This document shows, one piece after another, positions 1-64,000 of a stretch of DNA of 64,000 nt. The position numbers were made by a program, and so were the translations under genes. Source of the DNA: a virus; IMG/VR virus record IMGVR_UViG_3300035660_000001, positions 96,140 to 160,139 of that record. One strand, 5' to 3'. Under the pieces are notes generated by a model that worked only from the letters and a program-made list of their open reading frames with translations, made no database searches and was not told the DNA's origin. Every line of letters begins with the position of its first letter. Positions within the stretch are counted from its first letter, which is position 1.

Positions 1-3000
1 GGATCGTCTGGTGCCTCGGGGAACTCGGGATACTCGGGGTTCTCGGGGTTCTCTGGATCCAGCGGGGCGTCTGGTCTGTCGGGGGCCAGTGGAGCGTCCG
101 GAGCCAGTGGGGCAAGTGGTCTTTCCGGCTACAGCGGCTTCTCCGGGTTTAGTGGACCTTCCGGGGCATCCGGGCAGAGTGGAGCGAGCGGTGCATCAGG
201 AGCATCAGGATATAGCGGGTTCAGCGGATTCACAGGAGCATCAGGAGCGTCAGGTGCCAGTGGAGCTTCAGGTGCATCAGGACAATCAGGCTACAGTGGT
301 TTCTCGGGTTTCAGTGGCCTATCGGGAACTTCAGGAGCATCTGGTGCATCAGGGGCCAGCGGTCAGTCTGGGTATTCTGGGTTCTCTGGATTCAGCGGGG
401 CATCCGGCCTCTCGGGTACGAGTGGTGCTTCCGGAGCCTCTGGGGCGTCTGGAGCTTCAGGTGCTTCTGGATACAGCGGGTTCAGCGGGTTCTCTGGGAT
501 CTCCGGAGCCTCGGGAGCTAGTGGTCTTTCAGGTGCGTCTGGACAGTCGGGCTACTCGGGACTTTCTGGATTTTCTGGCCCGTCAGGTGCGTCTGGGGCC
601 AGTGGAGCATCCGGGCAGTCCGGGTACTCCGGGTTCTCGGGGTTCACCGGGGCATCCGGTTTAAGCGGAGCGTCGGGAGCCAGCGGCGCAAGTGGCGCCA
701 GCGGTCAATCGGGTTACTCAGGGTTCTCGGGATTTACAGGACTCAGCGGGGCCTCTGGTCTCAGCGGTGCCAGCGGGGCATCAGGTGCCAGCGGCCAGTC
801 CGGGTACTCCGGCCTCAGTGGTTTCTCGGGTCCAGGTGGGGCGTCCGGTGCTTCTGGGGCTAGTGGTCAATCGGGATATAGTGGGTTCAGTGGTTTCTCG
901 GGCCTCAGCGGAACTTCCGGAGCATCCGGCGCGTCGGGAGCTTCAGGCCAATCAGGGTATTCGGGCTTCTCGGGATTTTCCGGTTTGTCCGGATTGTCCG
1001 GAGCGTCAGGCGCGAGCGGTGCGTCTGGTGCTTCAGGTCAGTCCGGATATTCTGGTTTCTCGGGGTTCACTGGTGCTTCCGGTCTCTCCGGGGCCAGCGG
1101 AGACTCGGGGGCCTCGGGTCAGAGCGGGTATTCTGGATTTTCAGGTTTCACAGGGGCATCGGGAGCGTCCGGCCTTAGTGGTGCGTCCGGCCAATCTGGT
1201 TATTCTGGATTCTCCGGCTTCAGTGGGATCTCGGGAGCCAGCGGAGCTTCCGGGGCCTCGGGAGCATCGGGGCAAAGCGGTTACAGCGGGTTTTCTGGAT
1301 TCAGTGGTCTGTCAGGTTCTTCCGGCGCATCGGGGGCCTCCGGCGCCTCGGGAGCATCAGGACAATCCGGCTACTCGGGATTCAGTGGATTCACGGGGGC
1401 ATCGGGACTAAGCGGAGCATCGGGGGCCTCGGGAGCGAGCGGACAAAGTGGATACTCAGGTCTCAGTGGTCTTTCTGGAGCGGTGGGACTTTCGGGCGCG
1501 TCTGGTTATTCAGGATTTAGTGGGTTCAGCGGTGCGAGCGGGGCATCAGGTCTTTCTGGTGCGAGTGGGGCATCCGGGGCCAGCGGCCAGAGCGGCTATT
1601 CGGGATTCAGTGGGTTCACCGGGGCTTCCGGAGCCTCAGGTGCGAGTGGAGCTTCTGGTGCTTCCGGACTCTCCGGCTACAGCGGTCTTAGCGGACTCAG
1701 CGGATCGTCTGGCGCGTCTGGCGCGTCCGGGGCCTCCGGCCTCAGTGGGTATTCCGGATTCTCGGGATTCACTGGGCTTAGTGGAGCTTCCGGGGCAAGT
1801 GGAGCTTCCGGGGCCAGCGGCCAAAGCGGTTACAGCGGCTTCTCCGGGTTTTCAGGACTTTCTGGTGCGAGTGGCGCGTCCGGAGCTTCCGGCGCATCAG
1901 GACTTTCAGGTGCTTCCGGAGCCAGTGGCCTCAGCGGCTACTCCGGATTTAGCGGATTCACGGGAGCCTCTGGCCTTAGTGGGGCCTCGGGAGCGAGTGG
2001 AGCAAGTGGGCAGTCCGGATATTCCGGCTTCTCAGGCTTCACCGGAGCCTCTGGGCTCAGCGGAGCTTCAGGAGCGAGTGGAGCCTCCGGTCAGTCTGGG
2101 TATTCCGGATTCAGCGGATTCAGCGGCCTCAGCGGTGCTTCCGGCCTTTCAGGAGCCTCGGGTGCCAGTGGTGCTAGTGGAGCATCCGGAGCCAGCGGAG
2201 CGAGTGGCTACTCGGGCTTCTCGGGCTTCACGGGAGCCTCGGGACTTTCTGGGGCATCCGGCGCTTCCGGAGCTTCCGGCCTCAGTGGATACTCAGGCTT
2301 TTCGGGATTCACTGGGGCTAGTGGTCTCTCTGGAGCCTCCGGCGCCTCAGGCGCCAGCGGACAGTCCGGCTACTCGGGCTTCAGCGGATTCAGTGGACTC
2401 TCGGGTGCCTCGGGAGCGAGTGGAGCATCTGGGGCTTCTGGACAGTCGGGATATAGCGGACTCTCTGGGTTTTCTGGACTCTCTGGGGCCTCCGGAGCCT
2501 CGGGAGCATCAGGGCTCTCGGGAGCATCCGGGGCCAGCGGTCTAAGCGGCTACTCAGGCTTCAGTGGGTTCACGGGTGCTTCCGGCGCATCGGGTCTTAG
2601 CGGGGCCTCTGGTGCATCCGGACAAAGTGGATATTCGGGCTTCAGCGGCTTTACCGGGGCGAGTGGTCTGTCTGGTCTTTCCGGGGCCAGCGGGGCCTCC
2701 GGGGCCAGCGGCTATTCCGGATTCAGCGGGTTCTCGGGACTGTCCGGTGCATCCGGTCTCAGCGGAGCGAGCGGGGCCAGCGGAACTTCCGGAGCTTCGG
2801 GCCAATCAGGTTACTCTGGTCTCAGCGGTTTCTCTGGCCTCAGTGGAGCTTCAGGAGCCTCGGGGGCCAGCGGGGCATCTGGACAAAGCGGGTACTCTGG
2901 TTTCAGCGGCTTCACTGGTGCTTCGGGTCTCAGCGGAGCGTCAGGCGCCTCCGGTGCTTCCGGTCTAAGCGGTTATTCCGGGTTCAGCGGATTTACGGGC

Positions 3001-3975
3001 GCCAGCGGGCTTTCCGGATTATCCGGAGCTAGTGGCGCCTCTGGCGCGTCGGGGGCTTCAGGCCAATCGGGTTACAGTGGATTCTCGGGGTTCACGGGGT
3101 TATCCGGTGCATCAGGTCTTTCGGGTGCCAGCGGGGCTAGTGGAGCGTCCGGCCAGAGTGGGTATAGTGGTTTCAGCGGATTCAGCGGGTTGTCCGGTCT
3201 CTCCGGAGCTAGTGGGGCTTCAGGAGCGAGCGGGGCAAGCGGAGCTTCCGGCCAGTCGGGCTATTCCGGGTTCTCTGGGTTCACCGGCGCCTCCGGCCTC
3301 AGTGGAGCAAGTGGTGCTTCTGGAGCCTCCGGTCTCAGCGGATATAGTGGCTTCAGTGGCTTTTCCGGGATCTCAGGCGCGTCTGGACTTAGCGGGGCCT
3401 CTGGTGCCAGTGGTCTATCGGGCTACTCCGGCTTCAGCGGATTCACCGGGGCCTCGGGCCTCAGTGGGGCTTCGGGAGCATCGGGTGCATCAGGCGCCTC
3501 GGGAGCTTCCGGCCTCTCGGGCTACTCAGGCTTCTCAGGCTTCAGTGGTTTAAGTGGAGCGTCAGGAGCCTCAGGTGCTTCCGGGGCTTCCGGTCAGAGC
3601 GGGTATTCCGGATTTAGTGGATTTACGGGTCTTAGCGGTGCCTCGGGAGCAAGCGGAGCATCCGGAGCTTCTGGCCTCTCCGGGTATTCTGGTTTTAGTG
3701 GATTCACAGGAGCCTCTGGTCTTTCTGGGGCATCTGGGGCCAGCGGCGCCTCGGGGCTAAGTGGATATTCCGGCTTCTCAGGCTTTTCTGGTCTCTCCGG
3801 CCTCAGCGGAGCGAGCGGAGCCTCTGGTGCTTCGGGAGCGAGCGGAGCGTCTGGACTTTCTGGTTATTCTGGATTCTCTGGTTTTACCGGGGCTAGTGGC
3901 TTGTCCGGAACTTCAGGGGCTTCAGGAGCTTCTGGGGCCTCAGGTGCCAGCGGGGCATCGGGGTATAGTGGCTAT
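1..3975 (+). repeat. Coding tandem repeat of (S/T)G(A/L/F/Y/Q) triplets with recurring SGYSGFSGF blocks
   Basis: About 440 consecutive triplets seen directly; synonymous codons heavily scrambled. Confidence 0.95.
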
Positions 3976-5439
3976 CTCTCTCCTTCTCTGTTTAGAAACT
4001 ATACCAACGCAGAATATCTGGCCAGCGATACAGCGGGATGGTACGCTCCCGTGGCGAGAACTGGAAACGAAAGAGTTTATCTCTGCCAGACTCCGCAGAC
4101 TCAGAATAATGTTGGGTTCCGCATCAGAGCGGCGTTTAAGCCCAATGCCTCGACAGATACCTACGGAATATGTTTTGGATGGAATGGAGTAAACCCGGCA
4201 TCTGCTACGGGGTTGGTCTTTTACTATACTGGTGCCGGAACTACACTAAATATGTCTGTTGATAATGCCGGAAGCTGGTCTAGTGTGTCTGGCGGTGCTT
4301 TTACGGTCACATTGGCTACGGGACAGTGGCATAATATAGAACTCTATATATATCCCAACGTTGGAAGTGCTGTCAATGTAGTCGATTGCTATTGCGATGG
4401 TATTTTCTACTATCGGATGACGACTTCCGACTTCTCTGCTTTCGCCGCTTATACGGGTTACTATGGGGTCTGGTTGGATGCCACGGCGGTCAGGGTTCAC
4501 CCCGACTTTATCGTCGATGAACTTGGGTCGGTTATGGCCCCGAAGATCAGCTACGAAGGTTATCCGGGTTTCTACGACCACTTCGACGGGACCTCTCTCG
4601 ACACAAATTCTTGGACTAAGGTGGGAGCCTCTGCTACTTATTCGGTGAATCAAAGTATAATAGGTATCCTGAACGCCGGGGGCACCTATGGTGAAATGTA
4701 TACAAAGAGGACGTGGCTATACGGTAGACTTTCCATGCGGGTGAAGGATGATTTCGATAGGTCGGGTGTGTTCCGAAACGCCGTTGGTTTCTGGAATGCG
4801 GCAGGTACTTATTATGTTCGCTTTAATGACGGTAAGTTTGAGACCTACGATGGGACAGTAACTCAGACGACGGTCGCGGTTCCAGCCAAGGCATGGCATC
4901 TTATAGAGATTACGTGGGACCCTAATAAGTGTAGGATGTTATTAAACGGTCAGGTCGTTGCAGAACATACGACACACATTCCGACGAACGTTTGGTTGCC
5001 TGTCCATATTTTTTCTGGCGACACTTCTGTTGGTATTAGTTTCGATTGGATTGGTGTTGTCGGGGCGTATGGTCTTAAGAACATAGACCACCTGTCTTTC
5101 GGAACTTTGGCTGGAGCAGGCGACCGCTATTTCAGCGTTGGGAACGAAGCGACTGGAACAAGATATTCAACACTGATGATGTCTCCCGGAAGAATTATAG
5201 GGTTACGGTGTCGTGGTGCGACCATAGGATTGAGGACAGCACTTAGGAATGTAGCTCCCGTCTACTTTGCTGAGGGTGATGATATATCTGTCCGAATATG
5301 GTATACTATGGTTGGAGGAACTTTTGTGGAAGTTTGGAAGAATGGTGCTCTGGCGACAGGGTGGTCTGATAATGTTGATGCGGTCAGTGATTCTCGTAAC
5401 CAGGAGTGGGTTGCTACGGTCTTGGTGGAGTACCTGTAA
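1..5439 (+). CDS. Giant Ser-Gly-X collagen-like repeat protein with C-terminal ConA/LamG-like lectin domains; probable tail fibre/adhesin (5' end outside window)
   Basis: Frame of ORF 985..5439 reads GSSGASGNSGYSGF from base 1. Gly at every third residue up to ~3975. Beta-rich C-terminus with WHNIELY and WHLIEITW motifs typical of LamG/ConA folds. Confidence 0.8.
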   Translation, partial: GSSGASGNSGYSGFSGFSGSSGASGLSGASGASGASGASGLSGYSGFSGFSGPSGASGQSGASGASGASGYSGFSGFTGASGASGASGASGASGQSGYSGFSGFSGLSGTSGASGASGASGQSGYSGFSGFSGASGLSGTSGASGASGASGASGASGYSGFSGFSGISGASGASGLSGASGQSGYSGLSGFSGPSGASGASGASGQSGYSGFSGFTGASGLSGASGASGASGASGQSGYSGFSGFTGLSGASGLSGASGASGASGQSGYSGLSGFSGPGGASGASGASGQSGYSGFSGFSGLSGTSGASGASGASGQSGYSGFSGFSGLSGLSGASGASGASGASGQSGYSGFSGFTGASGLSGASGDSGASGQSGYSGFSGFTGASGASGLSGASGQSGYSGFSGFSGISGASGASGASGASGQSGYSGFSGFSGLSGSSGASGASGASGASGQSGYSGFSGFTGASGLSGASGASGASGQSGYSGLSGLSGAVGLSGASGYSGFSGFSGASGASGLSGASGASGASGQSGYSGFSGFTGASGASGASGASGASGLSGYSGLSGLSGSSGASGASGASGLSGYSGFSGFTGLSGASGASGASGASGQSGYSGFSGFSGLSGASGASGASGASGLSGASGASGLSGYSGFSGFTGASGLSGASGASGASGQSGYSGFSGFTGASGLSGASGASGASGQSGYSGFSGFSGLSGASGLSGASGASGASGASGASGASGYSGFSGFTGASGLSGASGASGASGLSGYSGFSGFTGASGLSGASGASGASGQSGYSGFSGFSGLSGASGASGASGASGQSGYSGLSGFSGLSGASGASGASGLSGASGASGLSGYSGFSGFTGASGASGLSGASGASGQSGYSGFSGFTGASGLSGLSGASGASGASGYSGFSGFSGLSGASGLSGASGASGTSGASGQSGYSGLSGFSGLSGASGASGASGASGQSGYSGFSGFTGASGLSGASGASGASGLSGYSGFSGFTGASGLSGLSGASGASGASGASGQSGYSGFSGFTGLSGASGLSGASGASGASGQSGYSGFSGFSGLSGLSGASGASGASGASGASGQSGYSGFSGFTGASGLSGASGASGASGLSGYSGFSGFSGISGASGLSGASGASGLSGYSGFSGFTGASGLSGASGASGASGASGASGLSGYSGFSGFSGLSGASGASGASGASGQSGYSGFSGFTGLSGASGASGASGASGLSGYSGFSGFTGASGLSGASGASGASGLSGYSGFSGFSGLSGLSGASGASGASGASGASGLSGYSGFSGFTGASGLSGTSGASGASGASGASGASGYSGYLSPSLFRNYTNAEYLASDTAGWYAPVARTGNERVYLCQTPQTQNNVGFRIRAAFKPNASTDTYGICFGWNGVNPASATGLVFYYTGAGTTLNMSVDNAGSWSSVSGGAFTVTLATGQWHNIELYIYPNVGSAVNVVDCYCDGIFYYRMTTSDFSAFAAYTGYYGVWLDATAVRVHPDFIVDELGSVMAPKISYEGYPGFYDHFDGTSLDTNSWTKVGASATYSVNQSIIGILNAGGTYGEMYTKRTWLYGRLSMRVKDDFDRSGVFRNAVGFWNAAGTYYVRFNDGKFETYDGTVTQTTVAVPAKAWHLIEITWDPNKCRMLLNGQVVAEHTTHIPTNVWLPVHIFSGDTSVGISFDWIGVVGAYGLKNIDHLSFGTLAGAGDRYFSVGNEATGTRYSTLMMSPGRIIGLRCRGATIGLRTALRNVAPVYFAEGDDISVRIWYTMVGGTFVEVWKNGALATGWSDNVDAVSDSRNQEWVATVLVEYL

Positions 5440-5451
5440 AAAGGAGGATGC

Positions 5452-5688
5452 ATGAAGTATTTTAGGCAAGGAGTTCTGGTGCCGGGGGAAACGTTCGGGA
5501 CGTTCATGAAGAAACCCATCCCCATCCAGGCGGCGCGAATTGACGAGCCCTTCGAGGTTCAGACTCTCGAGGGAACGATGACGGGGAATGCAGGAGACTA
5601 TCTGCTGATCGGGGTCCTGGGCGAGCTGTATCCCTGCAAGAAGGAGATCTTCGAAACAACCTATCAACCCGTGGAGGAGACGAAATGA
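5452..5688 (+). CDS. Small phage protein, PGDYG-like
   Basis: TLEGTMTGNAGDYLLIGVLGELYPCKKEIFETTY motif; SD AGGAGG upstream. Confidence 0.7.
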   Translation: MKYFRQGVLVPGETFGTFMKKPIPIQAARIDEPFEVQTLEGTMTGNAGDYLLIGVLGELYPCKKEIFETTYQPVEETK

Positions 5689-6446
5689 ATACCTCCGGAG
5701 CCCTCGAAATAACGACCGTGATCGGCTGTGTCAACCGGTGCAAATACTGCCCGCAGAAGAAGCTGGTCTATAATTACCACCTGCAGGCGAAGCAACCGAA
5801 GGAAATGGCATTGGCCGACTTTGAGACTATCATCTCTACGGTTCCCAAGCCCGTCCGGATCGACTTCTCCGGCTTCTCGGAGCCCTTCCTGAATCCGGAG
5901 GGTTCACGGATGATACGGGCGGCCGCTGATAAGGGGCATCCCGTAGCCCTCTACACGACGATGGTCGGCATGACGGAGAAGGATGTGGCCACCATCCAGG
6001 GGATCGCCTTCGACACCCTAGTCATCCACAGGACGGCTTCCCCGGAGCTCACGGACGAGTGGTTCAAGAAGAAGCGGGATGCCCTGGCCGGAGCCGTGGA
6101 CGCGAAGATCAAGAACCTCGAGGATCGGGTGCATTCCCCCGTCTCCCGGGCCGGAAATCTGTATCCCACCGTCACGGCGGTGGAGGGCCCCCTTCACTGC
6201 GGGGCATGCGGGGATCACTTCAACCGCAACGAAGTTCTGCCGAACGGGAACGTCTACCTGTGTTGCATGGACTACGGCCTGAAGCACAGGATCGGAAATC
6301 TCCTGAAGCAGAGCTGGGATAGCCTAGACCGGGATTCCATCCGGAAGATGGCCCGGGCAGATAGCTCGGATTTACTATGTCGTTCATGTGAAAATGCGAG
6401 GAGGAGCAATGTCTCTCATCAAGACGGACCGGTTCCAACGGCGTGA
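5685..6446 (+). CDS. Radical SAM/SPASM-domain protein
   Basis: CxxxCxxC (CVNRCKYC); C-terminal GNVYLCCMD...IGNL...CRSC SPASM-like motif. Confidence 0.85.
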   Translation: MNTSGALEITTVIGCVNRCKYCPQKKLVYNYHLQAKQPKEMALADFETIISTVPKPVRIDFSGFSEPFLNPEGSRMIRAAADKGHPVALYTTMVGMTEKDVATIQGIAFDTLVIHRTASPELTDEWFKKKRDALAGAVDAKIKNLEDRVHSPVSRAGNLYPTVTAVEGPLHCGACGDHFNRNEVLPNGNVYLCCMDYGLKHRIGNLLKQSWDSLDRDSIRKMARADSSDLLCRSCENARRSNVSHQDGPVPTA

Positions 6447-8640
6447 GCGGGATCTGCTAATCCACCTCCGCAAGTGGTGGGGTGTTTTAGCGAAGGACGT
6501 ATTCCGGAACAAGAAAGACAAGTTCGACTCGGAGGATCCCGAGGGGGATGCCCTCCGGCTGAAGGAGATCACCCGCAGGATTCTCGACCGGATCGTGTTC
6601 ATCCGGTTCTGTGAGGATCGCAAGGCCCTTGCCAGACCCCACCTGAATACCCTCTTCCCCGAAGGCACCACAGGCAACGCCCTCGACGTTCTCCGGCAGG
6701 AGTTCCAGCACTACCACGGTATTTTCGGGGGAGACTTATTTGAAGCCCAGGAGTGGGAGTCCTGGGTCTTTATCACCCCGGACGTCCTGCGGTCGATCCT
6801 TGCCGATGCCTATGAATCCCACCAGTTCGACCAGATCTCCCTGGATATTCTCGGCACCATGCACGAGGCCTACTTCGGATGCTCTATTAAGATAGTGAAG
6901 TGGACGTCCGTCGGCGAGGGGGAATCCGAGAGAGGTAAGACGATGCACGATGTCGAGTACTCCTTCAATTCGGAGGAGCGGAAGGTCGGCGGAGTTTACT
7001 ATACCCCGAAGCACATCGTGGATCACATCATCGACCAGACAGTCCGATTGTGCATGCGGGATGTTTCCTTAGACGAGGCGAAGGGCCTCCGGATCATCGA
7101 CCCTGCCTGTGGCTCCGGTAACTTCCTCGTCGCGGCCTACGAGTATCTGCTGGCCTACTTCGAGAGCAAGAAGGGGAGCAAGCTCGAGTTCAAGGACCGG
7201 GCGACTATTCTTGTCACCCAGATCTTCGGCGTCGACCTGGACGCTAATGCGGTGCGACTGGCCCGGCTCTCCCTGCTCCTGAAGCTCTATGAGGGGCAAG
7301 AAGTCGATGTTTCTCCGGGTGAGGTTAACCTGAATCTAACCCTAAACATCCAGTGCGGGAATACGCTTGTGGGCCCGGATATCGCAGAGAAGCCAGAGTT
7401 CTTTAATCTCCCCGAGGCAGAGCGGCAGAAGATCAACCCATTCGACTGGAATAAAAACTTCCCGGAAGCCATGTCCGATGGGGGCTTCGACGTCATCATC
7501 GGAAATCCGCCATACGTTACGACGGGATCCATGCATGACCCTCTGCAGTCTGCCTACTTTAAGGACAAGTATGCCACCCCGAAGGTGAAGTCCAACCTCT
7601 ACATCCTGTTCATCCTAAAGTCCATCTCCCTCCTGAAGCCGGGCGGCTACTTCTCGTTCATCGTTCCGATATCCCTGCTCTTCACCCAGGACGGGGAGCC
7701 CGCCCGCAGGGCCCTCCTCGACTGGAAGATCCTCGAGGTCAACGACGTCGGACCAGCCTTCGATGGGATCGCCATCGAATGCACTGTGTTCGCCATGCAG
7801 AAGGTTCTCCCCGGGCAGAACGTGATCACCGCCCGGATCGTCAACAAGACGGGGACGTTCGAGAGGACTAATCCCGTCAAGCAGGAGAGGTTCAAGGGTT
7901 TTCCAAGAGCCCTCCTCAACGTATTCTGCTCCGATAAGGACATAGAGATGTTCTCGAAGATAACCGTGCCCGGCAGGCCAACGATCGGGGACTTCCTTGC
8001 CCTCCACAGCGGGTTCCGTTGGGACGAGGCTCACAACGTCGCCGGTCCAGAACAGGGCGGGGTCAGGTCCCTCCTTGGGGCGGAAATCGAACGCTACAAG
8101 CTCGACCTGCGGGAGCACTGGGTGGATCCCGCCAAGAGCAAAGAGACCGCCCGGCTGGTCGACCGTTTCAAGGACGTTCCAGAGAAGATAGTCATCCGGG
8201 GTTTCACCAACCAGCTTATCGCCTCCCTGGATACCGACCGTTGCCTCTTCGTGGACGCCGTCTACGGGTGCGAGAACAACGGCAAGATGGATAACCGCTA
8301 TCTGCTGGGCGTCCTAAATACCCAGCTCCTCAATTACTTTGTGCGGAGATACTTCGTTCAGACCCGCAGGAGGATTCTCTGCGAGATACACATCTACCAG
8401 ATCCTTGAGCTCCCCGTCCCGGCTATAGGTCCGGCAGAGCAGGCTACCCATGACCAGATCGTAGCCCTCGTGAGCGAGCTCCTAACCCTCCACAAGACCC
8501 TCCCTTCCATCCAGGGCCATCACGAGAAGGCGTCGGCCCGCTGGCGGATTAAGACCGCCTACCAGGAGGTGGAGGACTTGGTTTCCGACCTTTACGGGCT
8601 CACCGCATCCGAGAGAAGGATGGTCGCTACCGGAATGTAG
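6409..8640 (+). CDS. Eco57I/TaqI-like (type IIG-like) N6-adenine DNA methyltransferase with specificity domain; no N-terminal nuclease
   Basis: GVYYTP, DPACGSGNFL, FDVIIGNPPY; TaqI_C-like tail; SD-supported ATG at 6409. Confidence 0.85.
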   Translation: MSLIKTDRFQRRERDLLIHLRKWWGVLAKDVFRNKKDKFDSEDPEGDALRLKEITRRILDRIVFIRFCEDRKALARPHLNTLFPEGTTGNALDVLRQEFQHYHGIFGGDLFEAQEWESWVFITPDVLRSILADAYESHQFDQISLDILGTMHEAYFGCSIKIVKWTSVGEGESERGKTMHDVEYSFNSEERKVGGVYYTPKHIVDHIIDQTVRLCMRDVSLDEAKGLRIIDPACGSGNFLVAAYEYLLAYFESKKGSKLEFKDRATILVTQIFGVDLDANAVRLARLSLLLKLYEGQEVDVSPGEVNLNLTLNIQCGNTLVGPDIAEKPEFFNLPEAERQKINPFDWNKNFPEAMSDGGFDVIIGNPPYVTTGSMHDPLQSAYFKDKYATPKVKSNLYILFILKSISLLKPGGYFSFIVPISLLFTQDGEPARRALLDWKILEVNDVGPAFDGIAIECTVFAMQKVLPGQNVITARIVNKTGTFERTNPVKQERFKGFPRALLNVFCSDKDIEMFSKITVPGRPTIGDFLALHSGFRWDEAHNVAGPEQGGVRSLLGAEIERYKLDLREHWVDPAKSKETARLVDRFKDVPEKIVIRGFTNQLIASLDTDRCLFVDAVYGCENNGKMDNRYLLGVLNTQLLNYFVRRYFVQTRRRILCEIHIYQILELPVPAIGPAEQATHDQIVALVSELLTLHKTLPSIQGHHEKASARWRIKTAYQEVEDLVSDLYGLTASERRMVATGM

Positions 8641-8810
8641 TCCCATTTTCGGTAAAACCCCTGCTTGGCTATTTTCACCTGCCTCGTAATCCCATTATTG
8701 GGACTACGACATTTCCGTCTTATTACTTAAGGTCCTTTGTTGTTTCTTAAAGCCGTTTGTAGTATTTAAGCTGTTTAGATAATAGCGTGTAGTCCCATTA
8801 TTGGGACTCG
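8637..8810. repeat. Repeated palindrome GTAGTCCCA-TTAT-TGGGACTAC in an AT-rich intergenic region
   Basis: Near-perfect copies at 8686-8707 and 8789-8810; half copy from 8637. Confidence 0.75.
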
Positions 8811-8832
8811 TATAACTTTTTTAGATAGGGTC

Positions 8833-8861
8833 TTGACAATCAAATTGGAATCAGTTATACT
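8833..8861 (+). promoter_or_regulatory. sigma70-type promoter
   Basis: TTGACA-17bp-TATACT upstream of the glycosylation locus. Confidence 0.75.
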
Positions 8862-8900
8862 ATTTGCCAATCTATGATGCAGGAGAAGAACCTCTAATTC

Positions 8901-10430
8901 ATGTGGTCTGCGGAAACATCTAAAGGCTTCGAGTCCCGTAAGTGTCGTGCTCGTCTCGAAGGGTTCTGTAAAGGAACCGGCGTTGATCTCGGATGTGGTG
9001 ATGAGAAGGTCGTTCCCACAGCTATCGGAGTGGATCGTGCTGGCAAGGAAGTGAATGTCGCCGGAGACATCACTTCCCTTCCTATTTTCTCGGACGACGC
9101 CTTCGATTACGTATTCTCCTCCCACGCCCTCGAAGATCAGGTCGACACGATGGCGACCCTTCGGGAGTGGTGTCGGCTTGTGAGGCCGGGGGGCTATCTT
9201 GTTCTCTACGTTCCGCACAAGAACTTCTATCCCAATATCGGAATGCCGGGATCTAATCCGAACCACCGCTACGACTTCTTGCCGGAGGATATCCTTCGGC
9301 TTTTAGCTCTTCTGGACGGCATGGAGTTCCTTCACGTCGAATCCCACAACGAGAACGACGAGTATGCCTTTGACCTCGTAGCCCGGAAGGTCGACTTCCA
9401 GTCCGACAGGGATCGGCTGATCACGACCGTGAAGAATTTGAACTACCTGCCGGAGGATCCCGTGCTTCTGGCTCAGCTGAAGGACTTGCGGACGAAGGTC
9501 GACTCCATCCAGGTTCAGAGGCTCGGGATGCTCGGGGACATGCTCATGACCCTCCCCGCCGTGTCCCAGCTCAAGAAGAAGCACGACGTCCTCATTTACC
9601 TCACCGATCCCAAGTGGCTCCCCTTGATTGCAGACCATCCGGACATCGACGTTATCCGCTTCTCTAACCCGCCCGGGACGCCTCCCGGGGAGAAGGGCTT
9701 CGCCCAGTGGCCGGACACGGATATCTACTTCCGGTATCCCGATCGGAAGGTCCAGGACACGAAGCATCTCACGGAGTGGTTCTGTGAGCAGGCCAGGGTC
9801 CCGCCGAGCCGAGATATCTACTACCCCGTCGACCCGAACGTCTGGAAGACTATGGGGGAGATCGTCGGCAAGGTCGGCATGCCCTATATCGTCGTTCACC
9901 CTTACCCCGGCTTCACGATCAACAAGGCCTGGCCGCCCCGGCTGTGGGCCCGGCTTTGCCAGCGTCTGATGGTAGAGGGCTACAGGATCATTCAGGTCGG
10001 AGATCGTGGGGAAGAGCCCGTCCTGAAGGAGAGCTACAATTTTACTTGTGCCGCTGGGATGACGAACCTGAAGGGTCTGGCCGCCCTCATAGGCCGGGCT
10101 CAGGCGTTGATCTGCGGGGACTCCGTGACCAATCATCTCTCGCAGGCCATGAAGACCCGCGCGGTCGTGATTTTCGGAAGCACGTGCCCGAAGAGCTCCG
10201 GCTACGATCAGAATGTAAATATCTTCCAGGGCGTCAAGTGCCAGCCCTGCTATATGGAGGACAAGATTTGCAACCACAGGGCATGCCTCGACGGGGTTTC
10301 CGTTGAGCAAGTCTACGACGCCCTGATGTCGGTCCTGAAGGTGGGGAAAACTTCAAGTATAGAAGAACCCCGCATTCACAATCGGGATCAAGAGGAGGTG
10401 AAGAAAAGTGAAGATAGCGTTCGACCTTGA
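8901..10430 (+). CDS. SAM methyltransferase fused to GT9 (heptosyltransferase-like) glycosyltransferase
   Basis: DLGCG and FSSHALED in the N-terminus; LGDMLM, KAWP and ICGDSVTNHL GT9 motifs. Confidence 0.85.
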   Translation: MWSAETSKGFESRKCRARLEGFCKGTGVDLGCGDEKVVPTAIGVDRAGKEVNVAGDITSLPIFSDDAFDYVFSSHALEDQVDTMATLREWCRLVRPGGYLVLYVPHKNFYPNIGMPGSNPNHRYDFLPEDILRLLALLDGMEFLHVESHNENDEYAFDLVARKVDFQSDRDRLITTVKNLNYLPEDPVLLAQLKDLRTKVDSIQVQRLGMLGDMLMTLPAVSQLKKKHDVLIYLTDPKWLPLIADHPDIDVIRFSNPPGTPPGEKGFAQWPDTDIYFRYPDRKVQDTKHLTEWFCEQARVPPSRDIYYPVDPNVWKTMGEIVGKVGMPYIVVHPYPGFTINKAWPPRLWARLCQRLMVEGYRIIQVGDRGEEPVLKESYNFTCAAGMTNLKGLAALIGRAQALICGDSVTNHLSQAMKTRAVVIFGSTCPKSSGYDQNVNIFQGVKCQPCYMEDKICNHRACLDGVSVEQVYDALMSVLKVGKTSSIEEPRIHNRDQEEVKKSEDSVRP

Positions 10431-10716
10431 CGGGACGCTTGCGAGGGAGACCCCAGGAAAAGAGGGAGGAGAGATCGGAGAGCCTATATTCCCGAATATC
10501 GATCTGGCGATGAAGTGGATGCGGGAAGGGAACCTGGTCTTTATCTTTACCGCCCGGGGCTGGTGGGAATACGAAGTCATCCGGTCTTGGATGGAGAAGA
10601 ACGGCCTGAAGGATGCTGTCCTCGTCTGTGGGAAGCTCCACGCCGATATCTACTTTGATGATCGTGGACGACAGCTCGACGAAAACACCTTAACCGGAAT
10701 GAAGAGCCCCGCATGA
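10408..10716 (+). CDS. Small HAD-superfamily phosphatase
   Basis: FDLDGTL, FTAR, K...YFDD motifs. Confidence 0.8.
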   Translation: MKIAFDLDGTLARETPGKEGGEIGEPIFPNIDLAMKWMREGNLVFIFTARGWWEYEVIRSWMEKNGLKDAVLVCGKLHADIYFDDRGRQLDENTLTGMKSPA

Positions 10717-12467
10717 TCTCGGTTGTGATGCCCATTCTGAACCGGGTTTCTCTCCTCAAGAGGGGACTCCCATCGATCTACACCCAGGACTATCCTCGAG
10801 AGAATTACGAGGTCATCTTCGTCGACTACGGGTCCACGGATGGCCTCAAGGAATACCTGCAGGCCCTTTCCGGCGTTCTGAATCTCACCTACCTTCGGAT
10901 CGACGACTCGAAGGCCAAGATCCCCGTCTATCACGGTCCCACCGGGACATGCAACCCCGCTCTGGCCTGGAACGTCGGGATCCGAAGGGCCCGGGGCAAT
11001 CTGATCATGCTGACCAGCCCGGAGGTCATCCACGTTACCGAGACCTTATGGCAAGCCGATGAGGTCGGCAAGGAGGGTCGGGTCGTCCGTGCTCGGGTCG
11101 TGGACGTCCCTCCCTGGACCCAGGATTTGATCGACGAGCTCCACACCTTCAGTTCCTCGGGGATGATCAACCTCACCAGTTCCACCGAGCGACCGGACAT
11201 GGCCGGACTTTACTTCATCGGGGTCGTCCCGAAGGCCCTGCTCGAGAAGATCGGGGCGCTCGATGAGGACTACATGATGGGTCTGGCATGGGAGGATACG
11301 GACGCTGGACAGCGGATGCTGGCTACGGGAGCGGAGCTCTACCATGCCGACGATATGATCGGGCTCCACCAGTGGCATCCCCGGGTCGATCTCCGGGAAG
11401 ACCCCTACTGCCTCAAGAACCAGGTTCGCCACCTGAGAGAGTTCAAGACCGTCGCCAACGTCGGTCGGGTTTGGGGGGATCCCGACGTGATCGTGGACGA
11501 GTGGCACTGCACCCCTGTTGCGGATCGCAAACTACCCCGGTTCAACATCCTGAAGCCCGCGAAACGCCTCGTGGGATTCGTTCGGACGTATAACGAGGTC
11601 GGGCGGGACTACTTCGATCAGTTCTTCGATCAGGCCAAGACCTGGGGTCTCGATGCACTCTTCGTTCTCGACGACTGCTCCACGGATGGGACGGTAGCGG
11701 CCGTCCGGAAGCACACGAAGTATGTCTGGGTTCGAGACCATAATCACGGGAAGCACTACGAGATCCAAAATATGATGTTCCTGGTCGACCGGTGCAAAGA
11801 GGTCGGGGCCCAGTGGATGCTTTGGATGGACATCGACGAGGTCTTGACCAATCGCGCCGGGGAGATCATGAAGCGGCTGATGGAGGAAGGTGACAAGCAG
11901 GACTGGTCGTCGGTCTACTTTCCCGAATACAATCTCTGGAAGACGCCCCGCTGGCGTCGTCGGGACATGGGTTGGTCGTGTAGCACGGGTTGGGCGAGGC
12001 TGTGGAGGAACGACGGAGTTATGTTCTACGATCAGGCCGCGAACGTTGGAGCCCACCTTCAGCTGTGGCCCCGATGCCTCGACAGGAACTCGTTCCGGAC
12101 GGAGGAGGTTGCCGTCCTGCACTACGGCTACGCATCGAAGGAGAACATCGATGCCAAGTGGGAAGAGTATACGAGGCTTGATTCCCGTCGCCTCTTCCTC
12201 TACACAAGAATTCTGGACGAGACGAACCTGGTCCTGCAGGCGTTGCCGAATTCGATTTTCCCTGCGGGGCTGGAGCCGGGGCCGGAGGACGATATGTTTC
12301 CGAGATGGACGGAGAAGGATCTCGATCGCATCGCAGAGGTCATTGGGAGGTGCGGATGGACAATGAGGCCGTTGGTGGAAGCCGATTTTCTGCAGACAGT
12401 ATATCAGGAAACCCAGCAGATAAAATTGGCAGGCTTGCCCGATATTACTTTTGCGGGTACGCTTTAA
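10713..12467 (+). CDS. Double-domain GT2 glycosyltransferase
   Basis: ISVVMP, VDYGSTDG, WEDTD; second domain LDDCSTDGT, WMDIDE, LHYGY. Confidence 0.85.
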   Translation: MISVVMPILNRVSLLKRGLPSIYTQDYPRENYEVIFVDYGSTDGLKEYLQALSGVLNLTYLRIDDSKAKIPVYHGPTGTCNPALAWNVGIRRARGNLIMLTSPEVIHVTETLWQADEVGKEGRVVRARVVDVPPWTQDLIDELHTFSSSGMINLTSSTERPDMAGLYFIGVVPKALLEKIGALDEDYMMGLAWEDTDAGQRMLATGAELYHADDMIGLHQWHPRVDLREDPYCLKNQVRHLREFKTVANVGRVWGDPDVIVDEWHCTPVADRKLPRFNILKPAKRLVGFVRTYNEVGRDYFDQFFDQAKTWGLDALFVLDDCSTDGTVAAVRKHTKYVWVRDHNHGKHYEIQNMMFLVDRCKEVGAQWMLWMDIDEVLTNRAGEIMKRLMEEGDKQDWSSVYFPEYNLWKTPRWRRRDMGWSCSTGWARLWRNDGVMFYDQAANVGAHLQLWPRCLDRNSFRTEEVAVLHYGYASKENIDAKWEEYTRLDSRRLFLYTRILDETNLVLQALPNSIFPAGLEPGPEDDMFPRWTEKDLDRIAEVIGRCGWTMRPLVEADFLQTVYQETQQIKLAGLPDITFAGTL

Positions 12468-13414
12468 GAGACTACAGCATCCAGACCGTCTGCGTGGCCG
12501 GAGAAGAAAGCGCAGAGGAGAAGCGGATACTGTCGGACATGGGATTTAAGGTGGTCGACCTAAAGGGGTCACCCCCCGATGCATTCGTTTGCCTCGATAC
12601 GTTCAATAAGACGTCCGACTGGACGAACTTTGAATATGGGAAGCAGTTAGTAGGGTGTGCCACGAAGGTTTTAATGTTTTCCGTTAAGACCGATGAGTTC
12701 GATCGGGGAGTTCTGCCCCCGGAGACAACCCTTTTCTACCAGACGTCCGAAGGATTTATTTATGATCGGGATACGCACTTCCTTCCGGCCTCCTATCTCA
12801 TAGGGCTCATAGTTAAGGAGCAGAAGGAGGGGCCTCTCCGTGTCATCCTGGGGTATCACTGGGCCCAGGCGCCCGGATGGAAGATTTTAACGCATGCCGA
12901 TCAGGATATTACGAAGCCCCTGCAGTTTCAGGCCGGGAGTGTGGAGTGCCTGTTTATGGAGCATGTCCTCGAGCATGTGGACTTCGTGGACGCCCTCAAG
13001 TTCTTCGGGGAGGCTTACCGGGTCTTGAAGCCGGGAGGCGTTCTCCGGATCGTATCCCCGGATCTCGATAAGCTAGGTTGGTTTATGCGAAGGGGTGAGA
13101 TCGAAAGTCGAGACAAGGAGTATATCAAGACGTTGGTCGATAAGTATTCTATCCCCGAGAGCCTTCAGGACCGCGACACGTTTTACGTCTTTCTGGTGAA
13201 CGAGATAGTTCGGGAGCATGGCCATAAGTTCGTTTGGACCGTCCCGCTCATTACCGATGCCCTTCGGGAGTCCGGCTTTGAGGTTGAGGTATTCGGGGTT
13301 GGGGAGGGGACCAATCCTGACTTCTGCCTTGAGCGGAAACGCCGGGGCCTGAAGGATGAGATCGGACCGCCATACGACTGCGAGAGTTTCCACGTGGAGG
13401 GGATCAAGCCGTGA
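12356..13414 (+). CDS. Methyltransferase-like protein (degenerate N-terminal module plus type 11 MTase)
   Basis: EHVLEH and RVLKPGGVLRIVSPD; N-terminal part paralogous to 14479..14976 (RYYF, FYQT.EG.IYDR); SD GGGAGG before ATG 12356. Confidence 0.75.
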   Translation: MDNEAVGGSRFSADSISGNPADKIGRLARYYFCGYALRDYSIQTVCVAGEESAEEKRILSDMGFKVVDLKGSPPDAFVCLDTFNKTSDWTNFEYGKQLVGCATKVLMFSVKTDEFDRGVLPPETTLFYQTSEGFIYDRDTHFLPASYLIGLIVKEQKEGPLRVILGYHWAQAPGWKILTHADQDITKPLQFQAGSVECLFMEHVLEHVDFVDALKFFGEAYRVLKPGGVLRIVSPDLDKLGWFMRRGEIESRDKEYIKTLVDKYSIPESLQDRDTFYVFLVNEIVREHGHKFVWTVPLITDALRESGFEVEVFGVGEGTNPDFCLERKRRGLKDEIGPPYDCESFHVEGIKP

Positions 13415-13575
13415 CCCATTACTACGCATGGAAAAATAATCCCAAGAGGAGGGAACTCTATGGGCGTAAGTGTCGAATCGTAGCGAGGGGGAAAATGAAT
13501 AGCATTCTGATTGAGTTTGAGAATGGACAGCGGGAATGCGTATCACGCAATGCGGTGAGGAGAATTAAGCCATGA
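13411..13575 (+). CDS. 54-aa hypothetical protein (below ORF-track cut-off)
   Basis: Reads MTHYYAWKNNPKRRELYGRKCRIVARGKMNSILIEFENGQRECVSRNAVRRIKP; overlaps both neighbours by 4 nt. Confidence 0.65.
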   Translation: MTHYYAWKNNPKRRELYGRKCRIVARGKMNSILIEFENGQRECVSRNAVRRIKP

Positions 13576-14486
13576 TGAAGATGGCCGCTATCGTTCGTGT
13601 TTACAACGAGATGATCACGGGGCATGCCCAACGGTTCTTTGCCCACTGGAAGGACTGGGGAGCGGACGAGCTCTTTGTCCTCGACGATCACTCCGACGAC
13701 GGGACAGCGGAGTATGCCCGGAAGTTCACGCCTCACGTCTGGGTGCGGGAGAACAGGTTCGGCAGGAACAGGGAGAAGGAGAATACGGTATTCCTTCTGG
13801 ACCGGGTGAACGATGTTGGAGCCGAGTATATCCTTTTCATGGACTGCGATGATATCCTTAGCCGGGGGGCCGGACAGCGTCTGCGGGAATACTGGCTTCC
13901 TATGATGGATGATCGGAACTTCAGCTCCCTGGTCTTTACGTCCTACAATCTATGGCGGAAACCCCGCTGGCGTCGGGTCGACTCGATGTGGGCATGTGAG
14001 GATCAGTTCTATCGGCTGTGGAAGAACGAGGGCCTGAAGTTCGATGTGATTGAAGAGAAACAAATGCATGCCCCCCCAGCTCCTCCGCAGGTTTTTCGGT
14101 ACTGGACGATCGTGCCTCACACGGATATCACGTTCCTGCATTACGCCTATGCCGACCTTTACGGATTAAGGAAACGCTTCCTGCACTACGCCAATCTCGA
14201 CGGGAAACGCATAGGGATGTATGCCCGGATCATCGACGAGTCCAACCTGATGTTAGAGCGGGTTCCGGATGAGCGGTTTCCGGAGGATCTCGTGCCCGGC
14301 TCTGATCAGGAGGAGTATCTCAGAACCCCAATGGACGACCTGCACCTTCTCGGCAGGTCTATGGGCCGGGCCTGTTGGAAGGACAAGCCCATTGAAGAAC
14401 GGACGGAGTGGTGGGATTGTGCCGATGTGAATAAGCGTATTCTGGAATCTAACCGACCGGGAATGAGGATTTTAGGCGATGAGTAA
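13572..14486 (+). CDS. GT2 glycosyltransferase, paralogue of second domain of 10713..12467
   Basis: LFVLDDHSDDGT, FMDCDD, YNLWRKPRWRR. Confidence 0.85.
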   Translation: MMKMAAIVRVYNEMITGHAQRFFAHWKDWGADELFVLDDHSDDGTAEYARKFTPHVWVRENRFGRNREKENTVFLLDRVNDVGAEYILFMDCDDILSRGAGQRLREYWLPMMDDRNFSSLVFTSYNLWRKPRWRRVDSMWACEDQFYRLWKNEGLKFDVIEEKQMHAPPAPPQVFRYWTIVPHTDITFLHYAYADLYGLRKRFLHYANLDGKRIGMYARIIDESNLMLERVPDERFPEDLVPGSDQEEYLRTPMDDLHLLGRSMGRACWKDKPIEERTEWWDCADVNKRILESNRPGMRILGDE

Positions 14487-14976
14487 CATTCACCTGTCCG
14501 CGATTTTCAGGAAATTAGTCCGCTACTACTTCGCCGCCGAAATTCTGGAAGAGTGTGGGGTCCAGGGTTTTGTCATGGACGTCGGGTGCGGGGATGGTCT
14601 GGGATCAGACGCTTTGGCTAAGTCAGGCTTCCACGTCGTGGGGATCGACAATTCCGTCCAGTATGCCAACGATCACTTCGGGGACTCGGGTCGATCTATC
14701 TTTTTGCCGTCCACCATCGAAGATATAAAGTTCAAGGTCGACGCTGTGGTCGCCTTCGATGCCTTCGGGAGCGACAAGTTCAAGTTCTTCCTTTTCCCCG
14801 TCCTTGCGGAGATGGCGAAGAGGGTGTTCATCTTCTCGGAGACTTATATCCCGAAGGAGACGATGATACCGGAGGGAACGAAGTTCTTCTATCAGACCGA
14901 GGATGGTTTGATCTACGACCGGATGCCGACCAAGCATCCCCCGATCAACCTTATCGGAGTGGTGATAAAGCCATGA
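14479..14976 (+). CDS. SAM-dependent methyltransferase-like protein
   Basis: MDVGCGDG motif. Confidence 0.75.
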   Translation: MSNIHLSAIFRKLVRYYFAAEILEECGVQGFVMDVGCGDGLGSDALAKSGFHVVGIDNSVQYANDHFGDSGRSIFLPSTIEDIKFKVDAVVAFDAFGSDKFKFFLFPVLAEMAKRVFIFSETYIPKETMIPEGTKFFYQTEDGLIYDRMPTKHPPINLIGVVIKP

Positions 14977-16043
14977 TGCGATCTAAACCGTTGGAGGGCG
15001 CCCGGGTGCTGGTGACCGGAGGGACCGGCTCTTTAGGGAAGGTGCTGGTCCGGAGGATTTTTTCCGGGGAGATTGGCCTCCCCGACGAGGTGATCATATT
15101 CTCCCGGGATGAGGCCAAGCAACACTTTATGAGGATGGAGTGGCAACGAGCGACTGGGGCGGTCACCGACGAGAGGATTTATGAGGACTTCCGGAACAAG
15201 CTAAAGTTCGTGATCGGGGATGTGCGGGACTACGACAGCGTCTTTCGGGTGTTGGAGGACGTGGACGTTGTGTTCAATGCCGCCGCTTTAAAACAAGTCC
15301 CGACCTGCGAATACTTTCCCCTCGAGGCCGTGAAGACCAACATTCTCGGGGCGGGGAACATCGTTCGTGCGGTCGAGGCGCACCCCCGAGTGAAGACGGT
15401 CGTGGGGATATCTACCGACAAGGCCGTGAAGCCCGTGAACGTCATGGGGATGACCAAAGCCATCCAGGAGCGTGTCTTTATCGAAGCGAACATTCACTGC
15501 CCGGCCTGCTTCATCGTCGTCCGTTACGGTAACGTGCTGGCTTCTCGGGGATCTGTGATTCCCCTCTTCCACGATCAGATCAAGCACGGCGGTCCTCTCA
15601 CGATCACCACGAGGGACATGACGAGGTTCCTGCTTACCCTCGACGATGCCGTGACTGCTGTTTTTACCGCTCTCAAAGAAGGGGAGCCTGGGGAGACCTA
15701 CGTGCCGATCGTTCCCTCGGCGCGAGTTATTGATATCGCCGTAGCCTTGAAGGGTGACAGGCCGATCGACGTGCAGGTTATGGGGATCAGGCCGGGCGAA
15801 AAGACTCACGAGATCCTGGTCAGCGAAGAGGAGGCTTACCGAACAGTTCGGAGGGAATGCTATTACGTTATCCTTCCGATGCTTCGGGAAATCCGGGGTG
15901 ACGGCGAGCTCAAGCATCCTCTCGAGAAGGAATACAGTTCCGATGATGCCTTCATGAAATTCGACGATGTCGAAGCGTTCTTGAGGGGGAAGGGGCTGAT
16001 GGTCGAGGACTACAAGCCCGAGTCGATGGAGTCCTTGCGATGA
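14973..16043 (+). CDS. fnlA: UDP-GlcNAc 4,6-dehydratase (FnlA/CapE-like)
   Basis: TGGTGSLG, AAALKQVPTCE, STDKAVKPVNVMGMTK, RYGNVLASRGSVIPLF, GIRPGEKTHE. Confidence 0.85.
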   Translation: MMRSKPLEGARVLVTGGTGSLGKVLVRRIFSGEIGLPDEVIIFSRDEAKQHFMRMEWQRATGAVTDERIYEDFRNKLKFVIGDVRDYDSVFRVLEDVDVVFNAAALKQVPTCEYFPLEAVKTNILGAGNIVRAVEAHPRVKTVVGISTDKAVKPVNVMGMTKAIQERVFIEANIHCPACFIVVRYGNVLASRGSVIPLFHDQIKHGGPLTITTRDMTRFLLTLDDAVTAVFTALKEGEPGETYVPIVPSARVIDIAVALKGDRPIDVQVMGIRPGEKTHEILVSEEEAYRTVRRECYYVILPMLREIRGDGELKHPLEKEYSSDDAFMKFDDVEAFLRGKGLMVEDYKPESMESLR

Positions 16044-17161
16044 AGATCGCGACCCTCTTCGGGACCCGCCCGGAGATCATTCGGCTTTCTCTCGTGATTG
16101 AACGGCTTGACCTTCTCTGCGAACAGATCGTCGTCCACACCGGGCAGAACAGCGATCCCTGCCTCTCCGAGGTGTTCTTTGAGGAACTCGAAATCAAGAA
16201 CATTCTCCGGCGCCTCATGATCACGGGGGAGACCTTCGAGAATCGGGTTGCCGACATTTTCAACAAGGTTGGAGATCTCTTTCGGAAGGAGAGGCCAGAC
16301 CGGGTTCTTATTCTGGGGGATACCGACAGCGGTCTGGCGGCGATCGTGGCCAAGAGAATGGGAATTCCGGTCTACCACATGGAGGCCGGGAACAGATGCT
16401 ACGACAATCGGGTGCCGGAGGAGGTTAACCGGAGAGTGATCGACCACGCCAGCGACATCTTGATGCCCTACACCCAGCGGAGCAAGGAAAACCTTCTGCG
16501 GGAGGGGATCCCGCCAAACCGCATTTACGTTACGGGGAATCCGATCTACGAGGTCATCTGCCGTTGGGGAGAACAGATAAGGCAGTCTAACGCTTTATTT
16601 TCTGTTCAGGAACACCCCCTGCTGTCCGGGCGGTATTTTCTGGCGACCTTCCATCGGCAGGAGAACGTGGACATCCCGAACCGGCTGACGCACATCATCC
16701 AGGGGCTGTCCCTCGTGGGGGATCATTATTCGATGCCTGTGGTCGTTAGCCTGCATCCCCGGACGAAGGATAGAATAAATCAACTCATACTTCTCGATGA
16801 GATCGATCTTAGCAAGTGGGTTGCCTTCCGGGATCCCTTCGGTTTCTTCGACTTCGTGAGGCTCGAGCAGAACGCCTGCTGTATCTTGACCGACAGCGGG
16901 ACGGTCCAGGAGGAGGCTTGTATTTTCAAGGTTCCGACCGTCACGGTCCGGGATACGACCGAGAGGCCGGAGACCCTCGAGTGCGGGAGCAACATTCTCT
17001 CGGAGGCCGATCCGGAAGCCATCCTGGGGGCCGTGGAGACCGTCTTTTCTGGAACAGAGGGGGATCAGGATGGTTGGTGGAAGGTTCCCCCCGAATACGA
17101 GAACGGGTCTGTATCGAAGGCCGTAGCCAAAATCCTTTTAGGACATCACCATGATACCTGA
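16040..17161 (+). CDS. fnlC: UDP-N-acetylglucosamine 2-epimerase family (FnlC/WbjD-like)
   Basis: GTRPEIIRL, HMEAGNRCYD, PEEVNRR, TDSGTVQEE, TERPE. Confidence 0.8.
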   Translation: MKIATLFGTRPEIIRLSLVIERLDLLCEQIVVHTGQNSDPCLSEVFFEELEIKNILRRLMITGETFENRVADIFNKVGDLFRKERPDRVLILGDTDSGLAAIVAKRMGIPVYHMEAGNRCYDNRVPEEVNRRVIDHASDILMPYTQRSKENLLREGIPPNRIYVTGNPIYEVICRWGEQIRQSNALFSVQEHPLLSGRYFLATFHRQENVDIPNRLTHIIQGLSLVGDHYSMPVVVSLHPRTKDRINQLILLDEIDLSKWVAFRDPFGFFDFVRLEQNACCILTDSGTVQEEACIFKVPTVTVRDTTERPETLECGSNILSEADPEAILGAVETVFSGTEGDQDGWWKVPPEYENGSVSKAVAKILLGHHHDT

Positions 17162-18044
17162 TTATCTGATAACCGAGTTCAATCCGCTGTTTGATACCCA
17201 AGATCCCCGCTACCGGATCGAAGTCGTGGTCACCACGAAGGAGCGGTACACCAACCTGTGCATGCTCCTGTCCTCCCTGCTCGCTCAGAACTACGGGAAC
17301 TGGGATTTGACCGTCGTGGACGACAACGAAGGGGCAAGGCCGATCAGCGAGGTCTTCCCGACGTGCAACATTCTCGATCAGCTCAACCACCAGGGGCATA
17401 ACTGGCGGGTGATCTGGGGGCCGAAGTGTGGGCCCCATGCCGCCTTCTATGCGGGGTTCGTTAACCGTCGCCACGAGCTTGTGGCCAATATCGATGACGA
17501 CTTCGTGCTCTTCCCGAATTACCTTCAGTGGATGGTCGTCCCCTTTGTGCAGTGCGAGCAAATCCTGGGCCCGGGGAAGATGCTGGGAGGCGTGGGTAGT
17601 GTCTACCTCCTGCCCCGGATGACCCTCGAGAGCCAGGTTGCCCCGAGTAACTGGGCGTCCGTCACCATGTTCGGGGGGAAGATGAAGCCGATGACCCCCC
17701 TCCTGCACCAGACCCTCTCCCCGGACGTCAATCTCAAGGAGGCCGAGCACATTAACTCCTGCTTCCTCGTTTCGGGCTCCGCCGTGGACGCCTCCGGAGG
17801 GATCTGCCTCGATTATTCCCCCGCAGGCCACCGCTGGGAGAGCGATCTCACCTACCACATGTTCAAGAAGGGCTACATCCTCCTGGTCCAGCCCCGGGCG
17901 ATCGCATGGCATTATGCCTCCCTTGAGGGCGGCATCCGGGTGACGAAGGGCGTCCCTAACCCCGAGAGCTACTGGATTGCAGACCAACAGTTATTCGACC
18001 GCAGAATGTCGGAGCTCGATGGAACGAACCCCCCGGCTCTGTAA
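17151..18044 (+). CDS. GT2 glycosyltransferase
   Basis: VVDD, NIDDD, WESDL motifs. Confidence 0.75.
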   Translation: MIPDYLITEFNPLFDTQDPRYRIEVVVTTKERYTNLCMLLSSLLAQNYGNWDLTVVDDNEGARPISEVFPTCNILDQLNHQGHNWRVIWGPKCGPHAAFYAGFVNRRHELVANIDDDFVLFPNYLQWMVVPFVQCEQILGPGKMLGGVGSVYLLPRMTLESQVAPSNWASVTMFGGKMKPMTPLLHQTLSPDVNLKEAEHINSCFLVSGSAVDASGGICLDYSPAGHRWESDLTYHMFKKGYILLVQPRAIAWHYASLEGGIRVTKGVPNPESYWIADQQLFDRRMSELDGTNPPAL

Positions 18045-18152
18045 TCTCTGTGACGCAGACTCCTCAAATATGAGTTTGGAGTTGTGTCCGAAATGTCGTG
18101 CTATACTTTCCGAGTTCGAGAAAAGGGAGCTCGATGGAACAAACCCCCCGGC
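18011..18152 (+). repeat. 27-bp direct repeat GGAGCTCGATGGAAC(G/A)AACCCCCCGGC
   Basis: Copies at 18011-18037 and 18126-18152, one mismatch. Confidence 0.9.
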
Positions 18153-18159
18153 CATCTAA
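18019..18159 (+). CDS. 46-aa zinc-finger-like microprotein between direct repeats
   Basis: CNLC...CPKC; GGAG SD; flanked by a 27-bp repeat. Confidence 0.5.
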   Translation: MERTPRLCNLCDADSSNMSLELCPKCRAILSEFEKRELDGTNPPAI

Positions 18160-19060
18160 CTGGTACACCCTCGTAATCGACGGGGGCATCGGGGATCATA
18201 TCTGTGTCACCCCGATGCTCCGGGCGACCAAGAAGGCCTACCCGGACCACCACATCATCGTCTCGGCATGCTACTGGGACGTCCTGGACGGGAATCCGAA
18301 CATCGACAAGCTCTTCCACATCTCTGCGGAGGATGCTCGGGAGTTCTACGAGGACTGGGTCATCCCCCAGAAAGACCCCAAGAAAACCATCCGGGCGGAC
18401 CTCTACACCCGGCGCTGGAATCACGTTTACGACGGGCTCCAATCTAAGGCTTGGTCGGAGATCTGCGGGCTTCCCTGGGACAACGACGAGCTCGAGGTTT
18501 TCCTCCGCCCGTCCGAGCTTATTTGGGGCATGGAGTTTATCAAGAACTTTGGCGAGAAGGTTGTCCTGATCAACAGTGCGGCCGCTAACATCCCTCTCAC
18601 CGGGAAGAAGGGGACGCCGAACAAAGACTGGTTCCACGATCGCTGGGTAGCCCTCGTAAAGCGGCTCCGGGAAGCGGGTGTCTCCGTCCTCCAAATCGGA
18701 GGCAACGGGGAGACCTGTATCCCCGGAGTAAACGCCAACCTCTGCGGGGGCCTCTCGATCCGTCAGACCCTGTCTATTCTCACGTTCTGCTCCTCCTACG
18801 TCACGGTCGAATCCTTTATCGGCCATGCGGGCCCCGCCGTCGGGAAACCGGGGGTCGTTCTCTTCGGAAGAAGCAACCCCCACATCTCCGGCCACGCCAT
18901 GAATACGAACCTGTGGATCCCGGGCTCCTGCGATAACTTATTCTGCTGTCGGCCAGAGGGATATTACCTGGACGGGTTTAATTGCCCCTCGAGGCCCTGC
19001 ATGAGCTCAATTACTGTCTCTGCCGTTTTCGACGCTTTAGCCCCTCTCATCCCCCTTTAG
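18134..19060 (+). CDS. GT9 glycosyltransferase
   Basis: GGIGD, NPNID, KDW, ESFIGH, VVLFG. Confidence 0.8.
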   Translation: MEQTPRPSNWYTLVIDGGIGDHICVTPMLRATKKAYPDHHIIVSACYWDVLDGNPNIDKLFHISAEDAREFYEDWVIPQKDPKKTIRADLYTRRWNHVYDGLQSKAWSEICGLPWDNDELEVFLRPSELIWGMEFIKNFGEKVVLINSAAANIPLTGKKGTPNKDWFHDRWVALVKRLREAGVSVLQIGGNGETCIPGVNANLCGGLSIRQTLSILTFCSSYVTVESFIGHAGPAVGKPGVVLFGRSNPHISGHAMNTNLWIPGSCDNLFCCRPEGYYLDGFNCPSRPCMSSITVSAVFDALAPLIPL

Positions 19061-19217
19061 GAAGGCCTCCCAGACAGCCACCTGATGCCCCTACGGTGCA
19101 TCTAAGGCCTGGACTGACCTAGATGCCCTGTCCCGCAACCCGACCCGCCCTGGGAAGGGCTTAGTGCACGAACATACCCCTCCGAGAAAGATTTCCTAAG
19201 ATTTTCCCGCAACCCCC

Positions 19218-19246
19218 TTGACTTGCACTTTGGATTATGCTATACT
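19218..19246 (+). promoter_or_regulatory. sigma70-type early promoter with upstream AAAGATTT..TAAGATT element
   Basis: TTGACT-17bp-TATACT with extended -10 TG. Confidence 0.8.
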
Positions 19247-19303
19247 CTTGTCGTAGCGAGCAGGTATTCGAGCCCTTAACCCCAAGTGAGGAGGAGAGCA
19301 GAG

Positions 19304-19624
19304 ATGGACAAGCGGACGTTGATCGTGAGGACGGACGGGACGGTGTTCGACGCCGGGGACGGCGGGATCTTCTTGATGAGCGGAGTTCGGGTTCCTCCAA
19401 ACGAACCCACGGACGATCGCCACATCGCCGACACCAATAAGAATGAGGTCGTGCGGAGGTGGAATGCCTTCCCGGAATTCGTTGAGTCATTGAAGCAGAG
19501 CGTGGCCTGCATGGAGCACCTCGACAAGTTGCTCCTCGATCTGGCGGGACAGAAAAAGGAGTGCGACCGGGGTGAGGTAGCCAGGGCGAAGGAAGTTCTG
19601 GCCGCCTGGGAACCAAAGGTTTAA
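19304..19624 (+). CDS. Hypothetical protein
   Basis: Strong SD GAGGAGG before ATG 19304. Confidence 0.65.
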   Translation: MDKRTLIVRTDGTVFDAGDGGIFLMSGVRVPPNEPTDDRHIADTNKNEVVRRWNAFPEFVESLKQSVACMEHLDKLLLDLAGQKKECDRGEVARAKEVLAAWEPKV

Positions 19625-19634
19625 GGAGGAGAGC

Positions 19635-19919
19635 ATGAGTCAGGTGTGGCCGGAAGGTTGGAAGAAGGAAAACTGGGTGACGGCGTTGTCGAGGGAGGGA
19701 TTCCAAATCTGGATTCCCCGATCCGTCGAGGAGACCCTGCCCGCCAGTTTCTGTGCGGAGGTTCAGAGGGTTTACCCGGAGGGCAAGCGATGTCAGAACT
19801 GCCCGGCGCAAGATTACTGCGTGAAGGTCATGAACGAGGAGGTCGACTACCCCAAGGTGCTGGCCTGGATTTACGCCTGGGCGAGAACATTGAAGGTGAA
19901 GTTACCGAGTGCGGTCTGA
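19635..19919 (+). CDS. Hypothetical protein
   Basis: SD AAGGAGG; CxxC motif. Confidence 0.6.
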   Translation: MSQVWPEGWKKENWVTALSREGFQIWIPRSVEETLPASFCAEVQRVYPEGKRCQNCPAQDYCVKVMNEEVDYPKVLAWIYAWARTLKVKLPSAV

Positions 19920-19973
19920 GGTTTTACTCATTGATGTATCGACGTTAACCCCAATTCAAAAGGAGAAGCGGAA

Positions 19974-21044
19974 ATGTCACACAATCTGATGGAGAGAGCG
20001 GACGGAAAAGGGCACAGCATGTTCTGGTTTGGGGAGTCGCCCTGGCACGGTTTGGGGACTCAGCTGAACGGCCCGGCCACGTCCAAAGAGGCCATCACAG
20101 CCGCAGGGCTTGACTGGCCAGTTAAGAAGTATGAGCTGTTCGCCCAAGAGGAAGGGGAAGGCGATCCGTCCTTGCAACCCTGTCTGCGGGTCCCGGACAA
20201 GTTCGCTACCGTTCGTGAGGACGGGGACAAGCGGGTTGTCCTGGGCGTGGTGGGGAAGCAGTATACCCCACTGCAGAATACGGAAGCCTTCGGCTTCTTC
20301 GACAACATCGTGGGGGAGGGTCAGGCGATCTACCACACAGCCGGGGCCCTGGGCCAGGGCGAACGCATCTGGGTCCTGGTCAAGCTTCCGGACAGCATCC
20401 GGGTTCTCAAGGGGGACGTGGTCGACAAGTACCTCCTCCTTTACAACACCCACGATGGGTCCAGCTCGGTCGGTGTGAAGTTCACCCCGATCCGGGTCGT
20501 CTGTCAGAACACTCTGCAGATGGCGACGGGGGACGGGAAGAAGGCTTACAAGGTTCGGCACTTCCCGGACGTGGCCGTCAACCTCGACAAGGTGGCCGAT
20601 CTGATGGGCATCGTGCGGAAGTCCTACGATCAGATCGAAGAGCTCATTAGGGAGACCGCCAAGGTTCCCATGAACAACGAGCGGGCCGTGAACTACTTCA
20701 AGGCCGTTGTTCTCGACGATCCGAAGGCTGTGAGCCCGGACGAAATCCGGCGCAACGATCGCAACGCCTTCATCCGGAACGAGATGATGAGGCTGGCGAA
20801 CGAAGGCCGGGGATCGAACATCCCTGGTGTCAGGGGGTCGCTGTGGGGCGCCCTGAACGGCGTGACGGAGTTCGTGGACTACCAGGACACCCGCAGGGGC
20901 GGGGGAGAGGGACGCCTCGAGCGCATCTTGTTCGGGACGGGCTCGGACCTCAAAGCGAGGGGTTTCGCGATGGCCACGAAGATCGTGGACGACGGGCCGG
21001 ATGCCCTCGACGCCATCCTGAAGAACGCCTACAAGGGCGCGTAA
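19974..21044 (+). CDS. DUF932-family phage/plasmid protein
   Basis: PWHGLG, AGLDW, HDGS, TPIRVVCQNT, WGALNGVTE. Confidence 0.9.
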   Translation: MSHNLMERADGKGHSMFWFGESPWHGLGTQLNGPATSKEAITAAGLDWPVKKYELFAQEEGEGDPSLQPCLRVPDKFATVREDGDKRVVLGVVGKQYTPLQNTEAFGFFDNIVGEGQAIYHTAGALGQGERIWVLVKLPDSIRVLKGDVVDKYLLLYNTHDGSSSVGVKFTPIRVVCQNTLQMATGDGKKAYKVRHFPDVAVNLDKVADLMGIVRKSYDQIEELIRETAKVPMNNERAVNYFKAVVLDDPKAVSPDEIRRNDRNAFIRNEMMRLANEGRGSNIPGVRGSLWGALNGVTEFVDYQDTRRGGGEGRLERILFGTGSDLKARGFAMATKIVDDGPDALDAILKNAYKGA

Positions 21045-21110
21045 TCGATCTGAGGAGGAATGGGGAGGGACGGTTCGCCGCCCCTCCCCTAACCCATTCA
21101 GGAGAATAAC

Positions 21111-21773
21111 ATGAGCGGCTACGACCTTACCGAGAAGTTACTGAAGATCAAGTCCGGCGTCCCTGCCGGGAAGTCCGGATCGTGGGAGGTGGAGAAGTTC
21201 ACGATCACGGAGGCCGAAGCGAAGTTTGAAAGGATGCGCCACACGGTCCAGGCTATGCAGGGTCGGGGGTTCCGGGCTCCGGATCCCGGGAACTATACGA
21301 AGCTCACAAGGAACGGTGAGTGCATCATGTCAGACACCACTGCGGAGATGGAGGACATGCGATCCCTGGTTAATCGTGCGGAGGGCAACGTCCTCATCCA
21401 CGGCCTCGGCCTCGGGTTGGCCACGGAGATCTGCCTACAGCATCCTGCGGTCAAGTCCGTCACCGTGATCGAGCGGTCGGAGGACGTGCTCAAGCTTGTG
21501 GAGCCCTATCTTACAGGGAAATACTCAGCCTCAGATGGCCGTCACCAATATCCGCAGGGTCGGTGTCTTACCATCATCCAGGCCGACGCCTTCGTGTGGC
21601 GTCCCCCGAAGGGTGTGGTCTACGAGACCATCTGGAGCGACATCTGGGACAACCTCTGCACGGACAACATCGCCGAGTTCACGAAGCTCCGGAGGATTTA
21701 CTGCCGGAAGAAGAAGTGGCATGGCTTCTGGTGTGAGACGGACGTTCAGCGCCTCAAGATGAGAGGATGGTAG
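21111..21773 (+). CDS. Class I SAM-dependent methyltransferase-like protein
   Basis: VLIHGLGLG, VTVIE, ADAF, DIW. Confidence 0.7.
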   Translation: MSGYDLTEKLLKIKSGVPAGKSGSWEVEKFTITEAEAKFERMRHTVQAMQGRGFRAPDPGNYTKLTRNGECIMSDTTAEMEDMRSLVNRAEGNVLIHGLGLGLATEICLQHPAVKSVTVIERSEDVLKLVEPYLTGKYSASDGRHQYPQGRCLTIIQADAFVWRPPKGVVYETIWSDIWDNLCTDNIAEFTKLRRIYCRKKKWHGFWCETDVQRLKMRGW

Positions 21774-21775
21774 AG

Positions 21776-22072
21776 ATGAAACACCTACCATTATCCCGGC
21801 CAGCCTGCGGGTCGCATCGGAAAGTCCGGGGCGAGGTCATCAAGGTCGTGAAGGCCAGAAACTGCAAGGCTGGGCCCTTCGAGATGAAGTCCTACTTCTA
21901 CCCCGGCCACAAGATCGTTCGTGACCGCTACGGTCGGACGTATGATTTCATCGACGGGAGCATCCACGGACTCAGTGCGAATTTTAAGAAGGGAACGAAG
22001 GTGTGGGTCCAGGTGCAGTGGGGCCCGTCCTACAGCCTGCCCTTCGCCTGGATCCGGAAGGACGGCGAATGA
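21776..22072 (+). CDS. Hypothetical protein
   Basis: ORF in tightly packed operon. Confidence 0.55.
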   Translation: MKHLPLSRPACGSHRKVRGEVIKVVKARNCKAGPFEMKSYFYPGHKIVRDRYGRTYDFIDGSIHGLSANFKKGTKVWVQVQWGPSYSLPFAWIRKDGE

Positions 22073-22317
22073 GAAATAGTGAATTCAAACACAATCGGGC
22101 GAAGGCTGGCGGGAAGGGCTATGCCGCATCTCGCAGACGCCGGGCCCCTCTTCGGAAGGTCGTGATGGAGCTCGTCGGCGGCATGGAGCGTCTTGAATGC
22201 GGGCATGAGATTTACCCGCCTCGGGACATGATAGGCCGGACGAACGCGAACGCAAGACGATGTCTGAAGTGCCTGATGGAGAAAGATCAAATTCTAAAAG
22301 AGGAGGTTCAGTCATGA
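22069..22317 (+). CDS. Hypothetical zinc-ribbon protein
   Basis: LECGH...RRCLKC; ATGA coupling. Confidence 0.6.
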   Translation: MRNSEFKHNRAKAGGKGYAASRRRRAPLRKVVMELVGGMERLECGHEIYPPRDMIGRTNANARRCLKCLMEKDQILKEEVQS

Positions 22318-23081
22318 AGAAGTTCCTGTTAGTAATCGCAGTGCTCGTGATGAGCGCAACCGCTTATGCGGCGGACACCCTCACGACGTTCGCCAACATG
22401 GAGAGCACCTACGTCGCTTACAACGTGAGGTACATCTGGGGTTGGCAAACTCCTTACGGAGGTTATCTGTTTCGGGCGGATTCAGTTCACTTTGTCTCGC
22501 CGAGTCACAGCCTACGGTTTCCGGGGAGTAATACAGATGTAGCAAAGAACTTCCTGAAGGTTCCGTCCATTCACGGGCCTGGAACCTACCAGGTGCATCT
22601 TAACGTGAAAGTGAAGTTAGTGAATATCGGGCGAACGAATGATTCAACCTGGGTTTCCTACACGGGGATAAGGGGGTTCTGCAGGGACAGCAACCCTGGT
22701 GGGCCTACGATGTGGGAGGCGTGGCGAACGGACACCCTGCCATACGACACGCTTTGGCATATCCTGGACGAGGACTTGATGACCATTGTCCTGAAGACGG
22801 GGGACTCTCTCCGGGTGAGGGATACATTGAGCCAGATTACCATTGCGAGGCTGTCTGTCGGAGACAGCTCCTGCGTGGACGATGCTTACCTTACGGGGAC
22901 GTTCACGCTCAACGGAGTGGAGGAGGGTCCAGCGGAGCCGAAGGCTACGGTCCACGTCAGCGGCTTGAGGCCGGGGATTTACGATCTCCTGGGCCGCCGG
23001 GTCGATCAGATGGAGCACTGCGGGATCTACTTCGTGGTCGGTCGTGACGGATCCCGGACGAAGGTCGTTCATCTACGGTAA
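22314..23081 (+). CDS. Secreted protein with signal peptide and T9SS/FlgD-like C-terminal domain
   Basis: MKKFLLVIAVLVMSATAYA signal; tail GVEE...IYDLLGRRV...GIYFV...KVVHLR. Confidence 0.7.
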   Translation: MKKFLLVIAVLVMSATAYAADTLTTFANMESTYVAYNVRYIWGWQTPYGGYLFRADSVHFVSPSHSLRFPGSNTDVAKNFLKVPSIHGPGTYQVHLNVKVKLVNIGRTNDSTWVSYTGIRGFCRDSNPGGPTMWEAWRTDTLPYDTLWHILDEDLMTIVLKTGDSLRVRDTLSQITIARLSVGDSSCVDDAYLTGTFTLNGVEEGPAEPKATVHVSGLRPGIYDLLGRRVDQMEHCGIYFVVGRDGSRTKVVHLR

Positions 23082-23085
23082 TGCC

Positions 23086-24246
23086 ATGAGCGTAATCTTA
23101 GAAGTCGTCTACGATCCGTCGAAGCGGAAACTGCGGGTGCGACCGCAGGGCAGGGATGGCTGGGTTCAGTTCCCGAACGGCCTCCGGACGGAAGGCGCTC
23201 GTTACGAGGTGGACGATCTCAAGGCCGATCCCACAGGTTTCTACCGTGTGGTCGGGTCGATCCGGCCTTGCACCTCTCGACCCGTCACCTTAGAGGCCAC
23301 GACGCCACACCTCGTGAAGGCGGCTAAGGTGGTCGAAGCCCGGAGCGTCGATCAGGTCGCCCGGAGCACCTACATGGGATGCAAGGGACAGACGCCGAGC
23401 GATCTGCTCGGGGACTACGATGAGGGCTACATCGCCGATCTGAAGCTCGACGGGAACTGGGGTGAGTTCCGGTTTGATCACCAATGCAGGTTGCGGGTGA
23501 CTTCCCGATCGGGCATGGATGCCACCAACCGGAAGGGTATCCGGGAGTGCGTGGAGCGATTGGAGGCCTCGGCCTTGAAGTGCAGACTGCACGACACGAT
23601 TCTGATCGTGGAGAACATGATTGGGACGCAGATCGGGGTCAAGGCTCAGGAGGAGTTCGGGTTTGCCCCAAACATCGTATTCGATGTGATCGGGGTCCAG
23701 GGAAAGAACCTCTGCGACGCCTTCCTGATGGATCGGAGGCGCCAGCAGGAGGAGATCGTTCGGAAACTTCAGGCCCATCTGCCGGAGGGGATGCTTCGGA
23801 ACGTGGAGTGGTGGGACGGCAAGTTCAAGACCCAATACGACAAGATCATCGCCCGGGGCGGGGAGGGGCTTGTCCTCAAGCTCAAGAATTCGATCTACCG
23901 ATCCGGGATCGACTCGCCGGACTGGATCAAGTGCAAGAAGGAAGTGGAGTCCGACATGGTTCTGATGGGCGTGACCTTCTCGGATGCGAAATCCTATGTC
24001 GGCGAGGGCCTGATCAAGTGCATCCGGGTCGGGATGTTCAGGGACGGAGAGCTCGTTCACGTCAACGATGTCGGGGCGATGACCGTGGAAGATCGCCGCT
24101 GGTTCACCAAGAACTGGAAGGCTAACGTCGGGAAGCTCGTGGTGGAAATCCACGGCTGGGAGCGGTTCGAGTCCGGAGCCCTCCGGCATCCGGCGTTCAG
24201 GCGTATCCGCACGGACAAGAGAGCAGAGGAGTGCATCCTATCATGA
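23086..24246 (+). CDS. ATP-dependent DNA ligase with extra N-terminal domain
   Basis: KLDG (motif I), FDV, EGLVLK, WIKCK, LRHPAFRRIRTDK. Confidence 0.9.
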   Translation: MSVILEVVYDPSKRKLRVRPQGRDGWVQFPNGLRTEGARYEVDDLKADPTGFYRVVGSIRPCTSRPVTLEATTPHLVKAAKVVEARSVDQVARSTYMGCKGQTPSDLLGDYDEGYIADLKLDGNWGEFRFDHQCRLRVTSRSGMDATNRKGIRECVERLEASALKCRLHDTILIVENMIGTQIGVKAQEEFGFAPNIVFDVIGVQGKNLCDAFLMDRRRQQEEIVRKLQAHLPEGMLRNVEWWDGKFKTQYDKIIARGGEGLVLKLKNSIYRSGIDSPDWIKCKKEVESDMVLMGVTFSDAKSYVGEGLIKCIRVGMFRDGELVHVNDVGAMTVEDRRWFTKNWKANVGKLVVEIHGWERFESGALRHPAFRRIRTDKRAEECILS

Positions 24247-24566
24247 GCGTCATTCTGGAATGCGTCTATGATGACGTGAAGCACAAACTGCGGGTCCGCC
24301 CGCAGGACAGGAACGGCTGGGTCCAGTTTCCGAAGGGCCTTCGCAGGGAGGGGGCTCTGTTTGAGGTCGACGATCTCAAGCATGATGCCCGGGGCTTCTG
24401 GCACGTGGTCGGGGATATCCGTCCCTGCACGTCCCTACGGAGGGAGATGGAGAGGACGGAGCGTCGGCCTGCACCCCGGCCTACGGTGCGAGCTCGGGGG
24501 CGGGATGCCCAATCGCCCGTCCCTACCGATGATGACGCACCGTTCGGCGTTGTGGGGGGCTTGTGA
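24243..24566 (+). CDS. Stand-alone copy of ligase N-terminal domain, with FGVVGGL tail
   Basis: MSVILE.VYD...KLRVRPQ...GWVQFP.GLR shared with the 23086 ORF. Confidence 0.75.
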   Translation: MSVILECVYDDVKHKLRVRPQDRNGWVQFPKGLRREGALFEVDDLKHDARGFWHVVGDIRPCTSLRREMERTERRPAPRPTVRARGRDAQSPVPTDDDAPFGVVGGL

Positions 24567-24587
24567 GGCCACGATCTGCAGGTCTTG

Positions 24588-24624
24588 GGGTTTACAGTAT
24601 CCCCTACGGGGATACTGTAAACCC
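24588..24624. terminator. Perfect 17-bp hairpin (terminator or processing site)
   Basis: GGGTTTACAGTATCCCC-TAC-GGGGATACTGTAAACCC; no U-tract. Confidence 0.55.
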
Positions 24625-24688
24625 TGGGTGGATAGTGCACGAAGATGCCCTACTTGGAAAAGATTTTTAAGAATTCTCGTCAAAGCCC

Positions 24689-24717
24689 TTGACTGTCAAT
24701 CTGAGGTATGTTATAAT
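24689..24717 (+). promoter_or_regulatory. sigma70-type early promoter
   Basis: TTGACT-17bp-TATAAT; upstream AAAGATTTTTAAGAATT. Confidence 0.85.
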
Positions 24718-24768
24718 ATAACCGTAGTCAGAAGGTAATCCCCTAACCCCAAGTAGGAGGAGAGCAAG

Positions 24769-25086
24769 ATGTCAGACGTGAAGATCAGCAGGACGCAGAC
24801 CATCGTGGGTTATGACTTTCGGAGCGGCATCGATTCCGGCCTAGACATTTTCAGAGGCCGGGGAGAGATGCTCGACGAAGGCAAAGCTCCGGTGGTCTTT
24901 ACCTGGGAAGCCCGGAAGGACGGAAAGAAGGCCCACCTGAGCGTGGCCATCATCCTTCCGAAGAACGCCCCAGAGGAAATGGCGGACATTACTAAGAGGC
25001 TGTATCCGGCCATTCTCGACAGCATCAAGCCTCCCAGAAAATCCCGCAAGGCTTTCAAAATCCACGTCGGCGAAGAGAGGAGCTAG
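24769..25086 (+). CDS. Hypothetical protein
   Basis: Strong SD. Confidence 0.6.
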   Translation: MSDVKISRTQTIVGYDFRSGIDSGLDIFRGRGEMLDEGKAPVVFTWEARKDGKKAHLSVAIILPKNAPEEMADITKRLYPAILDSIKPPRKSRKAFKIHVGEERS

Positions 25087-25088
25087 CC

Positions 25089-25409
25089 ATGACCCCGAAG
25101 ACAGCGAAGGACTTCACAAGGTGGATGGCCCCGAGGCTTCTCGAGACGCTCGAGGGCGAAGAGATCAGGCTGTTCATGACTTCCCCTGGCGCTCACAAGG
25201 AGTTCGGGGGGCAGGAGCCCTACAACGGAGTCATCGCAGTGAAGGGCGGCCATCTTATGTTCGACGGGACGGATCGGGGGCGGATCTCGAGTGCCCTGGC
25301 GATGTCCCTGTTCAGAGATGCGTTCTACGGTCAGTTCGGATACCTGCCGGGATCCCAGCGGGCGGTCCAGGCCATGCACGAAGAATTCGGGTCACCGAAA
25401 GGAGTATGA
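25089..25409 (+). CDS. Hypothetical protein
   Basis: SD GAGGAG. Confidence 0.55.
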   Translation: MTPKTAKDFTRWMAPRLLETLEGEEIRLFMTSPGAHKEFGGQEPYNGVIAVKGGHLMFDGTDRGRISSALAMSLFRDAFYGQFGYLPGSQRAVQAMHEEFGSPKGV

Positions 25410-25413
25410 AGCC

Positions 25414-25839
25414 ATGAAGCAGAACGACGTCGGAATCAACATCCAGCCGCCCGAGCAGGCGGTGGGGTCGCTCAGGGACGATCTCAAGAGGTGGCTGACC
25501 GTGAAGGCCAACCTCAGCGACATGCGGAAGGAAGTCGAGCGGCTCGAGGAGATCGAAGAGGGTATCCGGAGGGCGCTCGCTCCCGAGATCATGACCTTCC
25601 CCAACCAGCAGGTGGCGGTTGGAGATAGCACGATCGTGGCGTCGATCGCCCACAGGGACTCGCCCAAGTATAAGGATGCCTTCGAGCTCGCCCTCACGAA
25701 GGTCAATGAGGCGACGCAGGCCATCATAGCCGACGCCCTGGCCTCGACGATGGGTCACAGCGAGTGGCCGGAGCTCAAGGTCAAAGCCGGGAAGAAGCTC
25801 AAGGTCAAGGCCATCGTGGGAACGGTTCAGGTAGCCTGA
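25414..25839 (+). CDS. Hypothetical coiled-coil protein
   Basis: SD AAGGAG; heptad-like segment. Confidence 0.6.
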   Translation: MKQNDVGINIQPPEQAVGSLRDDLKRWLTVKANLSDMRKEVERLEEIEEGIRRALAPEIMTFPNQQVAVGDSTIVASIAHRDSPKYKDAFELALTKVNEATQAIIADALASTMGHSEWPELKVKAGKKLKVKAIVGTVQVA

Positions 25840-25983
25840 GAGCCGAGGGGTGCGGGGGCGACCTCGCAAGACGGTGTGCGTATCCGACACCATGACGCAG
25901 AGTCCACCCCCGCACTAAGGCCACGCAGGATATCCCAAGTAACCTGCAGGCGAAGTTAACCCCAAGTAAAAGGAGAGACGGAG

Positions 25984-26379
25984 ATGAAGTTCAGAGATTC
26001 ATACGGAGAGTTCAAAACGAAGGTGAAGGATGCCTTCGTGGCGCTGAGGAAGCAGGGCTATCAGTGCCGGATGAATTTCATGTGCTGTCAGTCATGCGGC
26101 TGGGCGGCTCTCTCGACTGAGGGCGAGAGAGCGGTCTTCTGGCACAGGCAGGACACCGAAGGCTACAACGATCAGGAGCCCGGCCTCTACATGGCTTGGA
26201 GCGGTGACGGAAACGAAATTAAGAAAGCTCTTGAGGACGCAGGGCTGAAGGTGGAGTGGGACGGAACCCGTGACGGGCGCATCTGGGTCGAGCTAAAGCC
26301 TGCGCTTGAAATCAAGCCGGTGCTCATGCCCCAGAGCGAGGCATACCTTCGGACGATGGCTCTTTCGATCGGCGCGTAA
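25984..26379 (+). CDS. DUF6891-like protein
   Basis: AF.ALRKQG...NFMCCQSCG...FWHRQD...GLKVEWDG pattern. Confidence 0.6.
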   Translation: MKFRDSYGEFKTKVKDAFVALRKQGYQCRMNFMCCQSCGWAALSTEGERAVFWHRQDTEGYNDQEPGLYMAWSGDGNEIKKALEDAGLKVEWDGTRDGRIWVELKPALEIKPVLMPQSEAYLRTMALSIGA

Positions 26380-26407
26380 CGATAACCCCAAGAGAGGAGA
26401 GACGACA

Positions 26408-26962
26408 ATGGGAGTGGATGCGAAGGTGAACTTAGACCCGAGAACCGAAGTGCGGAAGGTTTCGGAAGTACTCGGGAAAATCCTGGGCTGTGAGAGCTCG
26501 ATCCAACCCCTTCCTGGGGGCGGGGGAGAGTATCACATCTACGTCGACGTTCAGGGCGCGAAGGTGAGGCCGTCCAACGAAGTAACCTGTTGCTATATCG
26601 ATGTCGACAACGGCAGGGGCTACGCCCACAGCTTTCTGTATCACTTCGAAGGCTACGACGGGGGTCGGCTGATTATGGGCGGGTCGACGGCGACGAACAT
26701 CGCCATCTTCCGGCGCCTGGCGGACTTCTTCGGAGGGACGGTCGACTACAACGACTGCGACAGCAAGAAGGTGAACTACCGATGCCAGCCCCTGCCCTTC
26801 GCCTTCGCAGACGACGACGAGGATTGGGCGAAGCTCCAGAGGGAGATCAATGGGGTCCAGCCGCTCACCCTGCACGAGGTCAAGAAGTTCGATCGGTACG
26901 CCGGGTATCCCTGGGATCGGGACGAGGAGGAAACACTCAAGAGGATCAGCGGGGAGGCGTGA
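26408..26962 (+). CDS. Hypothetical phage protein
   Basis: SD GAGGAG; FGGTVDYNDCD motif. Confidence 0.6.
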   Translation: MGVDAKVNLDPRTEVRKVSEVLGKILGCESSIQPLPGGGGEYHIYVDVQGAKVRPSNEVTCCYIDVDNGRGYAHSFLYHFEGYDGGRLIMGGSTATNIAIFRRLADFFGGTVDYNDCDSKKVNYRCQPLPFAFADDDEDWAKLQREINGVQPLTLHEVKKFDRYAGYPWDRDEEETLKRISGEA

Positions 26963-27210
26963 TGCGGAAAGCCCGGATCATTAAAATAACCCCGGAGTTC
27001 GATGAGAATGTCCGCAGTCGCAACCTTTTCAGGGTTACTTATCGGGGGTGGGACGGCCAGGAGTGGTTCGGAGATAATACCTGGGAGGACGTCCGACTTC
27101 AGAAGATCTGCGAGAGGTTGATCGATGCCGGATTCAAGGAAGAGGATTTGAGAGAGTTCGAAGAGGCGGTCCGGGAGCTCGTGGATTGTGAACGAGAATA
27201 TCAGGACTGA
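26962..27210 (+). CDS. Hypothetical protein
   Basis: TGATG coupling. Confidence 0.5.
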   Translation: MRKARIIKITPEFDENVRSRNLFRVTYRGWDGQEWFGDNTWEDVRLQKICERLIDAGFKEEDLREFEEAVRELVDCEREYQD

Positions 27211-27224
27211 GGGAGGAATAGATT

Positions 27225-27416
27225 ATGGTGAAGCGATTCGACGTAATGATTAGGCAGGGCTTCATCAGGAGATGGCGCCGTTCCGTGACGATGAGGAAGG
27301 CGTTGAAGCTCGGCGTTCCACGGCTGGCGGTGTCGGATCTCGATGTGATGGACGAATATGCTGAGGGTGAGGATCTCGGCAAGCCGGATAATCTCCGGGT
27401 GATAAGAGTGCAGTGA
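27225..27416 (+). CDS. Hypothetical protein
   Basis: SD GGAGG. Confidence 0.5.
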   Translation: MVKRFDVMIRQGFIRRWRRSVTMRKALKLGVPRLAVSDLDVMDEYAEGEDLGKPDNLRVIRVQ

Positions 27417-27451
27417 TAATTAAAATTTTGAAGGATAGGAGGTGAATCATA

Positions 27452-27802
27452 ATGTCCAATAAGAAGTCCGCAGACGCATATCGTGATCGGGTGATCGCCT
27501 TGCACAAGGAGGGCAAGAAGGATTCCCAGATCGTTCGGGATCTGAAGATCTCGAGAGGCATGGTGTGGAGAATCATGAAGGCTTTCAAGAAGGGCGGGCA
27601 CGTGGCCAAGCCGGGATCCAAGAAGGCCGCTCCGAAGGCCCAACCGAAAGCGAAGGCCGAGGCCAAGAAGCCGGAGGCAAAACCGGAGGCCCCGAAAGCG
27701 GAATCCGCAAAGGCCGATCCGAAGGCTCAGGTCGTGGACGCCGACAAGGCTCGGGCGGAGGCCAAGCTGAGAGGCGCCAAGGTCACAGCCAAAGGTCTAT
27801 AG
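27452..27802 (+). CDS. HTH DNA-binding protein with Lys/Ala/Pro-rich tail
   Basis: SQIVRDLKISRGMVWRI HTH; SD AGGAGGTGA. Confidence 0.7.
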   Translation: MSNKKSADAYRDRVIALHKEGKKDSQIVRDLKISRGMVWRIMKAFKKGGHVAKPGSKKAAPKAQPKAKAEAKKPEAKPEAPKAESAKADPKAQVVDADKARAEAKLRGAKVTAKGL

Positions 27803-27899
27803 CCGATGGGGTGCGGGGTCATCCCCGCACTTAAGGCACAAGGCAGGTCCAAAGTCCTGCCCTGGATCTAACCCCAATACCCGGTCTGAAGGAGATGCG

Positions 27900-28130
27900 A
27901 TGGCGAGAGAACAAAAACGACAGGAAGTGAAGGACGCCCTCTGGCGGCTTGACGAAGAAGTTTCCCGGCTATCCGGAGAAGCTTCTCGGAGAGTTGGTGA
28001 GGCGTGGAAGGCTTACGTCGAGCACGAGAAGGACTGGCGTAAGCACCTCAAACACGCCGGGGTCGCCTTGAGAGATGCGGAAAATAAAGTAAGTATGGCG
28101 TGGGAATCACTCGACGTGAAAGACTTATAG
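27900..28130 (+). CDS. Hypothetical protein
   Basis: SD AAGGAG. Confidence 0.55.
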   Translation: MAREQKRQEVKDALWRLDEEVSRLSGEASRRVGEAWKAYVEHEKDWRKHLKHAGVALRDAENKVSMAWESLDVKDL

Positions 28131-28139
28131 GAGGATGTG

Positions 28140-28349
28140 ATGGGGCTGAATGATTCTCAGGGATGCTCGACAACCAAGACCCCCGGTCAGTTCGCCTACG
28201 ATGAATTCACATCGAAGTTCACAGGCCGGAGGATGGTGCAGTGGGACTACCGGGACAGCAAAGGCAATCTCTTCTCCGGGGTGGCCAAGTCCGTGGAGGC
28301 CGCCCGGGAGGTCGCTCGGAAACAATCTGGGGAGCCCGTAGAGGGCTAA
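28140..28349 (+). CDS. Hypothetical phage protein
   Basis: QWDYRDSKGNLFSGVA motif; SD AGGAGG. Confidence 0.6.
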   Translation: MGLNDSQGCSTTKTPGQFAYDEFTSKFTGRRMVQWDYRDSKGNLFSGVAKSVEAAREVARKQSGEPVEG

Positions 28350-28361
28350 AGGAGGCTGTAG

Positions 28362-28688
28362 GTGCTTACGCTCGTTCTGGTGGGGGTTTCCCTCCTACTC
28401 CTGGTGATCGCCCGCCTGTGGGCTTACAGGAGGCTAAAAAGGGGGGTAAACGCCTCTACCCAGCGGGTGCTCAGAGCGTGGGACTGGGGGAGGCTGATCC
28501 TGCTGAGCCTGGGGGGCGTGGCTTCCGTGATCGGGGGCGGTCTGTGGGCTTGGGGCCTAATGATCGTGGTGGTCATCCTGATTGAAGTGGCCATGCCCTT
28601 CGTGATGGTCAGTCCCCCGGATCGGTCCAACGGGAAGTGCAGGCGGCCTCCCCCGACCCGGGGCAACGAGAACAGAATAGTTCTATGA
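28362..28688 (+). CDS. Small membrane protein
   Basis: Two to three hydrophobic segments. Confidence 0.55.
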   Translation: MLTLVLVGVSLLLLVIARLWAYRRLKRGVNASTQRVLRAWDWGRLILLSLGGVASVIGGGLWAWGLMIVVVILIEVAMPFVMVSPPDRSNGKCRRPPPTRGNENRIVL

Positions 28689-28694
28689 AGGAAG

Positions 28695-28733
28695 CCCTGG
28701 CGGGTCCAGCGGGATTCGCCAGGGTAACTTTTT
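28695..28733 (+). terminator. Probable intrinsic terminator
   Basis: CCCTGGCGGGTCC/GGATTCGCCAGGG hairpin followed by TAACTTTTT. Confidence 0.6.
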
Positions 28734-28744
28734 AATGAACCCTC

Positions 28745-28773
28745 TTGACAATTACTTTGGAATCCGCTATAAT
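28745..28773 (+). promoter_or_regulatory. Consensus sigma70 promoter upstream of the operon containing Tas and the TIGR array
   Basis: TTGACA-17bp-TATAAT. Confidence 0.85.
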
Positions 28774-28881
28774 GTTAACCTCTGATGGATGTTCTTTACA
28801 AAGGAGTCGGTTGTGGTGTGATGGGGTGGATGTCCCTCTCGATAGGGAATTCACCCCATAACCTCATGAGGAAGATTTATT

Positions 28882-29409
28882 ATGGCTAGGATTTATCAGC
28901 GAAAGAAATTAAGGGTTGGCGACCACGTCGAAGTCCTTCAGATCCATTCCCAGTCCGATTATAGTTTCCTGGTCGGGACTCGGGGGGTCGTTAAGGGGGC
29001 CGGACATGCCGGGGCTTACGCCGTCCAGTTCTGCAAGAGACATCGGGATCTGAATACCTGTGATGGGTGTTGCCTTCCGGATCGTGGTCTGTGGCTTGGG
29101 AGGTCTCAGCTCAAGCTCGTGTCCGATCATCCCGTTTACTACCCATCCGATCAGGTGAGAAGGTCCCGGCGTAATGCGGCTCAGGCAGTTCCCCGGCGTC
29201 GTGTTCACAACGCCGACGAGCGGGAGGCTCTGGGGAGGCGTGGACGGGTCGGAACGGATCCCGTCAGCCAGGCCCGGGCGCATTATCGGAACACGGTAAG
29301 GACTCTAGCGATGGCCGCCGTCCAGATGGTCACCCGGAAGGAAAAGCAAAGGCGTTCTCGGAAACCGTCCCTGAACGAGGAGGGCTTCGGAGTGATCGGG
29401 GAGCTGTGA
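28882..29409 (+). CDS. SH3/KOW-like protein with FGVIGEL tail
   Basis: LRVGDHVEV...GTRGVV...YAVQF; shared C-terminal motif. Confidence 0.65.
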   Translation: MARIYQRKKLRVGDHVEVLQIHSQSDYSFLVGTRGVVKGAGHAGAYAVQFCKRHRDLNTCDGCCLPDRGLWLGRSQLKLVSDHPVYYPSDQVRRSRRNAAQAVPRRRVHNADEREALGRRGRVGTDPVSQARAHYRNTVRTLAMAAVQMVTRKEKQRRSRKPSLNEEGFGVIGEL

Positions 29410-37862: not shown

Positions 37863-38534
37863 ATGCCAGACAGGTTAGTTAAGATGTCGATGTGGAAGGG
37901 CATCCTGAAGGACGTTCTCGGGATGACGACCTACGCCACGATACGGGATCCCGACACGGGCCGGGACAACCTGAAGAGCATCCGGATCAGGGGAGCGAAG
38001 GACAAGATCGGCTTCGTGGCGACCAACGGCCACCAGTTCGTTTCCTTAGAGCTCGACCTCGTCAAGGTCGGCGTGGAGGGCGAAGAGATGCCGGAGGTTC
38101 TTTTGAACTACCGGGACGCCATCCGGATCGTGGACTTCCTCGAGCGTTCCGTCGTCGGGTTGGAGTCTGCGGATATCACCTTCAACCTGGGGGATCCCGA
38201 TGTGGACCTGAAGGAGCGGAAGCCGAGCCTTAGCATCTCGATGAACGGACGATCCCTGCAGGTTCCCCTGGCCTATGAGCCTGCCTATCCGAGCGTCGAC
38301 GATATCACGGCGAAGGCCAAGACCATTCCCGTCTCCGTCTGCTTCAACGCCAAGTATCTGATGGAGATGTGCCAGCACATCGGTGCCGACGACATTAAGC
38401 TCTGCGTAGACCGATCGTCGGCGGGACCCCTTACTCAGGTGACCTTGCTCCCGTCCGGAGTGAGGAAGAACGACAGCATCGATGCCCTGTGCATCTTGAT
38501 GCCGGTTCGGTTGCCGGGATCGGACCCAATTTGA
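37863..38534 (+). CDS. Beta sliding clamp-like protein (two-domain)
   Basis: VATNGHQ, YP, FNAKYL, ILMPVRL resemble DnaN domains 2-3. Confidence 0.65.
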   Translation: MPDRLVKMSMWKGILKDVLGMTTYATIRDPDTGRDNLKSIRIRGAKDKIGFVATNGHQFVSLELDLVKVGVEGEEMPEVLLNYRDAIRIVDFLERSVVGLESADITFNLGDPDVDLKERKPSLSISMNGRSLQVPLAYEPAYPSVDDITAKAKTIPVSVCFNAKYLMEMCQHIGADDIKLCVDRSSAGPLTQVTLLPSGVRKNDSIDALCILMPVRLPGSDPI

Positions 38535-39154
38535 AGTTAGGTGGGGAAGGGCCTGTGGCGACCCCGTTGCGGTTTAACTCCGCAGTCACTTCGGGCGAGC
38601 AGGTAACATTGCTATGGGGAGTCTAAAATTAACGAATGGGATTCCCAAAATTCCTTCCCTGCCTGGAATTATAAAGGGCGCGGCGCCGTCTTGCGGGCGG
38701 TGCGATCAAGTCGGGATTATCTCTACTGGCAAGTGGGGAGTGAGCCCCGGACGTCGCGCTCGATGATATCGTGGGGAGCTGACGACTGCCGAGAAGGGAC
38801 TGCCGTGCCCGGCGACGGTTCCGTATCAGCTGAAGCACTCCCCACGCATGGAATCATAGGAGGGACGAAATGTTTACTTGTTTAGTGGGTCGGTTAAGCC
38901 TGGATACCCCCATAGATGCCTCCCAGGAGGGCAGAAAGGCCTCTGGGGAGGGGTTGACCCAAGGGGATGGGGATTTGGATAGGGTCTTGACTTCTTGTGG
39001 CGATTTAAGGCTAAATGGTTATTGTCTGAGGAGACGATTTAACGGGCATGGAGGTTTTGTTAAATAATGGCCTGCGTTTATTCGGAGGTATCCTTGCCTG
39101 TCTCCTCAGACGGTAAGTTTCGAATGGCGCGGGCCTATATTTTAGCGAGGCACC

Positions 39155-39727
39155 ATGAGCGAGAATGTTCGAGCGTATTACTTAAGAACGGTAAGGTGTG
39201 CTGAATGCCAGAAAATATTCAAGACGAGAACGGGACAGAAAAAGTTTTGTTCGAATGAGTGTCAACAGAAAACATATTCCCGAGTGCATCCTCGTCCTAT
39301 AAAAGACCTCGGTATGGCAAAGTGTGAAGTATGCAAGGTAGAATTTAAACGTAAATATTGGAATCAGAGATTCTGTTCGAGGATTTGTTTTGGGGAATTG
39401 CGAAGTCCCCTTAGATATCTCTCGAGGGGAAATACAGGAGCGGTTTCGGAGCTGGTTGTTTGCGCCGACCTTCTCAAAAAGGGGTATGAAGTTTTTAGAT
39501 CAGTAAGTCCATCGAGTAGTTGTGATTTGATAGTCCTCAAGGACGGGAAGACATTAACTATTGAAGTTCGAACGGGGTGCGTGAATAGTGACGGTACGCA
39601 TCGATATTCTGGAAGAGTTAAAGCATCGGTGCTGGCTGTCGTGGTAATGAATTTGAAAGACAATTCGGAGGTAGAAATGAAGGTTCATTACGTTCCAGAA
39701 CTCTCGAAAAGTGGGATCGAAAAATGA
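39155..39727 (+). CDS. Zinc-finger plus PD-(D/E)XK endonuclease (homing endonuclease-like)
   Basis: Two CxxC..FCS repeats; GAVSE...GYEVF...DLIV...IEVR; lower GC. Confidence 0.75.
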   Translation: MSENVRAYYLRTVRCAECQKIFKTRTGQKKFCSNECQQKTYSRVHPRPIKDLGMAKCEVCKVEFKRKYWNQRFCSRICFGELRSPLRYLSRGNTGAVSELVVCADLLKKGYEVFRSVSPSSSCDLIVLKDGKTLTIEVRTGCVNSDGTHRYSGRVKASVLAVVVMNLKDNSEVEMKVHYVPELSKSGIEK

Positions 39728-40284
39728 AATACCTTACCCAGTGGACAAGGCCTATGGTGATCGGGATGAAAGCCTATGGCAGTATCACGGGCGACTTCCG
39801 GAAGCTCATGCCCCGGCTTGCGGGGGAGGGCGTGAAGCTCGCCGGAGAGCATGGCGTGGGAAACGCCAAGATCGGGATGGACGGAGTCTGCTTCTCGAGG
39901 CAGTGTGAGTTCACGAGCAAGCCCCGGAAGGTTATGGTCGGGGGATGGGACGGAGGGGCGGACGGAGGAGTCGCTGTAGCCGAGCAGAAGAAGGTCGGCG
40001 TCGATCCCTGGGAAGCGTTCTGCTTTCCCCGGACGATCCTTCCGGTCGACTGTGAGCCTTCCCGGGAGCATCAGAGCATGGAGTTCGTGGCGACCGACGA
40101 TGACGCCTACCAGCTCGCCGTGGAGAGCTTCCTTCTGATCGCCCGTTTCTACCTGGGGGAGAATATGGAGATCCAGACGCAGAAGGATGAGAATGCCAAG
40201 AAGGTATTCGCTCAGGCCATTGAGGTCTGCCGGTCCGTCCTGGGTTATAAAGTCGATCGCATCTTAGAGAAGGTGGCCGAGTGA
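39724..40284 (+). CDS. Hypothetical protein
   Basis: ATGA coupling. Confidence 0.55.
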   Translation: MKYLTQWTRPMVIGMKAYGSITGDFRKLMPRLAGEGVKLAGEHGVGNAKIGMDGVCFSRQCEFTSKPRKVMVGGWDGGADGGVAVAEQKKVGVDPWEAFCFPRTILPVDCEPSREHQSMEFVATDDDAYQLAVESFLLIARFYLGENMEIQTQKDENAKKVFAQAIEVCRSVLGYKVDRILEKVAE

Positions 40285-40643
40285 AGGTTTGTAGGTGGAA
40301 GAAGTGCCGGAAGAAGTTTGAGCCCCGGGCCCATGCTCAGGCGTATTGTAGTACCCGCTGTGTGATGGATGCCAACAACGAGAGGGATCGGCTCTGGTTG
40401 AAGGCTCACCCGGAGAAGGCGAAGGAGATGAACCGGAGGAAGCATCTCAGGAGACGCCGGAATCCGAAGAAGTGGGAAGCCTACAAGAAGTATCATCGGG
40501 ATTATAATGCTGTGCGTTTGTCTCTCGATAAGAACTTCAGGAAGCGTCGGAGGCTTTGGGAGAAGAAGGGACGCCTGAAGCGTCAGCTAATACGGATGGG
40601 AGTCGATCCGGCTACTCTTGAAAGTCTAACCTCGAAAGGATGA
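40281..40643 (+). CDS. Basic zinc-binding hypothetical protein
   Basis: C....C...YCSTRC; Arg/Lys-rich. Confidence 0.55.
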   Translation: MKVCRWKKCRKKFEPRAHAQAYCSTRCVMDANNERDRLWLKAHPEKAKEMNRRKHLRRRRNPKKWEAYKKYHRDYNAVRLSLDKNFRKRRRLWEKKGRLKRQLIRMGVDPATLESLTSKG

Positions 40644-40644
40644 A

Positions 40645-40836
40645 ATGGGAAGAGTCAAGTTCGTGACCGTCCGGCATGCCTGTGGTCACACGGAGACGTT
40701 TGAGGTTTCCGGAGACCCACAGGGCAACGCCCTGCTCATGAAGGTCCAGAAGCAAAGGCCGTGCCCGACGTGCGTAACGAAGGCTCGGGCGATCGGCCTT
40801 CAGGAGCCCTCAAAGAATTTTCCGGCAAGCCCTTGA
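40645..40836 (+). CDS. Small zinc-binding protein
   Basis: HACGH...CPTC. Confidence 0.55.
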   Translation: MGRVKFVTVRHACGHTETFEVSGDPQGNALLMKVQKQRPCPTCVTKARAIGLQEPSKNFPASP

Positions 40837-40861
40837 CAATTACTTTGAGAACCGTTATAAT
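40833..40861 (+). promoter_or_regulatory. Consensus sigma70 promoter
   Basis: TTGACA-17bp-TATAAT. Confidence 0.85.
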
Positions 40862-40884
40862 AAAGCCCATGAAGGAAAGATTCG

Positions 40885-41394
40885 ATGGCGAAGGGTAAGC
40901 AAATCCCGAGAGAGACCGTCGATCCGGTCATTGACAAGGTCTACAAGAGACTGCAGGGCGTGGCGTTAAACTTTACGGTCTGCGGGTCGCATCGCCGGGG
41001 CTGTCCTCTCGTGAGGGACGTCGACCTTGTGGCGATCGCATCTCAGGAGTCGGACAGGGATGTAATCCTGGAAGCCTTCGGGGAGCTTCTGGATCCGTCG
41101 TTCCCCCGCTTCCACGTCCAGGGCAACCGGGTCCACTCCGGACCGATCGACTACGTCATGGTCGATCTGAACGTCGGCCTGCCGGACGAGTGGGCTACGA
41201 TGGTCTGCTACGCAACGGGAAGCATGCTGTTCAACGTCCAGATGCGGGGCCTCGCTAAGAAGCAGGGATTCAAGCTGTCCCAATACGGCCTGTTCAAGCC
41301 GGACGGCTCGAGGGTCGTTACGCCTACGGAGGAGGACGTTTTTAAGGCGCTCGGAATGGACTTTAGGTTTCCGTCAGAGAGAGACCTTCACTAA
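40885..41394 (+). CDS. polX: Minimal family X DNA polymerase (palm plus thumb only)
   Basis: GSHRRG...DVDLV, VDL, ATGSMLFN, LSQYGL, EEDVF..LG...P.ER. Confidence 0.85.
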   Translation: MAKGKQIPRETVDPVIDKVYKRLQGVALNFTVCGSHRRGCPLVRDVDLVAIASQESDRDVILEAFGELLDPSFPRFHVQGNRVHSGPIDYVMVDLNVGLPDEWATMVCYATGSMLFNVQMRGLAKKQGFKLSQYGLFKPDGSRVVTPTEEDVFKALGMDFRFPSERDLH

Positions 41395-41406
41395 ATACAA
41401 CGGAGG

Positions 41407-41910
41407 ATGCGAGAGATGACAGATGCTATAGGATCAGGAGCCGGAACACCGAGAAGGCCCCGGAGACTGACGTCCAATTCGGGCGGGATGTCTCGGGTGC
41501 GGAGAAGGTGGACCTCCGAAGATCTGACCAGGCTCGTTAAGTTATATAAGTATCGGTGCTGGCCTACGCTGATAAAGATTTTCCACCGCCCCCAAAAGGC
41601 AATCGCTCAGCGGGTTGGCATCCTAAAAAGAGAAGGGCGAATTGCGGAAGGAGCTCACCCTCCGAAGAATAGCCGTCATCTGCCGGACGCTCATGGAGGA
41701 GGTGGGTCGGCTCCCGTTCAGGCGCCTCCCTGTCCAGTACCACCTGCTCCCCCGACCCTTCTCGATCTTGCTCCTGCTGACCGGGCGACTCTCGATCGGG
41801 CCGAGCGTATAATCGGAATTGTGGGCCGGATAAATACAAACCGGGAGGAGCATGGAAGGCTCTTGGAGGAGTTAGGCCGAGCGTGTTCTCAACATGGAGG
41901 AGGACGATGA
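41407..41910 (+). CDS. Myb/HTH-like hypothetical protein
   Basis: RRWTSEDL..L..LY pattern. Confidence 0.5.
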   Translation: MREMTDAIGSGAGTPRRPRRLTSNSGGMSRVRRRWTSEDLTRLVKLYKYRCWPTLIKIFHRPQKAIAQRVGILKREGRIAEGAHPPKNSRHLPDAHGGGGSAPVQAPPCPVPPAPPTLLDLAPADRATLDRAERIIGIVGRINTNREEHGRLLEELGRACSQHGGGR

Positions 41911-42443
41911 AGAAGAAATCTAAACCCAAGAAGCCTTTGCCGAAGAAGGCCGTGAAGAAGGCCCCGGCGAAGGCCGAGACCCCGGAGGTCAAGACACCCG
42001 AGGAGCCCAAGGCTCCAGCGGCTCCAGCGGCTCCGGAGGTCAAGGCGCCGGAGAAGAAGTCTGCCCTTCCGACGTTCCCTGCGGACGTCGAGCTCAAGAA
42101 CATCCTGTTGTTTGAGGGGAGGCTTGGGCCCTTCCAGGTGGGGGAGAAGGTTTATAAGCACATCCTGGACTTTATGTGCGGCCGCTGGTACTGGGATGAG
42201 GCTCTTTACGGGGCTTACGTTCCGGAGGAGCTCCGGAAGGGTTACGTTCTCTTATCCAGAGGATGGGGAGATAGCCCGACCGAAGGATGGAGGGATCACC
42301 TGAGCAAGACCGCCGTCGAGCGGGGATCTCGAAGGTCGGACGGGTCGCTTCCATCGTGGATGATGGATTCCCTGAAGGTTATGACCATTGAGCAGTTTAA
42401 GGAATGGTTCAATAAAATGCTCGATCTCAAGCAATCCCAGTAA
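41907..42443 (+). CDS. Hypothetical protein with Lys/Pro/Ala-rich N-terminus
   Basis: SD GGAGGAGG. Confidence 0.55.
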   Translation: MKKKSKPKKPLPKKAVKKAPAKAETPEVKTPEEPKAPAAPAAPEVKAPEKKSALPTFPADVELKNILLFEGRLGPFQVGEKVYKHILDFMCGRWYWDEALYGAYVPEELRKGYVLLSRGWGDSPTEGWRDHLSKTAVERGSRRSDGSLPSWMMDSLKVMTIEQFKEWFNKMLDLKQSQ

Positions 42444-42473
42444 GGACAGAGTCCTTAAGAGAGGAGGTGAATC

Positions 42474-43001
42474 GTGGCACAGGAAGTGGTTTATAGCGGA
42501 AATCCCCCGGAGTTCGTCGATCCACAGCTCATGCAGGTGTGGGCGTATGTGACTACTCTGGACCCGCTCGACGAGAAGCGGGACGTCGTGGTCGTCGACA
42601 ATCTCTCTGCGGAGTGGCAGGAGCGGTATCGGGAGGTATTCTTCTGGCGGTTCCACCGTCTGCGGGTGAAGAACGAAATCGACTTCCACATGAGCGTGAA
42701 GGACTTTGAGCATGTTTCCAAACTGGCGGTCGAGTACTTCCGCTTCGAGACGATGGAGAACGTCGCTATGCAGATGTTCTACCGGGATATCCGGGAGAAG
42801 TTCAAGCAGTGGGACAAGACACAGCTCGGCCTCCGGGTGAATACCGAGAAGGACGGAAGGCAACAGCCCGTTGACGTTTGGAAGGTCGTGTGGGTTCCCC
42901 CGCCGAACGAGGCCGGGACTAAGGATACCCTCGCCGACATCATCAGGGCAAACCCAGAGCAGGTTCGTGTTTTGACCAATCCGTCTTTGAGGACGGGTTG
43001 A
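42474..43001 (+). CDS. Hypothetical protein
   Basis: SD AGGAGGTGA. Confidence 0.6.
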   Translation: MAQEVVYSGNPPEFVDPQLMQVWAYVTTLDPLDEKRDVVVVDNLSAEWQERYREVFFWRFHRLRVKNEIDFHMSVKDFEHVSKLAVEYFRFETMENVAMQMFYRDIREKFKQWDKTQLGLRVNTEKDGRQQPVDVWKVVWVPPPNEAGTKDTLADIIRANPEQVRVLTNPSLRTG

Positions 43002-43042
43002 TCGCAGTCGTTAACCCATTTCAATGAAGGGAGGTGACGTAA

Positions 43043-43282
43043 GTGGAGAACGAAAGCTACTTCAACCTGACCAAGCTCGGCGCGACACCTTCGCGCCCTC
43101 AGCTTCCGGATGGAGGCCAGAGGCTCACTGTAGGAGAGATGCTGGAACAGCAGGTCGGCGCGAAGGGGAAGGAGGCCGAAGGCTACACGGTCAACGTCGA
43201 CGGTCGGTCGGTCGGTCTGAACGACGTGATCATGCCCGGCTCGAACGTCGTGGTTCTGAAGTCCCTTAGACTTGGTGACTGA
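43043..43282 (+). CDS. Ubiquitin-like (beta-grasp) protein ending LRLGD
   Basis: 79 aa; TVGEML, VNVDG, PGSNVVV; penultimate Gly; first gene of an E2/JAB/E1 operon. Confidence 0.7.
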   Translation: MENESYFNLTKLGATPSRPQLPDGGQRLTVGEMLEQQVGAKGKEAEGYTVNVDGRSVGLNDVIMPGSNVVVLKSLRLGD

Positions 43283-43355
43283 TTCCCCTCGGGGGTCCAA
43301 GCTCTAAGTCTGCAGACTCGGCGGCTTGTGGAGTCCCCACAGCCGCCGAGGGGAA
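43283..43355 (+). promoter_or_regulatory. Strong hairpin between Ubl and E2-like genes
   Basis: CTCGGCGGCTTGTGG/CCACAGCCGCCGAG; alternative pairing TTCCCCTCGG/CCGAGGGGAA. Confidence 0.5.
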
Positions 43356-43384
43356 TTTAACTAACGTGGAGAACGAGAAAGGAT

Positions 43385-44851
43385 ATGGCAAGATGGAGGG
43401 CATTTACGTGCTCGAGGGAGCAGGAGGAACTCCTGAGAGGATCCCGCATCACCTATGCCCGTATCAATTCCTCGGAGATTCAGGTTTCGGAGGACGTCGC
43501 CTTTCAGGTAGACGAGCTTCTCTCCGGAGCCGTGAGGAGCAATGGTATGAGCACCGGAAATGATATAGCCTTTCCCCCGATCACGGGTCGGAGGGATCAC
43601 AGGGACGCCGTAGAGGCGCCCAAGAAACCCGCTCCGGCGCCGGGTCCCCGGTTTATTATCCCAAGCCTTGAGAATGCCGAGGCCATGTTCTCGTGGCTCA
43701 ACAAGTTCGCTGGACTCAAGGCCGAAGTGATCATCCCCCACGCCGAGACGCCACCGAAGAACGTCCGGGTCGACGTGGATCAGAACGTCGACGAGAGGTT
43801 CAGGATTTACGTGATCGCCTTCCCGGATATCGAAGCCGGGAGCGTAGTCAAGAAGGGAACTCGGGAACGGTTCACCGTCTTAGGCCGGAGCTTCGCGATG
43901 GAGTCCGGAGAGGATGATTGCCTCGAGCTGTCCAATCCCAAAGCCTTCACGGATCGGGGTTGGAAGCTCATGACCGATGACAACGGAATACCCCTGGCGA
44001 TCTGGAAGGATCGGAACCTCTTCTTCCTGTGGGATATCGCCCACAGGAAGGACCTCAGCGGGGTCGATCTCGAGGACAAGGTCAACCTCTCGAAATATAT
44101 CGTCTTGCTGTGGCTGTCGGACGTTAAGGATCCCGAGCCCCTCAAGAAGTGGGTCGATGAAGTCAAGTCCAGGTTCTCAAAGGACTTTGTGGTCGGGCCG
44201 ATTCTGCTGGATGCCCTGAAGGAGCGGCATCAGACGGAGATTAAGAAGGTTGGCGAGGCCCTGAAGGATTTGAAGGGTAAGATCGACCTTTCGGCCCGGA
44301 CCCTCCGGACGCAATACGACGAACGGCATACCCTCGAGATCACGCTCGAGATTCACAAGGCCCTTGCCGGGAAGGTCGATCAGATGTTCAAGGATCAGAT
44401 CGAAGCTTTGAGGGGCCATCCCAAGATCGACCGGATCAGGTTCTTCGCGGCCGATGGCAGGGACAGCGTGATGCGTTTGGAGATCGTAACCAAGCCGATC
44501 GCATGGAAGGACTGGTGGCTTGGGCAGTATCAGTTTACAATCCCCCTGACGGAGGGCGCCCATCAGGTCATCGTGACCAATCTCTATCCCCCGCCATCGG
44601 GACGGCCTCACCCGCACATCAAGACGCCGGACAACGTCTGCTGGGGTAATTCCGGGTCGACGGTCCAGGAGCTTCTGTCGGGGTTGAGGTTCTTCGAGTT
44701 GACGGATCTGCTGGTTTGCATCGTGCAGTCCGTGACGCCCTCGGACGGATGGGGGTCGTCGGTCAGGGAGTGGCAGGACAGTGCAGTGCAGAGCAGGTAC
44801 ATTAAGATTTTCGGCAAGGTTCCTAAATCAAAAACGGAGGATGCGAGATGA
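43385..44851 (+). CDS. Coiled-coil protein with C-terminal prokaryotic E2-like domain
   Basis: PHPHIKTPDNVCWGN resembles the E2 HPx...C active-site segment; operon context. Confidence 0.65.
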   Translation: MARWRAFTCSREQEELLRGSRITYARINSSEIQVSEDVAFQVDELLSGAVRSNGMSTGNDIAFPPITGRRDHRDAVEAPKKPAPAPGPRFIIPSLENAEAMFSWLNKFAGLKAEVIIPHAETPPKNVRVDVDQNVDERFRIYVIAFPDIEAGSVVKKGTRERFTVLGRSFAMESGEDDCLELSNPKAFTDRGWKLMTDDNGIPLAIWKDRNLFFLWDIAHRKDLSGVDLEDKVNLSKYIVLLWLSDVKDPEPLKKWVDEVKSRFSKDFVVGPILLDALKERHQTEIKKVGEALKDLKGKIDLSARTLRTQYDERHTLEITLEIHKALAGKVDQMFKDQIEALRGHPKIDRIRFFAADGRDSVMRLEIVTKPIAWKDWWLGQYQFTIPLTEGAHQVIVTNLYPPPSGRPHPHIKTPDNVCWGNSGSTVQELLSGLRFFELTDLLVCIVQSVTPSDGWGSSVREWQDSAVQSRYIKIFGKVPKSKTEDAR

Positions 44852-45477
44852 AATCTAGGAAGTCGGACGACGGCTCCGATACGCCGTCGATTAAGATCAC
44901 CCTCAAGGCGTGGCGTAAAATCCTGCTCTTCGCGCAGGAGACGAACGTGGAGGTGGCCGGGCTCGGGACGGTCCAGATGCGAGGCAACAAGCCCGTCATC
45001 GACGACGTGATGGTTTTCAAGCACGAGAACCGCAGTGCGGCGGCGGCGGATCTCGACCCGCAGGATATCGCCGATGAGTTCTCCCGGCTGGTGGAGGCGA
45101 AGCAGGACACCGGGAAGTACCGTCTGTGCTGGCATAGCCATGTGAATATGGAAGCGTCCTTCAGCGGGACGGACAGGGCCTGCATGAATAGCCTTGCCGA
45201 TCTCTCGGAGTGGTTTCTGTGGATCGTGGTCAACAAGAGCGGGGACTATTCGGCGATGGTTACCGTCTACTCCCCGATCCGGCACTTCGCAGAGGCCAAG
45301 CTCGACGTTCTCTTCGACGAGTTCGACAAGAGTTTGATCGCCGGGGTGAAGCAGGAGATGCAGGAGAAACTTTTTCGCCATCCGGGTAAGGGTGAAGAGG
45401 CTTCTGAGGCTCCTGCGGTGGAAGGGCTGATCGAAGCATCGAAGACCGGGGTCCAGCAGGTTTTGGAGGGTCCATGA
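44848..45477 (+). CDS. JAB/MPN (JAMM) metallo-isopeptidase
   Basis: Upstream E(VAG) plus WHSHVNMEASFSGTD (HxH-x7-S-x2-D). Confidence 0.85.
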   Translation: MKSRKSDDGSDTPSIKITLKAWRKILLFAQETNVEVAGLGTVQMRGNKPVIDDVMVFKHENRSAAAADLDPQDIADEFSRLVEAKQDTGKYRLCWHSHVNMEASFSGTDRACMNSLADLSEWFLWIVVNKSGDYSAMVTVYSPIRHFAEAKLDVLFDEFDKSLIAGVKQEMQEKLFRHPGKGEEASEAPAVEGLIEASKTGVQQVLEGP

Positions 45478-46187
45478 CCACTCCGTCTACCATGAACCGG
45501 GACTTCTGGCGGCAGACGGACTTTTTCGATCCCATGAAGACGCCTGTGACTGCTACGGTCATAGGCGTCGGAGGGATCGGGTCGTTCACTGCGCTCGCTC
45601 TCGGGAAGCTGGGGATCAAGGAGCTCGTCCTCGTCGATCCGGACCTGGTGGAGGCTCACAACGTCCCCAATCAGCTCTTCAGGGTGCGCGACGTGGGGGA
45701 GGCGAAGGTCGTTGCCGCCGCTCATCTGATCAGGGAGCTCACGGGCATTGAGGAGATCAAGACCTGGGTCATGAGGTTTCCTCCGAAGGATAACCCGTAC
45801 CCGAAAGAGCTGATCACGACCGACCTCGTGGTCTGCGGGGTGGACACGATGCAGGCCCGGAAGGAAATCTGGGCGTCCGGGATCCGGCGTAACCCCGGGG
45901 TGAAGCTGTTCATCGACGGGCGGCTAGGGGGCGAGCAGTTACGAATCCTGTCCGTCAAGGATACCGTTTCGACGGATCAAATCGAACGCTACGAGCAGAC
46001 GATCGTTCCGGACGAGACGGTCCCCGACCTGCCCTGCACGGCCAGGGCGATCATCGATGTGGGATTTGTCATGGCCGCTTACATCACCCGGCTGGTCCGG
46101 AGGCACTTCACCGGACAGGCCATCCCGTTCGAGACCGTAGCCGACGTGAGCTTCCAGCTTCAGGGCCAGCTCTTTGAGTGGGGATAA
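45474..46187 (+). CDS. ThiF/E1-like activating enzyme
   Basis: GVGGIGS, DPDLVEAHNVPNQ, K, VDTMQAR, DGRLG; candidate catalytic Cys in PCTAR. Confidence 0.9.
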   Translation: MTTPSTMNRDFWRQTDFFDPMKTPVTATVIGVGGIGSFTALALGKLGIKELVLVDPDLVEAHNVPNQLFRVRDVGEAKVVAAAHLIRELTGIEEIKTWVMRFPPKDNPYPKELITTDLVVCGVDTMQARKEIWASGIRRNPGVKLFIDGRLGGEQLRILSVKDTVSTDQIERYEQTIVPDETVPDLPCTARAIIDVGFVMAAYITRLVRRHFTGQAIPFETVADVSFQLQGQLFEWG

Positions 46188-46492
46188 TGCCGTTCAAGCT
46201 CCAGGATTTCCATGTGGGCGACACCGTCAAGGTCGCCTGCCGTTGCACGATGCATCGGTTCGAGTTCAAGAACGACATGGGCGTCGTCGTTGCCCTCAAG
46301 CCTGCGGAGGGGGCTCTCCACTACGATACCATGTTCATCTGCCTTGACCGGAAGCGGAAGGACAGGAAGAGGTCGTTCCCTCCCCGGGGCGTGGACATTC
46401 CATCGGACGAGTGCCTGGCTTTGTTTTCCCACCGGTGTAACGTCGAATTCATAACCTCCGAGGAGAGGATATTCTTGAGGGAGCCGATTTGA
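46187..46492 (+). CDS. SH3/KOW-like protein, tail IFLREPI
   Basis: FHVGDTVKV...MGVVV. Confidence 0.6.
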   Translation: MPFKLQDFHVGDTVKVACRCTMHRFEFKNDMGVVVALKPAEGALHYDTMFICLDRKRKDRKRSFPPRGVDIPSDECLALFSHRCNVEFITSEERIFLREPI

Positions 46493-46854
46493 GAGGCAAG
46501 AGGAGATTCAAGATCGGAGATGTGGTGAAGGTTACGATGCTTGTGGATGCCAATAACTCCTTTCTCTTTCCCGGGGGACTACCCTTTCGAAATGACGGGG
46601 AGCCTGTTAAGGCGATTACTATGGGGGGAGAGCTAGCTGATCGAAGCAGTCTTCTCCTGAAGCTGGGAGTCATTGAGGACGTTAGAATTCAGCGGGGTGA
46701 AAAATTGAAGGTCACGGCTTACGTCGTGGCCTTCTTTAAGTCCGGTTCCGGGGTCCAGGATAAGTCCTTTGACGGGTATGCCCCGTTCCTGGGGGATGAG
46801 CTCGAGCTCGTGTCGAAGGTCGGGGAGAAGGCTATCGTGATCGGGGGGATATGA
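46489..46854 (+). CDS. SH3/KOW-like protein, tail AIVIGGI
   Basis: FKIGDVVKV...YVVAF...DELELV. Confidence 0.6.
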   Translation: MRGKRRFKIGDVVKVTMLVDANNSFLFPGGLPFRNDGEPVKAITMGGELADRSSLLLKLGVIEDVRIQRGEKLKVTAYVVAFFKSGSGVQDKSFDGYAPFLGDELELVSKVGEKAIVIGGI

Positions 46855-47306
46855 TGTCCGTGGAATATGATCTCTCTTCGATACCGCATCTCGATGAGTT
46901 CCGGCGTTTGGAAGTGATAGGCGTGGACTGGGGCGAGGAAGTCAATACCTCTGCCGCCCCCGAGCCGAAGCCGGAGCCTAAGTTCAAGGTGGGGGATGCC
47001 GTGAGGATTATAGTCTCTCCCGAAGATGAAGTCATGGGGGAATGGCTGAGTAGGAAGCCTGGGCTCGGGGATTTATTTAGGATGACTGCGGGAATAATTT
47101 GTGAGGTCGATCAGACGGAAGGATTTTACGGCCCGTTCTACCAGTATGCTATCGGGTTCGGGATAGAACATCCCGAGCTGACGGATTGCGGCAAGAGGCT
47201 TTCTCCCTACAGCGGGATCTGGATGCGGGAGGATGGGCTCGTACCTGCCCGGCTCGAGGATGTTCTGCACGAGTCCAAACAGATCTTTGTGATCGGGTCG
47301 CTCTGA
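46851..47306 (+). CDS. SH3/KOW-like protein, tail IFVIGSL
   Basis: KFKVGDAVRI...YAIGF...LTDC. Confidence 0.65.
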   Translation: MMSVEYDLSSIPHLDEFRRLEVIGVDWGEEVNTSAAPEPKPEPKFKVGDAVRIIVSPEDEVMGEWLSRKPGLGDLFRMTAGIICEVDQTEGFYGPFYQYAIGFGIEHPELTDCGKRLSPYSGIWMREDGLVPARLEDVLHESKQIFVIGSL

Positions 47307-47581
47307 TGCCGTTCAGCATTGGCGATCCCGTCAAGGTGATATCCGTGAGCGACGCCCTGGACCCGGACGACAAGGCGTTCAGGGAGTTCATGATCGGTCG
47401 GGTCGGGGTCGTCGGGGCTATCTGTGCGGAATGCCATGAGGAGTATGCCGTCCAGTTTAATGCCGAGTCGCCCTTCCTCGGCGACTGTGACGGGGTTCTT
47501 CCGGGAGGTCACGGCTGGTGGTTTACGGAGGCCGAGCTCGAGGCGACGGAGGGTGAGTTCGGGATCGTAGGTGGGTTATGA
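47306..47581 (+). CDS. SH3/KOW-like protein, tail FGIVGGL
   Basis: FSIGDPVKV...YAVQF...LGDCDG...GWWF. Confidence 0.7.
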   Translation: MPFSIGDPVKVISVSDALDPDDKAFREFMIGRVGVVGAICAECHEEYAVQFNAESPFLGDCDGVLPGGHGWWFTEAELEATEGEFGIVGGL

Positions 47582-47943
47582 TCTCGGGACTAAATAAATT
47601 AGTTAATTATCCTGGCGCGATGCATCTGCCCGGACATAAAACCAAGTTTGATCTTGGCGATCAGGTGAAGGTTACGAGCCCCCTTCCGGGAGCCCTCACT
47701 CCGGAAGAATACATTGGGTTGGAGGGTGAGGTAGTTAACATTGTTCATATTGTTAAAGAAGCCGAGGTGACCGGGGCGAACCTAGATCCGACCGATGGGA
47801 CGCTCCACGTCGACATGAAGGTGAAGATCGATCATGACGAGTATGTTATTAAAATCCCGTGTAAGGCGGACATCACCCTTACTTTCAAAGAGAACGAGCT
47901 CGTTCTTGCCCCAGAGAAGTTCGGGGTCAGGGAGGGCATCTGA
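47578..47943 (+). CDS. SH3/KOW-like protein, tail FGVREGI
   Basis: KFDLGDQVKV...IGLEGEV...ENEL. Confidence 0.65.
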   Translation: MISGLNKLVNYPGAMHLPGHKTKFDLGDQVKVTSPLPGALTPEEYIGLEGEVVNIVHIVKEAEVTGANLDPTDGTLHVDMKVKIDHDEYVIKIPCKADITLTFKENELVLAPEKFGVREGI

Positions 47944-48371
47944 TGGCCGCTCCTTTTAGGGAAAGAGATATAGATCGCCCGGACTTTGCCACCGGTAGTT
48001 ACCTATCTAGAGTTCTTGATACTCTTCAACGGCTTGAGCGCAGAATAGAAGACCTTCATGTCGATATGGAAGAGCTCCGGAGAGAGCTTCGCATGAGAAC
48101 CGGCGGGACCACCGAACCCCACCGGGGGATGGCAGTCGATGCCGATGATGTTATCGATGACGTTTTGGGGGTTCAGAGAGGAATTCAAGGAGAGCGGCCT
48201 CCGGTCGATCCGCATGACATCGACTTCAACGGTCCGAATATGGACAGGCTGAGAAATTTTATAATGGAGGAGGCGAGAAGGTATATCGACGACCCAGATG
48301 AGGTTCCTGATCGGCCAGAACAAGAGCCCGAGCTTCCGGATGACACCCCGCACGTTGTGGGATCGATCTGA
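47943..48371 (+). CDS. Acidic coiled-coil protein, tail PHVVGSI
   Basis: Translationally coupled; shared tail. Confidence 0.6.
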   Translation: MAAPFRERDIDRPDFATGSYLSRVLDTLQRLERRIEDLHVDMEELRRELRMRTGGTTEPHRGMAVDADDVIDDVLGVQRGIQGERPPVDPHDIDFNGPNMDRLRNFIMEEARRYIDDPDEVPDRPEQEPELPDDTPHVVGSI

Positions 48372-48610
48372 TGAAGTTCGAGGTGGGAGACCGGATCAAG
48401 ATCGTTCGGAATCTCACCGAGAAGGGTTGCAAGCTCAGGGGCAAGAAGGGGATGATCATGGGCGTGGTTACAAAGAGAAAGCGTAACGGAGGGCCCCGGC
48501 TTTACTCCGTCCGACTGGAAAGGTGTGCGGGGCTGTGGATTCTCGATGAGGCCGACCTCGACTTTGAGAGTAAGAAGCGTGAGCCCTTCCGTCTGATAGG
48601 AGCAATCTGA
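48371..48610 (+). CDS. SH3/KOW-like protein, tail FRLIGAI
   Basis: KFEVGDRIKI...YSVRL. Confidence 0.65.
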   Translation: MKFEVGDRIKIVRNLTEKGCKLRGKKGMIMGVVTKRKRNGGPRLYSVRLERCAGLWILDEADLDFESKKREPFRLIGAI

Positions 48611-49365
48611 TGTCCGATTCTGGTAATGAGTCCCTGTTTGAACGGGTAATCCGGGGCATCGGACTGCAGAGGAGGCGAGAGTCGCCGCCGATAGTGATGT
48701 CGACCATGCCTTCCGGGGGGACGCAGGTGGACTTGGTTGAGAGAATAATGAATGAAGATCTCGCGAGGGCAATGCGAGCTCACGGGGAAGCGTATGGAGG
48801 TATGTCCGGATTCTCTGGCTTCTCTTTCGCTTCTGGTCTTTCGGGGTCGAGCTGGGCGCCCGGGGGAACGTGGGGCATGGCGGATCCAGCGACCGGGGTA
48901 AGGTTCTCAGGCCAGCGGGGTTATTTCGGCGTCCCGGGCTGGGAGGGAGTGCCTGGGCTTCCCGAGGGTTGGCCGGAAGCCAAACCTGCAGAGGGTTACA
49001 AGCCCGGGGAAAGAATAGCTCGGGTCGATGAGTCGACTGGACAGGTGGTCGTGGATGGTCCAGAGCATCCGACGACCCTCTACGGGCTGTCGATCGGGGA
49101 CTTCGTCGTGGTGGATAGTGTTTTCCCCTTGGTGTCCCACAACAAGAAGTTTATTTTCAATAAGACGAGCGGTTACATTAAGCATATCATCCGGGCCGGG
49201 TACGCCTGGGTCGAGATCGACGGGCAGTGCCCCTGCAATGACGATTCCCGGGAGAGAAAGCAGTTGTGGCATTCCGCTAAGGGCCACTGCCACTGGTTCC
49301 CCAATTCCGTCCTCTTCCTTGCGGACGAGAGCACGGCAAAGTTCTATGTGAGGGGTTATCTATAG
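48610..49365 (+). CDS. Gly-rich plus SH3-like protein, tail FYVRGYL
   Basis: SGFSGF..SGLSG segment; LSIGDFVVV. Confidence 0.6.
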   Translation: MSDSGNESLFERVIRGIGLQRRRESPPIVMSTMPSGGTQVDLVERIMNEDLARAMRAHGEAYGGMSGFSGFSFASGLSGSSWAPGGTWGMADPATGVRFSGQRGYFGVPGWEGVPGLPEGWPEAKPAEGYKPGERIARVDESTGQVVVDGPEHPTTLYGLSIGDFVVVDSVFPLVSHNKKFIFNKTSGYIKHIIRAGYAWVEIDGQCPCNDDSRERKQLWHSAKGHCHWFPNSVLFLADESTAKFYVRGYL

Positions 49366-49417
49366 CCGGGGCGAGAAGATCGCACCTGGGGCATTTAAGG
49401 GGCTAAGGAGGGCTGAA

Positions 49418-50194
49418 ATGAGCGAGACATTGGGGGGAGATACGACGATGGGCCCGACGGGTCCGGGAAGGGAGATGCCCGGGTTGGACATTCCCCGAGA
49501 AAGAGAGGCTCCGAATAGGAGGGATCCCGAACGAATCCGGGCGGCAATAGACCCGATGGAGTTTCCGGAGGGTAGCACGAGGTTCGCGTTGGGGGCTACT
49601 CCACCGGATCGTGCGTGGACGCAATCCCTGGCAAGGAAACAGGCGATCGTCGGGAACGCCATGCGGAGGATTTTTCAGGTTCTCAGAGCCGCTTCTCCCG
49701 AATTGATAATACGGGATGAGGACGGTTTGATAAGAACAAGGATTGTCGCCGTTTTGAAGGAGATCTACCATGCCGGGGAGTTTTATGGTCGGAGTGCAAG
49801 CGGCGGTCCGGAATTCAACGTCATGGAGTTTCAGGCCGACTTCGAGAGGTTTCGTAGCCATACGGTCGAACGGTTTGATAATCTATTCGGGCAGTACCGG
49901 ACCATTCTAAGGAGGCTCGAGGGCTTAATGCAGGAGAGGAGACCACCGACCGGAGCTGGAATGGTAACCGGAGGGATCGGACCCCGCAGAGGGGAGCACA
50001 TGGAGGGATTCGATCGGGCGATGAGGGATATTCTGGGGGTAGATGATCCCCCGATCGGTGGGCCCCAGCCACCAGGGGAGGACCCCCCTGGGTTAGGGCC
50101 TATGCCGGAGAGACTTGATACGGATGATATCCTTGGTCCAGGAACCGATCTTGTCGACCCCGACGAGAACCCTCACGTGGTGGGGGGAATATAA
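49418..50194 (+). CDS. Hypothetical protein, tail PHVVGGI
   Basis: SD AAGGAGG; C-terminus similar to 47943..48371. Confidence 0.6.
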   Translation: MSETLGGDTTMGPTGPGREMPGLDIPREREAPNRRDPERIRAAIDPMEFPEGSTRFALGATPPDRAWTQSLARKQAIVGNAMRRIFQVLRAASPELIIRDEDGLIRTRIVAVLKEIYHAGEFYGRSASGGPEFNVMEFQADFERFRSHTVERFDNLFGQYRTILRRLEGLMQERRPPTGAGMVTGGIGPRRGEHMEGFDRAMRDILGVDDPPIGGPQPPGEDPPGLGPMPERLDTDDILGPGTDLVDPDENPHVVGGI

Positions 50195-50206
50195 TCGTCC
50201 AACCTC

Positions 50207-50235
50207 TTGACACGCAATTTCGTTTATGATATAAT
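50207..50235 (+). promoter_or_regulatory. Consensus sigma70 promoter for the replication module
   Basis: TTGACA-17bp-TATAAT with extended -10 TG. Confidence 0.85.
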
Positions 50236-50258
50236 GGTTTCGCATTAGCAAAGGAGCG

Positions 50259-50489
50259 ATGGTAAACATGGAGGTTTTAAGCGACCTCGTGGGACGCACA
50301 ATTTTACTACGAGGTAGAGCCTATAAAGTGGAGGGGCTCAAGAAGCGGGACGGCTACCCGCTTCGGATCGTGGCCATGCGGTCGGTCGACGACGGGATAC
50401 CGACCACGAAGATTGTGGCCGATCCGGAAGAGTTCCTTCGGTCAGTTACGATAATCGGCGGACGTTCACGACTTGCCAGAGTATCGTAG
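50259..50489 (+). CDS. Hypothetical protein
   Basis: SD AAGGAG. Confidence 0.5.
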   Translation: MVNMEVLSDLVGRTILLRGRAYKVEGLKKRDGYPLRIVAMRSVDDGIPTTKIVADPEEFLRSVTIIGGRSRLARVS

Positions 50490-50495
50490 GCTTAG

Positions 50496-51224
50496 GTGTC
50501 TGAATCGCCCTATGTCCGGCTTCGGAAGATTTATGATGACAGGTCGGTCTCGAGCTTCTCGAATAGGGCGTTGTTGGCCTACATTGAGATTCGCAAGAGG
50601 ATGGGGGATCCCGTAGATGCCGATTATATCTGTGTGTCTACGGGGCTCTCCCGGTCGGCCTTCTACCGTAGGATGGCGAAGATCGGAAACGGAAATGGGA
50701 AGGGGCATGCGATGAACGATGAGATGAAACCTGTGGATGCGCTCAGAACCGTAGAGCAGGGGGCTATCGCGAAGGGCGATGAAGCTCGTCGAGAGGTCAA
50801 TCTAAGGAAAGAGTCTCGGCGCCTGCAGGCTCATGAGAGGCGCCAAGATAAGAAAGAAGAGGAACGGAAACCGATCCTGCCGATCCTGAACGCCTATCGG
50901 GAAGGATGGAAGGAGATTCCGGATGTCGAGCCTATCCAGTGGTCTCCGAGGGAATGGAATCAGGCCAAGATGTTGGTTACCAACATCGGTCCGGATCGGG
51001 CCCGCCTTCTCGTGGAATATGTTTTTAAGAACTGGCGTCGTACCCTCTCTGCGAAGTGGAAGGTGGGGGGCGTCCCGACGATGGGAATTATTCTGGGATT
51101 CGGAGTTAGTCTCATAACCGAACTCATTCCCAAACAAGAGAAGCCTGGTGTCTCTCCGGAATTGAAGGCCAAGTGGGAGGCAGACGCCCGGAGACGGATG
51201 GGGCTTACGGAGAAGAAATCATGA
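50496..51224 (+). CDS. Winged-HTH protein, possible replication initiator
   Basis: TGLSRSAFYR HTH; directly upstream of loader and helicase. Confidence 0.55.
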   Translation: MSESPYVRLRKIYDDRSVSSFSNRALLAYIEIRKRMGDPVDADYICVSTGLSRSAFYRRMAKIGNGNGKGHAMNDEMKPVDALRTVEQGAIAKGDEARREVNLRKESRRLQAHERRQDKKEEERKPILPILNAYREGWKEIPDVEPIQWSPREWNQAKMLVTNIGPDRARLLVEYVFKNWRRTLSAKWKVGGVPTMGIILGFGVSLITELIPKQEKPGVSPELKAKWEADARRRMGLTEKKS

Positions 51225-51880
51225 CGATTACCGAAGATAAAAAGAATAGCTATTTGAGGGCTAACATCCCGATCAAGTTCTGGGGAGCGGAGATCGATAA
51301 GGTCGCCGAGGGAGGCGTGGTTCCTTATCGCCCAATCATTGAAGGATACATCGGATCGATCTTGGAGATGATCTCTAATGGCTGGGGGCTGATGCTTTAT
51401 GGCCCAGCCAAGCACGGGCGGACTTATCTCGGATGCCTCATTCTGAAGGAGGCCATTGATAAGGGCAAGACCGCCTATAGCATTTCCTTGAGGGACTTGA
51501 CCGAGAATCAAAAGAAGCCCTTCAACGATGCCTACACCGTTCACGAGCGATCCCGCCAAGTCGATATCCTTCTTTTGGATGACGTGATCATCGACGAGAA
51601 GGAGCTCCCCGGGCCTCAATTAGACATTCTGCGGGATATCCTGCGATATCGGGATGCGTGGAAGAAGTCTACGATCCTGATCATCCAGGGTACGCCCAAT
51701 AAAATATCCGATACCGACCGAAAGATAATTGAGGAGAAGATGAAAATGGTGGAGGTGAATGCAGTCGATTACGGGAAGATCGCGGGGGAGGAACGCGAGA
51801 AGAAGATGGATGCCTTAATTGAGGAGGGGGTCAAGACTGTAGAAACCGCTAACGGAACAGAGCCCATTCCCGCTTCCTAA
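51221..51880 (+). CDS. DnaC/IstB-like helicase loader ATPase (variant Walker A)
   Basis: LMLYGPAKHGRT, ILLLDDV, RYRD...STI. Confidence 0.75.
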   Translation: MTITEDKKNSYLRANIPIKFWGAEIDKVAEGGVVPYRPIIEGYIGSILEMISNGWGLMLYGPAKHGRTYLGCLILKEAIDKGKTAYSISLRDLTENQKKPFNDAYTVHERSRQVDILLLDDVIIDEKELPGPQLDILRDILRYRDAWKKSTILIIQGTPNKISDTDRKIIEEKMKMVEVNAVDYGKIAGEEREKKMDALIEEGVKTVETANGTEPIPAS

Positions 51881-51913
51881 TCCACCAACCGTTTATTAGC
51901 TTCACAGGGAACG

Positions 51914-53167
51914 ATGGCGATAGCTATCCCCAAGCTTGACACTCTGTTTCTGAGCAGTCTTATCCTTGCAGGAAAGGCAGGCTTCCTCGAGGCTCGAGAG
52001 AAAGGGATTAACGATGATCTCTTGACGGGGGATGCTAAGAATGTCTGGGCGTTCATCGAAAGGCACTACGCCCAATATGGGACGACCCCTTCGAGAGAGA
52101 TCGTAAGAGTCGAAACGGCGTTTGCCGTTCAACGTGTAGGAGAGGATAAAGACCTCTCCTACTTCGTTGAGGAAGTTTGGAAGCGGCTTCTGCAGAACCT
52201 CCTCAAGGACAGGCTCCGATCCGTCGCCAGGGATCTCGACACCTTTAAGCCGAGGGAAGCGTTCGCCCGGCTCGAAGAGGTCATCACGGAGATCAGGCGG
52301 TCGGGGAGTGCCCGGGGCCTCGTGGATAACCTCATGAACTACGGGGACAAGGTTCGGGAGGACTACGAGAAGGCCAAGAACGGGGTCCTGGGAGTCTGCA
52401 CTCCGTGGGAGACGATCAACCAGATCACGATGGGCTTTCAGGAGGCCGACCTAGCGACCTTCGTGGCAAGGACGAGCATCGGGAAGACGTGGCTCCTCCT
52501 GGTTATGGCGCACCATGCCTGGGCCGAAGGGAAGAACGTTCTGTTCGTGACGACCGAGATGGCCCGGCCCAAGATCGCCCTCCGCTTTGTGTCTCTCTAT
52601 CTCCGGATACCCTACGGGAAGCTCCGTAGAGGACGACTCGGAGAATTCGGAGAGCCCCTGTTATGGCAGGGGCTTGAACGTCTAAGAAGCGAGCGCCCGT
52701 TCCACATTCTCGGAGACGTCTTCAACGTCGACATCTCTACGGTCGATGCCGCCATCGAAAGGGTAAGGCCGGATATCCTGTTTGTGGACGGGCTCTATCT
52801 GGTGAAGGCAACGGGCAAGGATCGGTTCGATAAGGTTTCCAATGCGGCAGACGAGTTTAAGCGGATGGCCCATCACTGGAAGATACCGATCATCGTGTCC
52901 ACGCAGTTCAACCGGACCGTCCAGCAGAACGCCCGCAGGGCGGACCTTACATCGATGGCCATGTCCGACGTCGTAAACTTCGACTCCGACTGGGTGTTTG
53001 CCGCCTTCCAGGACGACGACCTGAAGGACGGTCATAAGATGGCCCTTCTTCCTCTCAAGACCCGTGAGAGCGAGGGGGCTAAGGAGATCGTTATTAACTG
53101 GGACTTTCAACACATGGACTTCTCAGAGGTCCGAATCGATGGGGAGGTGGAATTCGAACAGCTATGA
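51914..53167 (+). CDS. dnaB: DnaB-like replicative helicase
   Basis: ARTSIGKT, TTEM, FVDG, STQFNR, KTRE. Confidence 0.85.
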   Translation: MAIAIPKLDTLFLSSLILAGKAGFLEAREKGINDDLLTGDAKNVWAFIERHYAQYGTTPSREIVRVETAFAVQRVGEDKDLSYFVEEVWKRLLQNLLKDRLRSVARDLDTFKPREAFARLEEVITEIRRSGSARGLVDNLMNYGDKVREDYEKAKNGVLGVCTPWETINQITMGFQEADLATFVARTSIGKTWLLLVMAHHAWAEGKNVLFVTTEMARPKIALRFVSLYLRIPYGKLRRGRLGEFGEPLLWQGLERLRSERPFHILGDVFNVDISTVDAAIERVRPDILFVDGLYLVKATGKDRFDKVSNAADEFKRMAHHWKIPIIVSTQFNRTVQQNARRADLTSMAMSDVVNFDSDWVFAAFQDDDLKDGHKMALLPLKTRESEGAKEIVINWDFQHMDFSEVRIDGEVEFEQL

Positions 53168-54273
53168 AGTATGAAAATGTAATGGAGCTTCTCAGGTTGT
53201 TGGACTGCCGATCGATCATGCCGATCAACAGGGGTTGGGTTACGGCGACCTGTCCGTTCGCCCCGTACTCGCATGCCAGAGGGAAGGATACTCACCCCTC
53301 TTTCGGGATCCGGGTTAGGGATGATACCTACTCTTTGTTTAAATGCCACTGTTGCGGGAGGATGGGGTCGCTGTTTCTCCTCGCCCGAGATATCTCGATA
53401 TTCGACAAGACCAAGTATGATCTCCGTAAGTTCGTTCACGATAAGGAAGCGACTCCAACGGAGGAGAACAAAATGGGATGGGTTCCGGACGGTGATGAAA
53501 AGTTCGATCCTATGCGAGGCGTCTTCAGTCCCGTTTCAATGGAGGGGCTTGAGATGCCGAAGCCTCTCGGGAAGTCAGCGGAGGAATACGTGGCGTCCTG
53601 TGCGGGGCTGGCCCATAAGTCCGTGATCGCCCGGGGGATCCCGAAGGAGATCATGAAGCTCTACAACCTCGGCTACGATGCGAAGGATAGAAAGACCGTA
53701 TTCCCGATCTACGATTGGGGAGGAAACCTTGTCGGGATCCAACGCCGGGGGGTCGATCACAAGGAGTTCGGGTTCAACATGGGGTTCAAGAAGGGGGCGT
53801 TTTACGGGGAGAGGGAGTTCACGTCGGGTCCAATAGAACGGGATCCTTTCAACATCGTGTTCCTCGTGGAGGGGCCTTTCGATGTCATGTATCTCAGGAG
53901 CATAGGCTACAATTCCCTCGGTCTTCTCGGAAAGGAATGCACGAAGGTGCAGTTAGCGAAGCTCGATGAGATGAGAGTGTTCGGTAGGGGACTGTTCTTC
54001 AACCCCTATATCTTTATGGACGGGGATAAGGCAGAAACAAACGCCCAGGCTACGGAGAAGCTTGCCCGGTTGTGTGAGCCGCACTTTCCCGTCTACACCA
54101 TTAAGACACCAGAAGGGAGGGATCCAGACCAATTCACGAAGGAGGAGATTGAGAAGCTGATCGCCGACGCAGAATTCCGAGGCTGGGAGTCAGACCCACC
54201 GGCGCCGAAAGCACAGGAAGCGGCACCAGTGGGCGAGCAACAAACCTTAACACCAACAGAGGAGAAGAAATGA
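53164..54273 (+). CDS. dnaG: DNA primase (zinc finger plus Toprim)
   Basis: CPF..H, PSF, CHCCG, VEGPFD, DGD, GRDP. Confidence 0.85.
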   Translation: MKYENVMELLRLLDCRSIMPINRGWVTATCPFAPYSHARGKDTHPSFGIRVRDDTYSLFKCHCCGRMGSLFLLARDISIFDKTKYDLRKFVHDKEATPTEENKMGWVPDGDEKFDPMRGVFSPVSMEGLEMPKPLGKSAEEYVASCAGLAHKSVIARGIPKEIMKLYNLGYDAKDRKTVFPIYDWGGNLVGIQRRGVDHKEFGFNMGFKKGAFYGEREFTSGPIERDPFNIVFLVEGPFDVMYLRSIGYNSLGLLGKECTKVQLAKLDEMRVFGRGLFFNPYIFMDGDKAETNAQATEKLARLCEPHFPVYTIKTPEGRDPDQFTKEEIEKLIADAEFRGWESDPPAPKAQEAAPVGEQQTLTPTEEKK

Positions 54274-54995
54274 GCGAGTGGTTTAAACGAGGCTTCGGAG
54301 GCCTCGACGAATCAAGAAGGACCCGTGTGTTGCGGTTCGGGATCCGGCTGGACCGGGGTCTCGTTCAGGCCGGACGTCCGCAGAGCGTGACCAAGAAGAT
54401 TCTCTACTTGGATGACGAGCCGTTCTGCTTCTACGAGCATTCCGTCAACCTGGGCGCCTCTCCGGCCACCCCGGACTGGCAACACTTCACCTGCGGGGCA
54501 GACACTTACGGACAGTGCCCGCTCTGCAGTCCAGTCCTGAAGATCAGCCCCTGGTATAAGGGGGTCTTCTCGATCGTGGATCTCGAGGCTTGGAAGAGCA
54601 GGGACACGGGGGAGATGGTCCGGAACGTCCGGATGCTCTTCGTGGCCTCTGTGGAGCCTCTCGAGCTCTTGAGGCTCAAGAAGGGGAGCCACGGCCTGAA
54701 GAACTGCCTCTACAACGTCACGAGGGTGGACACGGGCACCGGCAAGTCGTCAGTGGTCGGGAGCTCGTTTGACTACGTCGGAGCGGTAACCGATCTGGCG
54801 CCCTACGCCGACAACAGGCGTAACATGCCCGCGCCATACCTCTACGAAGATCTGTTCAGACCGCTTCCCCTGGATACCCTTATCCGGGTAGCCGCACGGG
54901 TCGGAGGGCCCCGGCTCGAAGCCGAAGCCCATCCCCCGGAGACGGAGACGCCCGCTGGGGACACGCCAGGGACGGACGAGCCGGTTAGGTTTTAA
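54270..54995 (+). CDS. Probable ssDNA-binding protein (gp32-like)
   Basis: FYEH, C...CPLC, acidic tail ending in F; position in replication module. Confidence 0.6.
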   Translation: MSEWFKRGFGGLDESRRTRVLRFGIRLDRGLVQAGRPQSVTKKILYLDDEPFCFYEHSVNLGASPATPDWQHFTCGADTYGQCPLCSPVLKISPWYKGVFSIVDLEAWKSRDTGEMVRNVRMLFVASVEPLELLRLKKGSHGLKNCLYNVTRVDTGTGKSSVVGSSFDYVGAVTDLAPYADNRRNMPAPYLYEDLFRPLPLDTLIRVAARVGGPRLEAEAHPPETETPAGDTPGTDEPVRF

Positions 54996-55022
54996 CCAAC
55001 CCGAGGGTCTGTCGAGGGCCGC

Positions 55023-56465
55023 ATGAGTCGTAAGGTCATCATCAGTGATATGGCTTGGCTCGAGCTCAAGACGCTCGACCCACTGCTTATCCATCGGCTT
55101 AAGACCGAGCTGACGATCTACCCGCATGTCTCTCCCCGGTTCAAGCCTACGACCAGGGACTACCAGCCGATCATCTTGTGGAAAGAGGACAGGGGTTTCT
55201 TGGGAGTTCCCCGGGCCTACTTTCTGCAGAGGGCTAAGACCCTCTATGATATCGAATGGAAAGTCTCTGAGGGGAGGGATATGTCTCGGAGGATCGTAAA
55301 TAAGTTCGCTCCAAAAATGAGGGAGGAGCAGAGGCCGGTGGTGCAGGCGGCTCTCGACAGGCTTCAAGGGAAGGGAGACGTTTCATTTACGACTGGGGGG
55401 ATCATCCGTTGCCGGAAGGGTTTCGGGAAGACCCTTCTCGGTTTGGAGGTGGCTTATCGTCTCGGGATGAGGACGCTGATAATCGTCCAGACGGACCTCC
55501 TGGCCGAACAGTGGGAGCAGGCGATCAAGGATTTTTATCCCGGGGCGAGGATCGGCAGGATCCAGGGAAAGACCGTGGACTACGATAAGAAGGACTACAC
55601 GGTCGCCATGCTTCAGACTCTCATGCAGAAAAAGTTCACCCCGCTTTTCTTCTGGGAGTTCGGGACAGTCATCACCGACGAGGTGAACCGCCTGGGGGCT
55701 CCGGAGTGGTCCAGAGTAGCCCCGATGTTCAAGTGTAAGTACCGGATCGGGCTCACGGCGACGCTCGATCGCTTTGATCACTGCGAGAAGGTCTTTCTTT
55801 ATCACATCGGACAGGTCATGGCCGGGACGTCAGAGGTGCAGGATGCCGAGGCCTTGCAACCGAAAATCCTGCGGGTCTTCACGGACTTCGAGCTTTTCAA
55901 GTCGTCCGGTTTCGACCCCGATCGCATGTCCAGGGAGACCCTATTGAAGCCGCTCGTCCGGAACCGGGAGAGGAATAATTTGATCGTCCGGAAAGTTATG
56001 GAGGCTTACGACAAGGGCAGGAATATCCTGGTCTTGACCGAACGCCTCGAGCAGATTACCACTTTGAGGATCATCCTGAAGGCGGCTCTCATTGCTAAGG
56101 GCGAGAATACTTCCGAGATCGGCGTTATGATCGGGCAGATGAAACTCGAGGATATAAGGAAGTCCGCCCATTGCCGGATAATCATAGCTACGTTCCAATA
56201 CTTTTCCGTTGGAGGGGATGTCCCCCGGCTTGATACCCTCTTCTTCGCCACGCCGAAGGTTGGGATCGACCAGAGCATCGGGCGTATCCTTCGGGAGATG
56301 CCGGAGAAGGTTTTGGATGACCACCACCATCCGATCGTGGTGGATTTCGTCGACTGGCGCCTGCCCGTTTTCCGGAAAGACGCCATCCGAAGGTCTCAGT
56401 ATTACCGGGAGCACTCTTGGGTAATCGGGGATACCGGGAAGCCAAAAGCATGGGGGATCGGTTAA
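55023..56465 (+). CDS. Superfamily 2 helicase
   Basis: GFGKT, TDEVN, GLTAT, QSIGRILR. Confidence 0.9.
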   Translation: MSRKVIISDMAWLELKTLDPLLIHRLKTELTIYPHVSPRFKPTTRDYQPIILWKEDRGFLGVPRAYFLQRAKTLYDIEWKVSEGRDMSRRIVNKFAPKMREEQRPVVQAALDRLQGKGDVSFTTGGIIRCRKGFGKTLLGLEVAYRLGMRTLIIVQTDLLAEQWEQAIKDFYPGARIGRIQGKTVDYDKKDYTVAMLQTLMQKKFTPLFFWEFGTVITDEVNRLGAPEWSRVAPMFKCKYRIGLTATLDRFDHCEKVFLYHIGQVMAGTSEVQDAEALQPKILRVFTDFELFKSSGFDPDRMSRETLLKPLVRNRERNNLIVRKVMEAYDKGRNILVLTERLEQITTLRIILKAALIAKGENTSEIGVMIGQMKLEDIRKSAHCRIIIATFQYFSVGGDVPRLDTLFFATPKVGIDQSIGRILREMPEKVLDDHHHPIVVDFVDWRLPVFRKDAIRRSQYYREHSWVIGDTGKPKAWGIG

Positions 56466-56470
56466 ACCCC

Positions 56471-56499
56471 TTGACTTATACTTTGGAATCAGTTATAAT
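56471..56499 (+). promoter_or_regulatory. sigma70 promoter, probably giving a near-leaderless transcript
   Basis: TTGACT-17bp-TATAAT; ATG 10 nt downstream with no SD. Confidence 0.8.
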
Positions 56500-56508
56500 A
56501 CTTCCCTC

Positions 56509-57363
56509 ATGAGCCTTTATTTCACAGCCAGGGATCAGAAGGTTTATCATGGGGACTTCCTTAAGGCGAAGGACGTTCCCGCAGGGTCGGTCGATCTGAT
56601 AGTCACGAGCCCGCCCTACAACGTCGGGATAAACTATTCCGGCCACGAGGACAACCTCCCTTACGATGAGTTCCTCAAGTTCAGTGAGACCTGGATGGCG
56701 AAATGTTTTAAGCTCGGGAAGGACGATTGCCGATTCTGTTTGAACGTGCCGTTCAACACGCACAAGTGGGGTCATCGGGGAACGCTGGCCGACTTCACTT
56801 GGCTCGCCCAGAAGGTCGGTTGGCTGTATCACTCGACCGTCGTGTGGAACAAGCAGGCGGTTCCTAGCCGGACGGCCTGGGGATCGTGGATGTCCGCGAG
56901 CGCCCCGCACATCCTTCAACCTGCGGAGGCCATCGTCGTCCTCTACAAGAAGAACTGGGCGAAGGACAAGTCGGGGGAGTCCAATATCACCCGGGAGGAG
57001 TTCATCGAATGGACAATCGGAATCTGGAACATCGGAGGGGAGGATCCCGCAGTGGCCGGACACCCGGCGCCTTTCCCGGTCGAGCTTCCCCGAAGGTGTA
57101 TGCGCCTTCTGAGCTACGTCGGGGACACCGTGCTGGATCCTTTCGTCGGTTCGGGAACAACCCTGGTGGCCTGTGCTCTCGATCGCCGGATAGGGATCGG
57201 CTACGACAAGGACGGGAAATACTGCGAGGTCACCAAGAACAGACTGGTCCGGGACGGGATGGTCTTGCAGGAGGGGCTATTCGATCATCTCGAACGTGGG
57301 GAGACCTGCTTCTTGAGAACCAAGCCGCAGGGGAGTTTCCTCGAGGAGCCCAAATTTGAGTAG
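56509..57363 (+). CDS. Beta-class N4C/N6A DNA methyltransferase
   Basis: TSPPY, HPAPFP, DPFVGSGT. Confidence 0.9.
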   Translation: MSLYFTARDQKVYHGDFLKAKDVPAGSVDLIVTSPPYNVGINYSGHEDNLPYDEFLKFSETWMAKCFKLGKDDCRFCLNVPFNTHKWGHRGTLADFTWLAQKVGWLYHSTVVWNKQAVPSRTAWGSWMSASAPHILQPAEAIVVLYKKNWAKDKSGESNITREEFIEWTIGIWNIGGEDPAVAGHPAPFPVELPRRCMRLLSYVGDTVLDPFVGSGTTLVACALDRRIGIGYDKDGKYCEVTKNRLVRDGMVLQEGLFDHLERGETCFLRTKPQGSFLEEPKFE

Positions 57364-58189
57364 AGAGTTAACCTCGAATGTCTACGAAGGTGATTGCCTC
57401 GAGGTTCTCCGGAGCCACGAGGCTGATAAATACGATCTCATTATGACGTCGCCTCCCTACGCCGATCGCCGGAAGAAAACGTATCAGGGTGTTCCCCCAG
57501 AGAAGTATGTGGAATGGTTTCTCCCCCGCAGTGAGCAGTTCTTGCGGACCCTGAAGCCGACCGGGACGTTCATCCTAAATATCAAGGAGAGTGCGGAGGA
57601 CGGCCAGCGGCTTACCTACGTCCTCGAGTTGATTCTGGCGTTGGTCGATCAGGGATGGTTGTGGACTGAGGAGTTCATCTGGAACAAGGTCTGCTGTTAT
57701 CCCGGGAAGTGGCCGAACCGATTCCGGGACGCCTGGGAGCGGCTCCTGCAGTTTAACAAGACGCCCAAGTTCAAAATGTTCCAGGATCGGGTGATGATTC
57801 CGGCCAGCGAGAGGACGATCACCCGGGCACGGAAGATGCGGGGGGATGACTACATCCGGAGGACGAACAAGACTCAGAGCGGCTTCGGGTCCAAGATCGC
57901 AAACTGGGTTGGCCGGACGAAGGTCTACCCGACGAACGTCTTGACCTTACCGACCGAGACGCAGAACCGGATTCACAGTGCCGCCTTCCCGCAGGTGCTT
58001 CCGGAGTGGTTTATCACGCTGTTCACGGACGAGTGGGACTGGGTGCTGGATCCGTTCGTGGGGGTCGGGACGACGCTCGATGCGGCTATCAAGCTCAACC
58101 GTCATTCGGTGGGCATCGAATTGAAACCGAGCTATGCTAAGATCGCAGAAGACCATACGAAAAAGTCCAGGGCACTGTTCTTCTTCTAA
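57356..58189 (+). CDS. Beta-class N4C/N6A DNA methyltransferase
   Basis: TSPPY, HSAAFP, DPFVGVGT. Confidence 0.9.
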   Translation: MSRELTSNVYEGDCLEVLRSHEADKYDLIMTSPPYADRRKKTYQGVPPEKYVEWFLPRSEQFLRTLKPTGTFILNIKESAEDGQRLTYVLELILALVDQGWLWTEEFIWNKVCCYPGKWPNRFRDAWERLLQFNKTPKFKMFQDRVMIPASERTITRARKMRGDDYIRRTNKTQSGFGSKIANWVGRTKVYPTNVLTLPTETQNRIHSAAFPQVLPEWFITLFTDEWDWVLDPFVGVGTTLDAAIKLNRHSVGIELKPSYAKIAEDHTKKSRALFFF

Positions 58190-58452
58190 GGTGACTTCCC
58201 TGGTATGCGCCAGGGTCCAGGTGCTCTACATGATGAGGCCGGGGTGTAAGGTGAGGGATAAGATGCTGGAAACTCTCGGAGATAACCTTCACCAAGGCGG
58301 GATCCTCAGAACGTGGAAGACGTGGGACCGGATAATGGCGATGGTGATCACGTCTATGCGGAGGAGAACGAAACAGACTCGTCGGGAAGAGCTGTTGGGT
58401 CGGGTTCTGGACGGCATTGAGTTTATGCTTCGGAAGAACGGATATCGCAGAT

Positions 58453-58528
58453 CGGGGCGTGGTGTAGTCCGGCCTAACACACCTGCCCTTCAAGCAGGCG
58501 ATCATGGGTTCAAATCCCATCGCCCCGA
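58453..58528 (+). tRNA. tRNA-Glu(TTC), C33
   Basis: Cloverleaf; CCTGC-CCTTCAA-GCAGG. Confidence 0.8.
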
Positions 58529-58530
58529 CA

Positions 58531-60068
58531 ATGGTTAAGCTCTTCATCGGAGATGCTCGTGACGTTCTGGCCGCCCTGCCGGAGAAGAGCGTCCATGCCG
58601 TGATCACCAGCCCGCCCTACTACGGACTGCGGGCGTATAAGAGTCCCCCATCCGTGTGGGGAGGTAAGAAGGACTGTAAGCACAAGTGGGGGGCTACGAT
58701 CCCTCACCCCATGAGGAAGTCTGGCCAGCACGGCCCGGGGAGCTGTGTGGCGGTCGGGACGAAGGCCGCACAGCACGGGCTCAGGAAGACGGGGGATCAG
58801 GGATGCTTCTGTGGGCGTTGCGGGGCGTGGAGGGGTATCCTAGGCATGGAACCGACGCTAGAGCTCTACGTGGAGCACCTGGGCGTGATTGGGGAGGGTA
58901 TACGGAGGGTCTTGCGGGACGACGGGATATTCTGGCTCAACCTCGGGGACTCCTACATGGGGAGCGGCGGTCCAGGGGGAGATTTCCGAGACGGGAAGGG
59001 GGAGACATCTACTGCCGACCCTACAACCGGAAGGGGGACGGCCTCAAGATGAAGGATATGTGCGCCGTGCCGTGGAGGGTTGCCCTGGCCTTTCAGATGA
59101 GCGGCTGGTGGTTACGATCCGACTGCATCTGGAAGAAGGAGAACGTAATGCCCGAGAGCATCGACGGATGGCGTTGGGAGAAGCACAGGGTGAAAGTGAA
59201 GAATCTCCGGAAGGCGTCTACCGAGTGGGCTACCAAGAGCGGGAATACTTCGGGAGACGCCGGGCCGGGCCTGTCCCACAATCCCTGGGCTGAATATAAG
59301 CCCTGCCTCGGATGTGCGGAGTGCCTCCCGAACGATGGCCTCGTTCTTCGGAGGGGAGCGTGGAGGCCGACGAAGGCTCACGAGTACGTCTTTATGTTTA
59401 CGAAGGGCGAGCGTTACTTCGGAGACGGGGATGCCGTTCGGGAAGAGGCCGTCACCTCGGAGTGGCCTGGGATCGGACCGAAGCACATCTCAGCACGGTC
59501 CAGGCTTGAGGAATACGTTCCGATGGAAACCAGGGAGACCCGAAACCGCAGGACGGTCTGGACGATCAACACGACGGGATTCAAAGGCGCCCACTTCGCC
59601 ACCTTCCCTCCGGCCCTCGTGGAGGTCATGGTGAACGTGTCTACGAGCTTCCGGGGCGTCTGCAGGAAGTGCGGGTCCCAGTGGGCCCGGGTCGTGAACC
59701 GAAAGAGCCTCGAGCGTCACGAGCTCAACCGAACCGATCCACGGTTCCGTCCGTCAAGATACAAGGGGAAATACGGAGAGCTCAAAGGCGAGACGGGGAA
59801 TGCCCAACGGTACGTGGAGATCGAACACCTCGGATGGCGACCGACGTGCAAGTGCAATGCCGGGGAGCCCGTTCCGGCAGTCGTCCTGGATCCCTTCGTC
59901 GGGTCGGGGACGGCCTGCTTCGAGGCCCAGCGGCTCGGGAGGGATGCCATCGGGGTAGACGTCTCGGATGAGTATATCCAGATGAGCCTGAAGAGGGTGC
60001 GGGACGATGCTCCTCTGTTCAACCAGGTCGAAGTGATTTACTCGAATGGCAGGTCGACGAAAAAGTAG
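58531..60068 (+). pseudogene. Beta-class DNA methyltransferase split by a frameshift near 59000
   Basis: TSPPY and WLNLGDSY in one frame; KD...PWRVA, HFATFP, DPFVGSGT in the -1 frame; G5 run at 58998-59002. Confidence 0.75.
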
Positions 60069-60084
60069 GAGATTTGCATGTGCA

Positions 60085-60159
60085 TGCGGGGTAGACCAAT
60101 AGTAAGTCAGTGGCCCCATAAGCCTCGGATTCTGGGTGCGAATCCCAGCCCCGCAACCA
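60085..60159 (+). tRNA. tRNA-Met(CAT), C33
   Basis: TGCGGGG/CCCCGCA acceptor; CCCATAA loop; CCA end. Confidence 0.8.
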
Positions 60160-60189
60160 GGACTTATAAACTTATAAAAGGAGGGAGCA

Positions 60190-60468
60190 ATGAAGGTAAC
60201 GATCGGTCGTGAGGGGTTGACGAAATCGTGGCAGAGAAACTTTCCCGCCACGACGCCGTGTGTGCATTTCGGATGCAAGGGAATCGCTCGGATCGGGTTT
60301 GTCGCTCACGAGGGTCTCAAGGGAACGAGGGACAAGGGCGGAAAGAGGGTCTATAACCTTCATAAGAACAAGGGTTCGGGAAGTTATTGGCTTCACGATC
60401 TCTGTGCGGTAGCGGTTTACTTCTGCCGGGTGTGCTTGGAGACCACGGCACTCTACAATCAGGGCTGA
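60190..60468 (+). CDS. Hypothetical zinc-binding protein
   Basis: SD AGGAGG; CVH..C, CRVC. Confidence 0.55.
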   Translation: MKVTIGREGLTKSWQRNFPATTPCVHFGCKGIARIGFVAHEGLKGTRDKGGKRVYNLHKNKGSGSYWLHDLCAVAVYFCRVCLETTALYNQG

Positions 60469-60557
60469 GGCGGGCTGATGGAAGTGGTAGACAAGTGAGG
60501 CTTAAACCCTCATGGCCTTACATAGCCGTCTGGGTCCGAATCCCAGGCCCGCCACCA
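60469..60557 (+). tRNA. tRNA-Leu(TAA)
   Basis: TGAGG-CTTAAAC-CCTCA; long variable arm; CCA. Confidence 0.9.
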
Positions 60558-60558
60558 T

Positions 60559-60635
60559 AGGAGCGTAGTTCAATGGATCAGAACGCACGGCTCCAACCCG
60601 TGTTGATAGGGGTTCAAATCCTCTCGCTCCTGCCA
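60559..60635 (+). tRNA. tRNA-Trp(CCA)
   Basis: CACGG-CTCCAAC-CCGTG. Confidence 0.9.
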
Positions 60636-60640
60636 AAATT

Positions 60641-60716
60641 GGGGATGTATTTCAATGGCGAGAATGCCTGCCCTACAAGCAGGAGATTGGAGGTTCGAGT
60701 CCTCCCGTCCCCACCA
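60641..60716 (+). tRNA. tRNA-Val(TAC), C33
   Basis: CCTGC-CCTACAA-GCAGG. Confidence 0.9.
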
Positions 60717-60791
60717 GGGTCCTTAGCTCAGATGATAGAGCACCGGACTCATAATCCGAAGGCCTGGGTTTGATTCCCAGAGGACCCACCA
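60717..60791 (+). tRNA. tRNA(CAT), Ile2 or elongator Met
   Basis: CGGA-CTCATAA-TCCG. Confidence 0.85.
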
Positions 60792-60799
60792 GAGGAAAC

Positions 60800-60885
60800 G
60801 GGGGAGTGGTGAAATTATGGTAGACACGCTGGTTCCAGACACCAGTGCTTTAAGCGTAAGGGTTCAAATCCCTTCTCCCCCACCA
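60800..60885 (+). tRNA. tRNA-Leu(CAG), C33
   Basis: CTGGT-TCCAGAC-ACCAG; long variable arm. Confidence 0.85.
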
Positions 60886-60889
60886 ATGT

Positions 60890-60964
60890 TCTGGCGTGAC
60901 TCAACGGTAGAGTGCCCGGCTGTTAACCGGGTTGTTGGAGGTTCGACTCCTCCCGCCAGAGCCA
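60890..60964 (+). tRNA. tRNA-Asn(GTT)
   Basis: CCCGG-CTGTTAA-CCGGG. Confidence 0.9.
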
Positions 60965-60973
60965 GAAATAGTT

Positions 60974-61044
60974 GCCGATGTGACTCAACGGTAGAGTGCC
61001 AGTCCTGTAAACTGGTTATGGAGGTTCGACTCCTCTCGTCGGCT
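60974..61044 (+). tRNA. tRNA-Thr(TGT), C33
   Basis: CCAGT-CCTGTAA-ACTGG; no encoded CCA. Confidence 0.85.
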
Positions 61045-61047
61045 TAT

Positions 61048-61123
61048 GGTGGCCGTCGTCCAACGGTAGGACACGTGGCTGTGGCCCACGGAATGAGGAG
61101 TTCGATTCTCCCCGGTCACCCCA
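61048..61123 (+). tRNA. tRNA-His(GTG)
   Basis: CGTGG-CTGTGGC-CCACG; G-1 present. Confidence 0.9.
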
Positions 61124-61129
61124 AGATAT

Positions 61130-61206
61130 CGCGGCATCGCCAAGTGGCTAAAGGCGGCGGTCTGCAGAACCGCTATGCGGGGGTTCGACTCCCCCTGCCG
61201 CGTCCA
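61130..61206 (+). tRNA. tRNA-Cys(GCA)
   Basis: GCGGT-CTGCAGA-ACCGC; U73. Confidence 0.9.
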
Positions 61207-61210
61207 GAAT

Positions 61211-61283
61211 GCTGGCATAGCTCAACAGGTGGAGCGGCTCCTTCGTAAGGAGAAGGTTGGGGGTTCGACTCCTCCTGCCAGCT
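61211..61283 (+). tRNA. tRNA-Thr(CGT)
   Basis: CTCC-TTCGTAA-GGAG. Confidence 0.85.
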
Positions 61284-61302
61284 TTAACCAAAGGAGGGAT
61301 GC

Positions 61303-61539
61303 ATGAAGAAACCAGTGAGATCACACAAGAAGAAGGAGCCTGAGGGTCCAAAGAAAGGAACGGTCGCCTGGGCCGATAAGCAGTTAGGTGAGCGTCAATT
61401 CAGGGCTATGGTCGAGCGGGGAAACTCGAAGGAGAGCCTTCAAGCCTTCTGCTTCTATGCCGGGAAGGTGGAAGGGATCATGGAGGTTCGGGGGATTCTG
61501 TCCACGGTCCGGATCCCGAAGGTCAAGAAGAAAGGGTGA
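61303..61539 (+). CDS. Hypothetical basic protein inside tRNA array
   Basis: SD AAGGAGG. Confidence 0.55.
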   Translation: MKKPVRSHKKKEPEGPKKGTVAWADKQLGERQFRAMVERGNSKESLQAFCFYAGKVEGIMEVRGILSTVRIPKVKKKG

Positions 61540-61620
61540 GGTGCCAGAGCGGTCGATTGGGCCCGCCTGTAGAGCGGGAGCCGACAAGCCACGGAGGTTC
61601 AAATCCTTCCCTCACCACCA
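61535..61620 (+). tRNA. tRNA-Tyr(GTA)
   Basis: CCCGC-CTGTAGA-GCGGG; long variable arm. Confidence 0.9.
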
Positions 61621-61627
61621 ATTTCAG

Positions 61628-61714
61628 GGAGAGTGTCCGGTTGGTCGAGGAAGCGGTTCCGAAAACCGTTACCGTTAACTGCGGTCGAGGGTTCGATTCC
61701 CTCACTCTCCGCCA
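61628..61714 (+). tRNA. tRNA-Ser(CGA), C33
   Basis: GCGGT-TCCGAAA-ACCGT; long variable arm. Confidence 0.85.
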
Positions 61715-61719
61715 TAGAT

Positions 61720-61806
61720 GGAGGGCGATCCGGCTGGTACGAGGAGGCGGTCCTGAAAACCGTTGGCGTGTAAAAGCGCTCGGGGGTTCGAGTCCCCTGC
61801 CCTCCG
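61720..61806 (+). tRNA. tRNA-Ser(TGA), C33
   Basis: GCGGT-CCTGAAA-ACCGT. Confidence 0.85.
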
Positions 61807-61814
61807 CTGTAATG

Positions 61815-61899
61815 GGAGACGTGATCGAGAGGTTTAAGATGGCTGTCCGGAAAGCAGTCGAGCTGAAAGGCTCCACAGGTTCGAATCCTGTCGTCTCCG
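61815..61899 (+). tRNA. tRNA-Ser(GGA), C33
   Basis: GCTGT-CCGGAAA-GCAGT. Confidence 0.85.
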
Positions 61900-61904
61900 C
61901 AGAT

Positions 61905-61980
61905 TGGGGGATCATCTAATTGGTTAGGATACGAGGCTCTGACCCTCGAAATTGGGGTTCGAATCCCCGTCCCTCAGCCA
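61905..61980 (+). tRNA. tRNA-Gln(CTG)
   Basis: CGAGG-CTCTGAC-CCTCG. Confidence 0.9.
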
Positions 61981-61989
61981 TGAATGATC

Positions 61990-62073
61990 GGCGGGCTGGC
62001 GGAACCTGGTATACGCTGAGGTCTCAAACACCTCTGGGAAACCGTCAGGGTTCGAATCCCTGGCCCGCTACCA
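61990..62073 (+). tRNA. tRNA-Leu(CAA)
   Basis: GAGGT-CTCAAAC-ACCTC. Confidence 0.9.
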
Positions 62074-62087
62074 AATAGGGAGAAGCG

Positions 62088-62411
62088 ATGCAGACGACTT
62101 ACTGTGATGGATGCAAGAAGGAGATCGTCTTAACTCCCCATGAGAACCGTATCGGGCGGGGGCCCGGCGAATGGTATAGCATTACCGTAAGTGACGGTTC
62201 CCGGACTGTCGGTCAGATGGATTTGTGTGCTGACTGCATGGGTAAAATGTCTCCGGTGGACCGGATCGCCGGAGGGCAAGTCGCCGTGCCGGAGGGGGGA
62301 ACGAGTAGGACCCAGGATATTCGGTACTGGCAAAAAATGAGAAACTGGACGATCATGACGGTGGTGCGGTTAAATAGAAATGAACCCGATCCACCGGAAC
62401 CGAAAGACTAG
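62088..62411 (+). CDS. Hypothetical zinc-binding protein inside tRNA array
   Basis: CDGC...DLCADC. Confidence 0.6.
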   Translation: MQTTYCDGCKKEIVLTPHENRIGRGPGEWYSITVSDGSRTVGQMDLCADCMGKMSPVDRIAGGQVAVPEGGTSRTQDIRYWQKMRNWTIMTVVRLNRNEPDPPEPKD

Positions 62412-62482
62412 TGGGGGATAGGCTAACGGTAGGCCGCGAGGCTTTGACCCTCGGGATGAAGGTTCGACTCCTTCTCCCTCAG
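62412..62482 (+). tRNA. tRNA-Gln(TTG)
   Basis: CGAGG-CTTTGAC-CCTCG. Confidence 0.85.
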
Positions 62483-62488
62483 CTTAAT

Positions 62489-62573
62489 GCCGAGATGGTG
62501 AAACTTGGTAGACACGCACGTTCGAGGGGCGTGTGCCTTTGGCGTGAGGGTTCAAGTCCCTCTCTCGGCACCA
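62489..62573 (+). tRNA. tRNA-Leu(GAG), C33
   Basis: CACGT-TCGAGGG-GCGTG. Confidence 0.85.
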
Positions 62574-62578
62574 GTTTA

Positions 62579-62654
62579 GCCGGAGTAGCTCAAATAGTAG
62601 AGCGCAGGTCTGAAGAGCCTGGCGTAGGCGGCGCGATACCGCCCTCCGGCACCA
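62579..62654 (+). tRNA. tRNA-Phe(GAA)
   Basis: CAGGT-CTGAAGA-GCCTG; atypical T-loop. Confidence 0.85.
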
Positions 62655-62660
62655 GATCTC

Positions 62661-62748
62661 GGAGCAGTGGCCGAGTGGACGAAGGCGGCACTCTGCTAAG
62701 GTGTTGGGCCCACGGGCCCCGAAGGTTCAAATCCTTCCTGCTCCGCCA
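62661..62748 (+). tRNA. tRNA-Ser(GCT)
   Basis: GCACT-CTGCTAA-GGTGT; long variable arm. Confidence 0.9.
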
Positions 62749-62756
62749 TAATACGA

Positions 62757-62832
62757 GCGGGTGTAGCTCAGATGGTAGAGCGCCTGTATGCCACGCAGGA
62801 GGTCGCGGGATCGAAACCCGTCACCCGCTCCA
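62757..62832 (+). tRNA. tRNA-Gly(GCC)
   Basis: CCTGT-ATGCCAC-GCAGG. Confidence 0.9.
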
Positions 62833-62836
62833 GATC

Positions 62837-62912
62837 GCAGGTGTGATGCAATGGTAGCAGACCTGGCTTTTAACCAGGGGGGTTGGAGGTTCGACTCCTC
62901 TCACCTGCACCA
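62837..62912 (+). tRNA. tRNA-Lys(TTT)
   Basis: CCTGG-CTTTTAA-CCAGG. Confidence 0.9.
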
Positions 62913-62915
62913 AGA

Positions 62916-62928
62916 TGCTCTTTGAAAA
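62916..62928 (+). promoter_or_regulatory. boxA-like antitermination element
   Basis: TGCTCTTTGAAAA in a tRNA spacer; resembles rrn boxA. Confidence 0.55.
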
Positions 62929-62929
62929 T

Positions 62930-63004
62930 GCGGGCGTGGCTCAATGGAAGAGCACCTGATTCTTAATCAGGGTGTTGAAGGTTCAAGTCCTTTCGCCCGC
63001 ACCA
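62930..63004 (+). tRNA. tRNA-Lys(CTT)
   Basis: CCTGA-TTCTTAA-TCAGG. Confidence 0.9.
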
Positions 63005-63010
63005 GGATGA

Positions 63011-63085
63011 GCAGGCACAGCTTAGGGGTCAAGCATTCGGCTGATATCCGAACGATCACAGGTTCGATTCCTGTTGCCTGCACCA
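63011..63085 (+). tRNA. tRNA-Ile(GAT)
   Basis: TTCGG-CTGATAT-CCGAA. Confidence 0.85.
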
Positions 63086-63087
63086 GT

Positions 63088-63163
63088 GCGCCTGTAGTTC
63101 AATGGATAGAACGCCAGCCTACGGAGCTGGATGTTAGGGGTTCGACTCCTCTCAGGCGTACCA
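63088..63163 (+). tRNA. tRNA-Arg(ACG)
   Basis: CCAGC-CTACGGA-GCTGG. Confidence 0.9.
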
Positions 63164-63168
63164 GAATT

Positions 63169-63244
63169 GCGCCTGTAACTCAATGGATCGAGTATCGGGT
63201 TTCTACCCCGAGAGTTGAGGGTTCGACTCCCCCCAGGCGCGCCA
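63169..63244 (+). tRNA. tRNA-Arg(TCT)
   Basis: TCGGG-TTTCTAC-CCCGA. Confidence 0.9.
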
Positions 63245-63246
63245 AT

Positions 63247-63322
63247 GCGCCCGTAGCTCAATGGATCGAGCATCTGCGTCCTAAGCAGAGGGTTAAGGGT
63301 TCGACTCCCTTCGGGCGCGCCA
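63247..63322 (+). tRNA. tRNA-Arg(CCT)
   Basis: TCTGC-GTCCTAA-GCAGA. Confidence 0.9.
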
Positions 63323-63324
63323 AT

Positions 63325-63401
63325 ATTCCCGTAGCTCAATTGGATAGAGCGATGGCCTCCGGAGCCATAGGTTGGAGGTTCGATCCCTCTCGGGAGTACC
63401 A
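63325..63401 (+). tRNA. tRNA-Arg(CCG)
   Basis: ATGGC-CTCCGGA-GCCAT. Confidence 0.9.
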
Positions 63402-63402
63402 T

Positions 63403-63476
63403 GCGGTTGTGGTGAAGCGATATCATGTCTGCCTTCCAAGCAGAGGTCGCGGGTTTGATTCCCGCCAGCCGCACCA
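63403..63476 (+). tRNA. tRNA-Gly(TCC)
   Basis: TCTGC-CTTCCAA-GCAGA. Confidence 0.9.
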
Positions 63477-63479
63477 TGT

Positions 63480-63553
63480 GGGACCGTCGTTCAACGGTAG
63501 GACATCTGCCCTGCAAGCAGAGGATGAGGGTTCGACTCCCTTCGGCTCCACCA
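63480..63553 (+). tRNA. tRNA-Ala(TGC), C33
   Basis: TCTGC-CCTGCAA-GCAGA; G3:U70. Confidence 0.9.
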
Positions 63554-63574
63554 TAAATTAACGGAGGATGCGAG

Positions 63575-63793
63575 ATGGATCAGGCAACGAAGGAGAAAAT
63601 CGACGGGATGGACTACGAGTCGATGCTCCGGCTGTGGAGGAATGCCCCGGCTGGAAACCCAATGTTCCAGGGGGATACGGGGGCTTACTTCTCTAAGGTC
63701 ATGGCAGAGAAGCGGGACGCCCTTCCCGAAGGGGCCGCTGTGAGGGCCAGCAAGAACATAGGCTGGGATGGTCCAGATTCGGTTAGGACGTAA
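63575..63793 (+). CDS. Hypothetical phage protein inside tRNA array
   Basis: LLRLWR-like segment, FQGDTG.YF, ASKNIGW; SD GGAGG. Confidence 0.65.
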   Translation: MDQATKEKIDGMDYESMLRLWRNAPAGNPMFQGDTGAYFSKVMAEKRDALPEGAAVRASKNIGWDGPDSVRT

Positions 63794-63800
63794 GATGCAC

Positions 63801-63876
63801 GGGGGCGTAGTTCAGGTGGGAGAACGCCTGATTGTCGATCAGGAGGTCGCGGGTTCGATACCCGTCGTCCCCGCCA
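63801..63876 (+). tRNA. tRNA-Asp(GTC)
   Basis: CCTGA-TTGTCGA-TCAGG. Confidence 0.9.
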
Positions 63877-63881
63877 AAGAT

Positions 63882-63958
<77 letters not shown>

Positions 63959-63962
63959 AGAT

Positions 63963-64000
63963 CGGGGAGTAGCTCAGATGGCAAGAGTTCCTGATTTGGG
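63963..64000 (+). tRNA. tRNA-Pro(TGG), truncated by window end
   Basis: CGGGGAG start, D-arm, CCTGA-TTTGGG. Confidence 0.7.

Follow-up and report, generated by a model that had tools for sequence, protein, structure and literature searches.

Twenty-one of the approximately 240 genes in the circular, 160,139-bp genome of an uncultured T4-like sediment phage encode proteins that end in the same seven-residue peptide, here called the tail. The motif is confined strictly to the C-terminus and is subject to purifying selection at the amino-acid level, and there is about an even chance that it serves as a docking peptide, bound as a strand by one common reader protein. Fourteen of the tail genes lie in the window, i.e. 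the last 64 kb of the genome, and seven outside it (Table 1). The fourteen agree in every stop position and every tail sequence with those listed in an earlier sequence-only reading, and the same is true of the Gly found third from the end (position -3) in 12 of them and of the L or I that closes all 14. Across all 21 tails, Gly occupies -3 in 18 and -2 in seven. Twenty T4-like relatives gave no match to the tail. The only carriers of the motif are three or four near-identical genomes, and it is limited to a single small phage clade.

Table 1 Tail genes and the neighbouring Ubl/JAB/E1 cassette. Positions are those of the window unless otherwise indicated
Feature	Position	Strand	Remarks
Tail gene, 111 aa, FGVVGGL	24231..24566	+	Ligase N-terminal domain copy, then linker
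Tail gene, 175 aa, FGVIGEL	28882..29409	+	SH3-like domain, ~90-aa helical/disordered linker, tail
Tail gene, 88 aa, FGVEGEI	29406..29672	+	SH3-like barrel (AF2, Foldseek)
Tail gene, 74 aa, FGVIGSL	31323..31547	+	SH3-like
Tail gene, 117 aa, FGVRGGL	37241..37594	+	SH3-like
Ubl-488-aa-JAB-E1 cassette	43043..46187	+	Context, outside the tag system as far as tested
ThiS-like Ubl ending LRLG-D	43043-43282	+	Sequence and orthologues; hairpin after gene
488-aa protein	43385-44851	+	Cassette member
JAB peptidase	44848-45477	+	Pfam Prok-JAB
ThiF/E1	45474-46187	+	Pfam ThiF
Tail gene, 104 aa, variant tail IFLREPI	46178..46492	+	SH3-like; first after E1
Tail gene, 121 aa, AIVIGGI	46489..46854	+	SH3-like
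Tail gene, 151 aa, IFVIGSL	46851..47306	+	SH3-like
Tail gene, 91 aa, FGIVGGL	47306..47581	+	SH3-like
Tail gene, 121 aa, FGVREGI	47578..47943	+	SH3-like
Tail gene, 142 aa, PHVVGSI	47943..48371	+	Charged body, not SH3-like; probably helical or disordered
Tail gene, 79 aa, FRLIGAI	48371..48610	+	SH3-like
Tail gene, 251 aa, FYVRGYL	48610..49365	+	N-terminal Gly/aromatic-rich region, then SH3-like domain
Tail gene, 258 aa, PHVVGGI	49418..50194	+	Pro/Gly/charged-rich body, not SH3-like
Seven tail genes outside the window	166-552, 19479-19826, 28471-28647, 30079-30384, 30381-31259, 31262-31705, 32638-33120		Genome coordinates

The tail is far commoner at C-termini than expected: the pattern [VIL]xGx[LI] closes 16-18 proteins where its internal frequency would predict 0.63 (Poisson P ~2e-20), and it ends 2 of 2775 non-coding ORFs, two missed genes being excluded. 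The fuller pattern FG[VI]xGx[LI] is found at eight C-termini and at no internal site among 48,046 positions. A 12-column HMM of the tail, run against the six-frame translation, gave 15 matches, all of which are ORF ends. The information content peaks at alternating positions, namely -7 (F, 3.1 bits), -5 (V, 2.7), -3 (G, 3.0) and -1 (L/I, 2.9), and acidic residues are preferred at -9 and -10. Two AF2 models give a confident barrel but a tail predicted as disordered. The alternation of conserved positions, the acidic linker and the predicted disorder fit a docking strand at a free C-terminus.

The codons of the tail are G-rich and resemble a Shine-Dalgarno (SD) sequence, and 17 of the 21 tail genes stop with TGA, many within ATGA or TGATG overlaps. 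The tail could thus be imposed by the SD of the downstream gene, by the start/stop overlap or by some other DNA or RNA signal. Yet a coupled downstream gene is absent for 9 of the 21 carriers (for 31323..31547, the SD of the next gene sits beyond the 31547 stop), and coupling does not explain the enrichment, with tails on 12 of 109 coupled and 9 of 131 uncoupled genes (Fisher P = 0.36). Tail-less coupled genes, 97 in number, show no such pattern (G at -3 in 6 and L at -1 in 6), and the last residue of the tail is specified by diverse codons. The comparison of nine genes with two sister genomes points the same way: amino-acid changes affect 3.2% of the last seven codons versus 12-22% elsewhere, while synonymous changes affect 13-18% of tail codons and 12-16% of the others. 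Moreover, an orthologue at 59% identity, whose linker has diverged, retains FG[VI]RGAI. The coupled-gene test and the codon comparison refute a nucleotide-level artefact, whose probability we regard as next to negligible, and they uphold the proposal that the tail is a protein-level signal, conserved in orthologues and persisting where no coupled gene follows.

The earlier statement that the tail sits on unrelated bodies holds only in part. Of the 21 carriers, 11 belong to a single paralogous family built on an SH3-like barrel domain. The AF2 models are five-stranded SH3-like barrels (in that of 29406..29672 the tail has a pLDDT of ~53), the Foldseek matches of the barrel are KOW, Tudor, nitrile hydratase beta and PsaE folds, and distant homologues of the domain match Pfam SH3_12 and SH3_15. 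All the SH3-like paralogues in the genome carry the tail. Since none of the homologues from outside the clade ends in it among the best 150 of 444 matches of the domain profile, the tail is a clade-specific addition. The other ten bodies differ. They include the copy of the DNA-ligase N-terminal domain (residues 5-76 of the 24231..24566 protein are 69% identical to ligase residues 15-86), one probable membrane protein, a second carrier with a hydrophobic segment, and two ABA-sandwich proteins; several others are disordered or coiled. Because it occurs on such different bodies (SH3-like, ligase-derived, ABA-sandwich and transmembrane-looking), the tail behaves as the portable tag that had been suggested. 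Nevertheless, more than half of the carriers are paralogous, and its recurrence therefore partly reflects family inheritance and not independent acquisition.

In the reading that we favor, the tail would be a short linear motif acting at the free C-terminus, composed of an acidic flexible linker and then F-G-[VI]-x-G-x-[LI]-COOH. It would lie extended, as a strand, within a groove of the reader, with residues -7, -5, -3 and -1 facing this protein and the Gly at -3 permitting close backbone contact. The 21 small accessory proteins, many of them encoded in units with host-type promoters, would thereby be gathered at one place. A phage or host hub is the more likely reader, over the adjacent JAB/E1 enzymes. 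The family inheritance of many tails speaks against docking, and with the motif restricted to three or four near-identical genomes, no candidate reader can be seen to co-vary with it. Comparable arrangements are found in well-studied phages: T4 gp43, gp33 and gp55 have a clamp-binding C-terminus in common, and in T7, gp2.5 and gp4 use their acidic tails to dock on gp5. There too, a single hub binds differing proteins through a short shared C-terminal peptide that follows a flexible and often acidic linker. The motif differs, however, and the carriers studied here are far more numerous (21) and are not known replication or transcription enzymes; the ligase, DnaB-like helicase, primase and RecA of this phage are without the tail. 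If one reader does gather a tenth of the phage proteins, the tail marks a functional set among small proteins that cannot otherwise be annotated, and a 12-residue bait would be a direct handle on the hub. Solving one case would make the "dark" accessory genes of many phages easier to interpret, and the tail could be put to use as a compact, portable peptide for targeting or destabilising proteins.

Two known peptide motifs were rejected as the identity of the tail. Clamp-binding sequences follow the consensus QL[SD]LF or QLxLxL, or have a T4-type ending, and F-G-V-x-G-x-[LI] has Gly where the motifs for T4 gp45 or the bacterial beta clamp have Leu; in contrast to T4, neither a T4-type clamp N-domain (PF02916, gp45) nor a family-B polymerase (PF00136) was detected in the phage genome. 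PDZ-binding motifs combine a hydrophobic last residue with a class-defining one two positions before it; the tail ends suitably in L/I but has Gly at that second position, and the PDZ_2 profile, which found matches in 14 of 14 control genomes, found none in that of the phage. The absence of matches to these PDZ, clamp and polymerase domains in the phage genome also tells against the docking reading.

The features that suit docking suit a degradation signal equally well: nonpolar character, disorder and a position only at the C-terminus. An AAA+ protease or adaptor of the host or phage (ClpXP, FtsH, Lon) might recognise it, so that the carriers would be short-lived and cleared together. The SsrA tag is a nonpolar C-terminal degron of this kind, unstructured and placeable on any protein, and work of the Sauer laboratory reportedly established that nonpolar C-terminal pentapeptides destabilise E. 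coli proteins. That the carriers are small accessory proteins from units with host-type promoters would agree with such a role, and so would the C-terminal end, probably cytosolic, of the probable membrane protein, as in FtsH substrates. Yet the tail lacks an LAA-like ending, its conservation reaches seven residues back, including an invariant-like Gly and Phe, which together with the acidic linker exceeds general nonpolarity, and no protease or unfoldase was identified in the phage. We consider a degron unlikely. Alternatively, the tails may be read by the barrels of the 11 SH3-like paralogues themselves, which would form head-to-tail chains or a scaffold recruiting the ten other carriers. 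This would be congruent with the presence of the tail on every SH3-like paralogue, with the frequency of peptide binding among SH3-like folds and with weak fold matches that include CAP-Gly domains, whose ligands are acidic-aromatic C-termini. In the AF2 models, however, the tail does not dock on the barrel of its own protein, even when the two are joined by a 90-residue linker (tail pLDDT ~46-53), which counts weakly against a self-contained system, and we judge it improbable.

Nine tail genes (46178-50194) lie directly behind the JAB and ThiF/E1 genes, as reported from the start and confirmed here, and a JAB cleavage or E1 activation site had been among the suggestions for the tail. The tails would then be capped substrates, with JAB removing the final one or two residues so that Gly or Gly-x becomes terminal and E1 adenylating this newly exposed end; all 21 proteins would be conjugated or activated in some other way, as for Cap2 with the CD-NTase tail. 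Cleavage before the last residue, [L/I], would leave hydrophobic-x-hydrophobic-x-G-[G/S/A] in 13 of the 21, resembling LRLRGG-type ends. Such trimming has parallels in UFM1, Atg8 and QbsE, Ubl precursors that bear caps; in type II CBASS (Cap2/Cap3) a Gly-containing C-terminus likewise adjoins JAB and E1 genes, and the CD-NTase illustrates that an E1 can use a non-Ubl body. The PDB relatives of the cassette are Uba5, TcdA, ThiF, Cap2 and JAMM1, Cap2 being related to its E1. Nevertheless, a ThiS-like Ubl is already encoded within the cassette; it ends LRLG-D, where the last residue is the cap, and the capped ends in relatives are AG-C and GG-RLVG. Each cassette that was checked has its own small Ubl upstream. 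The expected co-occurrence failed: five other phages with related Ubl-488aa-JAB-E1 cassettes (three of them complete genomes) gave no match to the tail model, compared with 15 here. Furthermore, 12 of the 21 tail genes are located elsewhere in the genome, the putative P1 residue is Y, E or P in seven tails, and the strongly conserved last residue, which is the best conserved of the tail, would become the leaving group. The Gly stands at -3, and the spacing of hydrophobic residues from Gly differs between the tails and the cassette Ubl. The carriers were also rejected as ubiquitin-like modifiers proper, their bodies being SH3-like barrels (AF2, Foldseek) and not beta-grasp folds. We therefore hold it highly improbable that the tails are JAB/E1 substrates, and a shade more so that 21 non-Ubl proteins are trimmed, adenylated and conjugated as the many modifiers of a virus-encoded ubiquitin-like system, which, if true, would extend the use that Cap2 makes of the CD-NTase tail.

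By analogy with encapsulin targeting peptides, which bind the inner face of an HK97-fold shell, the tail could instead be a virion or capsid cargo tag. Those peptides lie at the C-terminus, have Gly between their hydrophobic residues and contain a GSL that is widely conserved (native PLTVGSLRRGG, consensus DGSLGIGSLKG; PMC7925596). Like the tail, they follow a disordered linker and are portable on unrelated cargo (PMC7925596); GSL ends 4 of the 21 tails, many of which end in [VI]-I-G-x-L. The phage has T4-like head genes (portal PF07230), and five tail genes are located between the terminase and portal genes. However, a sigma-70-type promoter stands ahead of this cluster, as for others, and tail genes lie in sigma-70-promoter units away from the capsid gene, whereas encapsulin peptides are encoded beside the shell gene. 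Encapsulin peptides continue with basic residues, which are missing here because the tail peptide ends at L/I; the tail follows an acidic linker, is encoded mostly in promoter-headed accessory units and is present on a probable membrane protein. We rate the chance of a cargo tag as very small.

Perfect or near-perfect sigma-70-type promoters stand at the head of units with tail genes. A perfect one at 28745-28773 has 28882..29409 as its first gene, and another, at 50207-50235, lies 3' of the tail gene 49418..50194. Among the nine tail genes downstream of E1, eight are coupled via overlaps of 1-4 nt and the ninth follows after a 52-nt gap. For the FGIVGGL gene, the ATG overlapping the upstream stop (47306) is the likeliest start, rather than 47186.

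The seven-residue C-terminal tail (consensus F-G-[VI]-x-G-x-[LI]) is strictly C-terminal, strongly enriched and real. All the tails that the sequence-only reading had reported in the window lie at their stop codons with the sequences it gave (14/14). Seven further tails were found genome-wide, so that 21 of the ~240 genes of a simple codon-usage gene call on the whole genome carry one. Across the C-termini of the full proteome, the core pattern [VIL]xGx[LI] ends 16-18 proteins, where its frequency inside proteins predicts 0.63 (Poisson P ~2e-20), and it is nearly missing at the ends of 2775 non-coding ORFs. The stricter FG[VI]xGx[LI] occurs eight times at protein ends and never internally (48,046 positions), and the 15 matches of a 12-column tail profile to the six-frame translation of the genome all correspond to ORF ends. 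A de novo search for shared endings in this genome returned one dominant cluster (107 similar pairs vs 38.9 ± 6.5 in controls). Counting back from the C-terminus, the information content is highest at -7 (F), -5 (V/I/L), -3 (G) and -1 (L/I), the intervening residues being variable, and Glu or Asp is favoured at -9 and -10. Two variant tails end in [KR]-E-P-I and one hybrid in R-E-G-I. A literature search found no description of the motif.

A Shine-Dalgarno origin needed testing, given the G-rich tail codons and the many stops that fall within ATGA/TGATG overlaps. If genes count as coupled when their stop falls between -8 and +12 nt from the following start, the tail is present in 12/109 coupled and 9/131 uncoupled genes (Fisher P = 0.36), and neither Gly at -3 nor Leu/Ile at -1 is over-represented in the 97 coupled tail-less genes. 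Nine orthologue trios were compared, drawn from this genome, from IMG/VR UViG_3300031873_000001 and from a 159,907-bp ENA contig. Amino-acid differences affect 3.2% of the last seven codons versus 12-22% of those in the bodies, while synonymous differences are equally frequent in both (tail 13-18%, bodies 12-16%). One orthologue, only 59% identical and with a re-made linker, has kept the ending FGVRGAI (FGIRGAI in this genome). The coupling counts, the substitution rates and this kept ending therefore indicate selection on the peptide and not on the DNA, as the sequence-only reading had proposed.

Coordinates of the additional tail genes, the promoters and the duplicated E1 starts
Feature	Location	Strand	Remarks
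Additional tail gene	genome 166-552		
Additional tail gene	genome 19479-19826		
Additional tail gene	genome 28471-28647		
Additional tail gene	genome 30079-30384		
Additional tail gene	genome 30381-31259		
Additional tail gene	genome 31262-31705		
Additional tail gene	genome 32638-33120 (L001:14638-15120, locus of this genome)		probable membrane protein
Perfect TTGACA-17-TATAAT promoter	window 28745-28773	+	intergenic; directly heads a unit opening with two tail genes
Perfect TTGACA-17-TATAAT promoter	window 40833-40861	+	intergenic; nine-gene array downstream
Perfect TTGACA-17-TATAAT promoter	window 50207-50235	+	intergenic; nine-gene array stops just before
11/12-position promoter match	window 24689	+	intergenic
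11/12-position promoter match	window 35015	+	intergenic
11/12-position promoter match	genome 27312	+	intergenic; heads a small-gene cluster with five tail genes, between terminase and portal genes
Perfect or near-perfect TTGACA-17-TATAAT promoter	genome 12272	+	intergenic
Duplicated E1 start and E1	L002:9489-9569 and 9995-10696		sister genome
Duplicated E1 start and E1	L009:6416-6490 and 6916-7617		sister genome

The bodies of the carriers had been described as unrelated, but they are less diverse than that. Eleven of the 21 share one domain (approximately F-x-V-G-D-x-V-x-V ... Y-x-V-x-F ... D-C ... G-x-W), which AF2 models as an SH3-like barrel of five strands (pLDDT up to ~90), and a body-only profile run against the genome found exactly these eleven and no copy without a tail. 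An exhaustive profile search with this domain retrieved 444 representative proteins elsewhere, many of which are long and carry SH3 repeats of the Xrn1 or Mind-bomb type in tandem (Pfam SH3_12, SH3_15); beyond the clade, none of the best 150 of these 444 has the tail ending. The ten remaining carriers differ. One, a copy of the ligase N-domain (window 24231-24566), lies right after the ligase gene (23044-24246), repeats ligase residues 15-86 at 69% identity and ends in the tail after a basic/acidic linker; the ligase is tail-less. Two charged, Pro/Gly-rich carriers end in PHVVG[SG]I. The ten also include a probable membrane protein (N-terminus MKNLL...), another carrier with a weaker hydrophobic segment and three small orphans. 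The last two have weak ABA-sandwich matches, the only Pfam/PHROGs results on carriers, and the ESM Atlas look-alikes are exclusively unnamed viral clusters. The tail is thus an integral part of one expanded family and is also found on unrelated proteins, so that the idea of a portable tag survives in a weaker form.

The nine-gene array follows a cassette made up of a ThiS-like Ubl ending in LRLG-D, a strong hairpin, a 488-aa protein that matches no family, a Prok-JAB peptidase and a minimal ThiF/Uba5-like E1. The hairpin, long and GC-rich (window 43283-43384), lies directly 3' of the Ubl gene and ahead of the 488-aa gene, and is possibly a terminator or attenuator parting the Ubl from its enzymes. 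Five other phage records contain a related cassette, in which the E1 is 36-43% identical and is accompanied by a JAB and by the C-terminal part of the 488-aa protein. Three of these cassettes are immediately preceded by a small ThiS-like ORF ending in AG-C (L003), GG-RLVG (L007) or DG (L006). The cassette is complete without tails. The tail model that gives 15 matches in this genome and 13 in its sister gave none in these five records, three of which are complete genomes. Moreover, the 21 tails and the Ubl tail do not place their hydrophobic residues in the same register to the Gly. Since the cassette has its own Ubl with a different Gly register and exists in tail-less phages, the adjacency of tail and E1 is treated as operon neighbourhood, and the functional tie considered earlier was not borne out. 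Co-folding of the 488-aa protein, JAB and E1 with the C-terminal 30 residues of a tail protein, an alignment being supplied for each chain, scored 0.00 without controls and was counted neither way.

At least six phage records with no other relationship share the four genes of the cassette (a capped ThiS-like Ubl, the ~490-aa protein, JAB and E1); its gene order differs between records, one of which has a fusion, and the C-terminal region PHxHI...C-x-G of the ~490-aa protein is conserved. Both sister genomes carry the opening ~25 codons of E1 in two copies ~430 bp apart, and in one assembly of a sister relative (Logan contig) gene calling places an Endonuclease_7 gene between the JAB and E1 genes. 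The E1 gene of the window is uninterrupted.

Four features of the tail, namely its alternating conserved positions, its obligatory small residue, its free C-terminus and its acidic flexible linker, are those that a docking peptide would have. The tail may add as a strand to a partner protein, the reader, which would bury one of its faces and recognise its carboxylate. The docking of the 21 accessory proteins on one such reader seems the most likely function, although we would give it only about an even chance. Of the candidate reader domains searched for in the phage genome, PDZ_2, the gp45 clamp N-domain and PolB gave no match. T4, T7, encapsulins and degrons all offer precedents for the principle of a shared C-terminal tag. 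The strongest competing reading, if an unlikely one, is that the tail is a degron common to the carriers. Self-assembly of the tails with the SH3-like barrels is more doubtful still: in both AF2 models of carriers the tail (pLDDT 46-53) lies undocked beside its own confident barrel, although this is weak evidence. That the tail could be a substrate of E1/JAB appears very improbable, given the cassette's own Ubl and the related cassettes without tails. About as improbable is an encapsulin-like capsid tag, for which the motif was compared with encapsulin peptides drawn from PMC7925596. A candidate tail-modifying enzyme, an R2K_3 ATP-grasp, is suggested by one weak Pfam match (28 bits, window 33863-34756) among the tail genes. 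R2K_3 proteins are predicted protein/peptide ligases with a proposed role in phage-host conflicts (PMC4431377). The genome-wide search for this family missed even that match, so absence in relatives is uninformative.

The tail was found only in one tight clade, made up of this genome, two sisters of ~160 kb and fragments, and its motif does not vary across the genomes that bear it. It has no match in 20 T4-like records (portal identity 40-49%), and in one T4-like relative (G008, 194 kb) a de novo search for a shared C-terminal peptide found none beyond basic low-complexity ends. The window is the end part of one circular contig of 160,139 bp with a tRNA stretch repeated at both ends. The genome is that of a phage, encoding a collagen-like tail fibre, DNA methyltransferases, a DnaB-like helicase, a primase, an ATP-dependent ligase, RecA and sugar-modifying enzymes. 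It has a T4-type portal (PF07230), the closest relatives beyond its own clade being 40-50% identical, and a weak large-terminase match; neither the T4-type gp45 clamp N-domain nor a family-B polymerase (PolB) was matched in it. A blastn search against phage GenBank gave no match. The phage DNA was found in sediment metagenomes by a sequencing-run search, one of these being its likely source, with no RNA dataset among the runs listed. The window holds 33 tRNA genes within ~5.5 kb (58453-63958), covering nearly all amino acids, and the array crosses the contig ends.

The T4-type late promoter TATAAATA is practically absent. The TTGACA-17-TATAAT promoters imply that the host is a bacterium with a canonical sigma-70. 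Judging from these promoter sequences, the host polymerase in its unmodified form probably transcribes many of the tail genes, which may be expressed early.

Follow-up and report, generated by a model that had tools for sequence, protein, structure and literature searches.

A T4-like phage encodes a predicted ubiquitin-like conjugation cassette of a widespread, uncatalogued family

Bil systems (types I and II, classes 6d/6c; PMC1779556; PMC10557695; 10.1101/2023.09.04.556158) encode a ubiquitin-like modifier (Ubl), an E2, a JAB protease and an E1 in four separate genes; BilC trims BilA to a conserved Gly, and conjugation is carried out by BilD and BilB (PMC10557695). Type II CBASS employs bacterial-type E1, E2 and JAB chemistry in Cap2 and Cap3 (PMC10097602; 10.1101/2022.03.31.486616). 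Cap2, an E2-E1 fusion found with a CD-NTase and an effector and without a beta-grasp Ubl, conjugates a non-Ubl protein via a short C-terminal tail (PMC10097602). Bub systems (formerly 6E/DUF6527; PMC11601596) are diverged bacterial Ubl cassettes built from Ubl-E2 and peptidase-E1 fusions with a DUF6527 serine protease, and their E1 and E2 have no catalytic Cys, using Tyr and Ser oxyesters. Sampylation (SAMP2/UbaA/JAMM1; 5LDA; H. volcanii SAMPs) combines a small single-domain Ubl with a Gly end, a ThiF/MoeB-type E1 and a JAMM protease that cleaves after the terminal Gly; it has no E2, and its Ubls are also sulfur carriers. ThiS/ThiF and MoaD/MoeB share the beta-grasp fold of the Ubl and the adenylation core and residues of the E1, have neither E2 nor JAB, and adjoin cofactor-synthesis genes.

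Here we analysed a 64,000-nucleotide stretch of viral DNA (IMGVR_UViG_3300035660_000001:96140-160139; hereafter the window, from whose first letter positions are counted) and found a locus that we consider likely to be a working phage-encoded ubiquitin-like conjugation cassette. We infer its every biochemical step, and we observed fold, motifs, gene linkage and family conservation for all four of its parts. The carrier is a T4-like phage of 160 kb whose genome is complete: the contig measures 160,139 bp, has a terminal repeat of 127 bp and scores 100 for CheckV completeness. As in Bil, Ubl, E2, JAB and E1 are four separate genes, here in that order (43043-46187, plus strand), whereas the carrier in this case is a virus. 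The cassette sits in the early/replication region, amid replication genes and early-type small genes:

43043-43282, plus strand: predicted Ubl modifier, 79 aa, with a SAMP2/MoaD/ThiS-like beta-grasp core at about residues 27-78
43281-43357, plus strand: structured RNA element in the Ubl-E2 spacer, from fold statistics and sister-phage conservation
43385-44851, plus strand: E2-like protein, 488 aa, with an N-terminal region, a long helix and a UBC-like domain
44848-45477, plus strand: JAB/JAMM metalloprotease, 209 aa (Pfam Prok-JAB, PF14464, 6.6e-9, above cut-off)
45474-46187, plus strand: minimal E1 (ThiF-type adenylating), 237 aa (Pfam ThiF, PF00899, 3.4e-19)

All four reading frames proposed in an earlier note on this DNA were found where it had placed them, all on the plus strand, together with the 4-nt overlaps it described: the E2/JAB and JAB/E1 junctions each share ATGA. 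The same note had closed the locus at the E1 stop codon; the four genes stand, but that boundary does not, as the coupled gene chain continues to 50194. In the spacer RNA, a long closing stem accompanies a GC-rich hairpin of 14 bp that no U-run follows. The element had an MFE of -44.2 kcal/mol (z -3.25; 0 of 200 shuffles folded equally well), differs from the sister phage's copy by just two substitutions and matched no Rfam family. It may be an attenuator or a processing site that tunes the Ubl:enzyme ratio.

The 79-aa protein starts at a GTG 6 nt downstream of the Shine-Dalgarno sequence GGGAGGTG and ends SLRLGD, which places the reactive Gly78 (43274-43276) before a single extra residue, Asp79. 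At E<=1, Pfam returned no family for this protein, and its single sequence was unmatched by the Pfam ThiS model. The Ubl family profile (A7) aligned end to end with SAMP2 (5LDA_B, 2.6e-9), with the terminal Gly matched, and further down with MoaD (7e-8), ThiS, TtuB and SAMP1. An AF2 model had a core pLDDT of ~80 (mean 67), and nearly all of its top Foldseek matches were beta-grasp proteins (ThiS, MoaD, SAMP, ubiquitin), with probabilities of 0.96-0.98 for ThiS, MoaD and SAMP1; since just two sequences went into this model, the profile match is the main support for the fold. Profile and Foldseek results agree with the beta-grasp assignment made earlier, and by both measures the protein is a beta-grasp Ubl, SAMP2/MoaD-like where the Bil modifier is ISG15-like. 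In 57 of 80 viral loci, homologues collected by jackhmmer adjoin the cassette. Their C-termini read GG, AG or LG followed by 0-4 variable residues, and the terminal Gly (G78 here) is nearly invariant. The sequence pattern, a conserved Gly with a short trailing stretch, is also that of the Bil modifier; the JAB trims that stretch in Bil and is predicted to do so here. The carrier phage's own Leu-Gly end, in place of Gly-Gly, counts against the conjugation reading.

In the 488-aa protein, a lineage-specific N-terminal region (residues 1-270), which modelled poorly, is followed by a long helix (272-343) and a UBC-like domain (~345-480; nt 44417-44824). Residues 408-421 read PHPHIKTPDNVCWG and hold the motif HPH-x7-C, with His409-Pro410-His411 at 44609-44617 and the putative catalytic Cys419 at 44639-44641. 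Classical E2 enzymes have the spacing HPN-x7-C, and judged by its sequence the motif is an HPN variant that keeps it. P410, H411, C419 and G421 were invariant among 56 aligned members, with H409 present in at least 90%, and the C-terminal half of the protein is common to 145 representative clusters. The AF2 model exceeded pLDDT 90 across residues 280-470, and its strands (348-399) and helices (421-476) follow the UBC order of four-stranded meander, Cys-bearing flap and C-terminal helices; among the Foldseek PDB matches listed were only E2 enzymes (UbcH7, Cdc34, Ubc12 and others), with probabilities up to 0.99 and E-values of only ~1e-2. VIA aligned the domain with the Knl1 RWD domain, UbcH10 and E2S at Z 6.3-7.3 (6.8 across 130 residues for UbcH10), Z near 7 being within the range that VIA grades common. 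Inactive RWD/UEV-type folds also resemble the UBC-like domain.

The model, the E2 matches and the conserved Cys together bear out the UBC fold expected earlier, and the C-terminal third of the protein is, as modelled, a confident UBC-like fold. With modest fold scores and look-alike RWD/UEV folds, it is the HPH motif and the invariant Cys that carry the case for a putative E2-like activity. No match was found for the protein among Pfam (E<=1), NCBIfam or PADLOC models, and none of the 56 family members hit a Pfam family at E<=0.01, UQ_con and Prok-E2 included. Class 6d E2s lack the HPN His and conserve a His downstream of the Cys, whereas here HPH lies 7 residues before it; a 340-residue N-terminal extension that includes the long helix also sets this protein apart from the Bil E2.

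For the JAB, the JAMM motif reported in the earlier note is present in full: Glu35, His96, His98, Ser106 and Asp109 form E...HxH-x7-S-x2-D, residues 96-109 being HSHVNMEASFSGTD (motif nt 45133-45174), and every motif residue matched in an alignment to P. furiosus JAMM1 (5LD9). Among 70 distinct members of the family drawn from viral loci, the Glu is kept in 69 and both His, the Ser and the Asp in all 70. The nearest solved sequence relatives of the JAB and of the Ubl family are those of sampylation. It is the sole JAB in the phage genome and is predicted to trim the Ubl and to deconjugate it. That it removes the terminal Asp, as had been suggested, gains comparative support: the sister phage's Ubl ends ...SLRLG, already Gly-terminated and without the Asp, which favours the putative trimming, and both the family's C-termini and the BilC precedent point the same way.

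The E1 scored 69 bits against the Pfam ThiF cut-off of 28. It has a nucleotide loop, GVGGIGS, at residues 31-37 (GxGGIG at 31-36, nt 45564-45581), an Arg13-Gln14 finger, Asp55/Asp57, Asn63, Lys78, the Mg-binding Asp124 and a family-invariant Cys188 (nt 46035-46037). Family members are 215-240 aa long with 40-52% identity; among 41 that were aligned, G31, G33, G36, D55, D57, N63, K78, D124 and Cys188 were invariant, and R13 and Q14 were kept in at least 90%. Where the loop and a lone downstream Cys had been described, the loop holds and "lone" does not, C121 and C188 both being present, with only C188 invariant. The sequence contains no CxxC zinc site, rhodanese domain or second (inactive) adenylation domain, and it fell under every NCBIfam equivalog cut-off (best row, ThiF models, 61.8 bits against 159). 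Its best PDB relatives were UBA5, TcdA, PaaA, UBA3, ThiF, MccB, Cap2 and BubCD, the last weakly (8e-4).

Set beside the described enzymes, this E1 is a 237-aa single domain, whereas BilD is a ~450-aa pseudo-dimer of inactive and active adenylation domains with a helical CYS insertion (PMC10557695). Unlike UbaA, it has neither zinc site nor rhodanese domain (model score 36 against a cut-off of 450 bits), and unlike ThiF and MoeB, whose NCBIfam cut-offs it missed widely, it carries no CxxC zinc site. Canonical E1s have a CYS domain and an E2-binding UFD; with neither present here, a thioester on Cys188 is a guess. The small Bub E1 likewise has no canonical CYS domain, and such enzymes can act via oxyesters (PMC11601596). 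In contrast to Bub, however, the E1 and E2 here each keep an invariant Cys, no genes are fused and a JAMM enzyme serves as the protease; no DUF6527 match came up when the cassette and neighbouring genes were scanned with Pfam. Overall the layout is thioester-type with no separate E3, as in Bil.

None of the four proteins satisfied the Bil, CBASS or Bub models. In PADLOC, the best defence-library matches of the E1 were E1-E2 (Cap2) models (3e-17), with BilD at 6.9e-5 (19.7 bits) ranked under 23 Cap2-type models and no match of any cassette protein to BilA, BilB or BilC at E<=1. The NCBIfam cap2_3 model scored 42 bits against a cut-off of 320. In contrast to CBASS, E1 and E2 are encoded separately and accompanied by a true Ubl, and the cassette neighbours that we scanned contained no CD-NTase. 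The Pol-beta-fold gene at 40885-41394 is a mini PolX rather than a CD-NTase.

The kinship of the Ubl with SAMP2, MoaD, ThiS and TtuB, its nearest solved relatives and all of them sulfur carriers or dual-use modifiers, raises a different reading, in which the E1 would thiocarboxylate the Ubl (as in ThiS/ThiF, MoaD/MoeB, TtuB/TtuC and SAMP2/UbaA) with little or no conjugation, for example to supply sulfur for thiolating the phage's own tRNA-Lys, tRNA-Glu and tRNA-Gln. The phage indeed has 33 tRNA genes, Lys-UUU, Glu-UUC and Gln-UUG among them, and ThiF models are the E1's best NCBIfam rows, though far under their cut-off. We nevertheless regard this as highly improbable. An E2-like protein with an invariant Cys, coupled to the E1 and kept in 58 of 80 viral loci, has no role in sulfur transfer, and the same protein sets the cassette apart from sampylation. 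The absence of nearby sulfur-pathway genes, pointed out earlier, was upheld and extends further: neither a PP-loop thiolase nor a rhodanese occurs anywhere in the complete phage genome, and the neighbour genes scanned included no ThiG-, ThiH- or MoaE-type partner.

Conjugation by a four-part cassette also accords with how the families travel. All four occur together in 54 of the 80 viral loci that have the E1 family, on diverse contigs and most commonly in the order Ubl-E2-JAB-E1 seen here. Because they recur jointly in 54 of 80 independent loci, the arrangement is far beyond chance. The cassette is also present in Solirubrobacterales, Methylomirabilota and Saccharibacteria MAGs, and some cellular relatives (Methylomirabilota) have no JAB, which counts against a conjugation cassette. 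Our literature search found no paper describing phage-borne versions.

The same biochemistry could instead serve as a phage-carried defence against co-infecting phages rather than as a pro-viral tool directed at host proteins or host defences, the role reversal that the earlier note saw. The characterised bacterial relatives, Bil and type II CBASS, are all anti-phage (PMC10557695, PMC10097602, 10.1101/2023.09.04.556158), Bub is suspected to be (PMC11601596), Bil provides the precedent of a tagged phage tail protein, and the cellular cassettes in Solirubrobacterales and Saccharibacteria MAGs lie on megabase contigs. We think a defence role unlikely, given that the carrier is a 160-kb T4-like phage whose cassette stands in no moron or island, that at least 54 diverse viral contigs retain the cassette, usually alongside genes for primase, helicase and nuclease, and that the PADLOC Bil models went unmatched apart from the faint BilD hit.

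Downstream of the E1, nine small genes are chained to it, their start and stop codons overlapping or abutting (46178-50194, plus strand), and a consensus promoter follows:

46178-46492, plus strand: tail-chain gene 1, product ending IFLREPI
46489-46854, plus strand: tail-chain gene 2, ending AIVIGGI
46851-47306, plus strand: tail-chain gene 3, ending IFVIGSL
47306-47581, plus strand: tail-chain gene 4, ending FGIVGGL
47578-47943, plus strand: tail-chain gene 5, ending FGVREGI
47943-48371, plus strand: tail-chain gene 6, ending PHVVGSI
48371-48610, plus strand: tail-chain gene 7, ending FRLIGAI
48610-49365, plus strand: tail-chain gene 8, ending FYVRGYL
49418-50194, plus strand: tail-chain gene 9, ending PHVVGGI
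50207-50235, plus strand: predicted sigma-70 promoter, TTGACA-17-TATAAT with extended TG (12/12 matches, by consensus match only)

No promoter-like or terminator-like site was found between the E1 and the tail genes. The predicted promoter at 50207-50235 would start the next unit, which puts the end of the unit that holds the cassette and tail genes near 50194. About 20 proteins of the phage share the C-terminal pattern F-G-[VI]-x-G-x-[LI], which occurred in 18 ORFs on the plus, coding strand against 1 on the other (Fisher p = 7e-5). The nine chained genes are probable candidate clients of the cassette.

Carried further, these observations raise the possibility that the cassette acts also, or mainly, on the ~20 tailed proteins rather than on the 79-aa Ubl alone. 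In one version, the JAB would trim the tail and the E1 activate it, the tailed proteins being conjugated like modifiers, with Cap2 and the CD-NTase tail as the comparison; in another, the tail would dock proteins on the lineage-specific N-terminal half of the E2 as substrates or adaptors. We rate this reading as possible rather than likely. In its favour, beyond the translational chaining and the strand bias, the tail sits on mutually unrelated domains and is retained in the sister phage despite drift at the x positions, and tails of the form [VI]-x-G-G-[LI] mimic the commonest Ubl end of the family, [VI]-x-G-G plus one residue. The E1 and JAB are the phage's only recognisable C-terminus-handling enzymes, a PDZ domain and an S41 peptidase not having been found; the cassette of a second lineage (L044) is likewise surrounded by at least 10 small SH3-like genes with similar C-termini; and conjugation of a non-Ubl protein by its tail has the Cap2 precedent (PMC10097602). 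Yet the residue at tail position -2 varies (G, S, A, E or Y), which would expose no fixed Gly-Gly end, gene 1 of the chain departs from the pattern, and the L044 tails (RFEPL, RLRPL, SVEPL) contain no Gly at all. The terminal Leu/Ile common to both lineages is more in keeping with docking or a degron than with adenylation by the E1, SH3-like arrays were found in just 2 lineages across 160 cassette loci, and eleven of the tailed genes are distant from the cassette.

In the conjugation pathway that we favour, the Ubl would be synthesised one residue too long, and the JAB would cut off Asp79 to expose Gly78. The E1, probably as a homodimer, would adenylate Gly78 using ATP and Mg and may load the Ubl onto Cys188, before handing it as a thioester to Cys419 in the UBC-like domain of the 488-aa protein. 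The lineage-specific N-terminal half of that protein and its long helix would choose the target, an E3-type job, and the Ubl would be moved onto target lysines in a mark that the JAB could reverse. The cassette would be transcribed together with the nine small tail-bearing genes; this, with its site in the early/replication region, makes phage or host proteins inside the infected cell the most likely targets. The cassette family, consisting of a SAMP2-like Ubl, a long HPH-x7-Cys E2, a JAMM protease and a minimal E1, is widespread and uncatalogued, and in this phage it would amount to tagging machinery of a kind hitherto tested only as bacterial anti-phage defence.

We confirmed the four open reading frames that the earlier note had placed at window positions 43043-46187, including the sizes it gave and the 4-nt overlaps of the E2-like and JAB genes and of the JAB and E1 genes:

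43043-43282, + strand: ubiquitin-like protein (Ubl), 79 aa, ending ...SLRLGD; GTG start 6 nt 3' of GGGAGGTG
43385-44851, + strand: E2-like protein, 488 aa
44848-45477, + strand: JAB, 209 aa; 4-nt overlap with the E2-like gene
45474-46187, + strand: E1, 237 aa; 4-nt overlap with the JAB gene

Pfam assigned JAB to PF14464 (6.6e-9) and E1 to PF00899 (3.4e-19). The Ubl and the E2-like protein had no Pfam or NCBIfam match; PADLOC returned nothing for the Ubl and, for the E2-like protein, a single row at E 0.04 that we took as chance. The spacer RNA of the cassette matched no Rfam family. The JAB and E1 genes of the sister phage are separated by the gene for a 139-aa protein bearing CxxC...H motifs (L001:12195-12614), probably an endonuclease VII/HNH-like homing nuclease, which interrupts the 4-nt coupling found in the window.

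The phage genome is a single contig of 160,139 bp with a 127-bp direct terminal repeat and 100% completeness, and its + strand holds nearly every gene. The window covers its final 64 kb. PHROG and Pfam matches include a DnaB-like helicase, an ATP-dependent ligase, a methyltransferase, sugar-modifying enzymes, a PD-(D/E)XK nuclease and a PolX-like mini polymerase, and 33 tRNA genes stand at the end of the window. From this completeness and gene content, we judge the genome to be that of a complete lytic-type phage and the cassette to lie in its early/replication part. Two genes upstream of it are:

40885-41394, + strand: DNA polymerase beta-family protein, 169 aa (thumb domain 1.3e-20, palm match weak)
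41883-42443, + strand: 186-aa protein a short way upstream of the cassette; first 60 residues Lys/Pro/Ala-rich and histone-H1-like (KKKSKPKKPLPKKAVKKAPAKAE...)

The Pol-beta-fold gene at 40885 was considered as a CD-NTase and reassigned as a PolX-like mini polymerase, presumably about the size of African swine fever virus Pol X. Because it shares one phage with an ATP-dependent ligase (23044-24246), the two suggest a phage base-excision-type repair pair. No family match was found for the 186-aa protein, which could be DNA-binding or simply lysine-rich.

A homologue search with the 79-aa Ubl recovered only itself and the sister-phage protein, which ends ...SLRLG without the Asp, and a PDB search with the two-sequence profile gave no match. 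When the 79-aa protein was used to seed an iterative search of 80 viral loci fetched via E1, small homologues came up in 57, all but a few on the cassette strand and no more than a few kb from E2, JAB and E1. These homologues end in GG, AG, GA or LG followed by zero to four variable residues, and the Gly aligned with Gly78 is nearly invariant. The family profile matched Pyrococcus furiosus SAMP2 at E 2.6e-9, aligning from residue 1 to the terminal GG, followed by MoaD, Haloferax volcanii SAMP2, ThiS, TtuB and SAMP1, with ubiquitin weaker. An AF2 model from the two-sequence input (mean pLDDT 67, core ~80) had its best Foldseek matches in ThiS from the ThiS-ThiF complex, MoaD, SAMP1, TtuB and CysO; a language-model look-up, treated as a lead only, led to ThiS/MoaD-like clusters. 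Given the profile and Foldseek matches, we take the Ubl to be a beta-grasp protein, as the earlier note had proposed.

Exhaustive searching with HMMER brought up 145 representative clusters for the E2-like protein, which have only the C-terminal 130-200 residues in common; just two relatives extend over the full length, one in the sister phage and the other P0003 (33% identity). Family members carry the signature G-R-x-H-P-H-[VI]-x(5-6)-C-[WF]-G, and an alignment of 56 of them shows no variation at the Pro, the second His, the Cys or the Gly. Classical E2s such as Ubc9 and UbcH7 carry HPN-x7-Cys, and the same spacing recurs here as HPH, seven residues and Cys. Modelled by AF2 with the family alignment, residues 280-470 reached pLDDT >90 and formed a 70-residue helix, a beta-meander, the HPH...C flap and four helices. 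All Foldseek PDB matches listed were ubiquitin-conjugating enzymes (probability at most 0.99, TM ~0.5 on the target, E ~1e-2), and VIA, a Foldseek-independent aligner, returned, at Z 6.3-7.3, the Knl1 RWD domain, UbcH10 (over 130 residues) and E2S, in a list that also holds many coiled-coil matches to the long helix. The model and both aligners thus bear out a UBC fold for this region. Searching the family profile against PDB sequences gave coiled coils only, a P0003-seeded locus search of viral and metagenome contigs found nothing, and 50,697 phage records searched by tblastn with the E2-like protein gave no match. The N-terminal 270 residues, lineage-specific and poorly modelled, are likely the target-choosing part.

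JAB aligned to P. furiosus JAMM1, whose structure was solved together with SAMP2, with Glu35, His96, His98, Ser106 and Asp109 all matched. The viral loci supply 70 distinct family members, of which 69 keep Glu35 and all keep the other four residues. The E1 family comprises 215-240-aa proteins at 40-52% identity, with an invariant nucleotide loop, Asp55/Asp57, Asn63, Lys78, Asp124, Arg129, Asp148, Arg150, Tyr173 and Cys188, and nearly invariant Arg13 and Gln14. A CxxC zinc site, a rhodanese domain and a second domain are all absent from E1, which falls far below every NCBIfam equivalog cut-off; its PDB relatives are UBA5, TcdA, PaaA, UBA3, ThiF, MccB, Cap2 and BubCD.

The E1 family occurs in at least 110 IMG/VR contigs. 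Of the 80 fetched loci, 75 encode the JAB family, 58 the E2-like family and 54 all four components, most commonly in the window's order, Ubl-E2-JAB-E1. Together with the folds and motifs, this recurrence supports the original identification of a phage Ubl-E2-JAB-E1 conjugation set. Primases, helicases and nucleases are frequent beside the viral cassettes. Cellular assemblies also carry the cassette, namely Solirubrobacterales (megabase contigs), many Methylomirabilota, whose copies are without JAB, and Saccharibacteria. A literature search for phage-encoded Ubl conjugation found no paper, and phage-encoded copies are not mentioned in the Bil literature searched. We assign the locus to an uncatalogued and widespread variant of prokaryotic Ubl conjugation systems that is largely phage-borne; when tested for membership of Bil, CBASS and Bub, it falls outside all three.

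Several loci depart from this layout. L008 and L012, huge-phage IMGVR contigs of 188-190 kb, carry at locus positions 3800-12300 the cassette with additional Ubl and E2-like copies in the order E2-JAB-E1-Ubl-Ubl-E2-E2-Ubl-E2-E2, which suggests an expansion of modifier/E2 pairs. The cultured Flavobacterium FpV4-like phages and crAss001 have JAB and E1 families in common with the cassette, and we dropped them as carriers of the same cassette after the E2 and Ubl family profiles found no match in them. In FpV4 (gp50-52, L002) and crAss001 (gp76-78, L163), JAB is fused into 416-423-aa proteins (profile E 1e-31 to 1e-34) that lie directly upstream of a ThiF annotated 'thiamine biosynthesis protein' and follow a 420-444-aa unknown protein; such an arrangement probably represents a related cassette that differs in its E2 or Ubl and is amenable to experiment. 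Proteins of 561-574 aa ending LRRIILGG near the L006 and L011 cassettes were considered as Ubl-tailed clients and rejected as SNF2-type helicases, whose ending may have arisen by chance.

The best-supported reading is a cascade that would work like Bil, built of different parts. JAB would trim Asp79 from the Ubl, a step suggested by comparison across the family and by BilC, the direct precedent for Ubl trimming (PMC10557695). E1 would then adenylate Gly78 and perhaps carry the Ubl on Cys188, from which it would move to Cys419 of the E2-like protein and on to target lysines; JAB could undo the mark. We propose the thioester steps because the cysteines are invariant, and Bub systems caution that a minimal E1 could instead form oxyesters (PMC11601596). 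Sulfur carriage alone is an unlikely role, since the E2 is conserved and coupled to E1 and the complete phage genome lacks a PP-loop thiolase or rhodanese. The conjugation cascade could serve the phage against its host, regulate phage proteins or exclude rival phages.

A special feature of the locus is a chain of nine genes (46178-50194) that follows E1, with stop and start codons that overlap or abut along it. Between E1 and these genes we found neither a promoter-like nor a terminator-like site. Eight of the nine encode proteins ending [F]-G-[VI]-x-G-x-[LI], and the first ends IFLREPI. Genome-wide, the strict pattern occurs in 18 + strand ORFs versus 1 on the opposite strand (p = 7e-5), and near-variants bring the total to ~20 phage proteins. 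The parts that precede the tails belong to several unrelated groups, among them an SH3-like 'KFxVGDxVxV' family and a helical pair; the tail is thus a tag common to these proteins and not a product of simple paralogy. In the sister phage the tails are retained, with drift at the x positions. Features around and beyond the chain are:

24231-24566, 28882-29409, 29406-29672, 31323-31547 and 37241-37594 (window): further tailed proteins, far from the cassette
19479-19826, 28471-28647, 30079-30384, 30381-31259, 31262-31705 and 32638-33120 (whole genome, G000:C1): further tailed proteins
37863-38534, + strand: 223-aa protein, no Pfam match
50207 (start): perfect sigma-70 consensus promoter, by consensus match, at the start of the next unit
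50259-50489, + strand: 76-aa protein, first gene after the promoter; internal ...VTIIGGRSRLARVS

The eleven distant proteins end FGVVGGL, FGVIGEL, FGVEGEI, FGVIGSL, FGVRGGL, IRVIGYL, FCVIGGL, ISVVGSL, FGIRGAI, FGIQGAL and FGVRGYL, often after an acidic stretch, and the one at genome position 19479 has a hydrophobic N-terminus. The 76-aa protein carries a tail-like [VI]-I-G-G plus eight more residues, resembling a Ubl-type precursor with a longer extension, a feature that the sister phage retains (...RSRLAKVS). The 223-aa protein, which we take to match the T4 gp45 sliding clamp in approximate size, is a candidate hub for C-terminal tails. L044:1-7000 (IMGVR_UViG_3300037423_000701) and its relative L043 belong to a different phage lineage with the closest E2 among fetched loci after the sister phage; there the cassette is embedded among at least 10 small SH3-like genes (61-90 aa) whose products end alike (RFEPL, RLRPL, SVEPL, HFEYL, RLRKL, RFSPLS, HFNPLS).

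The tails may be clients of the cassette, as activated modifiers or docking partners, an idea that we rate as less likely than not. In its favour, the tail genes are coupled to E1, [VI]-x-G-G-[LI] is similar to the C-terminus most often seen among the family's Ubls, and Cap2 offers a precedent by conjugating a protein through its C-terminal tail (PMC10097602). The phage also has no other recognizable C-terminus-reading enzyme; neither a PDZ domain nor a tail-specific protease was found in it as a tail reader. Against activation by E1, the second Gly position varies (G, S, A, E, Y), and the L044 tails RFEPL, RLRPL and SVEPL end in Leu without Gly, which makes a docking or degron motif the better fit. 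Broader still, and somewhat unlikely in our estimate, is a cassette acting as the hub of one-to-many tagging, in which the tail, with its relatives ...REPI and, in the second lineage, ...FEPL, turns ~20 unrelated small proteins into E1/JAB/E2 clients. If so, each client would undergo trimming, activation and covalent attachment to targets as a ubiquitin-free 'modifier' or, alternatively, plug into the variable N-terminal half of E2 as an interchangeable adaptor or substrate; the virus would then possess a programmable protein-ligation system with its payload library in the same operon.

To our knowledge, bacterial Ubl conjugation (CBASS Cap2, Bil, Bub) has in recent years been studied solely as anti-phage host defence. 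Tailed phages widely carry their own compact, complete Ubl-E2-JAB-E1 kit, on at least 54 independent viral contigs, and the families that make it up have no public model. All its parts are small, and expression in E. coli should be easy. The locus bears on what such kits target, be it host defence or housekeeping proteins, the phage's own proteins or rival phages, and on how an E1 of 237 aa, together with an E2 that has a putative built-in targeting region, would do without an E3. It bears equally on ubiquitin ancestry, as the Ubl and JAB are nearest archaeal SAMP2/JAMM1 and the E2 has a eukaryote-like HP(N/H)-x7-C. With nine coupled tail genes, this phage is a natural test case of the idea that kits of this kind may accept many clients.
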